From positions 1 through 64,000 of the forward strand of contig MEDY01000188.1 in the NCBI GenBank assembly GCA_001724265.1: a DNA stretch of 64,000 nt, written 5' to 3'. The number at the start of each line of letters is the position of its first letter. Within the stretch, counting starts at the first letter, position 1. The notes under the pieces are model-generated. The model was not told the origin of the DNA, searched no databases, and worked only from the letters and a program-made list of their open reading frames with translations. The stretch comes from Rhizaria sp. SCN 62-66 (Eukaryota). Below, piece after piece: positions 1 to 64,000 of the stretch. The translations under genes and the position numbers were made by a program.

Positions 1-219
1 AGGAAAAGGTGGTTGAGGCTATCGAAATCGATGGGTTGATGAGGGGTTTTTTGAGTTGTAAAAAAGTGTCTTAGAACCCGGGAATTATATTACTGACTAT
101 TTATTTTCCCTGTTCACATTGCGCGTGATTTGTTGCGGTTTCCAGCGCTTGCTGAGTTTCGTCATCGAACAGCATTCGATGCCCCATGCCGATCTGTCGA
201 GAACCGAGTTTTCCAGCTC

Positions 220-1602
220 ATGTTCCCCCGCATTCTCCGTAACAGGCTGGCCCTGACTTCGCACAACCACCTATACAAACTCACTCAGCTCTGTTATCCC
301 AATCGCGTTTCATCCTCTGCGCCTACGCCCCGCGACATCGCCACTGCTGTACCCGGCCTTTGCCTGCCGACCCCTCATCGCCGGCTGCTGTCCACAACAA
401 CATTCCGCGTTGCAACAACAACTACTGCCGACACCTACGTCTCCGCCACAGCTATCTTACCGATGTCTAGCGTGCCCACCGCGCTCGCACCGTCCGTCTC
501 CGCCTCCGGCACAGGCCCCACCGTGACCGTGTTCCCCCACGCCGCCACTGCGACATCCGTCTGCGTCGCATCCTGGCCCGACAACAAGTCCTGCATCATC
601 ATCGACCCCTGCGTGGACTTCGAGCCCGCCACGGGTACGTACTCCTTTGCGCACGCTGACGGGATTATTGCCTACATTCGCGAGCAGGGCCTCGTCCCGC
701 GATACGTGCTCGACACCCACATCCACGCCGACCATCTCTCGGCTGCGCACTACATCCGCGCGCGCTTCCACGAGGCCGCCTCCGAGTCTTCCGCGGCGGC
801 GGGCGCGGTGGACTCGCACGCCGTGCTGTTAGCGCGCTACGGCACCGAGGGCATCCACCGTGACACGTCGTTCGAGCGCGGGCCGCGCGCGGGCACGGGT
901 GCTCACTTCCCCGAGGTGCAGGAGACGCTGGCTGCCGTGCTCACGGTCCCTGACGTGACGCCTGACGGCCGCGGCTACGACACACTCGTCTCGGACGGCG
1001 ACGTGCTCACCATCCCCGGCACGACCACCGCCGAGCCTGCCAAGTCGATCAAGGTGATGCACACGCCCGGTCACACGCCTAGTTGCGTGACCTACGTCGT
1101 CGATGACGCCGCGTTCGTCGGCGACACCATCTTTGCGCCCGACGTCGGCACCGCGCGCTGCGACTTCCCCAAAGGCTCCGCACACGCGCTATGGACGTCT
1201 CTGCGCGCCATCCTCGCGTTGCCCGCGGGCACGCGCCTGTTCAGTGGCCACGACTACCCCCCCGCGCCGTCGACCGCCGCCGTCGCCGCTGCCGAGGCCG
1301 CCGGCGAGGCCAAGCCCGTGGCGCGCGCGTTCCAGGCGTGCTGGACGGTGGCCGAGCAGCGCGCGCGCAACGTGCACGTCAAGGACGGCGTGACCGAGGA
1401 CGATTACGTGTCTATGCGCAAGGCCCGCGACGCCACGCTTGCTGCGCCTAAGCTGCTGAAGCCCAGCATCCGCTGGAACATCCGCGGCGGCGCGCCCGGC
1501 GCCGACGCGGCCGACTCCGCCGCGAGCACCGAGGGCAAGGAGGAGGAGATTGCTAAGGGCGCATTCTTTAAACAGGCCGCGAGCAGCAAGGCTGCGCTTT
1601 AA
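220..1602 (+). CDS. Metallo-beta-lactamase-fold persulfide dioxygenase (ETHE1/SdoA/Blh-like), probable mitochondrial presequence
   Basis: Intronless ORF (open from 130, first ATG at 220) ending TAA 1600-1602. Motifs DTHIHADHLS, HTPGHTP, FVGDTIFAPDVGTARCDFP, GHDYPP and RKARDATL are typical of persulfide dioxygenases. The N-terminus is Arg/Ser/Thr/Leu-rich and acid-poor. Confidence 0.85.
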   Translation: MFPRILRNRLALTSHNHLYKLTQLCYPNRVSSSAPTPRDIATAVPGLCLPTPHRRLLSTTTFRVATTTTADTYVSATAILPMSSVPTALAPSVSASGTGPTVTVFPHAATATSVCVASWPDNKSCIIIDPCVDFEPATGTYSFAHADGIIAYIREQGLVPRYVLDTHIHADHLSAAHYIRARFHEAASESSAAAGAVDSHAVLLARYGTEGIHRDTSFERGPRAGTGAHFPEVQETLAAVLTVPDVTPDGRGYDTLVSDGDVLTIPGTTTAEPAKSIKVMHTPGHTPSCVTYVVDDAAFVGDTIFAPDVGTARCDFPKGSAHALWTSLRAILALPAGTRLFSGHDYPPAPSTAAVAAAEAAGEAKPVARAFQACWTVAEQRARNVHVKDGVTEDDYVSMRKARDATLAAPKLLKPSIRWNIRGGAPGADAADSAASTEGKEEEIAKGAFFKQAASSKAAL

Positions 1603-2258
1603 GTTTGAAAGGTGGCCTCAGCTTTTGTTCGTTTGTACTTTTGGTCATGACGCCCGAGAGACGCTTTGTGGGTTGATATGAGGCGGTCATGAATGTATAT
1701 ATTTAAAATGTGAAATAATATGTTCTTTTAAGTGAATAAACAAAACTATTGTCGTGAAACCCTGCGCTGTATTGAGATAACCATCGTGAATTGATTCTCG
1801 CCACACACAGTTTTTTGGATTTGCGACAAAATGACCCACAGTCAATCGGTTGTGAGGCGCCAAGCCGGGTAGTTATTCCTCACGATCAAGTGTCAATGTT
1901 TTCGTCATGGCAAGTGAGTTTTGAATCTATCATAATATGCGAACTTCTAATTTGTATCTATTTATGTCAGGTAACCTTTGCTGAAGTGATCGATTGGTGC
2001 GCAGTGGCTGTCTTTGTCTTTCGAGTTGATGTGATGCGGCCATCGATCCATGTTTATCAGACAATCCGGTTCCTGACTCTGATACTCACTTTTTCCTGCA
2101 CGATTTCCTTGATTTGCGTTTGAAAGAACCCGCCCTTTATTGGATCTTATTCGCACCCGGAAAAGCTCCAGTGTTCCCTCGACTTTCTCCATTTTCTTTT
2201 GATAAGTCAGTCCTGGACACTCGCGCATCTTAACTGCCCGAGCGTTTTCAGAGACGCA

Positions 2259-5200
2259 ATGTCTGCCCCTAACCACGGCTCCGCGAAGGGGACCCCGAAG
2301 TTGGCACCTTCTAAGAGTTCCGCTGGACCGTCTGGTCTGAACTTCACTGACCTCGTTAACAACGGCGCCGCAGCCGAGTACGTATCGGGCGACAGTAATT
2401 TCAGGCCCGACTCTCGTGAGTTTGTGCCGTCAGGGGGCTTAGGCGGGGGCGCGGCTCAGTTCTCGCCGCCATCCAACCCCCAGCATCACGGTCCTGGCCC
2501 GCAAATGGTGCACTACGGCGGCCCTCCGCACGGAGCCCCGCAGGGCGACCAACGGAGGTCCCCGCCGTGTGCTCCGCAGCAAGCGTATCCGCCGCTACAG
2601 CCGTACTATCCGCCGAATCAGTACTACAACACGCCGATGTTCTTTGACCCGCAGACCTGCATTGTGCCCCCTGTGCCGCCTAGTATGCTGCCACACGCAA
2701 CTCAGCGGTACCAGATGCAAATGCAGGCCCAGCAAATGCATGCCCAACCGATGATGATGCCTGTGCAAATGCATCAGCCGGGCGGTTTCTTGCCGCACAT
2801 GCAGGGCCATGCGCCCGTTTACTACAACTGCAGCTACGGTCCGGGCCCGGGTCCCGGTTCCAACGGCTTTGTCCACGGCGACGGCCACGGCCACAGCCAC
2901 GGACACGGACACGGACACGGACACGGACGCGGCCACGGCCACGGAGGCCACGGATACAGACAACACCTAGGCAACCGCGACTCCCGCGCCCCCAAATACA
3001 GCGGTTCCGGCATCCATGGCCACCCGCCGGGCGCGAGCCTCGACTCGAGCCCGAACGCTAATTTCCGCCCCGGCGGCCCCGGCAAGGACTCGGCCCAGTC
3101 CCAGTTGCAGTCGCTCGCTGATCAGGGCCAGGGCAAGTCCACCGACAGCGCACTCGCCGCGGGTGCGCATGCGGTTCTCGAGCTGGGGAAGAAGCTCACC
3201 AACGTTAACCCAACTCTGACGCCGCCTTTCGAGTCGGCGCAGATCAACGTCGACCCCTCCGAGGGCAAGAGGGCGAGCAAGAAAGGCACGCCTCACGCGG
3301 AGTTCCCCAACAACAACAGCGGCAACGGCGACGGTAGTCATGCTCCGAGCTTCAACAGCCACGCCAAGGCCATCGGGTACAGTGACTCGCCCGTGCAGCC
3401 GCTCGCCGGCCCGGCCGTCGCGACAGCCCCAGTCGGCATGGCTACCTCGGCCGTCACTGCTGACGGACGCAAGGCCTACACCACGCCCCCGAGTCTCGAC
3501 GCGAGCTCCAGAGCCGCCACCGGCAAGGGCAAGTACGGCGACAAGCACAGCGGCAAGTTCGGTGCGGACGGCAACAACGGCACTTACGACAACGGCAAGA
3601 AACACGGCGCACGCGCGCGGCTGACGACGCCCGCGCTGCAGCCACTCGGCCGCACGCCTCCCCGCACGCCACCGCGCACGCCACCGCGCACGCCACCCGC
3701 GGGTCCCGCGCAGGCCGGCGCTGTCCCCGCGCCCCTGCCCCAACAGCAGCAGCAGCAGCAGCAGCAGCAACACCAGCCTTATCAGAAGGGTAAGAAGCAT
3801 TCTGTGTCGGGCCCGTCCGGCGGCATGACGTTCAACGACGCCATCGCCGCTGCGGGCTACGGCCCCGGCGCCGCCGCCGTTGCCGCCGCCACCGCTGGCA
3901 AGAATGCCGGACACTCTCCGCCGCTCGGGAGCAAGCAACATGGTCAACAGCAACAGAGTCAACAACAACAACAACAACAGCAACAACAGCAGCAGGTCAA
4001 TAAGGGCAAGGGCGGTGAGCCCGCCACCACCTCGGCGACTGGTAGGGTCATCCCGGTGCTGCCTGCGCGCGTGACGCGGCCTGACTTAACGCCCGCACCG
4101 CTCACGGTGTCTTCGACCGGCAACGCCAGCAATTCCGCGCTGAACTTCGCCGCGGACACCAGCATCGGCAGTAAGCACGGCGGCAAGAAGCCCACCGCTG
4201 CCGCGCCTGCTACCGCGTCCGCCTCCACGATCACGCCTGTCCCCGAGGCCACGCCGGCGTCTGAGCCTGCGTTCGTGATTAAGGAGGCTGTGTTTGACTC
4301 GGCCGTGACCCCCGCGGCGGGCGGCGACGGCGACGAGGCGCCGACGCGCACGCTGGCCGAGATTGAGGCCGCCAAGGCGGAGCGCGCGCAGAAGAAGAAG
4401 ATGCTGCTGCAGCAGCAGAAGCAAGAGGAGTACTTGCGCCGTGTGCAGGCTGAGAAAGAGGCTGCCGAGGCCAAGGCGGAGGAGGAGGCCGCCGCCACGG
4501 CTTCCGCGGCCGCTGCTGCTGCGAAGGATTCCCGCGTGACCGACGAGGACGCCGACTCTGCCGTCAGCGCTGCGACGAACTCGTTTGGCATCGAGACCGG
4601 CGCCTCTAAAACTGCCGCTGGGACGGATAAGGGGGCAGACAAGTCGAAGGACGCTACGGGCGCCGACGCCGACGCTGCTGCGGCCAACAAGGACGACGCT
4701 TCCACCCCTGTCCCGGCCCCTGTGGCTGCAGCCAGTTCTAGCGCTGGCGCTGGCGTTGGCGTTGGCGTTGGCGGCAAGAAGGGCAAGGGCAAGAAGAAGG
4801 GCGGCGCTGACGACGACGATGACCTGAGCGACCTCCTGGGCGTCGGCATCGGCGCCAAGGCGGGCGCGGCGGGCGCAGCTGGCTCCGCTGCCTCGGCCCT
4901 CTCGACCGCGGGCGGCAAGGCTCTCCCGACGACGGCCGTGACGGTGACGGTTGCGCAGTCTGAGGCCGAGCTGGAGCTCGTCGCGGGTCTGCTTAATGTC
5001 AGCGCGAGCTACACGCCGGACGCCCTGCTGATGACCGAGAGCAGCGACTACTCGAGCGTGCAGAACGTCGTCGTGACGGTGTCGCCGGTGGCCGCGGTTC
5101 TGGTCGACGAGCTGATGACGCGCGACGACCGCGAGGCTGAGCGCGCCAAAGAGCTCGCCGCGCAGCGCAGCAACGAACGCAAACTCAAGGAGGAGGCCAG

Positions 5201-8200
5201 GATGCGCGCCAAGGCCGACGCAGAAGCCGCCGCCGCCGCTGCCGCCGCCGCGGAGGCAGCTGCCGATGCAGAAGCCAGGGCCAAGGCCGCCGCTGCCGCC
5301 GCGGCTGCCGCTGAGACGCGGTCCGCGCTGGAGTCGCTGTCGAACCCTCCGAGCGAGGAGACGTACGATGTTCTTGCTATTAGCAAGAACAAGCCTCCGG
5401 CGCAGCCTCAGAAGCAACAGCAACAGCAGCAGCAGAGTGCTAAAGTGATGACGGAGTCCAAGACCAAGCATACCACCGACTCCTATGCTAAGAGCTCCTC
5501 TTCCGCCGCCGCCGCCGCTGCAGTTTCGACTGCAACTGCGACTTCTACGCCGCTGCCCGAGGCTAAGACGGCCCGTGCGCCGACCGCGGCGGACCTGGCT
5601 GCCGCCAAGGCGGCTGAGGCGGCGCACGCGCGACACAGCCTGGAGCAGCAGCGCGAGTTTGAACGGTTGAGCCAGGAGCACCAGCGCAAGCGGGCGGCGG
5701 CGCTTGTGAGCGAGCGCGAGGCCGCCGCTGCGTACGCGAGGGAGCAGCGTCACCAGCAGCAGAATCGCGAGGAGCGGGAGAAGCAGCAGCTGCTGCGCGA
5801 TGCGCAGAGTGTGCAGGCGCAGATGCGGCACCACGAAGAGCGCGCCGCCGCCGAGCGCGCGCGCGTGGCCGAACAGGCGGCCGCCGACAGCGCCGCAATC
5901 GCCAACCTGTTGTTGCCGGTCTTCCCGGTCCGCGAACCGCTGGTGGTGACGTCGTTGGCGCAGCTGCGCGCGCCGCAGCCCGCCGACTCGCCGTTCGCGG
6001 CTGCAGGCGTGCTCACGGCCGCGGGCGGGTACGTGGACCACGAACGCGTGCTCTGCCGCGTGCCGCTGCAGGTGCCCATTGCGCCTGCGCAGCTGCGCAC
6101 GCAGGAGGGCCAGTTCCTGCTGCAGCAGCTTGCCATCGTCATGGAGCGTCTGGCGCACGCGCAAAAGTGCCACAACGACTTCCTGCTGGCGACGGCGAAG
6201 CAGGCACACGCCGAGACCGAGCTCGAGCTCGCCAAAGCGGCGCTTAACGGACAGCTTAGCGAGAAGGAGGTCGAGCTCTACTCGACCTGCCACGACCCCA
6301 AGAAGATCGGTGAGATGGCCGCGTACGTTACAAACACCAATCTCAAGCGAACGAAACGCACCTTTTTTGTAATTTTGAACTCGTAGAACTCGTTTATTTT
6401 GTTTATGTCTTCATTTTATCTTCTCATAATTTTGCGGATTTATTTTTATACTGTTTTCTTTCTTGCTTTGCTCCACCACTCCTTCGCCGCAGTGCTGCCG
6501 AGGTTGCCCTGAACGAGCGCCGCGCGGCCCGCGGCGCCTCGGGCACCGCGAACGACGACATTGACCTTAAGGCCGAGATCGAGGCGTTCCAGATCACCTC
6601 GATGCTCAACGCGGCGACGAACCGCGTCACGCCCGCGGAGCTGTGGGATCAGTCGAACCTGGCGCTCTCCTCGGCCAACGCGAGCTGCGCGTCCCTGCGG
6701 CACGAAAAGGCCTCGGCCGCGGCCGCCGTGTCGGAGGTCATGACCGGCTTCAACCAGATGCTAGCGACGCGCCTGCACCCCAACTTCCTGTTCGCCAGCG
6801 AGGACATCTTCCGCGACTGCCAACTCCTGCTGGCGTGGTTTTCGACCGTGACAATCGCGCTGCGCGGCTACGTCCCGCTGGACAACACCGTCATCGACAA
6901 CATCGCGCTGGGTCTGACCTGGGGCCTCCAGGGCGGTAACGGCTTCATCGTGTCCTATACCAGCCAAGTCAGTCTCAACAGCGTATCTCAGACCGGGCTC
7001 GACGTCGTTGAGTCGTGGTTCCGCGCCAAGAACTCGGCCTGGGCGCTCAGCGACGGCGGCATCGACTTCATCAACGCGCGTTTGCTCACACTCAAGGTCG
7101 TGGACCACGCGCCCCCGCTGCTGGCGCTGCTCTATACGATCGACGCTAAGGCCGTGGCCGCGATGCCCGCTGAGTCGGTCGCAGCCGTGTGCGAGGCCGT
7201 CCACTCGCTCATCTCGGTCACGCTCCCGGCATGCGGCGTCTCGCTGGGCAGCCTCCGCGGAGCGCTCGTCGCCGCGCAGCTCGTCGCGCCGGAGGGCGCA
7301 CCGCTGTTGACCGAGCCCGACCTCGCGTTCCCCGCCGCGTCCCCGTCCGCCGCCGCCGCCGGGGCCGCGGCCGGCGCGGGCTCGCTGACGGCCGCCGACC
7401 GGCTCCGCGGGCTCACCGCGCCATCGGCGGCGCAGGCCGCGTTTGCGGTCACTGGCTGCAACTGGGCGCGCCGCGTCGCGATGGTGGCTGCAACGGTGAG
7501 CGCGTACGTGCTTTAGCTGCGCGAGGGCGCGATCCGCCTACTCGTGCCGCGCGCCTACGCCGCGCTGCTGCGCGGGCTATGTTGTAGCAAGGTGATCAAG
7601 GTCCAGTTGGCCGCTCTGGACCACTTCGCCGAGGTGATGCCGGTGCACACCGCCGCCGCCGCCGCGGGCGCGGTCGCGGGCGCGCTGACGATGTCCGAGG
7701 CCGCGATCAAAGCGCGCGCGGTGCCGCTCTCGGTCGAAGACGTCGACCTATGCCTCTTCGGAGAGTCGGCGTGCCCGCAGTCACTGACGGCGCTCTACGG
7801 GGCCCACGCGACCGGTCTGCGCCCCGCGGCGGGCGCGCCCCCCGCGCTGCTGCTGAAGCTGCTGGGCGCGACGGTGCATAGCAACGCGCTCGAGGCCGCG
7901 CAGCCTTTGCTCACGTTCGCCGCCGCGCGCACGCACTACTGGAGGCTGCCCCCGGTCTACATCTCCAACACGATGAATGCGCATCACACGATCGATCACT
8001 CCGCTCACACCGACGTGGCGGCGACCCGCGTCTCGGACGCGTCCGCGATCCCCGTGTCGGCCAACCTCGTCTGCGCGCGCGGGGCCGTCTGGCAAGAGGT
8101 GCTCGAGGCGCTGGTAGGCACCTGGCTCTGCTCTCCGGAGCCCAACTCGGTTAAGGTCGCGCTTGCCACCGTGCGCGCGCTGCTCGCCGCCGACCCGGCG

Positions 8201-11200
8201 GGCCCCGCGGTTCAGTCGTGGCTCCTGCTCCACGGTCCCGTCCCGCCCATGTGCTTCGCCGACGCGCTCGCCCACGCTGTGGAGCAGGCGCGCATCAGAG
8301 GCCTCTTCACCACGGTTTCGGCCGTCGCCGCCGTCGGCACTGCGGGCCGCGAGGTCTTCACGCGTCAGATGATGCGGCCGGCGACGGAGTTTTTTCACAC
8401 GTTGCTCAACTTCGTCATTAAGGTCGACTCAACCGGGTCGCAACGTACTGAGATGGCGGCTGTGGTGACTGCGACACTGAGACGCAACCGCAGCGCGATG
8501 GAGGCCTACGCGCAGGCCGTGAGCGAGATGGTGCTTCTGCTCGCCCAACCCGCGGCGATGCTCCCTTCCCCGCAGCGCGGTAAGATCCTGATCGACGCCG
8601 CACTCGAGAGCTTCGTGGCGCATTTCCAAGTCCGGACCCAGGCGCTCGGCGAGGGCTCCCGCCGCACGCGCGCGTTCGCGACGGTCATGCTCGAGGTTCT
8701 CTCGCCGGCGGGCTACATGCGCGAAAACCGCAGCTACGCTGACCGGGTCAAGGGCTGGGCTGTGAAGCTCCCCAACTGCATGCGCAGCCTCGCTGCGCTC
8801 TACGTGCGCCATGCGCGCGAGGCGCTTGAGCCGACCCCGCTCGGCTCTGCCGACACCGCCGCCGCGGCTGGCGGCAAGGGCGGCGCTCGCGGCAACAAGT
8901 CCGGCGGCGCCGCGGTGGCGCCCGCGCCCTCGGTCGACAGGGTGCTGTCGCAGGACACGGTACTGACTCTGCGCGAGCTGCTGCGCTTGGCCTCACTGCC
9001 CGTCTTCACGGCTGCTGTCGACGCCCACCACGCCGCCGCCCTTGAGCTGGCCAAGGAGACGAAGCTGCTCGTGCAGGCGATCTTCGCGGTGCCTGCCCAC
9101 AGGGGCGGTGGCGGCAACAGTAGCGGCAGCGTGTCTGCGCCCGCGCTCGCCGCCGCGTTTGACATTGCATCCGCCGTCACGGACCACTTCGCGCGGCTGT
9201 GCGTCGTGGCAGCCGCCATGACCCCCGCGTCGGACCGCATCCCGGCCGGCGCGGTGTGGCCGCTCACTGCCCTCCACGCGCCGCTGCCGCACGAGATGAT
9301 CTCGGCCAAAACGGAGCTGGGCGCCGCGCTCTCCGCCGTCGTCGCCACTTGCGCCGCCTCTAGGGGCACCGCCGCCGCCGGTGCCGCTGGCCACGCTGGC
9401 GGCGACCGCGCCGGGACCGCGGCCGCCGAGGGCCTGGACCGCGCGCTATGGCACCTGGCCACCGCGCTGCACTTCGCGCCCGCGATCGTGGGCGCCAACA
9501 CCACCGCGGGCCCTGCCGCGGCAATGGCGGGCGGCCCAAACGTGTTGGTGAGCCGCACCGCCGCCTACGGACTCATGTTCGCGCGCTACGATGCGCCGCT
9601 GTGGCCCTTTGCCGACGTGTCGCTCCCGACCGCGGCGACGGCCGCCACGCCCCCGGCGCGAGGCGGCAGCATGGCCTCGATGTACAAGGCGGCCGTTACG
9701 TCCGACTCCGCGCGCGGCGCCGCTGGTGTTGCGAAGCATGGCAGCGCTTCTGCTGCCGCCGCCGCGGATGCGGATGCGGATGCCGCGGGTCTGGCGGCCT
9801 CTGGCGGCAGCAACGCGGTCGAGAGCGAGCTCCTGACCGCGCAGACCGAGCTGCTGTCCAAGCTCACCGGCGCTGCCTTCGCGCTGCTCTCCTCCGTGAC
9901 GAACCTGCTCACGGTGCCGATCCACATCCAGTCGCGCGCCGTCTCGGTCGCCGGTCTGGCGCTGCTGTCGGCGCTCACGCTGCGGCTACAGGGCTCGCAG
10001 GCCACGGACGCCGTCATCGCGCTTGTCGCGCAGGCGCGCGAGGCGTGGGCCCAATACAACGGACTCGAGTCCGCGGCGGGCGCTGCCTTCGCCACTCTGG
10101 GCCTCGTATCGCGCCGCTGGGTCTCGTTGTGCACGCGCATCGCAGTCACTGACAGCGCAGACGGCTCGCGCAACAATCGCCCCGGCGGCAGCTCCACTGC
10201 GGCGGCGTCAACATCGTCGTCGTCGCCGGCTGCCGCTTCTGCCGCCGCAGTCGCCGTGCGCAGCGGCACGGCGGCCGACGCTGCCGCGAGCGAAGTCATG
10301 GCCGAGGTCGTGGTGTCATGCTCGTTCTTCACCGCGTCCGGCGCCGCCGAGTCGCGCACGGTGACCTACTCCGTGCCCTCCGCGGCGACGACCGTGGGCA
10401 CAGTGCGCCGCCGCCTCGCGGCCACGCTTTTGACGCCGCTATCCTAGCTCACAGTCACCGCGCCCACGAGCGACGCAGCCGTGCCCGACGCCACGCTGCT
10501 GCGCGCCGTGGTGGGCGCGTTGCCGGTCCGCGTAGCGCTGCGCTGCAGTGTGCCCGCGCCCGCGCAGTCGCTCGTGGACCACGTGCTGCGCCGCATCGCG
10601 GCCCAGGACCCGTCGAGCAAGGCCAACTCCGGCAACGGCGCGCGCAGCAACGCTGCGGACGACGGGTTCGAGTACCTCACGCAGCTCAACAACAACAGCG
10701 CGAGCGCGACGGCGCGTGGCAGCACGCCGAGCACCGTCAAGGTGGGCTCGGGCAACAGCGTGCAGATCCCGCGCTCGCTGCCGTCCTCGGTCTCGGTCCG
10801 CGGGCTCGCGCGCTTCGTCTTGTCACAGGACTCCGAGGTCTTCCTCTCGCTGTTTGGGCTGCAAGACGTGCAGCGGTCCGCGCCCAAGCTCGTCGTCGAC
10901 TCGTGGCGGCTCGTCTCGTCGCTCCCGCTGCATCGGACGCTCGTCACGCGCACCATTGCGCTGTCGGAGCGCTGGGCCAGCCACTTCGATCCCTGCTCTG
11001 CGCCGCAGCTCTGCTACCAGGTCCGCATTGCGCGCGCGCTGTTCGAGCGCGCGCGCCCGGCGTCTGCGGCCCTGGGCGGTGGAAAGCTCCCCGCGCTCGA
11101 GTCCGACGCCGTGCGCCGCGGCAAGGAGGATTGGCGCCGCCGGTTCCTCATCCGCGGCTTCTACGCGCACCTCTACGCCAGCATCTTCGTCTCGGGCCTG

Positions 11201-14200
11201 CGCCCCAACGACAGCAAGGCGGACGCGCACGCGAATCCCACGCTGTGCGCGCTGCGGTACACCGCGCTGGGTGCCGTGGCGGATCTGCTGCTTGCGAGCC
11301 CCGTGTTTCTGGCGCAGCACGTCGCGCTCAAGGGTTTTGGAGACAACAAGATCCATACCATCACCCCCTCGAACGACGGCACGCTGAGCATTGCCTTCGA
11401 GCTCCTTGCCCGCCGCGAAGCAATCGACAAGAACTCAGATGCGATCGAGGCGCGCTTCGCGTCGACCGCGGTGCAGGCCGCGTCCGTACTCGCTGAGGTG
11501 CTGGGCTGCCCGCCGCCCGCCGCAACGGCCGCGGCCGCTCTGGCCACGGCCGACTCAGCGGCGTCGATGCTCGCGCGCCCTGGCTTCGCGGCCACGGCCG
11601 AGCTGGGCGTCAACATCCGTGACGCCGTCGTCACGCCCGTCCGCGCGATGCTGCGCATGGTCGCCTTCTGCTCTACCACGCTCGGCATCCGCGCGCCGGC
11701 GCCGCTGGAGCCGCCCGCGGCGCTGCTGCCACCCGGCGCGCTCTCGGGCGCTGACGTCGAGGACGAAGCCGCTGGCACCGCCGGCGACACGCTCCGCGCC
11801 GCGCGCGCGCTCGCCTTCGCTTCCTACGCCACGCTCGACGTCGGCGGCAAGCGGTCCGGCGACGACGCCGAGGCCGTCGCGGCCGCAGAGGCCGACACGG
11901 CCGACATTGCGACCGAGGGCGGTGTGCGCTGCGAGCTCCCGACACTACCCGCCCCCGCCGCGCCGGCGCCACTGACGCAGCTGTCCGTGCTTGCCCCCAT
12001 CGCGCGCTGGTGTGGCATGTCCGTCGGCGACGCCGCCACCGCCGGCCGCAGCAGTAGCCGCGGGCCCGCGCAGCAGATCCCTGCGCCCAGCGGGCGCGGC
12101 GGCGGTGGCGCCAATAAGGCTGCTGCTGCCGCCGCCGCCGCCGCTGCCGCCGAGGCCGCTGCCGCTGACGCCGCGGCCTCTGGGGCGGGCTCCGTGACGC
12201 AGTTGGTGCCGGCGGCCTTCGCCGAGTGGCTCGTCGACCACGCCACGCAGACGCGCCACCAGGCGCAGACGATGGTCAGGCTCTTCGCCGCGGCCACCGC
12301 GCCGTTTCCACGCGCGCTCGCCGCCGCGGTCGGCTGCTGCCCGCGCTCTGAGGCCGCCCTCGTCGCCGCGGCCACCGCGAACTACGGCAACCACCACCAC
12401 CACGGCGGGCACGGCGCCACCGCGGCCGCCGAGATCGCTGCCGCGGCCGTGCGCGGGGCCCGTATCGAGCGCCTCACAGCCGCCGCGGTGCGCCGCGCCG
12501 CGCTCGAGGCGCTGGTGGCGATGACGCGCGCGTACCACGCCGTGTTCTCGCTTACGCTCGCGGGCGACAGCTCCGACGAGCGGCCTGTGATGTACTGCAC
12601 CCAGCCGCGCGTGGCGGCAGTGACCACGGTCGCGTCGCAGGGCGCGGGCGGCGTGGTGCTGACCGAGGGCGCGGACCCGCTGGCCAAGCTCGCGTCCGAA
12701 ACGGCGCCGCCCGACGTGTTGTTCAACACCACGCTGGCGCTGTATCTGCCCGGCATGGCCGCGGCCGCCGTGCCCGCCGTCGCCGCGCTCGCCACGGCGC
12801 AGGCCCAGGGCGCGCCTGTGCGTCTGGGCGCTGGCGACGGCGTCATTTCTACCGTCTTGGCCACGGCCGCCGCGCTGCCGCTGCCCGGCTCCGCAGCAGA
12901 CTGCCTCGCTAACGTGCCGGGCGGGTTCTCGCCCGCGCAGCGCCGCGCGCTGGCCGCGTGCCTGGACCGCGCCGACGCCGCGGCCGTGCTGGGCGACTAC
13001 CTGTCGGCGCTGTCGGCGCTCGTCGCCGAGTCTGCGGCCGCGACCGAGGCGTCGGCGCAGCGCTCCAACTCGTTCCAGTTGCCCATCGTGTTCGCCACGC
13101 CGCTGGGGCTGCCGGTCCACGCCGCGCCTGCCGTGCTGGTGGCCGCGGCCGAGGCGCCGGGCCTCGTGGCGGTCTCAGAAGCGACGCCGCAGACGCAACT
13201 GCTCGACCTGCTGTCCGCGCTGCAGCTCACATTTTCCGCGCCCGCCGCCAACGCCGCCGCTCTTAACGCCGTCGCCGCGCAGCAGAGCGCGGGCAGCGCG
13301 CCGTTTGCCGCGCTGGCCGCGCGTGCCGCCGAGGGCGAAGGCGAGGCATCGGCGTCGGCGTCGCTGGTGCTGGCGGTGGCCGCGGTGCTTGACGCCGCTG
13401 CCGCCACGGTCGCGCAGTCCGACGTCGGCTCGCTGCTTCTCTCACTGCCCGCCGCCTGTGATCTCGTCGCCGCCGCCACGGCGCGCTGGGTGCTGGGCGC
13501 TGCAGTCATCGCGCCGCAGCTGCCCATCGGCGCGCCGTACTTACAGTCTGTGGCAGCCGACAGCGACCGTTCCTGCGACTGGGCCGTTGCGCCGGGCCCT
13601 GCCCGTGCGCGCGCGCTCGCCGCCTTGGCCACGCTGCTCGGCCTCGCGCCCTCGTCGTCGTCGTCGTCGCCATCCCGCACTGCGAACGCGAGCGGTAGCT
13701 ACGGCAGCGCGGTCACCGTGCACTCGAGCGCCGCGATGCTGGCCGCGGCCGCGAGCCCAGCCCAGGTGCTCGCGGCCGCGGGTCAGACCGCCAGCGGCCG
13801 CACGGTGTCACCGCTGCTGGGCGCCGTGATGCGCGCCGTCGGTGGGTGGATCACCGCGGACCGCGCAGCCGAGACCGTGGCCACAGTTGCCAACACGGCG
13901 GGCATCACTGCGTCGACCAAGCTCATCGACGCCGTCTCGGCCAAGGCGCGCGGCGACAGCAACTCGAGCCTGAGCCGCAGCCTCGGCGGCATCGCCGTGC
14001 AGACGGTTGCCGTCGCAACGAACGCGACGTTCCTGCCGCAGGGCGTGATCATGCCGGGCGGCGGCGCCAGCGGCGGCAGCATCAACACGACCAGCGGCGG
14101 CGACAGCCAGTCGCAGGACCCCGCGTTGGTGGCGCTTAACCCCGACGTGTGGGGCGTCGACATCATCAACATCAATAAAAGCCACGGCGCGAGTTCGGCG

Positions 14201-17200
14201 CACAGCGAGAGCCTCGCCGTCACCGCGCCGCGCGGCCTCGTCAACCTCGGCTCGACGTGCTACCTCAACTCGATGCTGCAGCAGCTGCTACATTCGCGCT
14301 CTTTCCTCCGCGTGCTCTTCGGCTACGACGCGCGCCACGTCATCACCGGCCGCGCGCTCGAGTACCGCATCTCCTCCGCGAGCGCGGCCGCGCCCGCGCC
14401 GCTGGCGCTGCCGCCCGCGACCGAGCTGCCTGTGGTGCCAGCGGCGCTCATCGCCAACACCCTGCTGTTCCAGCTCCAGGCGCTCGCGCTCAACGTCGCG
14501 CTGTCGCCCGTCACGGCCGTCACCGCGTACGGCGTGCTGGCCGCGCTGGCCTACGCCGACGACGCCACGCACGTTGAGCGCGAGCAGGAGTGGCACTGGG
14601 AGCGCTGGGCCGCGCTGCGCGGCGACCCCAGTATGTCGGACGCCAGCACGATCCCGCTGCCCAAGCGCAACGTTAACTTCAGCGCGCAGCAGGACGTGAC
14701 GGAGATCTACGCTAAACTGCTGGCCCAGCTCTCGGACGAGCTCTCGCACGCAGACCTGGCCATGCGCCACGCCTTCGGCAATGACGAGCGTCTCTCGCCC
14801 GCGGCCACCGCTGCGCAGGCCGCCGCCGCCGTCGCGGACGTGTGGGCGGGCGGCCAGTACGCCGCCGCGGGCACCGGGCGCGCGCGCGAGCGCGCCGGTC
14901 TGGTCAAGGCGTGCCTCGGCAACGGACTGGTGCGCGAGATGAGCTGCGGGCTGCAGCGGCGCTTGGTGCCCGCGCAGTGCCGCCACGTGCGCAGCAAGGA
15001 CGAGGGCGCTCAGTGGATGGTTTCACTCGAGACGACGCCCGCGCTCGCCGGCAGTGAAGCCACGGCCGCCGCGGCCGCCCGCATCGCCGCCGCTACGGGC
15101 GCCGGCGCCGCTGCTGCGGCCAGTGCTGCGACAGCCGCGGGGGCGAACACCGTGCGCGCCGCTGCGGCCGCGGCCGCCGCGGCCAACACGCCCGACTCGA
15201 TCGTTACGTGCCTGAGCGCCTTCTGCTCGCAGTCGATGCTCTCCGGCGAGAACGCGCTCTCGTGCCCCGCCTGCCAGCGCCTCACCAACGCGCAGGCCGC
15301 GTCGGCCGCCTCGGCTGCCATCAGTACCAAGGCCGACACCCTGTCCGAGTACCAGCTCTCTCGGCTGCCGCGCTCGCTGCTCGCGCTGCACCTGAAACGC
15401 TGGGAGTACAACATGGCCATGAAAAGCTCCCTCAAGGTCTCCACGTGGACGCGCCTGCCTGACGTGCTGTCGGCCAACTGCGCCAGCGGCGCCGAGAGCG
15501 ACGCCATGAGCGGCGGCGCGCACCGCCTGCACTGGACCGAGGGCCGCGCCGCCGCGGGCAACAGCGTCGGCGGCGTCGGTAGGAGGCGTGTTGGCAGGGG
15601 CCGCGTCGCGAGCTACAGCGACTACACACCCAACGGCAACGACTGCGGCTGCCGCGGCCACGCGCTGTCGGGCGTGCTCGTGCACGTCGGCTCCGCTGGC
15701 GCTGGCCACTACTTCTCTTTCGTGCGCGACCGCGGCGCGCTGTCGCTGCTCACCGGCACCGTCGACGGCGCTGCCCCCGGCGCGGGCTCCGGCGCCGGCG
15801 CGGGCTGCGGCGGTGGCGGCACTGGTGCCAGTGGCGAGCGCTGGTGGCGCTGCGACGACGCCGCTGTGACCCCACTGGACCGCGCCGCGCTGTCCGCCGA
15901 GTCGTTCGGCATCCTGCCCTCGCTCACCGCCGGCGACATCGCGGTGCCCAGTGGGACCCCGTCGGCGTACATGGCCATGTACGAGCGCCAGCACGAACCC
16001 AACTGCCCGCAGCGCTGCGGCAGCGCCGCGATGGGCGAGTCCGGCCCGATCACCGTGCCCGCCTACTTGCACCAGCTGCAGGCGCGGCTGCACGCGGCGC
16101 GGCGCTCGCTGGCGCGCCTGTCGCTCACCACGGACCCCGCGATGCGGGCCTTCGTGCTCGCTGCAGTGGCCACCGCGGCGACGACCGTGGCGGCTAGCGG
16201 CGGCGGCTCTCCCACCAGCAGCTTCAGCCTCAGCGCCGCGCAGACTCCTGCGCACAGCAACAACCTCGACGGCCTCGACAGCGCCGCACCCGCGCTCGCG
16301 ATGAGCGCGACGGCGTTCGAGGGCGTGGCCGCCGCGGTCAACTACACCGTGCACGTGCTCGCGCGCTCCCCACTGGCGCTGCTGCCGCAGGCTAACGAGC
16401 GCGAAAGCGTCTTCTCGGCCTGGGCCGACCTCTGCCGCGGCATGCTCGCCGCGCTCCCGCTGCCCGCCGCGCTGATCATCAGCCCCAGCACTAACGGCGC
16501 GCCACAGCAACAGCAGCAGCAGCCGCAGCAGCCGTCGCCCGCAGCCCGCCTGCGCCAGTCGCTGCCGGCGCTCTTCTCGCCGCACTTCCTGGCCTACGCG
16601 GCGACGACTGCGCCGCCCGCAGTGATGAGCGAGATCGTCTCGCTCTCGCGCGCGCTCGCCGGTTCGCTGCTCGTGGCGCCCGCGGCCGTATGCAACGCGC
16701 CCGACGTGCGCCGCTTCACGGCCGCGTCGTGCCTCCAGTTCGCGCTGCAGAACTCGCCCGCCACAGCGGCGTCGCGCGACTACAACAGCCCGGCCGTGAG
16801 CGCGGCCGCGAACGAGGGCCAGCAGATCGCCGCGATGCTAGCCTGCGTCGTGGCTTGGGTCGACGCCTGGTTGGGCTTCCTCGCGCTCTACGCGCACCAC
16901 ACCTCTGGCGCCGGCAACGCCGACTCCGTGTCCACGGGCGCGTCCCCCACCGCGGCCGCGGCCGCGACGGTCGAGACGCTGACCCCGCTGCTGCCGCTGC
17001 CGCTGCGCTTCGCCGAGTCCGCGACTGGCGCGGCGACGCAGGTGACCGTGGGGCTGGCTTCGCCCGTCGCCGCTCTGCTGCACCTCTTGCTCGCCCCGCC
17101 GCAGCCGCCCGTGCCGGTGTCGGGCGCGGCTGTCGCACTGGCCGCGGGCGGTTTCGCCGCTGGCGGCTTCGCCAACGCCGGCGAGGGCGGCTGTCTGTCC

Positions 17201-19207
17201 CCCGTCGCCGTACTCTTGGCGACTCTCGTGGCGCGCGGCGCGGCCTCGGTTGGGCTCGCGCTGCTGTCTTCCTTCACGCGCTCCTCTGCGTTCCTGGCCA
17301 CGCACCCCGACAGCGCGGCCGTGGCTGCCGCGACTCTGCTGCCCGACGGCTACAGCCTCGCGCAGACGCTCGCGTGGGACCCGTTGACGGCGCCGCTGCA
17401 GTCGGCGGCGCTGCTGCACGACGTGCTCACCGCGCCGCTGCGCCCCGCGGTCGTGTCGGGCGCCGCGTGGGACAGCGCGCACGCGCGCGAGGCGCCGCTG
17501 CCCGCGTGGCTGCGGCGCGCGCTGCGCCAATCGCCCTCGAGCCGTCTCGCCACCATCAAGAACGGGCTGCGGCTCGCCATGAACGGCAGCGTGCGCAACC
17601 CGCCGCCCGTGCTCTGCGCCATGGCTGCCGCCGCCACAGCCAACAGCTCCGAGTTCGTGCACGTGCAGGCGAGCGGCGGCGGCGCAGGCTCCGCCGAGAG
17701 TGGCGTCGAGACGGTCGAGTTCGCGCAGCAGCAGCACGTTGCGACGCTCCTGATGCTCGCCAACGCCGCCGCGGCCACGGCCGCCGCCGCCGCGGTCACG
17801 GCGACGACTGGCGCGCTCATGGCCGTGTCGTCGTCGGTCCACAGCCTGTACGCGCCCGCGATCGCGCTCCTGGCAGCTAACGTCCCCGCTGGAGCGGGCG
17901 CGAGCGTGGATGCGGCGATGAACGTCCCGTTCGGCCCGACGCTGGTCAGCGCGCTGGCCCCACTGGCCTCGTACAAGGCGCTGACGACGCTCGCGTTGGC
18001 GGCCGTGCCCGCGACCGTGAGCATAAGCAGCTACGCTAGCCTCAACGCGTACCGCGCCGCGACGGACCAGACGGCCGCCACGCGTGCGCTGCTGGCGTCG
18101 TCGACCTTGTCGACCGGCGAGGGCGGCCTCGCGCTGCCGCCCGCGGTCACGGTGACAGGCGTGCTCCGCGCCAGCACGGCGACGCTGCTCGCCACGGCCG
18201 CCGCCGAGGCCACCGCCGTCGTCATCTCCTGCGCCGCCGCGGCCGCGGGCCCCGTGCCGAGCGCGCAGTCGCCCAACGCGGGCGGCGGCGGCCGACTGGT
18301 GATGCTCGCCAGCGGCAGCGCGTGTGCGCTCAGCCAGGCCGCGTGGGGGCTGGCGCGCACCGTCGGCGCGCTCGCCGCGCTTGCTAACAGCGCGCACAGC
18401 AGCGGCGCGCTGCCACTACCCTTCGTGCCCGCGATGCCCGCGCAGATGCTCGCGTTCGCGCCTGCCGTGGCCCTCGCCGCCGCAGCCGCGAGCGCGGTGA
18501 CGCCCAACCACGGCAACGGCACGGGTACGGCCTTCGCCGCCGTGAGTTTCGCCGTCGCCGCCGCCGAGGCCGCCTCGGCGACCGCCGCCGCGTCCGGCGC
18601 CACCGCGAGCGCACACGCGCTGTCTGCGGCGGCGGCGACTGTGGCCGACGGGCTCTGGGGCGCGGTCGCGACTGCTCTCTGCGGCGACCACGGCTCGGCG
18701 GCCGCGTCCCTCGTCGCGTCGCTGGCGCTCCGCATGACGCGCCTGGCCTCGCTGTCCCCGACTGCGGCCGTCGCGGCGGGCACCGCGGGCACTGCCGACG
18801 CGGCCGCGCCCGCCGCGCTGCTCCTCGGCGGTGTCGCGCTGCCCGGTGGCGCCGCGCTGGCCGCCGCCGCCGCGCGCGCCGCCGCCGTCGCCGCAGGACC
18901 CACGACCGTGATGACGCGCGCGCTCGAGGCCACGGGCGCGGGCGCCGAGCGCGGGCTCGCCAAGACCGTCACGGTTCGCGAGCTGCAGCCCACGCACGTG
19001 GCCGTGGCGGCCGCCAAGAACGCGGCGCGTCAGGTCATGCTGGCGCTGGAGCAGACGCCCAACGATGTCGTCTACGTCCACACGGAGGCCGGCGCGGTCG
19101 CGGGCCCCGCGGGCGGCGGCGGCGGCGGCAAGCAGCAGCTGATGCAGACAGAGGCGCTGACGGAACCGCTCAGCAACGTCTGGGGCCGCATCGCCGACAC
19201 GCATTAA
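2259..19207 (+). CDS. Giant (~5,592 aa) ubiquitin-specific protease (peptidase C19; USP9/24/34-like size), 2 exons, 2 in-frame TAG codons
   Basis: join(2259..6322,6493..19207). Intron 6323-6492 (GTACGT...CGCAG, phase 2) restores the frame. Track ORFs 6602-7516, 7544-10447 and 10481-19207 share one frame and are separated only by TAG 7514-7516 and TAG 10445-10447. Final stop is TAA. USP Cys box GLVNLGSTCYLNS, QQDVTE, His box VHVGSAGAGHYFSFVR, WWRCDD and SAYMAMYER are all present. Confidence 0.85.
14234..15990 (+). other. USP catalytic domain within the giant protease
   Basis: Catalytic Cys codon 14258-14260, His codon 15707-15709, Asp in WWRCDD (15842-15859). Zn-ribbon cysteines in SCGLQ...QCRH and CPAC. 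The boxes are separated by poly-Ala/Gly insertions. Confidence 0.9.
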
Positions 19208-19903
19208 ATTAAATATACATGTACAAGGCGTGCCGAGCAATGGCCGCAGACGCTTGCTGTTGCTGTGTCAAAGATTATCCAGTATTGCTTGTTTCATTTC
19301 CTGCAGCGTTTGAGTTGTAGTGTCTTAGCTTTTTAATGTGTTCTGTTTTTATGTTTGGTTGCTTATATAATTCCACTTTTACTTAGACATGTGTTTTGTT
19401 CTGTTCCTGTTAAGTTCGAATCAATTGGCTCGTTGTAGCATGTCGCCTGGGTGTAGGTGATGATCGCAACTCGCTCAACATTCGAAATCTATGTTTCAAA
19501 AAACGAGAATATCTCGATATACCCCTTTTTTTCTCGTGTGCTTTCTAGTTTCTAGTTCTCATTTTACGTCCTGTATGAGTCAGACACTGCTTAACGTGCA
19601 CACTAAATACAATATTATCAATTTAATACGCTCCACGGCAACAAATACACACAATCTCGTGCATTAAGGTTTGAATGATTAGTTTTTATGAAGATATTTC
19701 GAATTTAGTAAAATTATAGACTAATGTAACACGATTTCCACTATCTGTCTCCATCTCATAGATCATAGCAACGCAATTGGTTGTCTTGCCTTTGTGACGA
19801 CATGAAATCACGACAACAGATATCAATCCTTCCTAGCATTATAAAATAGTTCCGATACATTGTGCGTACATCTCGTTGCTTGCACTGCTGCGTTAGGTCA
19901 CTG

Positions 19904-19936
19904 AGAGCAGGCCACTTAGAGCAGGCCACTTAGAGC
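19904..19936. repeat. 14-bp direct tandem duplication (AGAGCAGGCCACTT x2 + AGAGC) overlapping the stop of the minus-strand membrane-protein gene
   Basis: Exact copies at 19904-19917 and 19918-19931. Confidence 0.9.
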
Positions 19937-20778
19937 TTGACATACGAAGGGTAGCAGCACTCGTGGCAGGCGCCACACATGTCTAGGCAGCACTCCTTGA
20001 TGGGGTAAAACACCCACTTGAAGAAGCGCCACAGCATGCGGAACGGCCAAACAATGATGCGCCACGTCCACTCGCAGCACACCTGCAGTTGGGAGAAATA
20101 AAAGAAAGCAGTCAGGGAGCAGTGGGTGAGCATGGTCACAGTGAAACAGCTAAACGCGACATCATGATTAAGACACTTGAGTCAACAACAAAATGGAAAA
20201 CACAAAATCCACGTTTCAGTAGTAAGGAGTAAGGTATGTCGAGGTAAAATTTGGTGAAGCTAGGACGTACCTCGAGGCAGTGAATGCAGATTGGGAGCTT
20301 GTCGCGGAAAATGTAGCACAGGAAGATGATAATGGCGAGCACCAGGAACAGGATAATAAACGGCAGGTACTGCATGAAGAGGTCCATTGAGCTTTCCTTG
20401 CGCGGGGGCGGGTACACAGGCTGCGGCTGCGGCTGCGGCTTGTCGTCGGCGGTCGCGGTGACTGTTGCAGTAGTGGTGAAGGTGGCGGTTGTGGTGCTCT
20501 CTGCGGAGGCCTCCAGCTCAAGGAAAACAGGCGGACTCACGGAAGAAGCAGCGGCAACGGCAGAAGAAAGCCGCTGAATCTGTGAGGAAGGTGGCGCGGT
20601 GGCCAGCGTAGCTGTGGTGTAGTAGGACAGAGCAGGATAGCAGGACCGAAAGGGTGAGAGCAAAGGGAGGCAAAGGGGGCAGATTCGAAAGCAGATGTAG
20701 AGGGCTAGAAGACGTACACAAAGGTGTAAGCACCAAAAGTGCCACAAGCGTCACCAAAAACCAAAGGAATGCCTTCAT
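19930..20778 (-). CDS. Small (184 aa) type I membrane protein: signal peptide, Thr/Pro-rich ectodomain, TM helix, Cys-rich tail
   Basis: complement join(20718..20778,20271..20611,19930..20082). Introns 20612-20717 and 20083-20270 are both GTACGT...CAG. Protein: MKAFLWFLVTLVALLVLTPL..STTTATFTTTATVTAT..KPQPQPQP..YLPFIILFLVLAIIIFLCYIF..CIHCLEVCCEW..ECCLDMCGACHECCYPSYVKL, ending TAA. Confidence 0.75.
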
Positions 20779-21654
20779 TTTTGGAAAACTTACGGTGAAT
20801 ACCCAACGAACTCAATGTCTCGTTTTCCTCGTCACCAACCATGCCCGACTAACCATCGCATTTTTTCGGTCCATCATGCTCTACTCGCTAAAGGTATATG
20901 TTCAGATATAGAACAAAGTTATATCAATGCAATTATTTGATATGATGTTCCTTCGCGTGGGATAAACATATCTAGTGAACTATCGTACGTTTAAATGACA
21001 TTATTATCCAAAAAACTCATTTTCAGTTGGATGAACGACGTGTTCCCGAAGTGACTTAGATGTATATAATCAAGAAACTGCTTAAAATAAGGTTTGTTAC
21101 TATTGTCAATGTTTGGCAAATACCTTACCTAAATGAATAAGTAAAATGGATCGGTCTAGTGCCATTGCAACACGAAACATGCTTGTGATGCATCTTGTGA
21201 TGAACTCGAAGTAATGTTAAAGATAAATCATAGAGAAAAAAGTAGTGACATATAGCATGTAACGCAATGATTACATTTAAGATCTACGGGCAAACCTCAA
21301 TACTACCAACATTAACGTCGAAATATCTCTTATTTTGTAGTTTTCCAAGGAGGCGTGCGCCCTTGGTGGCGCGTGGCTGGGGGCTGTCGCACTCGCAGAA
21401 GCTGGAGACGAAGGGGTTAGGCAGATATTTCATTCCCCGCATATCCTCATCGTCATCATCCTGCTGTTGCACGGTTTGTAGATTTTATTATTTGTTTGCT
21501 AATCATGAAAATACTTTGAGCACGTGAAACGGCTTTCTACATCCTGTTATTCATTCTCGCTTTTCCACTCTCACCCTTCTCGCATCCGTCTACGTCACCC
21601 CTTGCTCAACCCATGCCCCCGCATGTCCATCATCGGTTTACCACTTCTAGACCA

Positions 21655-24600
21655 ATGAGCGTTCGCACCACGTTTCGCTCCGTTTCCTCCAAGCAGTACA
21701 AGGACTGGGTCTACCGCCTGTCGGGCCTGCGCGTCGCCGGCTCCCCTGCGGCCGTCCCTGTCAACGGCGTGGCCAGCTCGGCCGTCTTCACCGCCACCCC
21801 GGGCCCCACGCGCGGCACCGTGGCCGTGCTGCCGACTGACTTTGCGCAGTTTAACCGCGACGCCGCGCTGCCTGTGTTCGCGGCCCACGGCGGCGAGATC
21901 GCGGACTTGGCTTTCTCGCCCCACAGCGACTACCTGCTCGCCACCGTCGCCAAGGACGACACCGTCAAGGCCTTCGCGCTCACCACCGCAGCCGACAGCG
22001 GGATCACGGGCACGCTATACGCCTCCGCAGGCAACCTTCCTGGTGCGCAATGCCTTGCTTGGCACCCCACGGTGCGCGGGCTGCTCGCCGTCGGCTTCCG
22101 CGACGGTATTGCGCTCGTCTCGCTCGACACCGACGCCGAGGGCGCTTTCCCGCTCGCAGACGGCCACGCCGCCAAGCAGGCGGTCGAGGGTCGCGCGCTC
22201 TTTACCTTCGCGGCGCGCGAGGTCGTCACGCTGTCCTGGTCCGACGACGGCGCGCTGCTCGCCGCCACGGCCAAGGACGGCGCCGCCTATTGCTTCGATC
22301 CCCGCGCAACGGCCCCTGACGCGCTGGCCCCGCAAGACTTGGGCCGCATCAAGACGGCTTCGTGCGTCGTTGTCACCGGCTCCATCGCCGCCAAGACCGC
22401 ACAGCTGCTCGTTCTCGGCCTGGGCAACGCGCGCAAGCCCTGCTACGCGTTCTACGCCGTCTCGATCAACCCCGAGTCCGGCAGCTACAACGTCGTGAGC
22501 CCCACGAGTTCCAGCGCGGGCGACCTGCCGCTGTCGGCGGGCCAGCTCCTCGCCGCGCTGGACCGCGACGCCGCGCTGCTGTACGTCACCACGCGCTCCT
22601 CACAGACGGTCACCGTGGTGGATGTGCAGGCTGAGCGCAGCGGCCCGCAGAGCACGCTCACGCAAACCTTTTTCCCGCTGCAGATGCCCGTGACGCTGGC
22701 GTCGGCCACCAAGGGTTTCGCGCTGCTGCCCAAGCGTCTGCTGGCCGTTGCTGACTGCGAGGTGGCGCGCCTGGCGTCACACTCGGGTGAGAGCATCGAG
22801 CTCTACGCTATGTCCGCGGTCCGCAAGCAGCGCGGGTGGTACCCCGAGCTGTTCCCCGACACGCCCGCGCTGGCCGCCAGCAACACGCTCGACGACTGGG
22901 CCGAGGGCAAGGACCGCGCGCCCGCGGTGATGACGCTCGAGCCCGGCGCCGCGGCCTTTGCGGCCCAGGTCGCCAAGTTCGCAGCTGGCGCCACTACCGG
23001 CGCGGTCGCCACGGGCCGCGTCGCCACTGCCGGCGCCTCCCCCTCCGCGTCTGGCGCCGCTGCGGGCACCATGAGCAGCGAAGCAATCGCGGCCGCCGCC
23101 GCCGCCGCCGAGGCCGCGGCCAAGGCCGCCGCCGCCGCCGAGGCCGAGGCCGCGCGCCACGCGGCGCTGTCGTTCCAGTCGCAGGCGCGCGACGCCGTCA
23201 CGGCGCGGCTCGCGCGCTCGCATTTAGTCCACACGAGCGGTAACGAGGGCAGCACGAACAAGGACCACTACACGTACCAGATGAAGCCCGTGCAGCAGCT
23301 GCCCATGGGCCGCACGCTCGCCGCGGGCGCGCGCTTCTGGGCCCTGCCGCTGCAGGTCTCCGGCGGCGCAGCCGTGTACGTGCGTCCCCACACCACCGTG
23401 GGCCGCGTGCCCAACGACGTGACCGCGGTCCGCTCGCACCAGGTACGGCGAATGATAAGAAACTTGAGATGCCTCGCTTGAACATGTGTATCATGGAAAT
23501 ATATTTTGGGAATAATATTTTTGTAGCAAATTTGTATCTTAATATGGAAGTTTAAGTCTAATGTGTGAATATCTATCTCTGTTTTTGTTGCTATTCTTTA
23601 GGCTGCTCTGACTGCACTCGAGTTCAGTCCCTTCGACCACCAGCAGCTGTGCACGGCCTCCGAGGACGGCACAGTCAAGGTGCACCAACTGCCCGCCGTC
23701 GCCGCCTTCGACGCCGCCAGCGGCGAGCTGCCCAGTGACATCGCAAGCGCGGAGTGGACCTTCTCCGCCAACGGGTCCCGCGTGTACTGGTGCAAGTACC
23801 ACCCGTACATTCCGGACGTGATCTTCGCGTTCCTCTTCTCCCCCACGGCGGGCGACGAGGTCGCGCTGTACCGCGTCCCCAAGGGCACCGAGGGTCAGTC
23901 CAACGACGAGCTCGCCACCGTGTACAGCGGGCTCACCGAGCAGCGCGTGCAGGACTGCGACTTTTCCCCCGACGGCGCCACCGCCGCGCTCGCTGCGCGT
24001 GACAACACCGTGACCTTCGTCTCCTTCCCCTCGGGCCGCGTGCTGGGCCGGTACGCGCCGCCGCAACACACCAAGGAGCTGCTCGTGCGCTTCGTCGACG
24101 CAGACCACATCGTCACCGTCGGCTTCGCGCGCGGCACTGAGCGCTGCGCGTACGTTCTAGGAGCCTCATTTGACATCAGCAATGATATTAAATAGTCTCA
24201 TGTGCTGTTTTTGCAGTGCGCGAATATGTATTTGTGTAACCCTAATCGCCAATCTAATGTGCTTCTAAACCCTTCGTGTTATTTCTGTTCTGAACCTTTT
24301 TCTTGTCGTCACGCACAGGTCGCTGATTAACGTGACCAAGGCCCTCGAGGGCGCGAGCGACGCCGTGTTGGCGACTGTGCCGATCCCCAACGTCTCGACG
24401 CCTGTGGTGCACTTCGACCCCGCAACGCACCTGCTCATCGTCGGCGGCGTCGGCAGCTCGACCTTCACGATCGTCCACGTGCACCGCTTCCAGGCGCCGC
24501 ACCTCGACGTGCTGTCCAACTTCACGTCGCGTGCCGACGTCGTGGGCTCCGCCGCGCTGCCCAAGCGCGACGTTGACGTGCGCGAGGTCGAGATGCTCCG

Positions 24601-25250
24601 CACAGTCAAGTTCAACAAGAACGGCGAGATCCACCCTATCTCCTGGCGCGTCCCGCGCAAGCGCAAGGAGTTCTTCCAGGTACGTGGAGTCTGTCATTAA
24701 AATTGATATGTGTTCACAATGTTGATTAATTTGGTGTTTTATTAGCGTACATATGCTGAGTATGGATGTTAATTCCTATTTGACCGGTAATGTGTTGATT
24801 TCACGTCATCCTCAATCTAACATCGACTTTGTTCCTCTCTCTTGTTCTGCGCACACCATTTAGGACGACCTGTACGCCTCCGGCGCGCCGGCCGAGTCTG
24901 GCCTTGCTTCCCTCTCAGACTGGATCTCCGGCGCTGTGGAGCGCGAAGTCCAGGTCTCCGGCCGCGCGGGCCAGACCAAGTTCGCTCAGAGCACCGTGTC
25001 GCTGCGGCCGGCCGGCATGCCGCTGCTGTCTGAGGCGCCCGAGGAGGAGCTCTCGGCGGGGCAGAAGAAGTACGTGGCACAGCAGCTGCTCAAGAAGGCC
25101 GAGCCCGCCAAGGGCTTCCTGGGCCACACGAGCAGCGAGGACGCGATGCAGTATTTCCGCGATAAGGCCGAGACCGGCGTCGTCAACAGCGGGCGCTTCT
25201 CGGCCAAAACCGTCGCGCACGACGACGTTGCCGACGACGAGTGGGATTAA
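21655..25250 (+). CDS. CORO7: Tandem coronin (coronin-7/POD-1 type), ~1,027 aa, 4 exons
   Basis: join(21655..23442,23602..24149,24319..24679,24864..25250). Introns start GTACGG/GTACGT and end AG. Two WD40 coronin units (HGGEIADLAFSPHSDYLLATVAKDDTVK; LTALEFSPFDHQQLCTASEDGTVK), coronin signatures VRKQRGWYPELFPDT and VPRKRKEFFQDDLY, and an acidic C-terminus DDVADDEWD before TAA. Confidence 0.88.
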
Positions 25251-25295
25251 GCAGACTCCTTGGCGGGCTTCCCAATGGGCTATCAACAGTTGATG

Positions 25296-25336
25296 AAACT
25301 GTGCAGAGGCTGCGAAAACTGTGCAGAGACTGCGAA
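25296..25336. repeat. ~20-bp imperfect tandem duplication in the coronin 3' UTR
   Basis: AAACTGTGCAGAGGCTGCGA followed by AAACTGTGCAGAGACTGCGAA. Confidence 0.85.
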
Positions 25337-25790
25337 TCGGTCGCAGTTCAGTGGCAAGAATCCTGGACTAAGATCGATTTCTCGTGAAAGTCTTCAGTTC
25401 GTTCGATTAATGTGGAATTCCTTGATCTATTAGAGATTTGTATATTGAACTGAACTGTTATTATTTTTAAGACATATAGGAATAGTGGCTAAAGTGAATC
25501 TTGAGTGCTTTTCAACTGTGGCTCGCGACTGGCGCCCACGGCGCCCACCCAGAGACACTTGGAGCTCGAAAGATATCAAGGGTTATATCAAGATATTAGT
25601 TTGTATAAGACATACATTTGCTAAAATTCACATTTATTTTAAACGAGCAATATATCTTATTTATAACATTATCACTGACGGAAGTCTCAACGAGATCTAG
25701 CTCAATGTATACCTACCTGTACGCACTACTTTGACTCCTCTCGTCCCGCCAAGTTCTTTTTCCAGTAGCACGGCTCTTAGACGTGAGAGA

Positions 25791-28700
25791 ATGAGGGATT
25801 ATGGCCCAGATTTGCCTCCACGGTCTATAGAACTAAACGATCGTCTTGCCAACATCCTTAGCGGAGTCAACTCGCTTGTTGTATCGGAGGTTTCTCTCTA
25901 CAGCACTGCTCAGAATCGTGCTGAGTCGAACCCTACATCCGGACATGCATTCCAAAGCGTCAACTCAAGTCAAGCGCAACCAGCGACCGCATGTGACAGG
26001 CAAATCACGACGCGCGAAGTCATAACCGCGTGCGTTGAGCTCATGTGCGACGATTCCGCATCTCTAGCCCCACTCGCGCTCGTCTTCGCCAAAATCGTTC
26101 AGGTTTGTTCTCACTCCCCCTAATCACGGATTATCAAGATACATTGCACATCAACAAGCGTAACTCACTAGGCATGACTAATCAACTGTATTGTATAGGT
26201 TTTTCCGTCTGGTCACACGCTGAACACGTTTGCATCCGGCGTCCTGCACGATATGATGCAGCCCACTTCCATTGTGACAAGCAGTGCGAACGCAGGCGGT
26301 GCCGCACCGCCGTTGCGGTCTTACGATGCTAACGGCACGGTTGTGCGCTTGCCCGCGTTGTTTGGTAAACATTTTGCTCTCGGCACAGCCGCGCGGCACG
26401 CACCTGCTTCTGCGCGTAACACAGCTTCTGCTGGTTTTGCAGCTAATGATGCAGCGGTAACGCAAAGCTCCCACATAGAGGCGCGTACAAAGAGCGCGAG
26501 CAAAAACGCGCGCAAAGGTGCCCGAAACAGCAATAGTAGCAGTAGCAGTGCGCATTTGGCGCTGCGCGCTGCTGCGACACCGATGTTCCCCCAGTCAAGC
26601 TGCGGCGTCGACATCAGCGACGATGACAACGACGTTGACAATTTTAACGATCGTGGTGACGGAAATCAGTATCACAGTATCGCTTAGACGAACGGCGTCA
26701 CATACCATAGTCGCGGCCGCAGTGGTCGTCGTGCTGGCCGCGCTACGCGCAACCTGTGGTGGGATCATAGTCATGCACTCGCCGCGTGTCACGGGGCCGA
26801 CTTTGTCGCATCCTGCCTGAACATCTCGGCGGGCGCAGACACAGCGTGCGACTGCCGCAGCTACTGCGCGTGGGATGTGCGCCTTACTGCCAGCATTTTA
26901 GTGGACGCTATTGACTCGCGCGTCGAACCCAGCTCGCTCGAAGTCAAGCCGCCCTCACCCGAAGTCAAGCCTTCCGTGCTACTGGCGCTGGGCTGCGCCG
27001 TCTCGCTTGCGGTCAGCGCGGTGCTGGCTGCCGGCACCGACTGCACCAACCCGCCGTCCCCGTTTGCGGCCAACGCGTTTGCTGCCAACACGATTGCCGC
27101 AGCACGCGCAGTCGCGAAGTCGATCGACACACTCACACATGACAAGGATCAACAAACAGTGACGTGTCGTGACTGTGAGCACTGGCAAGGCTGGACACGC
27201 AATAGCTCTTTTAGCGCAGTCACAAGCAACAGCTTGACTAACAGCATGGAACTTCGTACGGCTTGCGCTGTACCCTCTGGAACGTATCACCCTGCCCTGC
27301 GCAAGCCCTGTCTGTCCGCCCACCCCCTGCAGCCGTGCATGTTGCTGCTCGCAGTCGCCGCTACCCAGGCGCAGGTCTTTCCGGAGCGCCTCCCGACGTA
27401 CTTACACAGGCTATGGCGGCCCTTAGACGTGATCGCACGGCACGCTGCTGTTGCACCGGCGTGCCGTGCGCACTGGGGACAGCCTTGCATACAACTGCAG
27501 TCGCGGTCACAAGCGCTCTCGCACTCGTAGACACAGCTACAACCATGCCCTGCACGCTGCTGTGGCTGCTGCCACTCGGCAAGAGGCGCCGAGCACGGTG
27601 ACCAGCCGGGCTTCCGCGTCCGGCCCAGCGACCTCTCTTTGCTGCTGCTTTGCTCGCGGTCCTGGCCTCCCGCCGCCGCGGCCGCGCTGATGGCAGTGCT
27701 AGCGAACGCGCCCGCCGCGGTCTGGTTGCCACCACCGTCGCAGGCGCACGTCGTGGGCTCCGCAGCCGTGGCGCGCGCGGCCGCGATGGCCGGGTCTGCG
27801 GTAGACACGCTCGCGGGCACCGTGGTCTCCGCCGTCGCCGCCGGGGCCGAGGCGCACGGAAGCGCCGTGGCCTCGCCCAAGGACAGGTTTCTGTCACGGG
27901 AGGCGAACCGCGAGTATGTGACGCTGGTGGCGTCCCTTGCGGCGCCAGCGGCCGGTGCAACGAACACGACGGCGTCAGTCAGCAGTAAGATGCACCTGTT
28001 TCAGGAGGATGAGGAGGAGGACAATCGCTGTTCTAACGCCAATGGGACGCACTTCTGCTGTGGCGCGCCGCCCGTGAAAGGTGAGTTACTGAATGGGCTT
28101 CATAACAACAGCAATGTGAATGTTACAGCACATTCTGCACTGAACAACAACGCGAAGAAGAATGGTCAACAAGGCCGGACGTCAGTGCCTGCTAATGCTC
28201 CAGTTGCGTGGCACACGATTGCGCCTTCTTTCTCGACGACGCTGCTCGTTGCTAAGCTGCTGACCGTTGCATCTTCTTTACATCACTCTCTTGCAGCAGC
28301 GCGCCTAGGCAGTGGCTCTTTGTCCGTTGATGTAGAAAGCTGGCGCAGCCTCACTTTCCGAGAGGCACTCTCGCTGATCTGGCCTCTACCTGATACAGTC
28401 CCTTTTGGACGACAGCATTTGTCGCAGCAGTCTGTTGGCAGCTCTCCGATTTTTACGACGCTGTTAACAAGGCAATCAAAGGAAGAGTACCTCTTGTCGC
28501 TCCAGGCAAAACTTGGCCAGCAACAACATCTGAACACTGACTGTGACAAGGAGCGGTTGTCCAGTAGTGTTTCTAACAGCAACGACCGCGAGTCTCAGTC
28601 GCTGTTTTTGCTCCACGCACGTGGCCTCGTGCCCGCTGCGGACGCGGCGTCGGTAGCCCACGCGCTGATGTGCGCGCTGCCACCGCTGCACGCGCAGGCG

Positions 28701-31700
28701 CGCGCCGTCCAGGCCCGCCGTACGCTGCTGTGGGCGCATGGTGTCGTCTCAGCCGTGGCGATCGCAGCGCCGGTATCGCTGGGCAGCGCCGCCGCCCAAA
28801 TGAATCGTGAGCGAAACGTGGCAGATGATGGTGTCTTCTCTCGCTTGAACTCAGCATCAGCATCCGCGGAATTGTCTAGGGCCAGTGCAAGCGCAAGCCG
28901 TGTGGCGACGCCCGCGCCGACGCCCGCGGCGTCCCCACACTGCCTGCTCGTGCTGGCCGCGCGCGCCGCGCTGTCTGTGTTCGCGGAGCCGCCTCTGCTG
29001 CAGCGTGGCGAGCTGGCCTACCTCGCAGAATGCGTTCCCAGCCTCGCGCTGCCAGTCGCCCCCGCGCTGCGGCTAGCTTTTGCGGCGATGTACGGCGCGA
29101 CGACCGAGCTCAAGAGCAAGAACGGAGCCAATGTGATCTTGCAAACGCCGGAATCCGCGAATAACGTATTTGCTGAGTCGGTTCTGGGTGCGAAGACGCT
29201 CACTGCCAGCGAGTTGGTGATGGTGGCTTTGCTTGGCGGCGCAAATGAATATGCGCATTATCCGCAGTCGTTGCTTACGGTCGCAACCGCGGTGCTTTCC
29301 CAACATAGCCTTAACTTACAAAATAGCGGTAATGCGAAGACGCATAACTCGTTGGCATTGTTGCCGTCTCTTGTGACGTCGTTCCAATCGCTCCCAGCTC
29401 CACACATTGTCGTGCCAGTTCTGTTACGTTTGGCCTTGAATCTCATTGAAGCCACGCCTGCGCTTGCGTCGGCCGCGGCAACGCGTGCGCCGACCGTTCG
29501 GTACAGGCAACAGGCGCAAATGCAGACACATCCTGACTCGCATCCGTTTCGCAGCGTGCAGGCGCAGTAGTATACCCAGTCGCCGGTCAGCACACTGCAC
29601 CATGCAGGTGCCGAGCTCTTGACTGTGTTGCTCGTTCATGTGCCTGGCGCGGGGTCCACTGTCCTGAACCACGTGCTGTGCGGCGTGACTGGCATGCCGC
29701 GCGCGCTGCTGCTCTCCAACAACATCAATACCGACTGCATGGTGGGTCTGAGCAATAGCGGCGCATCAAATAGCAACGGGTCTATCGAGCACGAATACGA
29801 CATGTCAATCCCTGGCCATCTGTCCCCATCAGATCTAAGTATCCCCTTAAACGCCACGAGCTCGCACGTGTACCGCGGGCTAGCGCTGCCACGCCCCGCC
29901 GGTCTCTCGCAGCCGCCGAGCGACGTGGCCAGCGTGGAGACATACGCGGACGAGATCATCAAGCTTTCTGGAGTGCTGGGGGAAACAGGCGCAAATATCA
30001 CCGGTGCGACGGCAGCGCAGGATGTGACTGGCAATTCAAGTCGTCATGGCAAGCGTGAGGCGTCGCAGCGGGACTTGGCTGACGACAACGTGCACGATGT
30101 CACCAACACTAACGATGAGCATAACCTCAGTGATCGCGACGGCTTCCTTCTCACGGTCACGCACTTAGACTTTGGTCACTGGGAAACTGCCCCCCTCGCG
30201 CACCTCGCGCTCGCTGGTCCCCGCGTTCTGGCATTGTTCGGCGCGCTGACGCTCGCACCACATGCGCTCACCGTGTCGCTCAACGCTCATTTGTATTATC
30301 ACTATATGTCACTTGTACCATGGTCAGTGCCGGTTCCTGCTCCACTCAACCCTTCAATCGCACACAACCAGGCTATCAGCACGTTTTTACAGACGACGGC
30401 AGCCAAGCAACTACTTAACAGCCCTGGCTCTCAGCAACACGAACAGCTGGCTGTAAGCGCGTGCCTCCCTCGCTGGCTTGGAATGCCCACGTTTGCTACA
30501 ATGCGCGGTTTAGTGTTCAACGACGACGCGAGCTACCTGCGCTATGCGATTCTGTCTTTTGCTCAGCAGCAGCAGAAGCAGTCGCAGAATGCGCGTCTTG
30601 CATCCACCCAGACTGCATCGGCGTCCAGTATCGCGTCGCCTCTTACGGCCACCGCGCCAGTGCGCAAGAAGATCGGTCGGCCGCGCCGCGTGGGAGTGCC
30701 GACTCTTGCCGAAGCAGACAGCGAGCCGTCTGCTGACGCACAAGCGCAGTCTGCGAGCAGCGCATCCACAGCAGCACCATCTGCTGCGTCTGTCTCAGCT
30801 GTCGCCCTGGTCTCAGCGACAGCGGCCGCAAACACCCCTGCGGCGGTTGCGTCAATGACCGTGGGCACGAACAAGCCAGTTTCGGAGGCGGCCCAGCGCT
30901 CGCTCCGCTACTCGCTGCTTCTTCGCGCCTGGGCTGGCGTTGCTGTGAATGCCGATGTTGTGGAAGAGGATTCTGTGCATGGTCGTCGTAGCTTCGATGA
31001 GTACTCACGCTTCGGCTCTCCTGCGGCTCGTGCAGTGTTGGTTGCGCACTCGCATCAGCTTTTAGCCTTCACTGCAGACCTTACATTGCTTCCCTGGGGC
31101 CGTGCCGCTGCGCTGGCTGCCGCGACCGCCGCTGTGGGTGCCACTGCAGTGCCCATGCTTGGCGACAAGCTGGCCATGATGGCGCGAAAGCTCAGCGTCG
31201 CGCGCGGTGGTAAAGAACGCGCGATTGCTGCCTTGCTTGCTGTGCTGCTGCATAAGCACCGCGCGACCGACTCTGTGCGCGCACTCACTGCGAACGCGTG
31301 CAATTTGACGCAGCAGCCGCAGCAACAGCAAAGGATGCAATGGGGCCCGGGTGGGGCTGCAGTGCCCTTGGGCGATGCTGTGTTGATTTCTGCACTGACG
31401 CAAGATGCCCGGACTAAGGCTCTTGTTCTGCTTCTGATGAACTGTGAAACTTCGTCTCCTCTCGTGCTTTCGCGACAGCAGTCGCTGGTTGCGGCCCAGC
31501 GGCAAAAGGCGCTGCAGCTTCACGTCGGCTCGCTAAAACAGCAACAAACGCGTGCCATGTCCGCGCACGCGGCGCGTGCTCTTTTGCAAGCGCTTCCCTC
31601 GCTTGCGGCGCTTGTGTCTGCACATCTGGAACGTGACCTTTCATATGAAAGGGCATCACGCGGTTCCGTGCGTTTGCACGCACTAAGCTCCGCGGCATCC

Positions 31701-34700
31701 GTGTTCGTCTCCAAATTTGCAGGCGAGTTCTCTCAGTGTTTTGAGACCTTGTCGATGACATCTGGAGACCATAGTCGAGCGACCGCGTTGGCTTTGTCTG
31801 TTGCGGAGTTAGCTGCACGCACAGGTGGTCATACTCTTGCATCGTTAAGTACCTTTACGCGACCCTTACATCCGTGGGGACTTCTCGTCGCAACGATCGC
31901 ACGCGCCCTGTGCGACGAATCGCATTTCGGCTCAACGCAAACGCGTTGTGATACGACTCTCACCACATGTGCTGTCATTATTGGCGCTCTTTCTGGCGTG
32001 CTCACATTACCAGAAATACTTGCCTCGGCTCTGGTTCAAAGCCCGAACGATAGCACTCTGCCTGTCTATCACAGTGTTCTCGCGCGTGCACAGGCAATAT
32101 CGCAGCTGAGTCTTGCGCTGTGCTCAGGCATCGAGAGCGTCACTGATGTAGTGTTACGCCAATCGATTTTGACTACCGCTGGCGCTGTCACAAGCAATCA
32201 TGGTGCCGGAACGGCTCATGAAAATGATCAAATGTGTGACTTACAAAGCCAGCTCCCGCTAACATTAGTTGAGGTCTCAACTCTCACGGCTATTGTTGGC
32301 ACCGCAGACGCATCTGCATCTTATATTGCCGCGATCACTCCATCTCCGACATCAAAGAATGCTATTAGCACCGTCACTGAAGGCGACAACGAGGGCAGCG
32401 GCGACGACTTAGGCGACGGTGATGGCGAGGATACCCCGTGTCCCAGCGTACTGGCCTCTGCGCAGCCCGGCGCGGCGGTGGCGGCCAAGGATCGCCGGCT
32501 GGCTGCAGTGCGTGCGACAGAGTGGTCGCGGTCACCAGCGGTAGCCCCAGCAGCGGCGCCGGCAACAGCTCTCTGCTCATTCGCCGTTGCAGTCTCGCTA
32601 CTTGAGCGCTATATTGACTCAATCTCAATCAGTTCGCCGTCGGTCGGAGCGATGGATGAATCAGTACAGAGCATAGTGGGTTCGCGCGTTGTGACGCTCA
32701 GCCCAGCAGCCCTTCTCACGGTTGTGAACGTTGTCATGGCGCACGTTTCACAAGCGGTAAGCTCGGGCTTCACACTCGATAGTCGCACGAATAGTGATTC
32801 AAGCAACGGAGATGCAGCGGTGCAGATTGCCCTTCGTGTGGTGCCAATTGCACTGTCACTCCTAATCGTGCTTGTGCCAGCCCAGGACAAGAGCGCCGAT
32901 ATGTTTGTCACATCAGGCACCCCAACGAGCTATTCATCCGGCTCAAGCGCAAGCTTAAGTGAGAGTGCGAGTGCGAGCTCAGGCGCTTCTGTGGACAACA
33001 ACTGGAAGAGCCTCGACGATTGTGAGAGCCTTGTTCCGGCGCCTACCGTGACAGATTACGTCTGTAGGCACTTCTCACGCGCAGCGGTTGACTCCATCAC
33101 CAATAGGTCGCAGCCCCTAGCAGACCTCGTCACAAAGAGCAAGCAGTTCCAAAGCAGTGCCGGGCTTCTCTCTCAAGCGCACCAAAGGTGGGCAGCCGCG
33201 TTCGCTGCCGACTTATTCCCGCAAAAGTTAAAGGAGGCCTTCTCGCCGTACCGCCCCTCCCCGCTCGTGGCGCAAAGCGCACCGTCGGCCGCTTCCCAAA
33301 TTGCTGCGACAACGGAAGCGACTCTCATTCTCCAGGACTGTCGCCTAGCTGCCCTTGCTCTCATCACGCCGCTGTGGCCCCTCCTTGCGGCCGCAGCGCA
33401 GCGCGCCGCAGTCACCGCTGCCGTTACCACGCTCTCGCGACGCCTGCATCCGCAGCTCGCCGCTGCCGTTCGCTCTGCGATCGCGCCTCCGTCCGCTCCG
33501 TCCATGTCAGATGGCGGCGCCGGCGACGGCAGCGGCTGCTTGGAGACGTCGACTGCGCTCGCGGCGCTGCTGCTGGTGATGCTGCGGGCCGAGTGTCAGG
33601 CTGCTGCAGCTCCCGGCGGCGCAGTGTACCAGCTCGTTCTCAGCGCATACCTAGAGGCTGCGCTCGCTTTGACGCCGAGCAAGATAAGTCAGAAACAACA
33701 GGACGCGGACTTGAATGTTGATAAGAGTGCGTGTGCATACCGAGCTGTGCAGCCTTGGCGGCTGGCAGCGCTGTACAATACGTTGCCAGAGCTTGCGGCA
33801 GCTGCACTGTTGCCTCTCCCCGAAGCAGCACGCGGTATTGCGAAAACGACAATCCCGATTTTGCGTTCGGTGGTACTCATGACCGCGTCTGCGATGGCGA
33901 GTTATAGCAAGGAATCAGGCAACTTACCCCACTTGAACAGCTCGGTTCATTTGTCGGAAACGAGTCGCGCCATGCTCGACGTTGTTGAACTTGACACTGA
34001 AGATCGTACTTATGCTCACGTCAATCGCATGAAAGGCCAAATGCAGACGACGAATCAGCGCACTGAATTCCACACTGCGCTATTCGAGCTCGACTGGGCT
34101 CGGAGTGTGATCTCACATTTACTTATGCTTCCTGCTCCACAACTGCAGCACCAGACGCAAGATAGAAGCATTGGATCTGCCCGCTTGCTTGGATCTAACG
34201 GCTCATCGGCAACCGTGTTGCCTTCAGGTGCGGCGCTGGCACTTGTATCGCCTGAGGTCGCTGTTTTTCAACGTCTTGGACCGCAGAAGCAGGAAGACAT
34301 GTGGAGGCTCAAGGAGAAAGTGCGCGATCTAGAGCTTGCCGCTGCGTCTAAAGGGCCTCGTCGTGGTGCCAGTGCCATGGGCAAGTGGGCGAGCAGGAAA
34401 CGAAGTCTGGACAGTGCGCGTGCTGCTGACCGCAGTGGTACAAACGGCACTGATGACGAGGCGTTAGAAGAAGGTGAGTCGGACGAATCCGACGCAAGTA
34501 TTAGTATCAACAGTGGTAGTGATCTCAATACTGATGATGACAACTCAGACGATGATTTGGAGCTGCAGCCCCAAGAGCAGCAGCGACCAGGCGTTAGTGA
34601 TGATCAGTCTCGACTGGCATCGTTTTTTGGCTTACCAGTATCTTCTTTCGCGAAGGACAAAGCAAAGTACAAGAACAAGAATACCGAAATGCGTGTGATC

Positions 34701-37700
34701 GTGCCACAAAACACTGCTGTTAACGATCTTAACATCATCAATGAAACGGCGGCTATCAAGGTTGTTAGCGGTGATTCTGAGGCGAAGACCAACAGTTCTG
34801 CGTCAGCCAATATCTCATCTGCGGCTACGCTAGTCCCTGTCAGCAAGAAACCGCGCATGATTGCTCCGAAGTTAGTCGCTCCTGTGAGCACAGCATGCAA
34901 CAACGAAAACACGACGCGTGACGGCAATAGCAACAACAGCGAGCCCAAAAACTATGAATCTCACGGTGAAGATGACTTCTTCATTTCTCTCTTAACTCGC
35001 ACGCAAGCAACTGGAACCATATCCAGCAATTGCGACATTAAGATAAAGATTGAACTGCTGAGTGCGGACGAGTCCACTTCCGCGCAAATTCTGGCCAAAC
35101 AGCTGCACCAACGGGGACAAGGAAAGACTCTTGTGACGCTTAATCCTGCAAATACCAATTGCGCCCTGTCTCAGTACCTTCAGTCGCTGCCGCTTGCAGC
35201 GCGCACGCATCCAATCACGTCTACCTTAAGCACGCTTGAGACGCACGCGGACGCGCTTGCCAAGCGCACGGCCCTTGCGCTATCCGCAGCCGTGCCCTCC
35301 CCTTTGCAAGCACAGGTGCAAATGCCTCTCTGTGCCGCAGCTCTGTCCACTGCACTTGTGGCGCTGCTTGAACCGTTCCTATGGGCGGCTGCGGCACGCG
35401 CCCGCTGCTACACCGGTGTGCGCACCGTCACCGGGCTGCGCGCGCGCGTGGCTGCGCTGGTGGCGACCGCAAAAGCGAAGCGGGAACGTAAGGACCAGGT
35501 TCGCGCGTGTCGTCAGTGGCTAGAAGAGATTGGGTATGGTCGCGGTGATTTGGGATCTAATCGCGGGCGTGCCGGGGCGAATGCTGCGCAGATTGGTGTC
35601 AAGGGCAGTGTGCGAGGGCGCCGAAAGGGCTTTAGGGTTCAGGTCCGCAACGCTGCGATCTCTGTTGGCACCCAGGCCGCTGGAGACACGGGCAAGCTCT
35701 CTGGCGCAGCCGCGGTCTCCCGAGCGCAAACTATGGGGCTCAAGGTGGCGACGCTGTACCGGCCGATGGGAATCAGCGCTGCGGCGGCGGCCGAGGCGCG
35801 GGCCCGCCTCGCCGCGCGGCTCTGCACGTTCACCGCCGCGGACTCGGTCGAGATGCTGTATTTGGCGGAGCCCTGGCGGTCGACGGCGCTGCCACACTCG
35901 ACGCTGCTTAACACAATATTCCCGTCACTTATGGCGGCCTTCAGCGCGGCTGTGACCGCACTGGCGCGCGCGATGCCTCTCGCCACATCAAGTCACGCCG
36001 TAGCTGCCGACGCAGGTGCCGAGAGCGACACCGCTTTTGTGCCCGGCGCGGCGCGACTAGCTTCAGTCGTCATCGGCGGTCTGTCGCTGTTGCTGCCGAC
36101 GGTGATCCCAGTTCTTGTCGACGGCGACGGCGCCGCGGGGGCGCGATTCCGGTTGCAAGCCAAGTACGTGAGGCCGCTGGCAGAACTGAAACGCGTCGTG
36201 AATGAGCTGTCGCAAGCCGTCTCCACTGCGATCTCCGTTGCGGCGGCGTCGAGGGCGGCGGCAAGTAACGCGTCAGACGTAAAGCATAAGAGCAGTTCAA
36301 GCTCGATAGCAGCTTGGACGGACTCGGCACAATCGGCAGCGCTGTCTGCGACCGTTCCAGCGCCTTCAGTCGCGAGTACACACACAGCAGGCGTTACAGC
36401 AGCAGCATCAGGGTCTACTGCGTCTTTGTTTGGGTCAGCTCAGCTTGCGGCAGCGTTGCGCGCCGTCACAGCTGTCGCCGACTCAACCAAAACCAGTACA
36501 AACGCAGGGATCGGTCGACGGCGCGCCGGGCGCCCGCGCAAAGACGCGCCCCGTGGCCACGGCAACGACAGCGAGGTTGATGATGTGGACTTGGTCGGCA
36601 ACAACGGTCCTGCCAACGGCGACCTGACTGGTTTTTCTGAAGCTGCGAAATCTAGCAACGTCTTGTGTTGTCTCAACATTGGCAACACTTTGTGTAGCCA
36701 CGATCTCTGTTTGCACCACAGTGATGATGTGCGTGCGCCGCATGATTTCACCAGTTCCGCCGCGAACAGCCAGTCCCATACGACCGTTTCTGCTACGACT
36801 TCGAGCCAACCACAGCCCGTTCAAAGCCTCTCCCGCGCCGCTTACAGTCATCTCGCGATCGCCTCTGCACTCTCGGCCCCGTTGCCGCTCCCGCAGTGCG
36901 CGTCGCTGCAGTCTCTGCAGCCCCTGTTGGAGCAGCTCTCGGCGGACATTGGCGACGCGTTCACCGCCGTGCTGGCGGTAGCCGACACGTTCGCCGTCGA
37001 TGTGACGATGATGCGGCGAACCGCCATCCTGGTGGGGCTGCCGATCCCGCCCGTCTTTGAGGACTCCGACTCCGACTCCGACTCGGAGGCGGAGGCGGAG
37101 GCTGAAGCTGAGGAGGTGGACGACGACGGAGACGATGGCCGTGCGGCGAGAATCTGTCCTCTCAACCGTCCTAAAAGCTAGCAAGCGAAATCGGAGGCCA
37201 AGAAGGTTCGGCCCGCGCCTGTGGCAACGGCAGCAGCTGCCGCTGCGACTAATGGTGCAACTACTGCCTCTGTTGCGGACATCATGGCCGCTGTCGCAGC
37301 AACAACAACGAATGCAGCCGCAGCCCCCTCCGTGCGCCCTCAGCAACGCCACCTACCTGTGGCCGGTATAGACCCCCGGACGATGGCGATGGCGGTTGCC
37401 GCGGCAGCGAAGGCAGCCAGCGCAGCTGCGACTTCGTTAACGCGTCCGCAGCAACCATTACATCAGACATCAACAGCCGCTACGGCAGTAACACTCGCTG
37501 CAGCAGCAGCGGAAGCAGCAGCATCAGCAGCATCAGCGGCGAAGGCTGTGGCACAATCGAATGTTGCCGCGGAAGCCGCCAAGGAGGCTGCCGCTGAGGC
37601 CGCCGCCGAGGCCGCTGCTGAGGCCGCATACCGCAGCTCTGTCACCTCCACGGGCACCGGCGGCGGTCGTTCTGGCGCGCTCTTGGCGAGTGCAGGCGCT

Positions 37701-38090
37701 GGCGTGGTCAAAACGACCGGCGGCACCGCGTTGCCGACACGCAGTCTAAACCGCGTGGTCGATCGATGGCTGCAGGAGGACCAGGGCGCCGAGCCCGGCG
37801 GGGAGGCGGGGGGCGGCGGCCGCGCAGGCAGGCGCGGCGCATATTATGATGATGACGAGAACGATGATGGTGGCAGTGATGCTGTTGATGGGTATGGAAG
37901 GATGGGACGGGGTACTGAGTTTATTGACCGTATCCGCGGGTTTGTGCCTGGATCTGTGCGCGGTGGACGTGCAGGTGGGCGACAGCAGCGGCAGCATCCG
38001 CACCAGCAGCAGTCAGGGGCCGGTGAAGACGCGTTCCTAGACTTGGCTGATTTTGTGGTTGAGGACGATGATGACGATGATACCCGCTAA
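25791..38090 (+). CDS. Giant (~4,070 aa) Ala/Leu/Ser-rich protein of unknown function, probably nuclear, 4 in-frame TAG codons
   Basis: join(25791..26102,26199..38090). Intron 26103-26198 (GTTTGT...GACTAAT...ATAG). A short first exon 25705-25718 with intron 25719-25780 (GTACGC) is possible. The 11.9-kb exon is one frame with no TAA/TGA until the final TAA, interrupted only by TAG at 26685, 27528, 29568 and 37179. GRP AT-hook-like motifs and acidic tracts are present. Confidence 0.75.
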
Positions 38091-38527
38091 TATATGCGCT
38101 ACGCGCAATAATATCACTGAACGATACGATGTTCTGCTGTTTTTTGAATATTATACTACTTTGTACATGTATATATAGCCGTTTAATACAAATTACAGTT
38201 GATTTCCTTTTGAACGACCACCCCAGAGTGAGTCTCACCACAAACGCCAAGAAATCAAGCCGCACCAGATCTGTGGCAGGACAAATCTGGTCTTTGGCTC
38301 TTTTTTCACGATAAAACAGATGATCAATACGACCGCTTTTGGGGATGCACTTAGTATAATTGTATTGTTTGTGCTTGTTAGTACTAGCACTCATTTAAGC
38401 AAACGTCGATAGTTTTGTTTATTGATGTCATATCTTCGAAACCAAAACTGACCACACTTCGCGTTTCGCGCTGTCGCACGCCGCTATTTGCTGCCCCCCA
38501 TGTTACTTGTTCTAGACTATCGCAGAG

Positions 38528-41500
38528 ATGTCGTCGTTAAACACGCACCACTGCGATGATGTTAACGCCCTCGAGGCTATTGTCTTCGCCGACGACCGTC
38601 GTGCGGCGATTGACGCCACCTTCCTCCCGAACTCCAGTACGTCATCTCACACGCCCTCTCAACACATATCAAGCATTGTCTCTCATTTAAAGCGGTATGA
38701 AAGATTGTAATATGACGATGTGGACATTAACCGGAAATCGACCTTCATCTAAACAACATCTCATGGTCTGTTGTCGTCTTTTTTGTTGTCGTTTTCCTCC
38801 TTGTTCTCGCGCACAGCGGAGAATCTCTTCCACAAGGCCCTGGTGGAGCAGATCGAGTCCCAGGAGCAGGGCAAGTACTCGTCCACAGCCTACGCCGCCT
38901 ATGACGCCTACATCCACTCCCAGTACAACCAGAACAGCTCACCCGCGCTGTCGATGGCGTTCCGCGCCGCGATGCTCCAGTTCGCCTCCGCCTCGGACGC
39001 GCGCCGCACGGAGATCATCACCGACTTCTTTGCCGCCATGTGCAGCTGGCACCACTCTAAGGCCTCGACCAAGCCCACCGCGGACGGCTCCGCGGCCGCC
39101 GCGCGCCCCTTTACGCCGGGTGAGAACGTCTTCAGCTGGCACAAGAACATCAAGGAGTACCTTAAGGAGCGCGTCGCGCGGCCCGACAACACCAGCCTCG
39201 GCCTGCGCCAGACCGCGCTGCCGTACCTGCTCGACAACCACGCGAGCATCCCCGACCACCGCGTCAACGACGTCCTCGACAACTTCATGGTACGTGCAAT
39301 TACTGTGTTCACAAAAGCAACCCTCCGATCACACCCAAGTCATCCTCTTGATAGATCTTTGTATCACATCACCTTCTTGTTCTTTGCTTTTTAACTGTAG
39401 CGCCGCACGAACTTCGCCGCGCACCCCGGTGTCGTGTCGCTGGTTGCCCGCTCGCTCAAGTGGGTTAACCCCAAGCGCACCAACGACAGCGAGCGCGGCT
39501 TTGGCCGCTGCAACATCGACTCCCTGCTGACCGCGGACCAGCTCGCTGCCGTCGCTAAGGCCGTGTCCCGCGTCAAGACGGAGAAGTCCTTCATCGGCCG
39601 CGAGTTTGTCACCCAGTTTGGCTCCGACCCGCGCCCCGCGGCGTGCGTCAGCGCCGAGGAGCGGCTCGCTCTGCTCACGCGCATCTTCGCCTTCGCCACT
39701 GAGGTTGGCAAGCGCAGCTCCTCGGCCTCGTGCGGTGAAGTGGCGTCGACGCTCATGTGCTGGTGCATGCACTCGCTGCTCGAGTGCGACGGCAAGTACA
39801 ACTTCGCGTGGTTCAACGCCTGGATTACGCTCAACCACGCCGGTTACGCGCCATTCGTCTCGAGCGCGGCCAAGAGGAAGAGCTCCAACCCTATCTACCC
39901 CACCAACTTTGAGTCCATTCCCCGCCCCGATTTCAGCGTACGTTCTTGCCATCTGGTTTATTCAACACGCAACCACGTATTTCTCATACTAGCTCTCTGA
40001 AATGATAACTTCTTTCGTTGTCGCCCACAATCACGTATCTTCACTCATGTGCATTTTTTGCTTCTGCATCTCCTCACCCGCAGGACGTGACGGAGCCTTA
40101 CCTGATCGAGTACTACCGCCAGCCTGGCAACGACAAGTTCACGCCGACGTCGCTGGGCGCGTACGCCGGCACGCTCGATACCGACGCGCTCGAGACGGCG
40201 CTGTACAAGGCGCGCGCCTACTACCCGCCCGTCGACCCCGTGACGTACAAGTCGCTCCAGCCGCTCCCTTCCTGGGTCACCGACAAGATCAAGGTGCGTT
40301 GGTCTGCATGCTTGCTAAGATCATCAATGTGTATTGGGAGATAGAATTCCGCAAGAACTCTTTATTCGAAATGTAAAAATCCTCTTAAAGAAGCAAAAAA
40401 GCAAATTCTTAATATCCTAACGATTTTTTCTGGATCATTGTTTTCCCCCCACTTCACAGCATGGCTACGCCTACGGCATCTCGACGACCGCGACGGAGCT
40501 GACCTGGGCGCCGCACAACGCGTCTCTGGGCTCGACTCCCGAGGCCGTGGCGGCGCCGGTCACTCTGCACGCCGTGATCAAGAACGTGCCCACGGTCACC
40601 CTCAAGGTCTACCGCATCAACACCACAGCCTACTACACTACGCACAACAAGGAGGTCGACGCCAAGATTGAGCTCGACGGCCTGATCCCGCACGAGACGC
40701 TGACCTTCGACCTCTCTGCCGCGGCTTCGCTCACTCGCGTCGAGAAGACCTTCACGCTTGACTCGCTGCGCGGCCAGCGCGGCGTCTTCGTCATCGAGCT
40801 CGAGGGCAACGGCCAGGCCACGCGCGCCGTGGTGCGCAAGGGCCTGCTGACCTTCTTGGAGCACTCGACGGCGGTGGGCCACGCCTTCGCCGTGTTCAAC
40901 GAGGCCCGCGAGCAGGTCAAGGACGCCCGCATCACCATGGGCTCCCGCACCTTCACGCCCGATGCCAGCAGCGGGTTCATCATCGTGCCGTACAACGACA
41001 CGCGCGTCAACGACCGCTCCATCGTCATCACCTCCGACTCGGCCGCCAAGCTTTCCTCGTCCTCCTCAGCCAGTGCCAGCGCCAGCGCCAGCTCGAGCAC
41101 GCTGGCGGGCGCCAGCGTGGGTGAGTCCTTCTCTTGCCTGGGCAAGTTCACGCACATGTCCGAGCAGTACTCGCTCGAGGGCGGCTTCGTGCTCTCCCGC
41201 GAGGCACTGCGCTCGCGCGCCGTGGCCGAGGTCGTCGTGCGCCCCATCTTCCGCCGCAACGGCCACGCGCTGCCCACGGGCACCACGCTCAACACCAAGG
41301 ACGTGCGGCTCACGGTCAACGCGACTGACGCGGACGGCGTCAACACCACGCAGGTTGTCGAGGGCTTCGCGCTGCCCGGCAGCGACTGCGAGGCCACGCA
41401 CGCTTTCTCCGTCCCCGCGGGGCTAGCGTCGCTGACGTTCCGCCTCGACGTGACCGTGGTGTCGGCGCGCGGCACCGAGAGCGTGCTCTCGCTCAACAGC

Positions 41501-44500
41501 GACGCCGTCACCGTCAACACGATCGAGCGCAACGAGTTCAGCATCCGCCAGCTCTTCCTGCGCCGCGACACTGCCAGCACGGCGCACGTGGTCAACGCCG
41601 ACAACGCGGCCGGCGAGGGACTCGTCGCCGTGCTAGTCGGCAAGGGCGGCGAGCCGCTGTCGCTGCAGGAGATCACGATCACCGCGCGCCACCGCTTCAT
41701 CGAGGACCAGGTCACGCGCACGCTGCGCACCGACGCGGAGGGCCGCGTCTACATCGGCTCGCTGGGCGACATCTGCTCCGTCACGGCCACGTGCGCCGTC
41801 TCGGGCTGCTACGCCACCTACAGCGTCAGCAACGAGCTCGCCGCCAACGTGGTCCGGGAGATCCGCGCCGAGGTGGGCGCCGCCGTGCGCGTGCCCTACC
41901 TCGGCGCCGAGACCGCGCTCACGCCCGCTGCCTTCTCGCTGCTGCGGCTGGGCAAGGCGAGCCCGGGCGTTTACACGCAGTGCGAGCTGCGCTGCGCGTC
42001 GCTCGACACGGTCACCGGCCACATTGTGCTCAACAACCTGACCGAGGGTGAGTACGAGCTGTCGTACGTCGACACGGCCGCGGGCGACAACGGCGGCGAC
42101 GCTATTATCCGCCACAACATCCGCGTTTTCCCGGCCAACCAGCGCGTCATGGGCTCGTACGTGCTGGCCGACAACGCCTTTCACCAGCTTCAGCGCGACC
42201 TTGCCACGGACCTCACCGTGGGCGCCATCACGGGCTCCGCCGTCGCCACGGGTAACACCACCGCCGGCGCCGTGGCCGCCGCGGACAGCACCGTGGTCAT
42301 CCAGGTCGGTGCGTTGAGTAAGGACACGCGTGTCCACGTGTTCTCGTCGCATTTCCTGCCCTCCGAAAGTGAGGTTGCGGCGCTGGTGCCCAACCAGCCC
42401 GACAACGCGCGCTCGCTGCCGCTGCCCAGCGTCGAGCACGACTACCTCACGCAGCGCCAGCTGTCTGGCGAGCAGCAGTACGTGCTCGACCGTAAGCGCG
42501 CCGCCAAGCGCGTCGGCAACATGCTCACGCGGCCCACGCTGCTCCTCGCCAAGCGCTTTAAGCAGGCGACGCAGATGGACAAGGACACGACGATGCGCAA
42601 GGCGGGCGAGACAAGCGTCATGTCCAAGAAGAAGGCCACTGTGAGCAGCGTCTCTGCTTCCAACTCGGCGTTCGAGTCGGACTCGCGCCGCGAGCGCAGC
42701 TCTCGTGGCGGCTACGGCGGCGGCAGCCGGCGCAACCGGTACAGCACCGACTCCGACAAGGGCGACCGTGCGTACCACTCGCTCGAGTTCCTCAAGGAGA
42801 GCTCCACGCGCCTGTTCAACCTGAAGCCCGACGCCGAGGGCCGCGTGACCGTGGCGCGCTCGGCGCTGGGTGCGCACCACACCACGCTCACGGTCATCGC
42901 CGTCGACGGCGTCGCCGCCTTCACCAAGTCGGCGACGCTCCTGCCGCTCGCCGCGGCGGCCGCGACGGCGTCAGTGAGCGCGGGCTGCGTCGACGTGCGC
43001 ATGCCCGCCGCGCTGAACCTCAACAAGCACTACACACAGCAGCACCTCGTCACGCCGCTGCCCGCCGCAGGCGCCACGTTGCCCATCTCGGACGTGCGCT
43101 CCGCGCGCATCGAGGTGTTCTCGTCGCTGGGCGAGCTGTGGGAGCTGTTCCAGACGCTCGACGTGAACCGCAACGAGGCGCTGCTGGCCAAGTTCTCCTG
43201 GCTCCCCCGCTGGGGTTCACTGTCGCGCGCGGAGAAGGAGGACAAGTTCAACGAGTTCGTGTCGCACGAGCTTAACTTCTTCATCTACTGCAAGGACGCC
43301 GCCTTCTTCAACGACGTGGTCAAGCCGCACATCCGTCACCGCCACCGCAAGACCGTGGTGGACCTGTACCTGCTCGGCGGCGGCGCGCGTGCCTCGCTGA
43401 CGGCGCGGTACGCGACCGCGGCGTCGTTCCAGTCGCTCAACGCGTTCGAGCGCGTGCTGGTGGCGCACGCGGCGGGCCCTGCGGCGCTGCAGGCCGTCGC
43501 GGGCGTTCTCAGCGACGGCGCGCCCGTGCGCGACCTGGAGGTGTACACGCAGACGTTCATGAGTGCGATGCAGTCGCGCGCGCTGGCGCTGGGGCAGAGC
43601 ACGACGGAGCAGCTCCAGGCCGAGGCCAAGAAGCGCGCGCGCAAGAACAAGAAGGACAAGGACGGCGACGCCGACGGCGCCGAGGGCGGCGCCGACGACA
43701 ACGGCAGTGACGGCGGCAGCGGCGACGACGACGACTTGGATATGGACCGCTGTGATGAGAGCGAGAGTGAAGTCAGTGCGCTCTACGACGAGTGTGAGAA
43801 GGAGTGTGAAGAGGAGGCCGACTACTCCCGCAGTAAGAGCAAGAAGATGTCGGCACCGTCGGCTTTCGCACCCTCGAAGCCCTCGTCGATGGCGGGATTT
43901 GGTGGCGCCGGATCCGGATTCGGTCGCGCCCCGCCGCCGCCGCCGCCCTGCCCGGCCCCCGGCGGTGCCATGCTGATGCGCTGTGCCGTACGTCTCCTAA
44001 CCGCAAATCACGTTTGAAACACATGACATGTATTTTTTGTTATATCTGTTTATTAATGATCCTCTTTATTGACTTGGGTGTTCCCACACCACTCATTTTC
44101 CGTGCTAACTGTGATCTCTCTGTTCCGTTCTGTTTTTTTCTGCTACACTCATAGGCCCCGATGCCGATGATGGCCGCCATGTCCTGCGCGGACAGCCTCG
44201 CCCCGCAGATGCAGCTCAGCGCATCGGCGGCCCCGCGCATGATGTCTATGCGCGCGGCGGAGCCCGAGAGCTTCGAGTCGAAGGCCGAGAAGGCTGCGGC
44301 GGCCGCCGACAACAAGCCGCGCGCGCTCTTCACCGCGCCCGAGACGACAGGCGAATATGAGGAGCGCGAGTACTACGCCATTGAGTCCTCCACCGCGGGC
44401 GCCACCGCCACCAAGAGCCTCGTACCGCAGACGCAGTTCTGGTCCGAGTGGGCCGCGCACCTCGCCGCCACCGCCGCCGCCACCGCCGCGGGCGCGGACG

Positions 44501-47293
44501 CGGGCGCGGTGAAGCCGTTCTTGTCGTCGCACGTGCTGTCGGTGGCCAACGTGTCCTTCACGCACCTCGTCCTCGCCTTCGCAGTGACGGACCTGCCCGC
44601 CACGGCGCCGCAGGGCAACGCGTCGAGCCACTTCAAGCTGTCGTCGAGCGGCAAGGCAGAGCTAGTGGCACCGGCGCCGATGCTGGTGCTGCACGAGGAG
44701 GTCCGCGAGACGCGCGCGGCGGGCGCCGGTGAGAGCGGCGGCATCGCCGTCACGCAAGTGTACTTCGACCCGCTATCGCAGCGCGTTGAGGGTGGCGAAG
44801 TCAAGGAGAAGTACGTCGACAGCGAGATGCTGCCGCAGCGGCCCTACGGCTGCCGAGTCGTCGTTACCAACGCTACGGCCAAGACGCAGAAGTGCTCGCT
44901 GCTGCTGCAGATCCCCGTCGGCGCCATCCCGCTCAACCTGGGCGGCAACGGCCGCGGCGTCAGCGTCACCAACGCGCTGAGCTGCTTCCGCACCAAGACC
45001 CAGTTCACGTCGGTGCGCGCGTACCACACCTACGTCGCCGAGTACTTTTTCTACTTCCCCGCAGTGGGCTCCTTCGGGCACTACCCCGTTCAGGTGTCGC
45101 AGACCGAGGGCCAGGCCACCGTCGTCATCGGCTCCGGCTCGCCCACCACGCTCTCGGTCGTCGCGGTGCTCTCCGCGCCGCCCGACGCCAAGTCTTGGCA
45201 CTTCATTTCGCAGGTACGCATTGGACTCAACACGACTACATCAACTATTATTACGCGAAACAACCGTATGTCAAGCAATATGCTTCTATTTTGTTATGAT
45301 CAAACCCATCACTCACCGTTATCTTGTTTTACACTTTTCCTCTCCGTTTAGGACGGCTCCGAGGACGACGTCATCGCCTACGTCTCCGACCCCGCGAACA
45401 ACATCCACAAGAACGTGGACCCGGTTATGGCGGCTTTCCGCTGCCGCGGTAACCCGGCGTTCCTGGTCCGCTACACCGACGCCCTGCGCGCGCGCAGCTA
45501 CTACCACGACGACATCTGGGGCTACACCATCTACGCCATCCGCGAGGTACGATATCTGTCTTCCGCATATATTCATAGATCGCATTCGCAAACATATAAA
45601 CCTGATATTCAATTGTTTAGAAATTACTTCATTGCTTCATTGTTGTTGTTTTTCTTACCTCATCACCTTTGTTGATGTTTAGGCTAAGGGCTCGATCAAG
45701 TCGCTGGAGATCCACAAGCTCCTGGGCGAGTGGATGGCGTCCCCGCGCGTGCTGGGCTCGGAGAGCTCGGCGTGCCAGCGCGCGGGGCCGTACCTCGTGG
45801 TGCCGGGTTTCACGCGCGACGCCCACGCGCCGCACATCAACCAGTACCAGCACCTCGAATATCTGCCGCTGATCAACGCGCGCGCGCACGAGGTCACCGC
45901 GGCCGCGCCCGAAGCGAGCACCGACGACTACTTATATGGCTCGCTGAGGCTCCTGCCGCCTCCGGCCCAGACGGCGCCCGGCGCTGCGCTCTCGCGGTCC
46001 AAGATCCAGAACAAGCAGTTCCGCGCCCAGTACCTGCGCTTCATGCAGTACCTGGCATACTCGAGCTCGCGCCGCGACAAGATCGCCACGGGACACCTCA
46101 TCTCGGCCGTCTACTACATGCTGCTGCAGGACCGCGTCCCCGAGGCCAAGAAGCTCTTCGCGCTGCTTGACGCGCGCCGCACCGCCGCCAACGCCGCCAG
46201 TGCAGCGCCAGTGTCCCCGGCCAGCAGTAGCGGTGGCAACAGCGTCGAGATGCAGCTCGACTACCTCACGGCCTACTTCGACTTCTTCTCGCTCGCTCTG
46301 GGCGGCCCCACCGACGCGGCCGCGCTCCGCACCGGCGCCGCGCGTGCCGTGGCCATCGCGGACAAGTACGCCGCCTACCCCGTGCGTTTCTGGCGCAAGC
46401 TCTTCGCCGAGGTCAAGGCGCACGTCGGCGAGGCGCTCGAGACGGTCACTGCGGCCGCTGAGGCCGAGAACGCGGCCTTCGCGATGATCGACGCCGACGG
46501 CAACGCGGCGCCGGCCGCGGCGGGCCCCGCCGGCGAGGCCGCGGCGGCCGCGCTCGCGTCTGGCGCGCTGCTCGAGGGCAACAAGGGCGCCGAAGACCGC
46601 GCGATTAACCGCGAGAAGGAGCTGGCCGCGCTGGCCTCGACCGAGCCCCAGCTCGAGTTCACGGTCGAGAAGGCCGCGGGCGCCGCGCCTGGGGCCGCGC
46701 CCGTGCTGAAGCTGGTGCACGCCAACGTGGCGTCGTGCGTGGTGAGTTTCCACCTCATGGACCTGGAGGCGCTCTTCTCGGCCAACCCGTTCATCTCGGG
46801 CGAGACTGACAAGTTCGCGCTGGTGGCGCCCAACCACGCCTTCGAGGTCGACCTCACGGGTGCGGTGCCCTCGGCCGAGCACGGCTTCCACGGCGTCACG
46901 ATCGTGCCCGTGCCGGCCAAGTTCGCGACGGCCAACGTGCACATCCAGGTGACGGCGGCGACGCTGCCGCGCGCGCGCTCGGCGACCCACTACGCTCACT
47001 CGCTGCTCGTCCAGGTCGTCGACGCCTTCGGCCAGGTCAAGGTCTCGGCCGCCAAGGGCGAGGGCGCGGCGCGCGTCTACGGCCCGCTGCCTGGCGCCTA
47101 CGTCAAGTGCTTCGCTAAGCTCAAGACTGGCGTGGTGGACTTCTACAAGGACGGCTACACCGACCTGCGTGGCCGCTTCGACTTCGCGTCACTGTCGACC
47201 GACAAGCTCAAGAGCGTCGAGCGCTTCGCCATCCTTGTCGTCGGGGATGAGTTCGGCGCCTGCGTCAAGGAGGCCGCGCCCCCCAGCAAGTAA
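38528..47293 (+). CDS. Large (~2,573 aa) conserved protein resembling Dictyostelium AbpF and large bacterial hypothetical proteins, 8 exons
   Basis: join(38528..38636,38817..39289,39401..39937,40084..40293,40460..43987,44155..45213,45352..45546,45683..47293). All 7 introns are GT(A/G)CG...AG and restore the frame; stop is TAA. Motifs SHELNFFIYCKD, HLEYLPLINARAH, YYMLLQDR and YVKCFAK...FYKDGYTDLRGRFDFASL. The family assignment is from memory of these motifs. Confidence 0.7.
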
Positions 47294-48227
47294 GAGCCTA
47301 GTCATGGTCGAGTAAGTAGAGTCAATCTGTCAGCGAAGCAGTAAGGTAAATTCATATACTATTTGATCGTCGCAAAGTTACCTTCAGGCAGGTCTGGCAT
47401 GACTCGCTCTCTCTGTTTCTAGTCATGACACTGTTCTGGTGCAACGACCTGGTCGTTGTTCGTGGTACTGCTAAGCTTCCACTTTATGTTCTGCTTTTTG
47501 TTGCTGCCTGTGTCATGTACTACTACCGACCCACGCTCGGATTGCTCGAGCAACTGCTCGAACACAGGAACGAAGCAACAATCGCACGTATGTGTTGTTG
47601 TACTGTGTAATGTATGTAAATTTTTTTCATTTCTCTTCTCTCATGATAAGTAAAAGCCGAAGGCTTCCGATGATATCTTCTGTGTGCCCACTGAGTTTCT
47701 GTCTGTCGTTGATGCGTGTTATTCGCGGTCACCTGTTGTTGTTGCTGTTGACACACAACGCGTGCTCCGCAGCAAAAAACGTTCAACGGAGCAGCAGACA
47801 GTGTTAACCTCGCTCGTGTGATGGCGTGATAAATCATTCAACAAATACAATCTCTAATTGTAGCAATGAAACATGTTATTTTTGTCTAAGCACATCTGCG
47901 ATGGTTTGCTCATGTTGTTGTCATTCGTTGTCAATAAAGTTGTGTATTAAGATTCATGTTAGGTTGGCTATGAAACTATGTGTAAATATATAATTAGAAA
48001 ACCTCGCAGTCATGGCGGTCAAATGAAATTACAAGACTAGAGTGTTAAGAGCAGTTACAGTCGGAGGCCGAAAGCTAGCACTGTCTTTGTCTGAAAGCGT
48101 TGGCGTTGCAATTAGCGAGAGACATGTATATCATCCGAGACCGAGACGGACGCTAGCCGGGGCATTTTGCAAAGAGAGTGAAGCTCTAACAGCACTTAAT
48201 GGGGCCGTGGTAAGCTAAGCTGTCTCT

Positions 48228-48620
48228 TTAGCCGAGGTTGCGCTTGCGGGCGTTCTCGACGGCGCGGCCGGCGATCTCGACCTTGAGAGCCTCGTTGCCC
48301 GCCGTGGACGAGTCGTCTGGCGGGTACACAACGTAAGGGCGCTGTGTTGGTGCAGTTCATGCGTGAGAAGGAGCGAAGAAGAGAGAGAAGTGGAGTATTG
48401 GGGTAGGGTGAGGGTAGATGCAAAGATCGAGAGGAGCACATGATTGGATGGCCGTTGATACAGGAGCAGGCGAAGCGGCACAGAGACGTACATTGCGGAC
48501 AACCCACTCGCCGATGGGAGTGTTACTAATGCAGTAGACGGAGAACACGGGAACAGCGATGTACAGGGTCATGCGGATAGCGTCGAGACGCTGCAGCAGG
48601 CGTTTGGAGATTGTGCTCAT
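48228..48620 (-). CDS. PET100: Cytochrome c oxidase assembly factor PET100 homolog (80 aa)
   Basis: complement join(48492..48620,48228..48341). Intron 48342-48491 (GTACGT...ACAG). Protein MSTISKRLLQRLDAIRMTLYIAVPVFSVYCISNTPIGEWVVRNRPYVVYPPDDSS...KRNLG ending TAA. One TM segment followed by NRxYVVYPP matches the PET100 pattern. Confidence 0.75.
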
Positions 48621-48997
48621 TTTGGCACGTGGGGGCGACCTCTGCAATGGGACGAGTGGGGACGTTCCAGGCGATGAAAATGAGTATAATAAGAGGAAAA
48701 TTAGTGTGTGTGTTTGAAGTTTGATTATCATTAGTGATATGAGTCTGGACGGACATGGGAGTGTGGTACAGTTGATTCTTTGTTCACGGTCAAGCCCACC
48801 CCTTCGCCCCTCGACCCCCAGCCCGCCTTCTCACCCTCATCAAGAAATCATAGATACGCCCCAAATCAATCGTCAACCGGTGTTTTTTAGCAGAATCCCG
48901 AAATTATACGTTGCTTGATTGTGATTCTCTAAATTAATTTTCCTAATACTCCTTTCTTCGTCCGACTTCGCACTGTCTCACTCGCGAACAGAACACC
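48621..48997. promoter_or_regulatory. Probable compact bidirectional promoter between PET100 and SAE1
   Basis: Head-to-head genes ~380 bp apart with an AT-richer spacer. No specific motif identified. Confidence 0.45.
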
Positions 48998-50383
48998 GTG
49001 TCCGCTCCCGCTGCCCCCGCCCCCGCGGCGCCCTCCATGGCCCCAGCCTCGTCCTCCGCGGCCGCGCCCGCGCTGACGGATCAGGAGGCGAAGCTTTACG
49101 ACCGGCAGCTGCGCGTGTGGGGCGTCGAGGCGCAGCACCGCATGCGCACGGCCTCGGTCCTCCTCGCCGGGCGTGTCAGCGGCGCTGCCACTGAGGTCGC
49201 CAAGAACATCATCCTCGCGGGCGTCGGCTCCGTCACGCTGCTGGACCCCACGCCTGTGCGGCCCGAGCACCTGGCCGCGTCGTTTAGCCTCCACCGCGGC
49301 GACGTGGGTCGCCCGCGCGACGTGGCCATCGCCGAGCGCCTGCAGGAGCTCAACCCAAACGTCTCTGTCTCCGCCTACCGCTGCAGCAGCGAGGGCTATA
49401 GCGCGGGTTCGAGCGCGGCGCCATTCACCGCGGCAACGGCCCCCGCGGCGTTTTGGCGCTCTTTTGACACAGTGATTCTGTTCGGCGCGAGTCTCCACGA
49501 CGCTGTCACCGTCAACAACCACTGCCGCGGCGTCAGCGGGGGCACTGACGCCAACTCTACCACAACACAGACGTTCACCGCCGCGGGCTCCAGCGCGCCG
49601 CAACAGCATCAGGGGCAGGAGCAGAACGGTGTGTTTCGCGTGGCACCGGTGACGTGGTTCTGCTACTGCGCCTTCTTCGGCGACAACGCCTTCTGGTTCC
49701 AGGATCTGGGCGTCGAGTACCGCTACCTCAAACAGATTAAGAACGTCAAGGGCGTAGTCACGGACCGCGTGCCCGCCGCCGCGACCTACAGCCCGCTCGA
49801 CGCCGCGCTTGCGCGCCTTGTCCACGCCCCCGCGTTTCCCCCCGTCTCCAGTGCGAGCGATAGCGATAGCGAGGCGGACGCGACCAGCAGCAGCAGCAGC
49901 AGCAGCATCGAGCTTGAGCGTAAGAGCGACTGTATGTGCAGCAGCGACGACTGGGAGGGCCGCGCGCTGCGGGCGCTGCACGCGGCGTGGCCGGCGTTTG
50001 CGCGCGCGCTGACCGGGCGGTACCGCCGCGAACGGGGCCACGCGGCGCTGCTGCTGACGATGCTCTGCGCCGCCGCGGCCGCGCACGACTCAGATCTCGC
50101 CGCAGCCGCCGCGCTCGGGACCGCCGCCACCGCGCTTGCGCCCATCGCCACCAACGAGCATCAGGCTGGCGTTAAGGACGACGACAAGGAGGACGCGCCG
50201 GAGCAGGTGACCGTGGGCGGCGCGGCCCGCCTGCGCGGCATCGAAACCGTCTCTGACGCGGCCGTGGTGGGTGGTCTGCTCGCGCAGGAGGTGCTCAAGA
50301 GCCTTGCGGGACAGTCGGAGCCGCTGCAGAACGTCGCCGTGTACAACGGAGACGAGAACAAGATCCTCGTCTTTAACCTGTGA
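48998..50383 (+). CDS. SAE1: SUMO-activating enzyme subunit 1 (AOS1/SAE1, ThiF family)
   Basis: LTDQEAKLYDRQLRVWGVEAQHRM, EVAKNIILAGVGSVTLLD, LQELNPNV and AAVVGGLLAQEVLKSL..EPLQN. Intronless, stop TGA 50381-50383. First ATG is 49037; an in-frame GTG at 48998 is an alternative start. Confidence 0.9.
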   Translation: MSAPAAPAPAAPSMAPASSSAAAPALTDQEAKLYDRQLRVWGVEAQHRMRTASVLLAGRVSGAATEVAKNIILAGVGSVTLLDPTPVRPEHLAASFSLHRGDVGRPRDVAIAERLQELNPNVSVSAYRCSSEGYSAGSSAAPFTAATAPAAFWRSFDTVILFGASLHDAVTVNNHCRGVSGGTDANSTTTQTFTAAGSSAPQQHQGQEQNGVFRVAPVTWFCYCAFFGDNAFWFQDLGVEYRYLKQIKNVKGVVTDRVPAAATYSPLDAALARLVHAPAFPPVSSASDSDSEADATSSSSSSSIELERKSDCMCSSDDWEGRALRALHAAWPAFARALTGRYRRERGHAALLLTMLCAAAAAHDSDLAAAAALGTAATALAPIATNEHQAGVKDDDKEDAPEQVTVGGAARLRGIETVSDAAVVGGLLAQEVLKSLAGQSEPLQNVAVYNGDENKILVFNL

Positions 50384-50485
50384 AGTGAGTGTGCTGCGAA
50401 GCGTTCGAAACGACGGAAAGATGGAAAGTTCGTGGTGCCCGTCCGTATGTAAGGCTGCATGAGTCCGTGAAGGGAGTGTGGGCTC

Positions 50486-50529
50486 TATATAGTAGTATAG
50501 GGTCCGCTTCGACCCTATACTACGATATA
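50486..50529. repeat. 19-bp inverted repeat (1 mismatch, 6-nt loop) ~100 nt downstream of the SAE1 stop
   Basis: TATATAGTAGTATAGGGTC-cgcttc-GACCCTATACTACGATATA. Confidence 0.9.
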
Positions 50530-51158
50530 CGACATATGATGGTCAGGCACGCGTATATATGACTGGTTTGCGTGTTTTTGTGGCTGACAAACAGCGTCAA
50601 ATCTTGTATTTTCGCAATACAAAATGTTTATTAGTGCATATCAGTGTTACGGCGACTCCCGGATGTGAAACTGACTAATATGCGGCCGAGTCATGGCAAC
50701 CACGAAAGAAAATATTGCTGGTGAAAAAACACTCATTTAAACATTTGAATCGCTTGTTATTTTTTTTAGTTTTGATATTTTGCTAATTTCACTAACTATT
50801 TTTTCAATGGTGTACCTCACGGACTTTCCAACGCAAGTGACGTGTTACTTCAAGATCGCTTGGGGGTTGAAGTGAAGGCTGGTGATTCTAGAATTGAGTG
50901 CGATCAAGGAAAAAATAATGTTTAATCAACTCTATAAGTTATATCCTCGCTTCTTGTGCTTTGATGGAAATTGACAATGCGAACGGTTACGCACGTGCTC
51001 GAATAACGTAACAGGAAGCTCTTCGTAGATATGCGATAATCGCGGGAAGCACATAATTTTAAACATGTACTATGCATGCTGTGGTACTGTTTCAATCTTA
51101 AGTTGTGATGTTCTCGCTGAGACACATGTTGCAGTACCGAAAATCCAGTCTATTCACC

Positions 51159-51641
51159 ATGATTGATCGCAAGTCAGGTCTCGACGACAACCTCCGCGCA
51201 CGCGGCCGCTTCGCCAGGGACGGCCGCCTGTGCGTGAACAACATGCGGAATCCAGATATCAAGCAACAAGTTGCGTAGCTGTACGCGCAGAAGCGGCTTT
51301 ACGGCGAGGGCCCGGAGACGAGGGCGTGCCTAGTCACCGTGCGCAACGCTCAAGTAGAGATTGACTTTGAGTTCGTCAATGAGTCGACCACGTTTCCCGC
51401 TGGCACTGGCACTGGCGCTGGCGATGGCAGCAATGGTGACGACGCTATCGGCGGTTGGTTAAGCCTCCCAGCAGTCAGGGAGCCGATCGGCGACGTGAAT
51501 GTGGAGGAGATGGATGAAATACGTCACCAGCGCTCACACGATCAGGTCGAACCCAATCGTCACACAAAACTATTGAACAATATAATCGACACCGTATCGG
51601 TCTCAGTAGTGCTGCAGCTGCCGGCTTCACTGTGCGCTTGA
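51159..51641 (+). CDS. Small hypothetical protein (~160 aa) with one in-frame TAG
   Basis: CACC-ATG at 51159 opens a GC-rich, coding-like frame that continues through TAG 51276-51278 (DIKQQVA*LYAQKRLY) into track ORF 51339-51641, ending TGA. It may be a gene fragment. Confidence 0.45.
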
Positions 51642-54343
51642 AAGCACGAGATCACGGCTGCGTCAAAGGGCTCGTCGCCACAGTCCCGTTCAATCGGGCC
51701 AGCATCCTGCGGGCTACACGACACCACGCGGCCGACGGGCACGGCGCCGCGCAGCAGACTGGTCGGGCACGGCTTGAACACGATGAACCACGGCGTGTCG
51801 AACTGCCCTATCTCGCAATGGACGTCACTCTTGCCACAGAGCACGCTGCGCGGGTACATAAGCACCGTGCCGACCGGGTAGAGTGCCTCTTCCGTTGTGT
51901 CCTCTGATGCCGGATCTGCTGTTGGAAGGTTATATTCGCCGAAAATGATATCCGACTCTGGCAGCGCAATCGGGGACGTGAAACAGGGAGCGACTGAGGA
52001 GGGGTGATACAACGTGGCGAAAGGCAACGAGGCCGTCGCAGACTGTCCGCAGGGCACGAAACACCGGTGTACGAGCGTGCCGAGCGTCGGCAGCCTCCCC
52101 TCCTCGGAGACGGCGGCAAGGCGGAAGTGCGCGGCGTGACTGGGAAACTTCTCGTCGTTGAGACGTAGCACCACCCAGTACTCATCATGACGATGAGTTT
52201 GCGCATTGTAGAAACTCGCCTCCATTATAATGTCAGATAACATGAAGTTGGCTGCGAGCCGATCGCGTTGAGAGCCCGCCACGCGCTCCCGCGCCCGCGC
52301 CTGCAGCACCGCCAGCGCCGCCGCCGTCGGCGTGTAAAGCGGCCGCGCAGGCGCAGGGAGCACGCGCCACGAATCGAGGGCGGTAAGCCGCGTGACGCGT
52401 CGCGGGTAACCACACTCAGCCTCCAGGCGCCACGCCGTGAGCGCGTTGAGCGCCTCGATCCAGCCGCCGCGGTACTGGCGCGTGATTGCGCCGACCTCCG
52501 CCGCCGTCCGCTTGCGCTGCGCAGCGGCCTCCGCAGTCTCAGGGGCGGCCGGGCTGAGCGCGGTCGTGCCCTCAAGCAGCGCGCGCAGCCGCGTGAGCTC
52601 CTGCAGCGCGGTGTTGTCGTCCTGCTGTGTGAATTCGGCATAGCGCAGCAGCTCGATCGCCTGCAGGCCGCGGCACGAGATGAATGTCCACACGAAGCGG
52701 TTGCGCGGCTCTTCGTCGAAACCATTCTCGTCGTCAGGCGCAGCACTGGCAGCAACGGCAGCAGCGGCAGCGGCAGCCTTGGGATCTGGCATAGTGTCAT
52801 CGGCCGACATCAGCAGGCGTAGCACGCGCATCAGACGCACGATCGCATCATCACCTGGAGCAGTCGCACTCTGACTCTGGCGCTAATTCTGCGTCTGCAC
52901 CGGGACGACATCAATGCTGTTAGATTGCCCGCTCCAGAGCGACGCAGCGTGCAACAAATACGTTAAACACTGCACAACGCCACTGTGAAGCAGATGTCGT
53001 GCCACATTACGTAATGCACGATTATTACCAGCATCACCAGCATCACCGTCGTCGGCAGCAGCAAACTCAGGAAGCATGGACTCAAAAAGACGCGCCGCAT
53101 TCTGCAAGAGAGCAGAACGCTCGGCAAGGTGCAGTCTGCTGTAGGAATTTTCAATGCCGATGGAAATCAACGCGAGATTGTCCGACAATGAAAGTTGCTG
53201 CTGCGCAAAGGCGGGGAAGCGCCGCGCCAGCCGTGTGAACACATCAACGAGCGGCACAACGAGTGTCCGGGGCAGTTCCTGGATGTCTGCGTCAAGGATT
53301 GCGCGCACCAGCGACAGGCGCAGGGGCGTGAAAATGCGCTCGACGGTAGCGTCGTCGCAGTCCTCATCAAGAGCGGCGACGCACCGCTGGAGGAGGCTGA
53401 GGGGAGGGAACGGTTTCTGCTCGTCCCAACGGTCCGTGTACGTGGGGATGTCTCGCAACACAGTGTCGAATTCTTCGCTAAGCGTGAACTGCACAATGGC
53501 GTCAACATGCGCCGCGTCACCACCGTCGTGAGAGCTGCAGGAGCGGAACAGGGCTTGGAGCGCAGCGCACAACGATTCGCGGATTCGGTGATGAGACTCG
53601 TCTTCAACACAGGCACGAGAGAGCTCAGCATGCAGCAGCGGCACGTAAGACGCAATTGCAGCATATGGTGGGGGCAGGCCGTGGAAGCACAGAGCCGCGA
53701 CAGCGTTGAAAAATGTATCGCGAAGCATCATGGACAAGAGCTCGTTATCAAATGCTGCGACAGACTGCTCCATGCGCATACAGGCGAGCACGTCGGACAA
53801 CGCAGAGTGCCGGACAGCATCGGTAATAAGCGGAGATACAGATGCAGCGGTCACGAGCAGAAGGGTCCCTATCATCGCATGCTGAAATGTGGAAGCATCG
53901 GTGTCGCTGCTATCGGCGTTATGGCGCGCCGCTTCTTTCTTGATGTTGATCATCATGCCACAGCGGATAACCAGCGCACCAGCGCGCGTGACGGCGTCAT
54001 TCAGAGCCGCCACAGTAAATGCGTTTGCTTTGATGGCAGAATCACCATGAGTGACAAACTTTGGTAACTCCTTGTCAGCAATTGTCCTAAGAAAAAAGGT
54101 TACGAAGCTGAGGTTGCGTGCTGACTCATAATCGTCATTGTAAATGCCAAGGAGCTGAACAAGCAGGCAAACAATCTCGCTGTCCAACAAGATGTTGAAA
54201 GTCATGGGCTCTGCCTCGGTGCAGCAGTTATTAATGGCGGCCTCAAGCTCGGAGAAGTGAGAACTGAGATTTGACGGCGCGAGGCTGCAGACCTTGCCTA
54301 ACGCAGTGTGGAGAAAAGTGAGGAGATCAGAATTTGATTCCAT
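51560..54343 (-). CDS. Divergent importin-alpha-like ARM-repeat protein with a C-terminal degenerate cyclophilin-like domain (~927 aa), one in-frame TAG
   Basis: ATG at 54343 (MESNSDLL). Track ORFs 52883-54412 and 51560-52840 are in the same frame, separated only by TAG 52883-52885. ARM-like segments LRDTFFNAVAALCFHGLPPPY..YVPLLHAEL..IRESLCAALQALF and NRFVWTFISCRGLQAIELL. Cyclophilin-like segment at ~51640-52180. Stop TGA. Confidence 0.7.
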
Positions 54344-55429
54344 ATCGCACAAGAACGACCGTAGCAGATGATATGTCTTAGGTTGTAGACTAGAATTAGT
54401 TCCCGGAAACAACGGTGTGAGACCTTATCACGATAATACAGCACTAATACACCGTTAAAGGGAATGCATTAAAGGAGGTGAGCTGGGGATGAGCCTGAGT
54501 TTTTACAAATTTCATAGCAACATCCGAAGATTTAGCGGATTTCATAAACAGAATACAGTCTTACCGATGCATTTACACCAAAATCATATTATTACAGTCC
54601 GTTTTAGATTGACAGTACATCGTGGTATCGATCCAAACTACTAAGAAAGACAATCTCTCGAACTGTGGAGTGGAGGCTGTGTACATGTTGAGCATTACTG
54701 GTGAAACAGCGTCCTCTGGGGAATATATATTCATGAATCAAATAATGAACGCGCCTAGTTTATGTCCAGATCCGTATGATTCAGGTTTCTTCGAGCTTAT
54801 GATGCCATACATTTCTGAGTGCTGCAGCTAGCATTAAGGCGCGTATGGTGTGAGAGTCTAGTTTGGATACGATCGAAAATTGTTGTATTCAGTCAATACT
54901 AGAATACATTATTCGCGTGTCACCTTTTATACGATTAAATAACTACATACAGTTCCATTATATGCCATTTTATGATGATTGTTTTACTTCTTGCTCGACT
55001 TCTCCTTCTTCTCGGAGGTCTCACCAGTCACAGCATGGCGACTACTCATGCGCCGGGTTCGGCAGTCTTCGCCTTGCTCCGGCTATTGCTCTTGGACTGA
55101 ACAATATCAGCAGCAGCAGTATCAGTATCAGCGACAGCAGAGGTAGTGACATGACTGTCACAGAAGCCTTCGTCTTAGCGGCGGCGGTGGAAGCACGGCG
55201 ACCGCGGGCGGGCGCGGCAGCGGCCACGGGGGCGGGCGCGAGCGCCTCCGCAGCCGCCGCAGTGGCCGTGGCAGCCTCAGCGCCCGCTCACTGCATCAGC
55301 GCTAGCAGCAGCGTCCTGACGCCGCCGGCGCTCGCGGTCGCGGCGCCAGTCGCGGCGCCAGCAGCGGCCGCGGCGGTGGTGGCGGTTGAGCGGCGGCACG
55401 CGCGGTTCAGCCGCGCCAGCGCCGCGCCC
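54253..55429. repeat. Unit 1 of a local tandem duplication (5' end and upstream region of the ARM-cyclophilin gene + 3' flank and 3' end of URB1)
   Basis: 54253-~54700 aligns by eye with 55430-~55865. 54690-54718 aligns with 58323-58350, and ~54846-55429 aligns with ~58356-59110, with substitutions and indels. Confidence 0.88.
54984..55429 (-). pseudogene. Duplicated, internally deleted 3' fragment of the URB1 gene
   Basis: Near-identical to 58501-59110, including the terminal TAA, but lacks ~200 bp (~58560-58765) and has no start of its own. Confidence 0.85.
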
Positions 55430-55520
55430 AGAAGTGAGAACTGAGACTTGACGGCGCGAGGCTGCAGACCTTGCCTAACGCAGTGTGGAGAAAACTGAGG
55501 AGATCAGAATTTGATTCCAT
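55407..55520 (-). pseudogene. Chimeric 37-aa ORF: copy of the ARM-cyclophilin N-terminus fused out of frame to the URB1 fragment
   Basis: MESNSDLLSFLHTALGKVCSLAPSSLSSHF|WARRWRG-TGA. Junction at 55429/55430. Confidence 0.75.
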
Positions 55521-55865
55521 ATCGCGCAAGAATGACCGTGGCAGATGATATGTCTCAAGTTGTCGACTAGAATGAATGACATTGTTAGACTTTATCACGA
55601 TAATACAGCACCGATAAAGGGAATGCATCAAACGAGGTGAGTTGGAGATAAGCCAGAGTTATTACACATTTCACGACAACATCCAAAGATTTAAAAAATT
55701 TCACAAACAGAATAAGATGTCATCTCTGCGTTTACATCAAAGACAACATGCTAATATAGTCCGTTTCACATTGACAGTACATGTACATCGTGGCATCGAT
55801 CCAAACGACTAAGAAAGACAATATCCAACTCTGGAATAGAGGCTGTGTACAGGTTGACCATATGG
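55430..55865. repeat. Left part of duplication unit 2 (copy of 54253-~54700)
   Basis: Shared blocks include GACGGCGCGAGGCTGCAGACCTTGCCTAACGCAGTGTGGAGAAAA and GTACATCGTGG(T/C)ATCGATCCAAAC(T/G)ACTAAGAAAGACAAT. Confidence 0.88.
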
Positions 55866-56268
55866 TAAATGTGTACAAACGTACTGTACGTACTAGATAC
55901 AGTACCATGGTTCGTGATCTCCACGTAAGGCGTACTTTAAAAGATATAAGCAATGTACATATACTGTATTTCTCAGCTAGGTCGGACTTGCATCAAGTCT
56001 TAAAATACTGCAGTTCTACTATTAATATAAGCTTATCATTAAGTCACGATCACAAAAAAATATGGGATAATTTGGTGGGATAATTTGGTGTAATTCTACA
56101 GTTATAAGTTGGAAGACTGATTACTTGTACGGTCGAAGCATTGTCCGTCTTGTTGCCACTCGGCGGCACATTCCCAGCATCTTCTGTGACAGCAGACTCG
56201 GCAGCAGTGCTATTGTTGCCACTGTCCTCGTTCGTTTCCCCTGTCGCCGTCGTCTCGGGCTGCTCAGT

Positions 56269-58091
56269 TTAAGTTTGTGAGTTGGCATCATCATGATCAG
56301 GATAATCATCATAACCGTCCTGAGGGTCAATCTCGCCATGATCTTCGTCCTCGCTCTCACCCTCACCACCCTCGCCCTCACCGTCCCGATCTTCGTCCCC
56401 GTCTACGTCCTCTTCCTCAGCGGCATCATTGTCGCCATGATTGTTACCGCCACCCCTCGCCTGGGCGTTGGCTTCGGCGATGCGATTCCGCCTCATAAGC
56501 ACGTCCTGTGGCACCCCAAAGTCGCCGATGATGTCTATCAGAAGATGCACCAGCTGCATTGTCTCCTCCCGTGCCTCCGTGATCACACACGCATTGTGGT
56601 CCTCAAGCAGCTTCAGCAGCTCCATGTGGCCGTCGAACGCGCAAAACGCCGCCAGGGCCTCGTTGCGAGGCCGCGCGCGCTCGGTCAGCACCGCAGGGTC
56701 CGGGCTCGTGTCGCCGAGGCAGATGATCTCGGTCACGGCCTGCATAAACCGGCCAAGCTGCCCCTTCAGCGGCGGCACCCGCAGCGTGCCCGCGGCCCCG
56801 ATCGCATAGGCGCAGTAATAAAGCGCGCGCGCGCCGATCAGCAGCTGCGCCACGGCCCCGCGGCCGCCGTCAACGCTGCCGGTCGCGACGTCGTCCATCG
56901 CGTTGTCCAGAACCCAGGAGATCTCGTTGCTGACCGACCACTCGGCGGCATAGTTGTCCTCGTCGCGCGGCGGTACGGGCGCTCGCGTAATCAGCGCGGA
57001 CAGCACGTTGCCCATCAGCACACGCGCCGCCGTCTCCGGGCAGTCAGCGAGCAGGTTCGAGACGAGCAACGCAAGCTCGCGGAACGTCTCCGTTTCATTT
57101 TGGTCCAGCTCCTCGGCCAGCCGGCGCAGGTGGGCCACCACGGCCGGCGTGAAGAAGATCCGTTCGCGGCCGCCGTCAAGCGTGGACAAGTTGCCCAACA
57201 GGCGCAGCACTGGCGTGCGGGTCGACTTGGGCCCGTGCAGCTGCCGCGCAACGCGGGACAGAATGCAATCGAAATCTACGTCACCGTCACCAGGAGGCGC
57301 GACGCTATCGTCAAGGATACTGTTCTTGTCCTTGGGGACGATGAGGAGGTCTTCAAACCGAACGCCCTCGGACTCTTCGCGAAACATGTTCTCGCGAAAC
57401 ATGTTCGTCAGACTCCACGCACGTCGACGAGCGCGTTGTGCAGGCTGTCGTGCTCAGAGTCGTGCTCGGAGAAGCGCCGCAGGCAGCGCGCAAGCAGCGG
57501 CACGACTGGCGCTAGTTGTGAGTACGGCAGCCCGACCTGCGTGAAGCTGCACACCGTCCACAAGAGCGTGTTCTGCACCGCGTCCCCCGTGGAGCCGAAG
57601 CCGTGTGCGTCGGCGTCAGCGTCGGCGTCGACCTCGGCGAGGAAGCGGATGACGTGGGCGAATACCCCGCGCTCGATGAGCGAGTCGGTGATGTCGCGGT
57701 TCATCTTGGCAATGCAGCCCAGCGCCCAGAGCGCGTACTCGACAATGTCGTCGGGCTGGCCGAGGTAGAGCACGCAGCGGAGCTTCTCGGCGACGCCGCG
57801 TTCAAGCATCGCGGTGCAGCCCGATGTAGATACGGCGAGGTCGATAAACACCGAGAGCGTTTTAATCGACCGTTCGGATTCGTCCGCGTCCCCGCAGTAG
57901 TCGAGTGAGCGCAGAAGCCAGTCGAGCACGCTGTGCTCGAGGCAGGCCTCGGTTAAAGCCACCAGGTCTGAGTCCGACTTGGTGGCCGAGGTGATGCAGC
58001 GTAGAGCCTCGATGCCGGCGGACGAGGGCGCCAGTGATGTCAGAGACGCGAGCGCATTCTGGAACTAGCCGTTGGTAAACGGGGTTGTCAT
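56269..58091 (-). pseudogene. Importin-alpha-like ARM-repeat gene with a 1-nt frameshift (probable pseudogene or sequence error)
   Basis: GCGCGCC-ATG at 58091, TAG at codon 9 (58065-58067). ARM motifs VEYALWALGCIA, VLRLLGNLST, FRELALLVSNLL and VSNEISWVLDNA. Frameshift at ~57421 (GAC GT GCG TGG AGT = D[V]AWSLTN). In-frame 15-bp duplication MFRENMFRE. TAA at 56269-56271 is followed by more coding-like acidic sequence. Confidence 0.7.
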
Positions 58092-58500
58092 GGCGCGCGC
58101 TGCCGCGCGAAATCAAAACTAACACAACTAACTGGTTGCTGTTCCCCCACTACAGACCACTAGCGTAAGGCAGCTAAAACAAACATTGGAATCGTACGCA
58201 AGTGATAAATTACGTTAGAAGGTGTTGTATTTTCTAGTATAATCGGTTTATCAACGAAATTTGTCCATTCACAATGGACTCATTCAACCTTCCCCAGTAT
58301 CCTGGTTAACGAGTGGTGACGTGAGCACGACTGGAGAGACAGCGTCCTCTCTCGTTGGTGTGACGTGACTGAGTCTAGTTTGGGTACGATCGAAGATGGT
58401 TGTATTCAGTCAATACTAGAATAAATTATTCGTGTGTCACCTTTTATACGATTAAACAACTACATACAGTCCCATGATATGTCATTTTATGATGATTGTT

Positions 58501-61500
58501 TTACTTCTTGCTCCTCTTCTTCTCGGAGGTCTCAACAGTCACAGCATGGCGACTACTCGGGCGCGTCACGCGTTGCGGCGCCTCCACAGCAGCCTCCTTG
58601 CCATCACTGTCGTCGCCGCTATCGTCGTCGCTCTCGTCGAGCTTGGCCGCAGTCGTCTTGCGGGCCCTCTTGACGCGCGCGCCCACGACCGTCTCCTCCT
58701 CAGCCTCCTTCTTCTCGACCCCGGCATCGGGGTCCGAGTCGGGCTCACGCGCGGCGGCCGCGGCGAGCTCGGCAGTCTTTGCCTTGCTCCGGCTTTTGCT
58801 CTTAGGCTCAACAGCATCAACAGCAGCAGCAGTATCAGCGACAGCAGTCACAGAAGCCTTCGTCTTAGTGGAAGCACGGCGACCGCGGGCGGGCGCGGCA
58901 GCGGCCACGGGGACGGGCGCGAGCGCCTCCCCAGCCGCCGCAGTGGCCGTGGCAGCCTCAGCGCCCGCTCGCTGCATCAGCGCCAGCAGCAGCGTCCTGA
59001 CGCCGCCGGCACTCGCGGTCGCGGCGCCAGTCGCGGCGCCAGCAGCGGCCGCGGCGGTGGTGGCGGTTGAGCGGCGGCACGCGCGGTTCAGCCGCGCCAG
59101 CGCCGCGCCCCTGGTGGCGCAGGCGAGCAGAAGCGCGTGCGCGTAGTGGCTGAGGCTCGCGACCGCAGCGCTGGCGTCGGCGACGAAGCGCGCCACCGCG
59201 GTCGCCGCCACACGTGCCTCGCTCTCACCGTCACCAGTACGGGTGCGAGCAACACTGGAGGCGGACTCGGTGACGGCGGCGCAGAGGTTGAGTCCGACGG
59301 CCAGCGCAGCCGCAAGCGAGCGCGCAGACGCGGCCGCGCTCGCCGCAGCCGCCACGGGCGCAGTTGCGAGGACATGGGCTGGGGTGGGAGCGGGGCGCCA
59401 GAGAGCGCAGTGCGAGACGAAGGCGGCCGTGAGCGCGGTAAGCACGCGCACGGGCAGCGGGGCTGCGGCGGGCACGGCGGGCACCACTGCCGCAGCAGCA
59501 GCCGCAACAGAGTCCCTTGCGGCGACGGAGGCGGCAGCGGCGGCGGCGGTGGCGGCGGCTGCGGTGAAGCAGAAGCCGCGCGCGTGTCCGTAGGGTGCGA
59601 ACTGCCCCAGGGCACTGGCGCCAGTGCCAGCGGCGCCCCGGCGGCCGTCGAGGCCCGCGGTGAGATAGGCGGCGAGCGCAGAGGCCCACGGCAGCGAGAC
59701 GAGCGGCGCGCGCGTGGCGTCCGCGACCTCGCGGGCCTGGCGCAGCTTGCGCGGCGTACTGCTGGCGTCGCTGGCCTTGTCGGTGGCGGCGAGCGCGGTG
59801 GCGAGCGCGGCTGCGTTGGCTGCGAAGGTCGCCACAGTCGCGTGTAGCGACAGCGGCAGGGCGGGGGGCACGCGCGCGGTCACGGCCTCCGCGGACAGAG
59901 ACAGCGCTGTCGCGGCCGAGATCTGCAGAGACGTTACCGTCACCGGGCCGCCCGCAGCGGGCGCGGCGGCCGCGGCGCGGGCGGTGGCGCGGCGGCGCTT
60001 GCGGTTCTCGGACTCGGACTCGGACTCGGAGTCGGACTCGGAGTCAGATGCGTCGTCATCATCGGCGTCAGAGCTATCCGAGTTGGAGTCCGAATCGGAG
60101 TCCAACTGCTCGCCGGCGAGCCTGCGAGCAGTCAGATAAGCGTTGTGCGAGAGCATGGCTGCCGCGATCTGCGCGAGCACAGTCGACGCGATGGCTGCGG
60201 CCTCGGTCGCCGTGTGGGACAGGCCGCGGACGCCGCTGCCCACGGTCTCGTCGGCACTCGCCACCACACTGTCAGTGCCGGCGACTGTCGCAGGGGTGGA
60301 GGCGGGGGCGGAGACACCCAGCAGCGCAAGCAGCGAGCCCGGGGCGCCGGCGGCGGCAGCGGCCACACTGCTGCTGCCGCTGCCGCTGCCGGCGAGAGCA
60401 ACGGCGTTGGCGCTGCCATCGGGGCCCGCGGCACTGGCACCGAGCGCGGCCTCGGTGCCGCCGCCGCCGCTGTTGAGCACCGGGTGCGAGCCGTCGGCTA
60501 GGCCGCGCAGCCATGCCACGACGCCGTGCTGCTGCACGAGCGTGTACGCGGCGCCCGGCGAGACCGCGACGGCCCGGAGCAGGAAGCGCAGCAGCAGCAC
60601 CAGCGTCGCGCGGTCGCATGCGGGCGAGTCGGCAAAAGACAGCAGCGCGGGCCACATGCGGCGCCGCGCCAGCACGACCGCGTCCTCGTGGCAGATCATC
60701 GCGTCGTGCAAGTACTTAAACAGGAACGCGTGGTGATGGCGGTAGTTGAGCGAGTTCGTGTGCATCAGCGCGCCAAAGAGCTGCACCTTGCGCGTGTCCA
60801 GCGCGGGCTTGCCTAGCAGGAAGCGGTTGAAGGCGCCGCACAGCGGGCTGTGGTGCGCCAGGATCACAGAGGCGGACTTAGCGAGGAAAACAGTGGCGAG
60901 GTTCGGCAGCCGCTGGTTGGGCGACGTGACCGTGTTGCGCAGCACCATGAGGAGCGTGAGCAGCTGGGCCTGGTCCGCGAACGAGTCAGTGGGGAGGTAG
61001 CCCTGCTCGTCGTAAGGGCCTGTGCCCCAGCCGGTGACCTCGGCCTCGCCGGCGTCGTCGCCGGCCCTCTTGCCGCCGTCGTCGTCATCACCATCGCCAC
61101 CGCGGCCGCGGCGATGGCGGCGGCGGTCCCAGCCGTCGTTGTTGTTGTCGTCGCCGTTGCCGTCGTAGTCGCTGTCGAACTCGTCCGCCTTGCGCGTGCC
61201 GTCCTCCCCGTACGCCATGTACTCGTCGATGTTGACGTTGAGCTCGCGCAGCTTCTTGCGCAGCGCGCGCTCACGGTCCTGCTTCTCCCACTGGCTCAGC
61301 CGCTCGCGCTTCTCGCGGCTCGCCTGCCGCCGCCGCGCCGTGCGCGCGACAAGCCGCTGCAGCAGGCCCATGACGCGCGCCAGACAAGCGTAGGCCAGTG
61401 CGCGCAGCCGCGGGGCCGTGAGCGAGCAGCAGCGGATGACGTAGCCCAGCACGCCCGAGGTGGCGAGCCGGTACAGGTCCAGCGAGCAGTGGTGCAGGTA

Positions 61501-64000
61501 CGAGTGGTAGAACGGCAGCACGAACGCGGGGTCGTAGTGGCCGCCGCCCAGCCCGCCCGCGGCGGCGCGGCAGCCGTGGGACAGCGCGCCGTAAGCGTCG
61601 TCCTCGGAGACGGAGACGAGCGACACGGCGCCGCTCAGCTGCGCTGCGACAGAGAGATCGGCGCTCGCACCACCGGTGCTGGAACCAGCATCATCGGTGA
61701 GCGCAGCGTTGGCGTTGTGTTTCGCGAGCAAGTCCGGGTTGCAGAGCGCGGGAGGGGGCCCGGCGGCGAGGAGGTCGCTGCTGACGTTGGCGTCGACCCA
61801 CATCACATCGGGGAAGAGCTCCTCGTCACCGCTCTCCTGGCCGGGCAGCCAGGGGCGGTTCTGCCGCTGCTCCTGCCGCTGCGCACTCTCGAGCGACGCG
61901 GCCATCGTGGCCGCCACAGCCACCTCCTGCGCGTCGAGCGAGGTCACGTGCGACTGCAGCACGCTCGCCTCGGCCACCAGCGCCAGCGCGCGCGCGGCCA
62001 CGACGGCAGGCAGCGCGGGCGCTAGGTCCGTCACTACCGTCGCCGCGATGCGGGCCGCCGCGAAGGAGCCCACCGTCGCGGTCGCCGCCGCGGCCGTCAC
62101 GGCGGCGCTGGGCGCGAGCGTGGCGGCCGTCGCAAACGGGTACGAACCGTGGCCTGTGGCCTGCGCAACCGCGGCGCGCTCTGCGGCGAGCGCCTCGGCC
62201 TCGGCGGCGGCGGCGGCGGCGGCCGTCTCAGCCAGGTCCGCAGCCGTGGCCGCGGCGATGGCTTTGTGCCACGCCTCGGCGTTCGCGCCCTCGGGGAGGC
62301 GGCTCGCGTCGCTGTCGTCCGCGCCGCCGCAGTGCTTGCGGACGAGCGCGGCGAGCGCGGCCGTGGCTGTGGAGATAATGTAGGACGCAACGGCGCGGCG
62401 GGCCACGGTGGAGCGGCCGGCCGCGCCCCACTTGCGCGTGTAGAGCGAGAAGAGCGACGGAAACGCCACGTCCAGAGCGCCGCTGTTCGCTGACTCAGCA
62501 GCGCCAGCGGTACTCGTGGGTGAGCCCGTGGCGGCGGGCATGACGATGGCCTGGATGCGGGAGAGGATCGCCGACAGCAGCCGGTCCGCAGGACTGGTGG
62601 TGGCGCCGTACGCGGCGAGCAGCACGCGCACCAGAGGCATGTGCGCGTCGAGCGAAGAAGAAAACCACGGCAGCCCGGGCGCGGCCGCGGCGGCGGCGGC
62701 AGCCTTAGCCTTCTTGTGAGCCTTCTTAGCCTTCTCGCGTTTGTCGTGTTCATCATTATCGCTATCGGTGCCGCTGTCGGTGTCGCTCTCCCTGTCGGCG
62801 CTAGCCTTGGCGGCGGCGGGCTTGGTGAAGAGCTGGTTAATCAGCGACAGCAGACTGACCGTGGCCGCCGCGGAGGCGGCAGCGTCGGCAACGGCCACAG
62901 CGCCCGCGGCACCGTTGGCGCCGTTGGTGACGGCGGCCGTGGCGCTCAGCATCACGCTCGACGCGATCACGGTCGGGTCAGCCCCGCCGACGACACCGCC
63001 GCTGCCACTGCCACTACCCTTGGAGCTAGAGTCAGCGCCGGCGCCCGCGGCGGAGGCCGAGGCGGAGGCGGCGGAGGCGGCCTGCGCGCGCGCGGTGGCG
63101 AGCAGCGCGGGCGCGTCGACGGCGCGCATGGCGGGGCAGACCGTGGGCAGGAACAGCGGCGCGGAGGAGACGAGGTAAAAGATGTCCGGGTTGTGCAAAT
63201 ACATGTCCTGTGTGTGTGTGGAAGGGGTTAAAAAAAGAGAGAGTGAAGCATTAGATGTGAGAAAATGAATATAAAGATTGAAAAAAGGGGAAAGCATTCA
63301 CATTTAGTTCGAAATATGATGCACTCGCAATATAGTCACAAGATTGCTTCAAATACAACGTACCTGTCCAGGATCCTGTTCGAGCGTGACTGCGGCCGCG
63401 AACGCCTCAACAGAGCCACCCAGCGTCTTCGTCAGCGCCTTAGCCAGCTCCTTGGTCACCGCGGCCGCCGCGGCGCCACTGTACACTGCCGCTACGCCGC
63501 CACCGGCGGTGCTGCCACGGGGGACCGCGGGCAGAGGCAGGTCGCGCGCGCGCAGCAGCAGGCTGACGGCATCGGCCGTGCGCGGCGCGTCGAGCCGCGC
63601 CTGCAGCGCCGTGATGACGAAGCGGTTCAGGCTCTTGCGAGTCCGCTGGCGGGCTGCCGCAGCCGCCGCGGTCAGGGTGGCGGCGTCGACCTTGGCAATG
63701 GCCTTGCCAGCGTTGCCGCCGTTGCCGCCGCTGCTGTAGTGCGCAGAGAGCGGAGCGGCAGCGACCAGCAGCGCGGCCCAGGCCGAGGCCGAGGCGAGCA
63801 CGGCCAGCGGCTCCAGAGCGCCGCGCGCCCTGTCGGTCGCGACGGCAAGGATGCCGATGAGCAGCGCCAGCAGGTCTTGCTCGAGCGCGACTACGGCAAC
63901 GCCCTCTGCGTCGGCACTGACAGCGCCTGTCTTGCCACTGCTTCCGCTCTCAGCGGCCGCGGCGGCGGCGGCAGCAGAAGAGGCCAGGGGGAACACAGTG
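58501..64000 (-). CDS. URB1: Nucleolar pre-ribosomal-associated protein 1 (URB1/Npa1), 3' part; 5' end lies beyond the window
   Basis: complement join(63364..>64000,58501..63207). Intron 63208-63363 (GTACGT...ACAG, phase 0). C-terminal NopRA1-like region YDPAFVLP..LRALAYACL..LLTLLMVLRNTV..RLPNLATVFLAKSASVIL..FNRFLLGKPALD. Basic/acidic tail ending KKRSKK-TAA. Confidence 0.82.

Follow-up and report, generated by a model that had tools for sequence, protein, structure and literature searches.

When UAG or UAA takes on a new meaning, the other nearly always does so too. NCBI translation table 15, in which TAG stands for glutamine, is the 'Blepharisma' code, an attribution that is historical. The accounts in PMC11687900 and PMC5304391 name only about six nuclear lineages that have uncoupled the two codons. 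Iotanema spirale (Fornicata) is described as reading UAG as glutamine, with scarce UAG codons, UAA as the main stop and UGA as a further stop (PMC5304391). In the rhizarian exLh (Sainouroidea) UAG specifies leucine and the stops are UAA and UGA; 384 UAG codons are reported in 71 genes, which terminate with 56 UAA and 15 UGA, and the codon is less frequent where expression is high (PMC5304391). Protocruzia tuzeti and some phyllopharyngean ciliates translate UAG as glutamine (or leucine) and still stop at UAA, and the green alga Scotinosphaera uses UAG for serine with UAA as a stop (PMC11687900). In Amoeboaphelidium protococcarum and other UAR=Gln codes (many ciliates, Hexamita, Streblomastix, Ulvophyceae), TAA is glutamine as well (PMC6299283, PMC5304391). 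A preliminary description of the DNA analysed here had listed the UAG-only lineages without Scotinosphaera (Ser) and Protocruzia tuzeti (Gln), both of which have to be added according to PMC11687900. A UAG-only change from stop to sense is a rare kind, already known.

We analysed a stretch of 64,000 nucleotides, called the window, which is nuclear DNA of an uncultured, GC-rich eukaryote from bioreactor and wastewater metagenomes. The lineage recurs across wastewater reactors (aerobic or mixed). Its exons are very GC-rich, with a GC3 of 0.8-0.9, and its proteins contain about 20% alanine. We consider it fairly probable that its nuclear genes use UAG as a rare sense codon, most probably for glutamine, and that UAA, the main terminator, and UGA end translation. 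The analysis covers these 64 kb, and with nine sites and 11-13 gene ends its statistical power is low. All nine TAGs were verified at the positions and on the strands given in the preliminary description; the last two read CTA on the plus strand.

TAG at 7514..7516, plus strand: gene A, giant USP-domain protein; 400 open codons before, 976 after
TAG at 10445..10447, plus strand: gene A; 976 open codons before, 2,919 after
TAG at 26685..26687, plus strand: gene B; in DNA contigs of X3 and X4 and RNA-library contig of X7, 0 differences
TAG at 27528..27530, plus strand: gene B; in X3 contig 26366-27909, 0 differences; L001 identical
TAG at 29568..29570, plus strand: gene B; context VQAQ*YTQ; 679 open codons before, 2,536 after
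TAG at 37179..37181, plus strand: gene B; 302 open codons, then terminal TAA
TAG at 51276..51278, plus strand: codon 40 of the 160-codon ORF 51159-51641; weaker; 120 open codons after
TAG at 52883..52885, minus strand: gene D; Q slot of the repeat VQTQN*RQSQS; 513 open codons before, 440 after
TAG at 58065..58067, minus strand: gene E; weakest; 8 codons past the sole upstream in-frame ATG

TAG is in frame within exon sequence in at least three genes, probably five. Seven of the TAGs are firm and lie deep in long frames, and those at 51276 and 58065 are weaker. At seven TAGs at least 150 sense-frame codons are open on both sides, and past the TAGs the frames run on intact for hundreds to thousands of codons, at most 2,919, with no frameshift. 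The GC content over 61 nt is 0.51-0.67 around all nine sites, in agreement with the earlier observation that they lie in GC-rich sequence with no AT-rich spacer. The genes concerned and three TAG-free controls are as follows.

Gene A, 2259..19207, plus strand: about 5,590 codons; exons 2259-6322 and 6493-19207; UCH (USP) domain; ends TAA
Gene B, 26253..38090, plus strand: a single exon (about 3,945 codons) outside any known family; 4 TAG, 0 TAA, 0 TGA; ends TAA
Gene C (control), 38528..47293, plus strand: 2,573 codons after removal of seven RNA-shown introns; 0 TAG; ends TAA
SAE1-like gene (control), 49037..50383, plus strand: 448 codons, 0 TAG; Pfam ThiF; ends TGA
Gene D, 51560..54343, minus strand: about 927 codons, 1 TAG; ends TGA
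Gene E, 56269..58091, minus strand: frames 58091..57408 and 57453..56269 overlap next to a tandem duplication of 15 nt; ends TAA
URB1/NopRA1-like gene (control), 58501..63297, minus strand: 1,598 codons, 0 TAG; ends TAA

The UCH domain of gene A (Pfam, E 2.7e-20) covers residues 2640-3223 of P0001. When TAG is read through, 6314..19207 is a continuous frame of 4,297 codons that includes two TAGs. A putative intron at 6323-6492 (GTACGT..CAG, 170 nt, GC 0.36), which lies outside the region of the contig comparison, would join ORF 2124.. in frame to ORF 6314.., so that gene A is read as a single gene with about 5,590 codons; its earlier extent is amended in that a TAG at 6384 falls inside this putative intron. 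Gene B belongs to a single frame at 26178..38090 (3,970 codons) with five TAGs, of which one precedes the first ATG. Its other five frames contain 10-36 TAA, 47-100 TGA and 12-34 TAG, compared with four TAGs in the sense frame; TAG is therefore depleted, not excluded. The exons of 12.7 and 11.8 kb in these two genes show no frameshift, and a check of their frames bore out the claim that they hold six TAGs and neither TAA nor TGA. Gene B, with four TAGs in 3,945 codons, has a GC3 of 0.62, and the highly expressed gene C has none in 2,573. The spliced frame of gene C contains 0 TAA and 0 TGA before its terminal TAA; its splice joints are found in X7 and X5 contigs, and its ortholog P0010 aligns over 38837-47290. 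The SAE1-like gene has named SAE1 matches and a relative, P0003, at 57% identity. Pfam and PDB searches with the 160-codon ORF at 51159-51641 gave no match. The C-terminal part of gene D may be cyclophilin-like, a lead only, with atlas scores of at most 0.86. Atlas matches to Chlorophyta also score at most 0.86 and may reflect composition only. The frame break in gene E indicates that not every gene of the window is clean.

Across nine exon segments with 14,800 sense codons we counted 7 TAG, 0 TAA and 0 TGA; in-frame TAG thus makes up about 0.05% of codons, and internal TAA and TGA are not as common as internal TAG in the window. The preliminary description counted nine gene ends with TAA, three with TGA and none with TAG. 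The absence of TAG holds, and our retally gives 8 TAA and three firm plus two doubtful TGA. Were roughly one stop in four normally TAG, finding it at none of 11-13 gene ends would have a P of about 0.03-0.05 for this window. TAA is the main terminator despite the GC3 of 0.8-0.9. The claim that only TAG interrupts the frames is true of the sense frames but is weaker than it looks. Antisense shadow frames of GC-rich genes are also long and broken only by TAG, as in 8395..13782 on the minus strand, which contains 15 TAGs and no TAA or TGA, so that the pattern is not diagnostic by itself. Moreover, random single-base nonsense changes under the present codon usage would yield 63-65% TAG, and the finding that 7/7 nonsense codons are TAG has by itself a P of about 0.04. 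Two other codes were considered and rejected: a UAR=Gln code of the NCBI table 6 type, given 0 in-frame TAA in 14,800 codons and eight genes ending in TAA, and an ambiguous all-stop code of the Condylostoma or Blastocrithidia type, given sense frames with 0 TGA and 0 TAA. The window contains 0 tRNA genes, an Rfam search of it gave no match, and the eRF1 gene lies outside it.

Comparison with DNA and RNA contigs covered 26100-46099, which includes the four TAGs of gene B. All four reappear without change in contigs from independent DNA assemblies of other samples; the TAGs are genuine in DNA from more than one sample. X3, a sample from 2017, has 4/4 with 0 differences in contigs 26366-27909 (26685, 27528), 29267-30679 (29568) and 35986-37623 (37179). 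X4, from 2025, has at least 2/4 among the pieces listed, again with 0 differences (26100-26731 with 26685; 28925-30690 with 29568). L001 is identical at 26685 and 27528. As predicted, standard-code annotation fragments these genes: public gene calls are cut precisely where the TAGs stand, and this is seen on up to 4 contigs. P0009, a public standard-code call found on 4 contigs, ends in ..AYVL at the TAG at 7514, and P0008, which ends in ..TPLS directly before the TAG at 10445, is present in JGI, Logan and ENA, as are TAG-truncated fragments generally. Because standard-code gene callers split its genes at TAGs, the proteome of this organism is fragmented in metagenome resources. The open frames, the exon context, the recurrence, the lack of TAA and TGA and the lack of TAG at gene ends support the earlier proposal that UAG is translated and that UAA and UGA are stops. 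A sense codon is the best reading of the TAG sites.

Such a code would be served by a tRNA with anticodon CUA, for which tRNA-Gln(CUG) would be the simplest source and which would decode UAG but not UAA, together with an eRF1 that no longer releases efficiently at UAG. TAG would arise mostly through CAG-to-TAG transitions and would be best tolerated in long genes with weak codon bias, as gene B compared with gene C might illustrate. A leakier arrangement, in which UAG ends some genes and in others is read through, as the context allows, by a near-cognate or suppressor tRNA, is unlikely. It would fit the rarity of in-frame TAG and the bases that follow it: C at five of the nine TAGs, T at two, A at two and G at none, compared with a purine after 9/13 gene ends. 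The 11-13 gene ends are also compatible with TAG terminators elsewhere. No gene of the window ends in TAG, however, and full-length protein would need four read-throughs in gene B and two in gene A, and low-efficiency leakage would therefore be insufficient.

Under the favoured reading of UAG as a sense codon, its amino acid was assigned from sequence context only, because no ortholog covers any of the TAG sites; searches returned only the organism's own fragments. This context most probably indicates glutamine, which accounts for 14 of the 90 residues that lie no more than five positions from a TAG, compared with 3.5% overall. Nine random sites reach 14 glutamine neighbours with P = 0.36 if the central residue is glutamine and with P <=0.007 if it is any other (0.0008 for serine; 0/5,000 draws for leucine). 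Restricting the test to the seven firm sites gives P = 0.42 for glutamine and <=0.03 for all others. A naive-Bayes ranking of the contexts is led by Q, with M second at -6.2 log units, and the TAG at 52883 fills the Q slot of Q-x-Q-x-*-x-Q-x-Q. That UAG encodes another residue, be it Leu (as in exLh), Ser (as in Scotinosphaera), Glu, Tyr, Lys or Trp, is thus improbable. What speaks for it, besides the lack of aligned orthologs, is that a glutamine neighbour is absent at 3/9 sites (7514, 10445, 26685) and that the gene A TAGs are flanked by leucine (YVL*LRE, PLS*LTV). The context classifier is weak on true leucine sites, calling L in only 38 of 300 draws of nine such sites. In the same draws, however, Q was outside the four commonest calls and was therefore called fewer than 20 times. 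Recent CAG-to-TAG nonsense changes would give the same Q-rich context.

RNA contigs show seven introns, all in gene C.

38637-38816, plus strand: RNA-shown intron
39290-39400, plus strand: RNA-shown intron
39938-40083, plus strand: RNA-shown intron
40294-40459, plus strand: RNA-shown intron
43988-44154, plus strand: RNA-shown intron
45214-45351, plus strand: RNA-shown intron
45547-45682, plus strand: RNA-shown intron

Their donors are GTACGT (4), GTGCGT, GTACGC and GTACGA, and together with the putative intron of gene A they have a GC content of 0.32-0.44. We looked for spans that combine a strong donor, a GC content below 0.5 and a pyrimidine-rich 3' end, and found none that removes a TAG at any of the nine sites; in-frame strong-donor spans over TAG sites have a GC content of at least 0.57. 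The TAG at 26685 is spanned unspliced and unchanged, with 0 differences, by contig 26545-26916 of X7, an RNA library with a doubtful label and possible DNA carry-over, of which other contigs are spliced at the seven introns. RNA cover is seen at this one of the four gene B sites in the pieces listed. No GT..AG joint inside gene B occurs among the joints listed. That the TAGs are removed from mature mRNA by unrecognised in-frame introns or RNA editing is therefore very unlikely, even though the splicing evidence spans only 26100-46099, the pieces listed show no RNA cover at 27528, 29568 and 37179, and the bin holding 29568 has zero depth in both RNA libraries. Read from the sequence, the TAG at 58065 could also supply the acceptor AG for a 133-nt span starting with GTACGA at 58197, but after such a splice about 113 coding-like codons would lack an ATG. 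Least probable of all, and hardly tenable, is a standard code with nonsense alleles, pseudogene decay or assembly errors, for which the expected excess of TAG among nonsense changes, a Q-rich context suited to CAG-to-TAG mutation and the frame break in gene E could be cited, but which is at odds with long frames free of frameshifts, TAA and TGA that stay open far beyond a TAG, with the same TAGs in other samples and years, with truncated fragments on several contigs in three archives and with neighbouring genes that are expressed and spliced.

We tentatively suggest that this uncultured wastewater-reactor lineage with GC-rich exons may represent an independent, undescribed UAG-to-Gln reassignment with very low codon usage. 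A further GC-rich, intron-bearing, non-ciliate case would be a data point on how eRF1 can give up UAG alone, and it would bear on whether rare CAG-to-TAG drift under a suppressor tRNA is the route of entry. If the reading is true, the reassignment has been caught at a usage of about 0.05%, and the predominance of TAA at such a high GC3 is the opposite of what simple codon capture under GC pressure predicts. As genomic contigs exist, tRNA(CUA) and eRF1 could be read directly, an option that, to our knowledge, the original descriptions of exLh and Iotanema did not have.

UAR=Gln systems share the change from stop to glutamine at UAG, but here TAA is absent from the sense codons and ends eight genes. 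Scotinosphaera, as here, shows a UAG-only reassignment, although serine is disfavoured by our contexts. Protocruzia and the phyllopharyngeans also reassigned UAG without UAA, which is a likeness of code. Ciliate genomes are AT-rich and have very short introns; the window is unlike them, and no ciliate-type features were seen in it. The reassignment in exLh is likewise restricted to UAG in a non-ciliate, but its UAG codons are abundant and mean leucine, whereas those of the window are very rare and their context argues against leucine. The formal codon table inferred here is the same as table 15, a likeness of table and not of lineage. Iotanema is an anaerobic metamonad studied by its transcriptome, whereas we analysed GC-rich genomic DNA with AT-rich introns of 111-180 nt from aerobic or mixed wastewater reactors. 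We compare the two by codon table, with the amino acid in our case taken from context and not from alignments; on these terms Iotanema has the same inferred code, and both combine scarce UAG with predominant UAA.

The nine in-frame TAGs reported in the preliminary description are all present in the window sequence, where they are distributed as follows:

Gene A, 2259..19207 (+): giant protein; TAGs at 7514 and 10445
Gene B, 26253..38090 (+): TAGs at 26685, 27528, 29568 and 37179
Gene C, 38528-47293 (+): 8 exons, spliced control, well expressed (depth ~40 in contigs of the RNA library X7)
160-codon ORF (+): TAG at 51276
Gene D, 51560..54343 (-): TAG at 52883
Gene E, 56269..58091 (-): TAG at 58065

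The long uninterrupted frames described together with these TAGs are recovered as well. Reading TAG as sense gives a single frame of 4,297 codons at 6314..19207 and another of 3,970 codons at 26178..38090. Moreover, a putative 170-nt intron at 6323-6492 (GTACGT..CAG, GC 0.36), predicted from the sequence and similar in type to those shown by RNA, links the ORF starting at 2124 in frame with the one starting at 6314; it lies outside the stretch checked against reads. The TAG at 6384 would therefore be intronic and gene A would comprise ~5,590 codons. Internal TAA or TGA as common as internal TAG, which had been named as an observation that would speak against a sense UAG, is not what we find: the nine exon segments, amounting to 14,800 sense codons, contain seven TAG, no TAA and no TGA. 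Up to 2,919 codons stay open past a TAG, the 12.7-kb and 11.8-kb exons are free of frameshifts, and 302 open codons separate TAG 37179 from the TAA adjoining an AT-rich spacer. That the frames are intact past each TAG is a stronger argument than the TAG-only count, since neither decay nor true termination would keep them. Gene C, after removal of its seven RNA-shown introns, has 2,573 codons, no TAG and a TAA terminator.

The window is nuclear DNA from a eukaryote whose introns are few and AT-rich and whose genes are very GC-rich and also rich in alanine. This follows from its eukaryotic Pfam proteins, its RNA-spliced introns and its composition. The Pfam matches are:

UCH/USP domain, within the giant protein
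SAE1/ThiF
WD40 coronin-like protein
NopRA1/URB1
Metallo-beta-lactamase fold
PET100, weak match (E 0.005), two-exon gene at 48228-48623 (-)

All seven GT..AG introns of gene C (111-180 nt) are bridged by X7 RNA contigs and partly by those of the polyA-RNA library X5. Their donors are GTACGT in four of the seven cases, besides GTGCGT, GTACGC and GTACGA; donors of the GTACGT type are not reported in the main texts of the literature searched. GC ranges from 0.48 to 0.76 in 2-kb steps and GC3 of the coding frames from 0.62 to 0.91, AT-rich islands (GC 0.28-0.44) lie between and within frames, and alanine accounts for 2,985 of about 15,500 residues of the window proteins. The DNA is present in bioreactor, wastewater and activated-sludge runs of seven studies. 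Named SAE1 matches are mixed (a yeast, an acoel and a green alga) and uninformative on kinship, and the Atlas neighbours ('Chlorophyta') score <=0.86.

Two further observations concern individual genes. The small PET100-like gene at 48228-48623 (-) is flanked by two genes of the + strand, to which it is antisense; a GTACGT donor follows its ..EWVVRN, and its terminator is TAA. Gene C has no match to a Pfam family. Its two closest relatives are the metagenome proteins P0010 (60%) and P0011 (37%), followed mostly by proteins of ~2,100 residues (120 listed of 283 matches). The identity is 28-34%, over nearly the whole last exon in all but one of the matches listed, and the dozen or so that are named come from bacterial MAGs, among them Planctomycetota, Myxococcales and Verrucomicrobia. 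The sequences suggest that gene C may represent the presence in a eukaryote of a giant protein family of bacterial type, either by old sharing or by transfer.

The TAG-only argument has its limits. In genes as GC-rich as these, antisense shadow frames are also long and broken by TAG alone, as in 8395..13782 (-), which has 1,796 codons with 15 TAG but neither TAA nor TGA. Counting, over all six frames, the stops that have long open flanks (150-codon threshold) gives 19 TAG, 8 TGA and 2 TAA, mostly outside the sense frames, and is confounded because shadow ORFs dominate it. A codon-usage log-odds scan for internal stops suffers from noise, since the antisense frames of Ala-rich genes receive coding-like scores. 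Under the codon usage of the window, random nonsense substitutions are expected to yield TAG in 63-65% of cases, so that seven out of seven has a P of only ~0.04. The sense frames are set by other evidence, namely the UCH domain, the splicing direction and the GC3 pattern, and that of gene B contrasts with its other five frames, which contain 10-36 TAA, 47-100 TGA and 12-34 TAG.

Two sites are weak. The TAG at 51276 lies in a 160-codon ORF without a known family, which is open for 120 codons past it. The TAG at 58065 (-) is found 8 codons past the sole upstream ATG and could instead provide the acceptor for a 133-nt GTACGA..TAG span; removal of this span, however, would leave ~113 coding-like codons without an ATG. 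Further along gene E the frame changes at 57408-57453 (-), beside a perfect 15-nt tandem duplication (GAACATGTTTCGCGA x2) and with no intron-like sequence present in 57400-57460, for which an indel (real or of the assembly), a pair of abutting genes or a programmed frameshift may account. The 5' end of gene D, comprising the promoter region and the first coding part (MESNSDLL..), is duplicated ~1.17 kb upstream (54253-54657 and 55430-55825, 79-94% identity). The copy continues into an Ala-rich frame with a TGA near 55288 (- strand), and is possibly a decayed or an alternative first exon.

Removal of the TAGs at the RNA level, by splicing or editing, had been named as another outcome that would count against a sense UAG. 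In the one case displayed it is not seen: an X7 contig (26545-26916) crosses TAG 26685 colinearly and unchanged. The X7 library contains RNA, as its other contigs are spliced, and contigs, as distinct from reads, may include some DNA. TAG 29568 has zero depth in its bin for both RNA libraries; 27528 and 37179 have bin depth in RNA, yet the listed pieces do not display these positions. The claim that no AT-rich spacer is found at the TAGs holds, the GC over 61 nt around them being 0.51-0.67 as compared to 0.32-0.44 in real introns. Every GT..AG span of 40-400 nt over a TAG was scanned for a strong donor, a GC of less than 0.5 and a 3' end rich in pyrimidines. Spans combining all three features were found at none of the nine sites, and in-frame strong-donor spans over TAGs have a GC of >=0.57, compared to 0.32-0.44 for real introns. 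In the X5 library, a 2,483-nt polyA contig differs from the window by 36 letters and 6 gaps, nearly all within ~170 nt (40624-40795) at the beginning of gene C's big exon, and matches it everywhere else; either the patch is hypervariable or the contig stems from a second allele or strain.

Assembly error is an unlikely source of the TAGs of genes A and B, since those of gene B recur in contigs of other samples and gene calls are cut at those of gene A. For gene B, DNA contigs of another study (X3, 2017) cover all four TAGs without a difference, and those of X4 (2025) cover two of the four among the pieces listed. The metagenome contig L001 (1,544 nt), the only match of a 679-residue piece of gene B in metagenome contigs, is identical to 26366-27909; its extent equals that of an X3 contig, so that it is probably no extra source. 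Standard-code calls of gene A stop right before each TAG (P0009 ends in ..AYVL, P0008 in ..TPLS), and such truncated calls are present in JGI, Logan and ENA (up to four contigs). Genes A and B are thereby cut up at the TAGs and appear as several 'proteins', 217-967 residues long (P0008, P0009, P0131-P0134; JGI, Logan, ENA, ESM Atlas), and the Atlas entry of gene D begins 18 residues past its TAG.

The gene ends in the window are:

TAA: 1600, 19205, 25248, 38088, 47291, 48228 (-), 56269 (-), 58501 (-)
TGA: 50381, 51639, 51560 (-)
TGA, doubtful: 20136 (-), 57408 (-)

The preliminary description had counted nine TAA and three TGA ends and none in TAG. Its last point stands, TAG terminating none of the 11-13 genes in the window, whereas the tally becomes eight TAA with three firm and two doubtful TGA. 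The absence of TAG ends fits a sense UAG, with the little power that 11-13 ends provide. Despite third positions of 62-91% G+C, the terminator used most often is TAA (8 of 11-13). For so GC-rich a genome this is unusual, and it may have to do with TAG having been lost as a stop.

Which amino acid UAG encodes was approached through relatives and sequence context. A protein-representative search with 7211-10810 and a homologue search with residues 100-1300 of P0002 each returned two matches, both of them the organism's own fragments, and no Pfam or PDB matches were found around TAGs 7514, 10445 and 51276. Relatives found elsewhere (P0003, 57%, for SAE1; P0010, 60%, for gene C) correspond to window genes without TAG, and none of the relatives found spans a TAG site. 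A ubiquitin-like domain was guessed to surround TAG 10445, with the TAG where strand 3 begins; its single-sequence AlphaFold model (pLDDT 69.8, pTM 0.62) gave no Foldseek match at E <= 0.001, many of the weak rows being ubiquitin (TM 0.25-0.38). Within five positions of the nine TAGs, 14 of 90 residues are Q, compared to 3.5% overall. In these proteins Q makes up 13.6% of the neighbours of Q residues and 2.3-5.4% of those of all others. Fourteen Q neighbours at nine random sites have a P of 0.36 if the centre is Q and of <=0.007 for any other residue (Leu, 0 of 5,000 draws); for the seven firm sites alone the values are 0.42 and <=0.03. At 52883 the TAG occupies a Q slot in Q-x-Q-x-*-x-Q-x-Q. 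Thus, the context points to UAG probably being read as Gln, which would have been reached by CAG>TAG transitions. Q neighbours are lacking at three sites (7514, 10445 and 26685), and both gene A sites are Leu-flanked.

Such a code would involve a tRNA that has CUA as its anticodon, which would pair with UAG and not with UAA, and an eRF1 that would spare UAG. The 64-kb window contains no tRNA genes and no Rfam matches. Across the window genes, TAG density tracks codon bias:

Gene B: 4 TAG in 3,945 codons, GC3 0.62
Gene A: 2 TAG in ~5,590 codons, GC3 0.78 (exon 1) and 0.89 (large exon-2 frame)
Gene C (highly expressed), URB1 and SAE1: 0 TAG each

The proposed reading of UAG as sense, with UAA and UGA as stops, is supported within the 64 kb by frames intact past the TAGs, the lack of in-frame TAA or TGA and the lack of TAG ends. 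The code of Amoeboaphelidium, in which TAG and TAA both encode Gln according to a passage of PMC6299283, is rejected because TAA ends eight genes here. In the main texts of the literature searched, no GC-rich wastewater eukaryote is described as having a UAG-as-sense code. The type of code itself is already known, and the present case is possibly one in a new lineage. PMC11687900 and PMC5304391 describe UAG-only reassignment in the rhizarian exLh (Leu), Iotanema spirale (Gln), Scotinosphaera (Ser), Protocruzia tuzeti (Gln) and phyllopharyngean ciliates (Leu or Gln). For exLh and Iotanema, a tRNA(CUA) together with a UAG-sparing eRF1 is the mechanism argued for in PMC5304391, where the same trend of UAG density with codon bias is also reported for exLh.

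Follow-up and report, generated by a model that had tools for sequence, protein, structure and literature searches.

Evidence for UAG as a rare sense codon, probably for glutamine, in a GC-rich, intron-bearing eukaryote from wastewater

To our knowledge, reassignment of UAG alone is found in the nuclear genomes of a handful of lineages. NCBI translation table 15, the Blepharisma nuclear code, assigns TAG to Gln and keeps TAA and TGA as stops. The same table is also reported for crAss-like phages (PMC9523058). For the fornicate Iotanema spirale, UAG is described as coding for Gln, with termination at UAA and UGA (Panek et al. 2017, PMC5304391), and the phyllopharyngean ciliates Hartmannula sinica and Trochilia petrani are described as reading UAG as Gln with UAA as the preferred stop (McGowan et al. 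2024, PMC11687900). Leu is the meaning given to UAG in the rhizarian exLh (Sainouroidea) and in three TARA ciliates (PMC5304391, PMC11687900).

The stretch of DNA analysed here (the window; 64,000 nt, Rhizaria sp. SCN 62-66, GCA_001724265.1 MEDY01000188.1:1-64000) would fit best into this group. Taken as a whole, the reading of UAG as a rare sense codon, likeliest for Gln, with genes that end at UAA, the preferred stop, and at UGA, is likely to be correct. The organism probably adds a case to a known type of code, in which UAG is Gln and UAA and UGA are stops. Table 15 is the best formal description of the window, although the phages and ciliates that use it have no relation to the organism. 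With I. spirale, as it is described, the window shares the reassignment of UAG alone, its scarcity in coding sequence and the retention of UAA as the dominant stop. The published entry differs in that Gln was assigned from conserved alignments (conditional probability ~1), whereas here it is assigned from context statistics alone, and in that the window organism is GC-rich and intron-bearing. The accounts of H. sinica and T. petrani match the window in UAG alone being Gln and in the preference for UAA. The code described for exLh also has UAG alone reassigned and UAA and UGA as stops, but exLh uses UAG often (384 times in 71 genes), in Leu columns, whereas the window has few TAGs and their contexts do not resemble those of Leu sites.

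The window is nuclear DNA, a contig of an uncultured eukaryote from bioreactor and wastewater metagenomes. In a search of a limited literature library, no account of a wastewater eukaryote of this kind turned up. A homologue of its SAE1 is 57% identical; neither the search for SAE1 homologues nor a PDB search with coronin pointed to a taxonomic position. Its exons have a GC3 of ~0.9 and its introns are AT-rich, of the GT..AG type and 111–180 nt long; cDNA contigs show them spliced out. This architecture (GC3 ~0.9, introns of 111–180 nt, giant Ala-rich proteins) is not known to be typical of ciliates. A reading of the contig as trypanosomatid-like and without introns was abandoned when GT..AG introns were seen and then confirmed in cDNA contigs. 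The control gene on the plus strand (38514..47293; 2,573 codons from ATG, TAA stop) contains no in-frame TAG. Seven GT..AG introns of this gene are absent from cDNA, as seen at the joints in contigs from X7 and X6 and in the spliced translation, and four TAGs (39398, 44152, 45349 and 45680) mark 3' ends of introns. Together with those at 6384 and 24861, these apparent in-frame TAGs lie inside introns or at an intron 3' end.

Nine in-frame TAGs are present among 16,892 modelled codons (~0.05%), in frames that are otherwise open. A giant USP gene has two of them, a 3,945-codon ORF four and a 950-codon ORF one, and the other two are in weaker gene models. There is no TAA or TGA inside these frames. 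A first-pass annotation had quoted eight of the corresponding peptides, and translation of both strands shows all eight with an in-frame TAG; the ninth (HSIA*TNG, with the asterisk at the TAG, as in all peptides below) was absent from its list.

The giant gene (2199..19207, plus strand, ~5,600 codons) consists of the exons 2199–6322 and 6493–19207 and ends at TAA. The intron between them (6323–6492, GTACGT..CAG) is predicted from its splice sites and the frame continuity in the sequence. TAG 6384 was considered as a gene terminator and rejected; it lies inside this predicted intron, whose removal puts the upstream ORF in frame with the USP ORF. From 6601 to 19200 a single frame has a third-position GC of 0.83–0.96 in each 300-nt interval. 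Its translation contains TAGs at 7514..7516 (AYVL*LRE, in-frame likelihood best in both flanks) and at 10445..10447 (TPLS*LTV). Both are upstream of the UCH catalytic domain, which Pfam places at residues 2640–3223 of the read-through protein. The ORF that ends at TAG 7514 is found on four contigs, and so are the ORFs on either side of TAG 10445, one ending and one restarting there (four contigs each). JGI contig L001 matches the window without a difference over 1,799 nt, TAG 10445 included.

The 3,945-codon ORF (26253..38090, plus strand) ends at TAA and has a GC3 of 0.62. No Pfam family was found in it. Contigs of a polyA RNA library (X6) map inside it at 30814–31184 and 31372–31720. The in-frame likelihood is best in both flanks at three of its four TAGs: 26685..26687 (HSIA*TNG), 29568..29570 (VQAQ*YTQ) and 37179..37181 (PKS*QAK). 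The first of these is close to the 5' end and is valid only if the ATG at 26253 is the true start. It is spanned by an X7 contig (26545–26916) with 0 differences; an X4 contig from another study (28925–30690) spans TAG 29568, also with 0 differences. The fourth TAG, at 27528..27530, appears in the translation as QALSHS*TQLQP. Its flanks have a GC content of 0.66–0.75, unlike the AT-rich introns, and its downstream 100-codon flank is the sole one of 18 in which another frame is slightly ahead.

On the minus strand, an ARM-like gene of 950 codons (51560..54412) carries one TAG in its translation, at 52883..52885 (VQTQN*RQSQS) in a variable linker. The 17 metagenomic homologues of this gene have their C-termini close to one column, in support of its TGA as the true stop. 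All 17 are aligned on both sides of the TAG; 12 of them have a gap at its column and the others have E, T, E, T and V.

The two remaining TAGs are in weaker gene models. TAG 51276..51278 (KQQVA*LYAQ, plus strand) is in a 160-codon ORF (51159–51641), where the in-frame codon likelihood leads only weakly. This ORF is doubtful as a gene because it overlaps the 3' end of the 950-codon gene in antisense; it has no Pfam match and no support as a gene was found. TAG 58065..58067 (NG*FQN, minus strand) is the ninth codon after the ATG at 58091 in an armadillo-like exon with a weak Arm/CTNNBL Pfam signal. The sequence upstream of it is GC-rich and has no intron character. The next part of the gene (57402–56272) sits in another frame, with the break at about 57405–57455, and a frameshift or a pseudogene is possible. 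Accordingly, two or three of the nine sites (51276, 58065 and 26685) have weak gene models, and six of the nine form the secure set.

UAG is very probably translated as a sense codon, since the TAGs interrupt frames that are otherwise open and contain no TAA or TGA, none of the gene ends uses TAG and the TAGs recur across assemblies. Read-through of TAG joins ORFs of the same frame (401+977+2920, 680+2537+303 and 441+514 codons), and read-through of TAA or TGA instead merges antisense or shadow frames only. The frame test at the TAGs used per-site frame likelihoods over 100-codon flanks, and the in-frame codon likelihood is at the top in 17 of the 18 flanks. These likelihoods superseded a codon-score scan with an all-frame background, in which sense and shadow frames were inseparable, and a simple GC-position rule that recovered part of the TAG sites. 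The TAGs are outside introns because their flanks are GC-rich and free of AT-rich spacer or intron-like surroundings, whereas the real introns are AT-rich, 111–180 nt long and spliced in cDNA. In this small sample of nine gene ends, seven are TAA, two are TGA and none is TAG.

The TAGs are not assembly errors. They recur in the assemblies of other studies and in a JGI contig, and identical contigs cover 26685, 29568 and 10445. Sampled words of the window are present at 0.90–1.00 in runs of three studies. Among the differences listed for run contigs aligned to the window, a listing that leaves out 100 rows, none is a variant at a TAG site; this comparison applies to the sites other than 27528 and 37179.

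The first-pass annotation had read UAG as a rare Gln codon equivalent to table 15. Its status as a sense codon is strongly borne out, and Gln is the best-supported assignment, on context statistics; UAG is probably Gln, as judged from the residues that surround it. The Gln-rich surroundings that had been noticed at most TAGs go beyond chance. Within ±5 residues of the nine TAGs there are 14 Gln, compared to 3.35 expected at random positions in the same proteins (10,000 draws, P=0.0004). For the six most secure sites the count is 10 compared to 2.24 (P=0.002). Three sites (7514, 10445 and 26685) have no Gln in this range. A naive-Bayes context classifier ranks Q first, with 11.8 nats compared to 4.4 nats for the runner-up (W=5); in its controls a false Q was called in 76 of 3,800 sets and a true Q was recovered in 66%.

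The strongest competing explanation is that UAG is a sense codon for another residue, such as Leu (as in exLh and some ciliates), Glu, Lys, Tyr or Trp. Nuclear codes with UAG as Leu or as Glu are described (PMC5304391, PMC11687900, PMC10553269), and the two USP sites, AYVL*LRE and TPLS*LTV, are located amid hydrophobic residues. The surroundings of the TAGs as a set nevertheless make this explanation unlikely. In protein-matched controls, the probability of at least 14 Gln is 0.066 around Q, compared to 0.0022 around K, 0.00015 around L, at most 0.00015 around S and 0.00005 around W; sites centred on E or Y reached this count in 0 of 20,000 draws. True Leu, Glu, Tyr, Trp or Ser sites thus almost never match the Gln count (P≤0.00015). 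Relative to the Gln context, those of Leu, Glu, Tyr and Trp have a likelihood lower by a factor of at least 100, and those of Lys, His and Pro one lower by a factor of 12–30. The classifier places L ~10 nats below Q. The Leu context of an exLh-type code was not found at the TAG sites in this context test, which is distinct from a test on conserved columns. The ranking of residues is unchanged when only the six secure sites are used. The context signal could also mark a mutational origin from CAG and not the meaning of TAG: if the TAGs arose from CAG by C>T in unconstrained Gln-rich linkers, a Gln-rich context could be present whatever TAG means.

Conserved columns were sought for the USP region and for the site at 52883, and no TAG was found in one. 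The earlier remark was likewise that no site lies in a column conserved enough to decide by eye. An exhaustive phmmer search of 1.84 billion representatives with the USP region that contains both TAGs returned only three pieces, all from the window. In a word-based search with USP residues 290–1600, the single match among 1,453 candidates was the window's own piece. A metagenome scan for relatives with a sense codon opposite TAG gave two loci, both identical to the window. Scans of genome contigs and viral contigs for such relatives gave no matches, and a cluster look-up of the TAG-bounded ORFs found no longer variants.

Translation of UAG as a regular sense codon has also to be weighed against a UAG that is still a formal stop and is read through, either by leaky termination or in an ambiguous, context-dependent code served by near-cognate tRNAs. 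The extreme rarity of TAG would agree with this, and neither ARAGORN nor Rfam detected a tRNA in the window, so that no tRNA(CUA) is seen there. Furthermore, the base 3' of TAG is C at five sites, A at two, T at two and G at none. A C directly 3' of a stop is a weak termination context in eukaryotes. The pattern does not, however, depart from the one that follows ordinary Gln codons (absence of G, P=0.065; C, P=0.28) and is nearer to it (C 0.41, G 0.26) than to that after codons overall (G 0.42). Two to four serial read-through events would be required to reach the USP catalytic domain or to complete the 3,945-residue protein, and none of the nine gene ends in the window is a TAG. Read-through of a formal stop is accordingly improbable.

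It is highly improbable that the TAGs come from nonsense mutation in decaying genes or from errors of assembly or sequencing, or that they mark gene boundaries or short in-frame introns: several TAG-bearing ORFs have no known family, the ARM-like gene at 58065 also has a frame break and the 3,945-codon ORF is weak in codon bias, but the same TAGs are present in the assemblies of other samples and studies, nothing around them is spacer-like, the frames remain open over thousands of codons beyond them with the USP catalytic domain downstream, and random nonsense mutation, which yields TAG ~65% of the time, would give TAG at nine of nine sites with P ~0.02.

If UAG is a rare sense codon for Gln, Gln would have a third codon, TAG, which differs from CAG by one transition. 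By precedent, TAG would be read by a tRNA whose anticodon is CUA and that is derived from tRNA-Gln(CUG) and pairs with UAG but not UAA; the same mechanism is proposed in the account of I. spirale. An eRF1 that recognises UAG less well may also play a part, again by precedent. More tentatively, the window might represent an independent, unreported and early UAG reassignment of low usage (0.05% of codons) in an orphan eukaryotic lineage that recurs in wastewater reactors and whose strongly GC-biased genome nevertheless prefers UAA.

A further case would be an independent data point on stop-codon capture, from a GC-rich, intron-bearing and uncultured organism with hardly any sequence relatives, and would help to explain why UAA stays the preferred stop. 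If it is an early reassignment of low usage in a GC-biased genome, it would count against a simple 'codon disappearance' route driven by AT pressure and would be a natural setting where competition between a suppressor tRNA and eRF1 is still under way. The correct code is also needed to annotate such metagenomic eukaryotes, because calling with the standard code cuts genes at every TAG. A public protein collection holds the USP gene split into pieces that are bounded by TAGs.

The density of TAG is higher in genes of low GC3 (6 in 5,055 codons compared to 3 in 11,406, P=0.028). Inefficient suppression is also compatible with this skew and with the rarity of TAG.

Nine in-frame TAGs are present among the 16,892 codons of the exon set. 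Two of these (7514 and 10445) lie in the giant USP gene on the forward strand and four (26685, 27528, 29568 and 37179) in the 3,945-codon ORF at 26253-38090 (+). One each is found in the 950-codon ARM-like gene (52883; gene 54412-51560, -) and in a doubtful 160-codon ORF (51276; 51159-51641, +). The ninth (58065) is codon 9 of an armadillo-like exon on the reverse strand, which continues in a different frame. All peptides quoted in the first-pass annotation occur in the window as in-frame TAGs; 26685 was absent from its list. TAG 6384, inside a predicted 170-nt intron (6323-6492), and TAGs 24861, 39398, 44152, 45349 and 45680, which form the 3' ends of introns, were rejected as coding. The armadillo-like exon (58091-57411, -) ends in TGA five bases ahead of the ATG of ORF 57402-56272, which is in a different frame. 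A 15-nt tandem duplication adjoins this frame break (57400-57455, -); the break may stem from a frameshift or an assembly indel, or mark a pseudogene.

When TAG is read through, ORFs in the same frame merge (401+977+2920, 680+2537+303 and 441+514 codons). When TAA or TGA is read through instead, the merged frames are all antisense to, or shadows of, GC-rich genes, such as 2967-6410 (-). In 17 of 18 flanks of 100 codons each, codon likelihood is higher in the TAG-bearing frame than in any of the other five, the sole exception being the flank downstream of 27528. The flanks are GC-rich, in contrast to introns. In the USP gene the third-position G+C is 0.83-0.96 in all 300-nt windows of 6601-19200, in a single frame that spans both TAGs, and the catalytic domain is located downstream of both. 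A predicted GTACGT..CAG intron at 6323-6492 would connect the Gln/Ala-rich upstream ORF of 1,374 codons (2199-6322) in frame with the USP ORF. Given this splice, 2199-19207 (+) appears to be one gene of ~5,600 codons.

The spliced gene 38514-47293 (+) served as a control. With its exons joined at the cDNA joints it has 2,573 codons, ends in TAA and contains no in-frame stop of any kind. In runs X7 and X6, cDNA contigs lack its seven introns (111-180 nt). Without these contigs the gene looks like three or four separate ORFs; no Pfam family was found for it. One contig of X6, a polyA library, has 36 differing positions and 6 gaps relative to the window at 40589-40732 (record 20). The differences are restricted to its first ~150 nt, close to an exon start; the contig may represent another allele or a paralogue, or begin with an alternative 5' exon.

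At nine gene ends the stop is TAA (seven) or TGA (two); homologues of the 950-codon protein have their C-termini where its gene ends in TGA. The preference for TAA, despite a coding GC3 near 0.9, is opposite to the compositional bias. We are confident that UAG serves as a sense codon here or, failing that, undergoes efficient suppression. Leaky read-through instead of reassignment is a minor alternative: the USP enzyme or the 3,945-residue protein would require two to four such events in series, and TAG ends no gene in the window. Random nonsense mutation would yield ~65% TAG, so that nine of nine has P ~0.02. The TAGs are not assembly errors, given that the window is identical to a contig of run X4 from a different study (28925-30690), to an X7 contig (26545-26916) and, over 1,799 nt including TAG 10445, to the JGI metagenome contig L001, and that the ORFs ending at 7514 and 10445 and the one restarting after 10445 are recorded on four contigs each.

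The first-pass annotation had assigned Gln from the local context of the TAGs, an argument that was put to a statistical test. The ±5-residue neighbourhoods of the nine sites contain 14 Gln, compared with 3.35 expected for random positions drawn from these proteins (P=0.0004); no enrichment is seen for Leu, Glu, Ser, Ala or Arg. For the six secure sites, outside weak gene models, the numbers are 10 and 2.24 (P=0.002), with unchanged ranking. In protein-matched sampling, the probability of at least 14 Gln is 0.066 around true Gln, 0.004 around Pro, 0.003 around His, 0.002 around Lys, 0.00015 around Leu and 0.00005 around Trp; Glu, Tyr and Ser sites gave 0 in 20,000 draws. A naive-Bayes context classifier, with the proteins of the window as training set, ranked Gln first at all three window sizes (W=5: 11.8 nats vs 4.4 for the next residue). 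On control sets it made 76 false Gln calls out of 3,800 and recovered 66% of the true-Gln sets. The base after TAG (C five times, A and T twice each, G never) resembles that after Gln codons (C 0.41, G 0.26), unlike that after codons overall (G 0.42).

A Gln-rich context would also result, for any meaning of TAG, if the TAGs had arisen mainly through C>T transitions of CAG in Gln-rich linkers under no constraint. Furthermore, 7514, 10445 and 26685 have no neighbouring Gln. For these two reasons we consider Gln likely once UAG is taken as a sense codon, and somewhat less likely overall. Thus, of the proposed rare Gln codon, the sense reading is strong and the amino acid, from context statistics, probable.

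The 950-codon ARM-like protein has 17 metagenomic homologues (P0009-P0025; 25-40% identity over the entire alignment, contigs up to 203 kb). Its TAG lies in a variable linker, in a column with a gap in 12 of the 17 and E, T, E, T and V in the others. A JGI homologue of the SAE1-like protein (P0006) shares 57% identity with it. Public metagenomes therefore contain a wider group of related eukaryotes. For the USP stretch with two TAGs, a word-based search gave one match among 1,453 candidates, the window's own 2,908-residue piece. Exhaustive phmmer against 1.84 billion representatives gave three, all ORF pieces of the window that terminate or start at the USP TAGs; the representatives include no homologue of USP residues 250-1449. 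Contig scans for relatives, in metagenomes, genomes and viruses, returned identical DNA or nothing.

Codon counts are 9 for TAG, 467 for CAG and 120 for CAA. TAG is denser in low-GC3 genes (6/5,055 codons) than in high-GC3 genes (3/11,406; P=0.028), which is the behaviour of a non-preferred, poorly decoded codon. The window formally fits NCBI table 15. Iotanema spirale combines UAG=Gln with UAA kept as stop (PMC5304391), so this kind of code change is already known. UAG=Leu is described for the rhizarian exLh and three TARA ciliates (PMC5304391, PMC11687900). An anticodon-CUA tRNA reads UAG, not UAA, and is one base away from tRNA-Gln(CUG) (PMC5304391); by analogy, a tRNA derived in this way would decode UAG here. 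The 64-kb window contains no tRNA gene. Novelty would lie in the organism, a nearly orphan wastewater eukaryote that is GC-rich and carries introns, and of which a limited literature search found no published report.

DNA of the window occurs in bioreactor, wastewater and activated-sludge runs, which makes its source an uncultured eukaryote. Of the sampled window words, 0.90-1.00 are present in each of four runs that belong to three studies. The encoded proteins are eukaryotic (ubiquitin C-terminal hydrolase, coronin/WD40, ThiF-type E1 subunit, NopRA1/URB1, metallo-beta-lactamase fold). G+C is 55-75%, with very high third-position G+C in coding segments (up to 0.98) and AT-rich spacers between them. 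Introns of canonical type, with a GTACG donor and a YAG acceptor, are readable in the sequence. Segment 54854-55429 is a copy of the 3' end of the URB1-like gene and its downstream region (58371-59110; 84-98% identity), and 55477-55741 is a copy of 54300-54582, where the 950-codon gene has its 5' end (79-93%). These segmental duplications involve 54300-55741 and 58371-59110.
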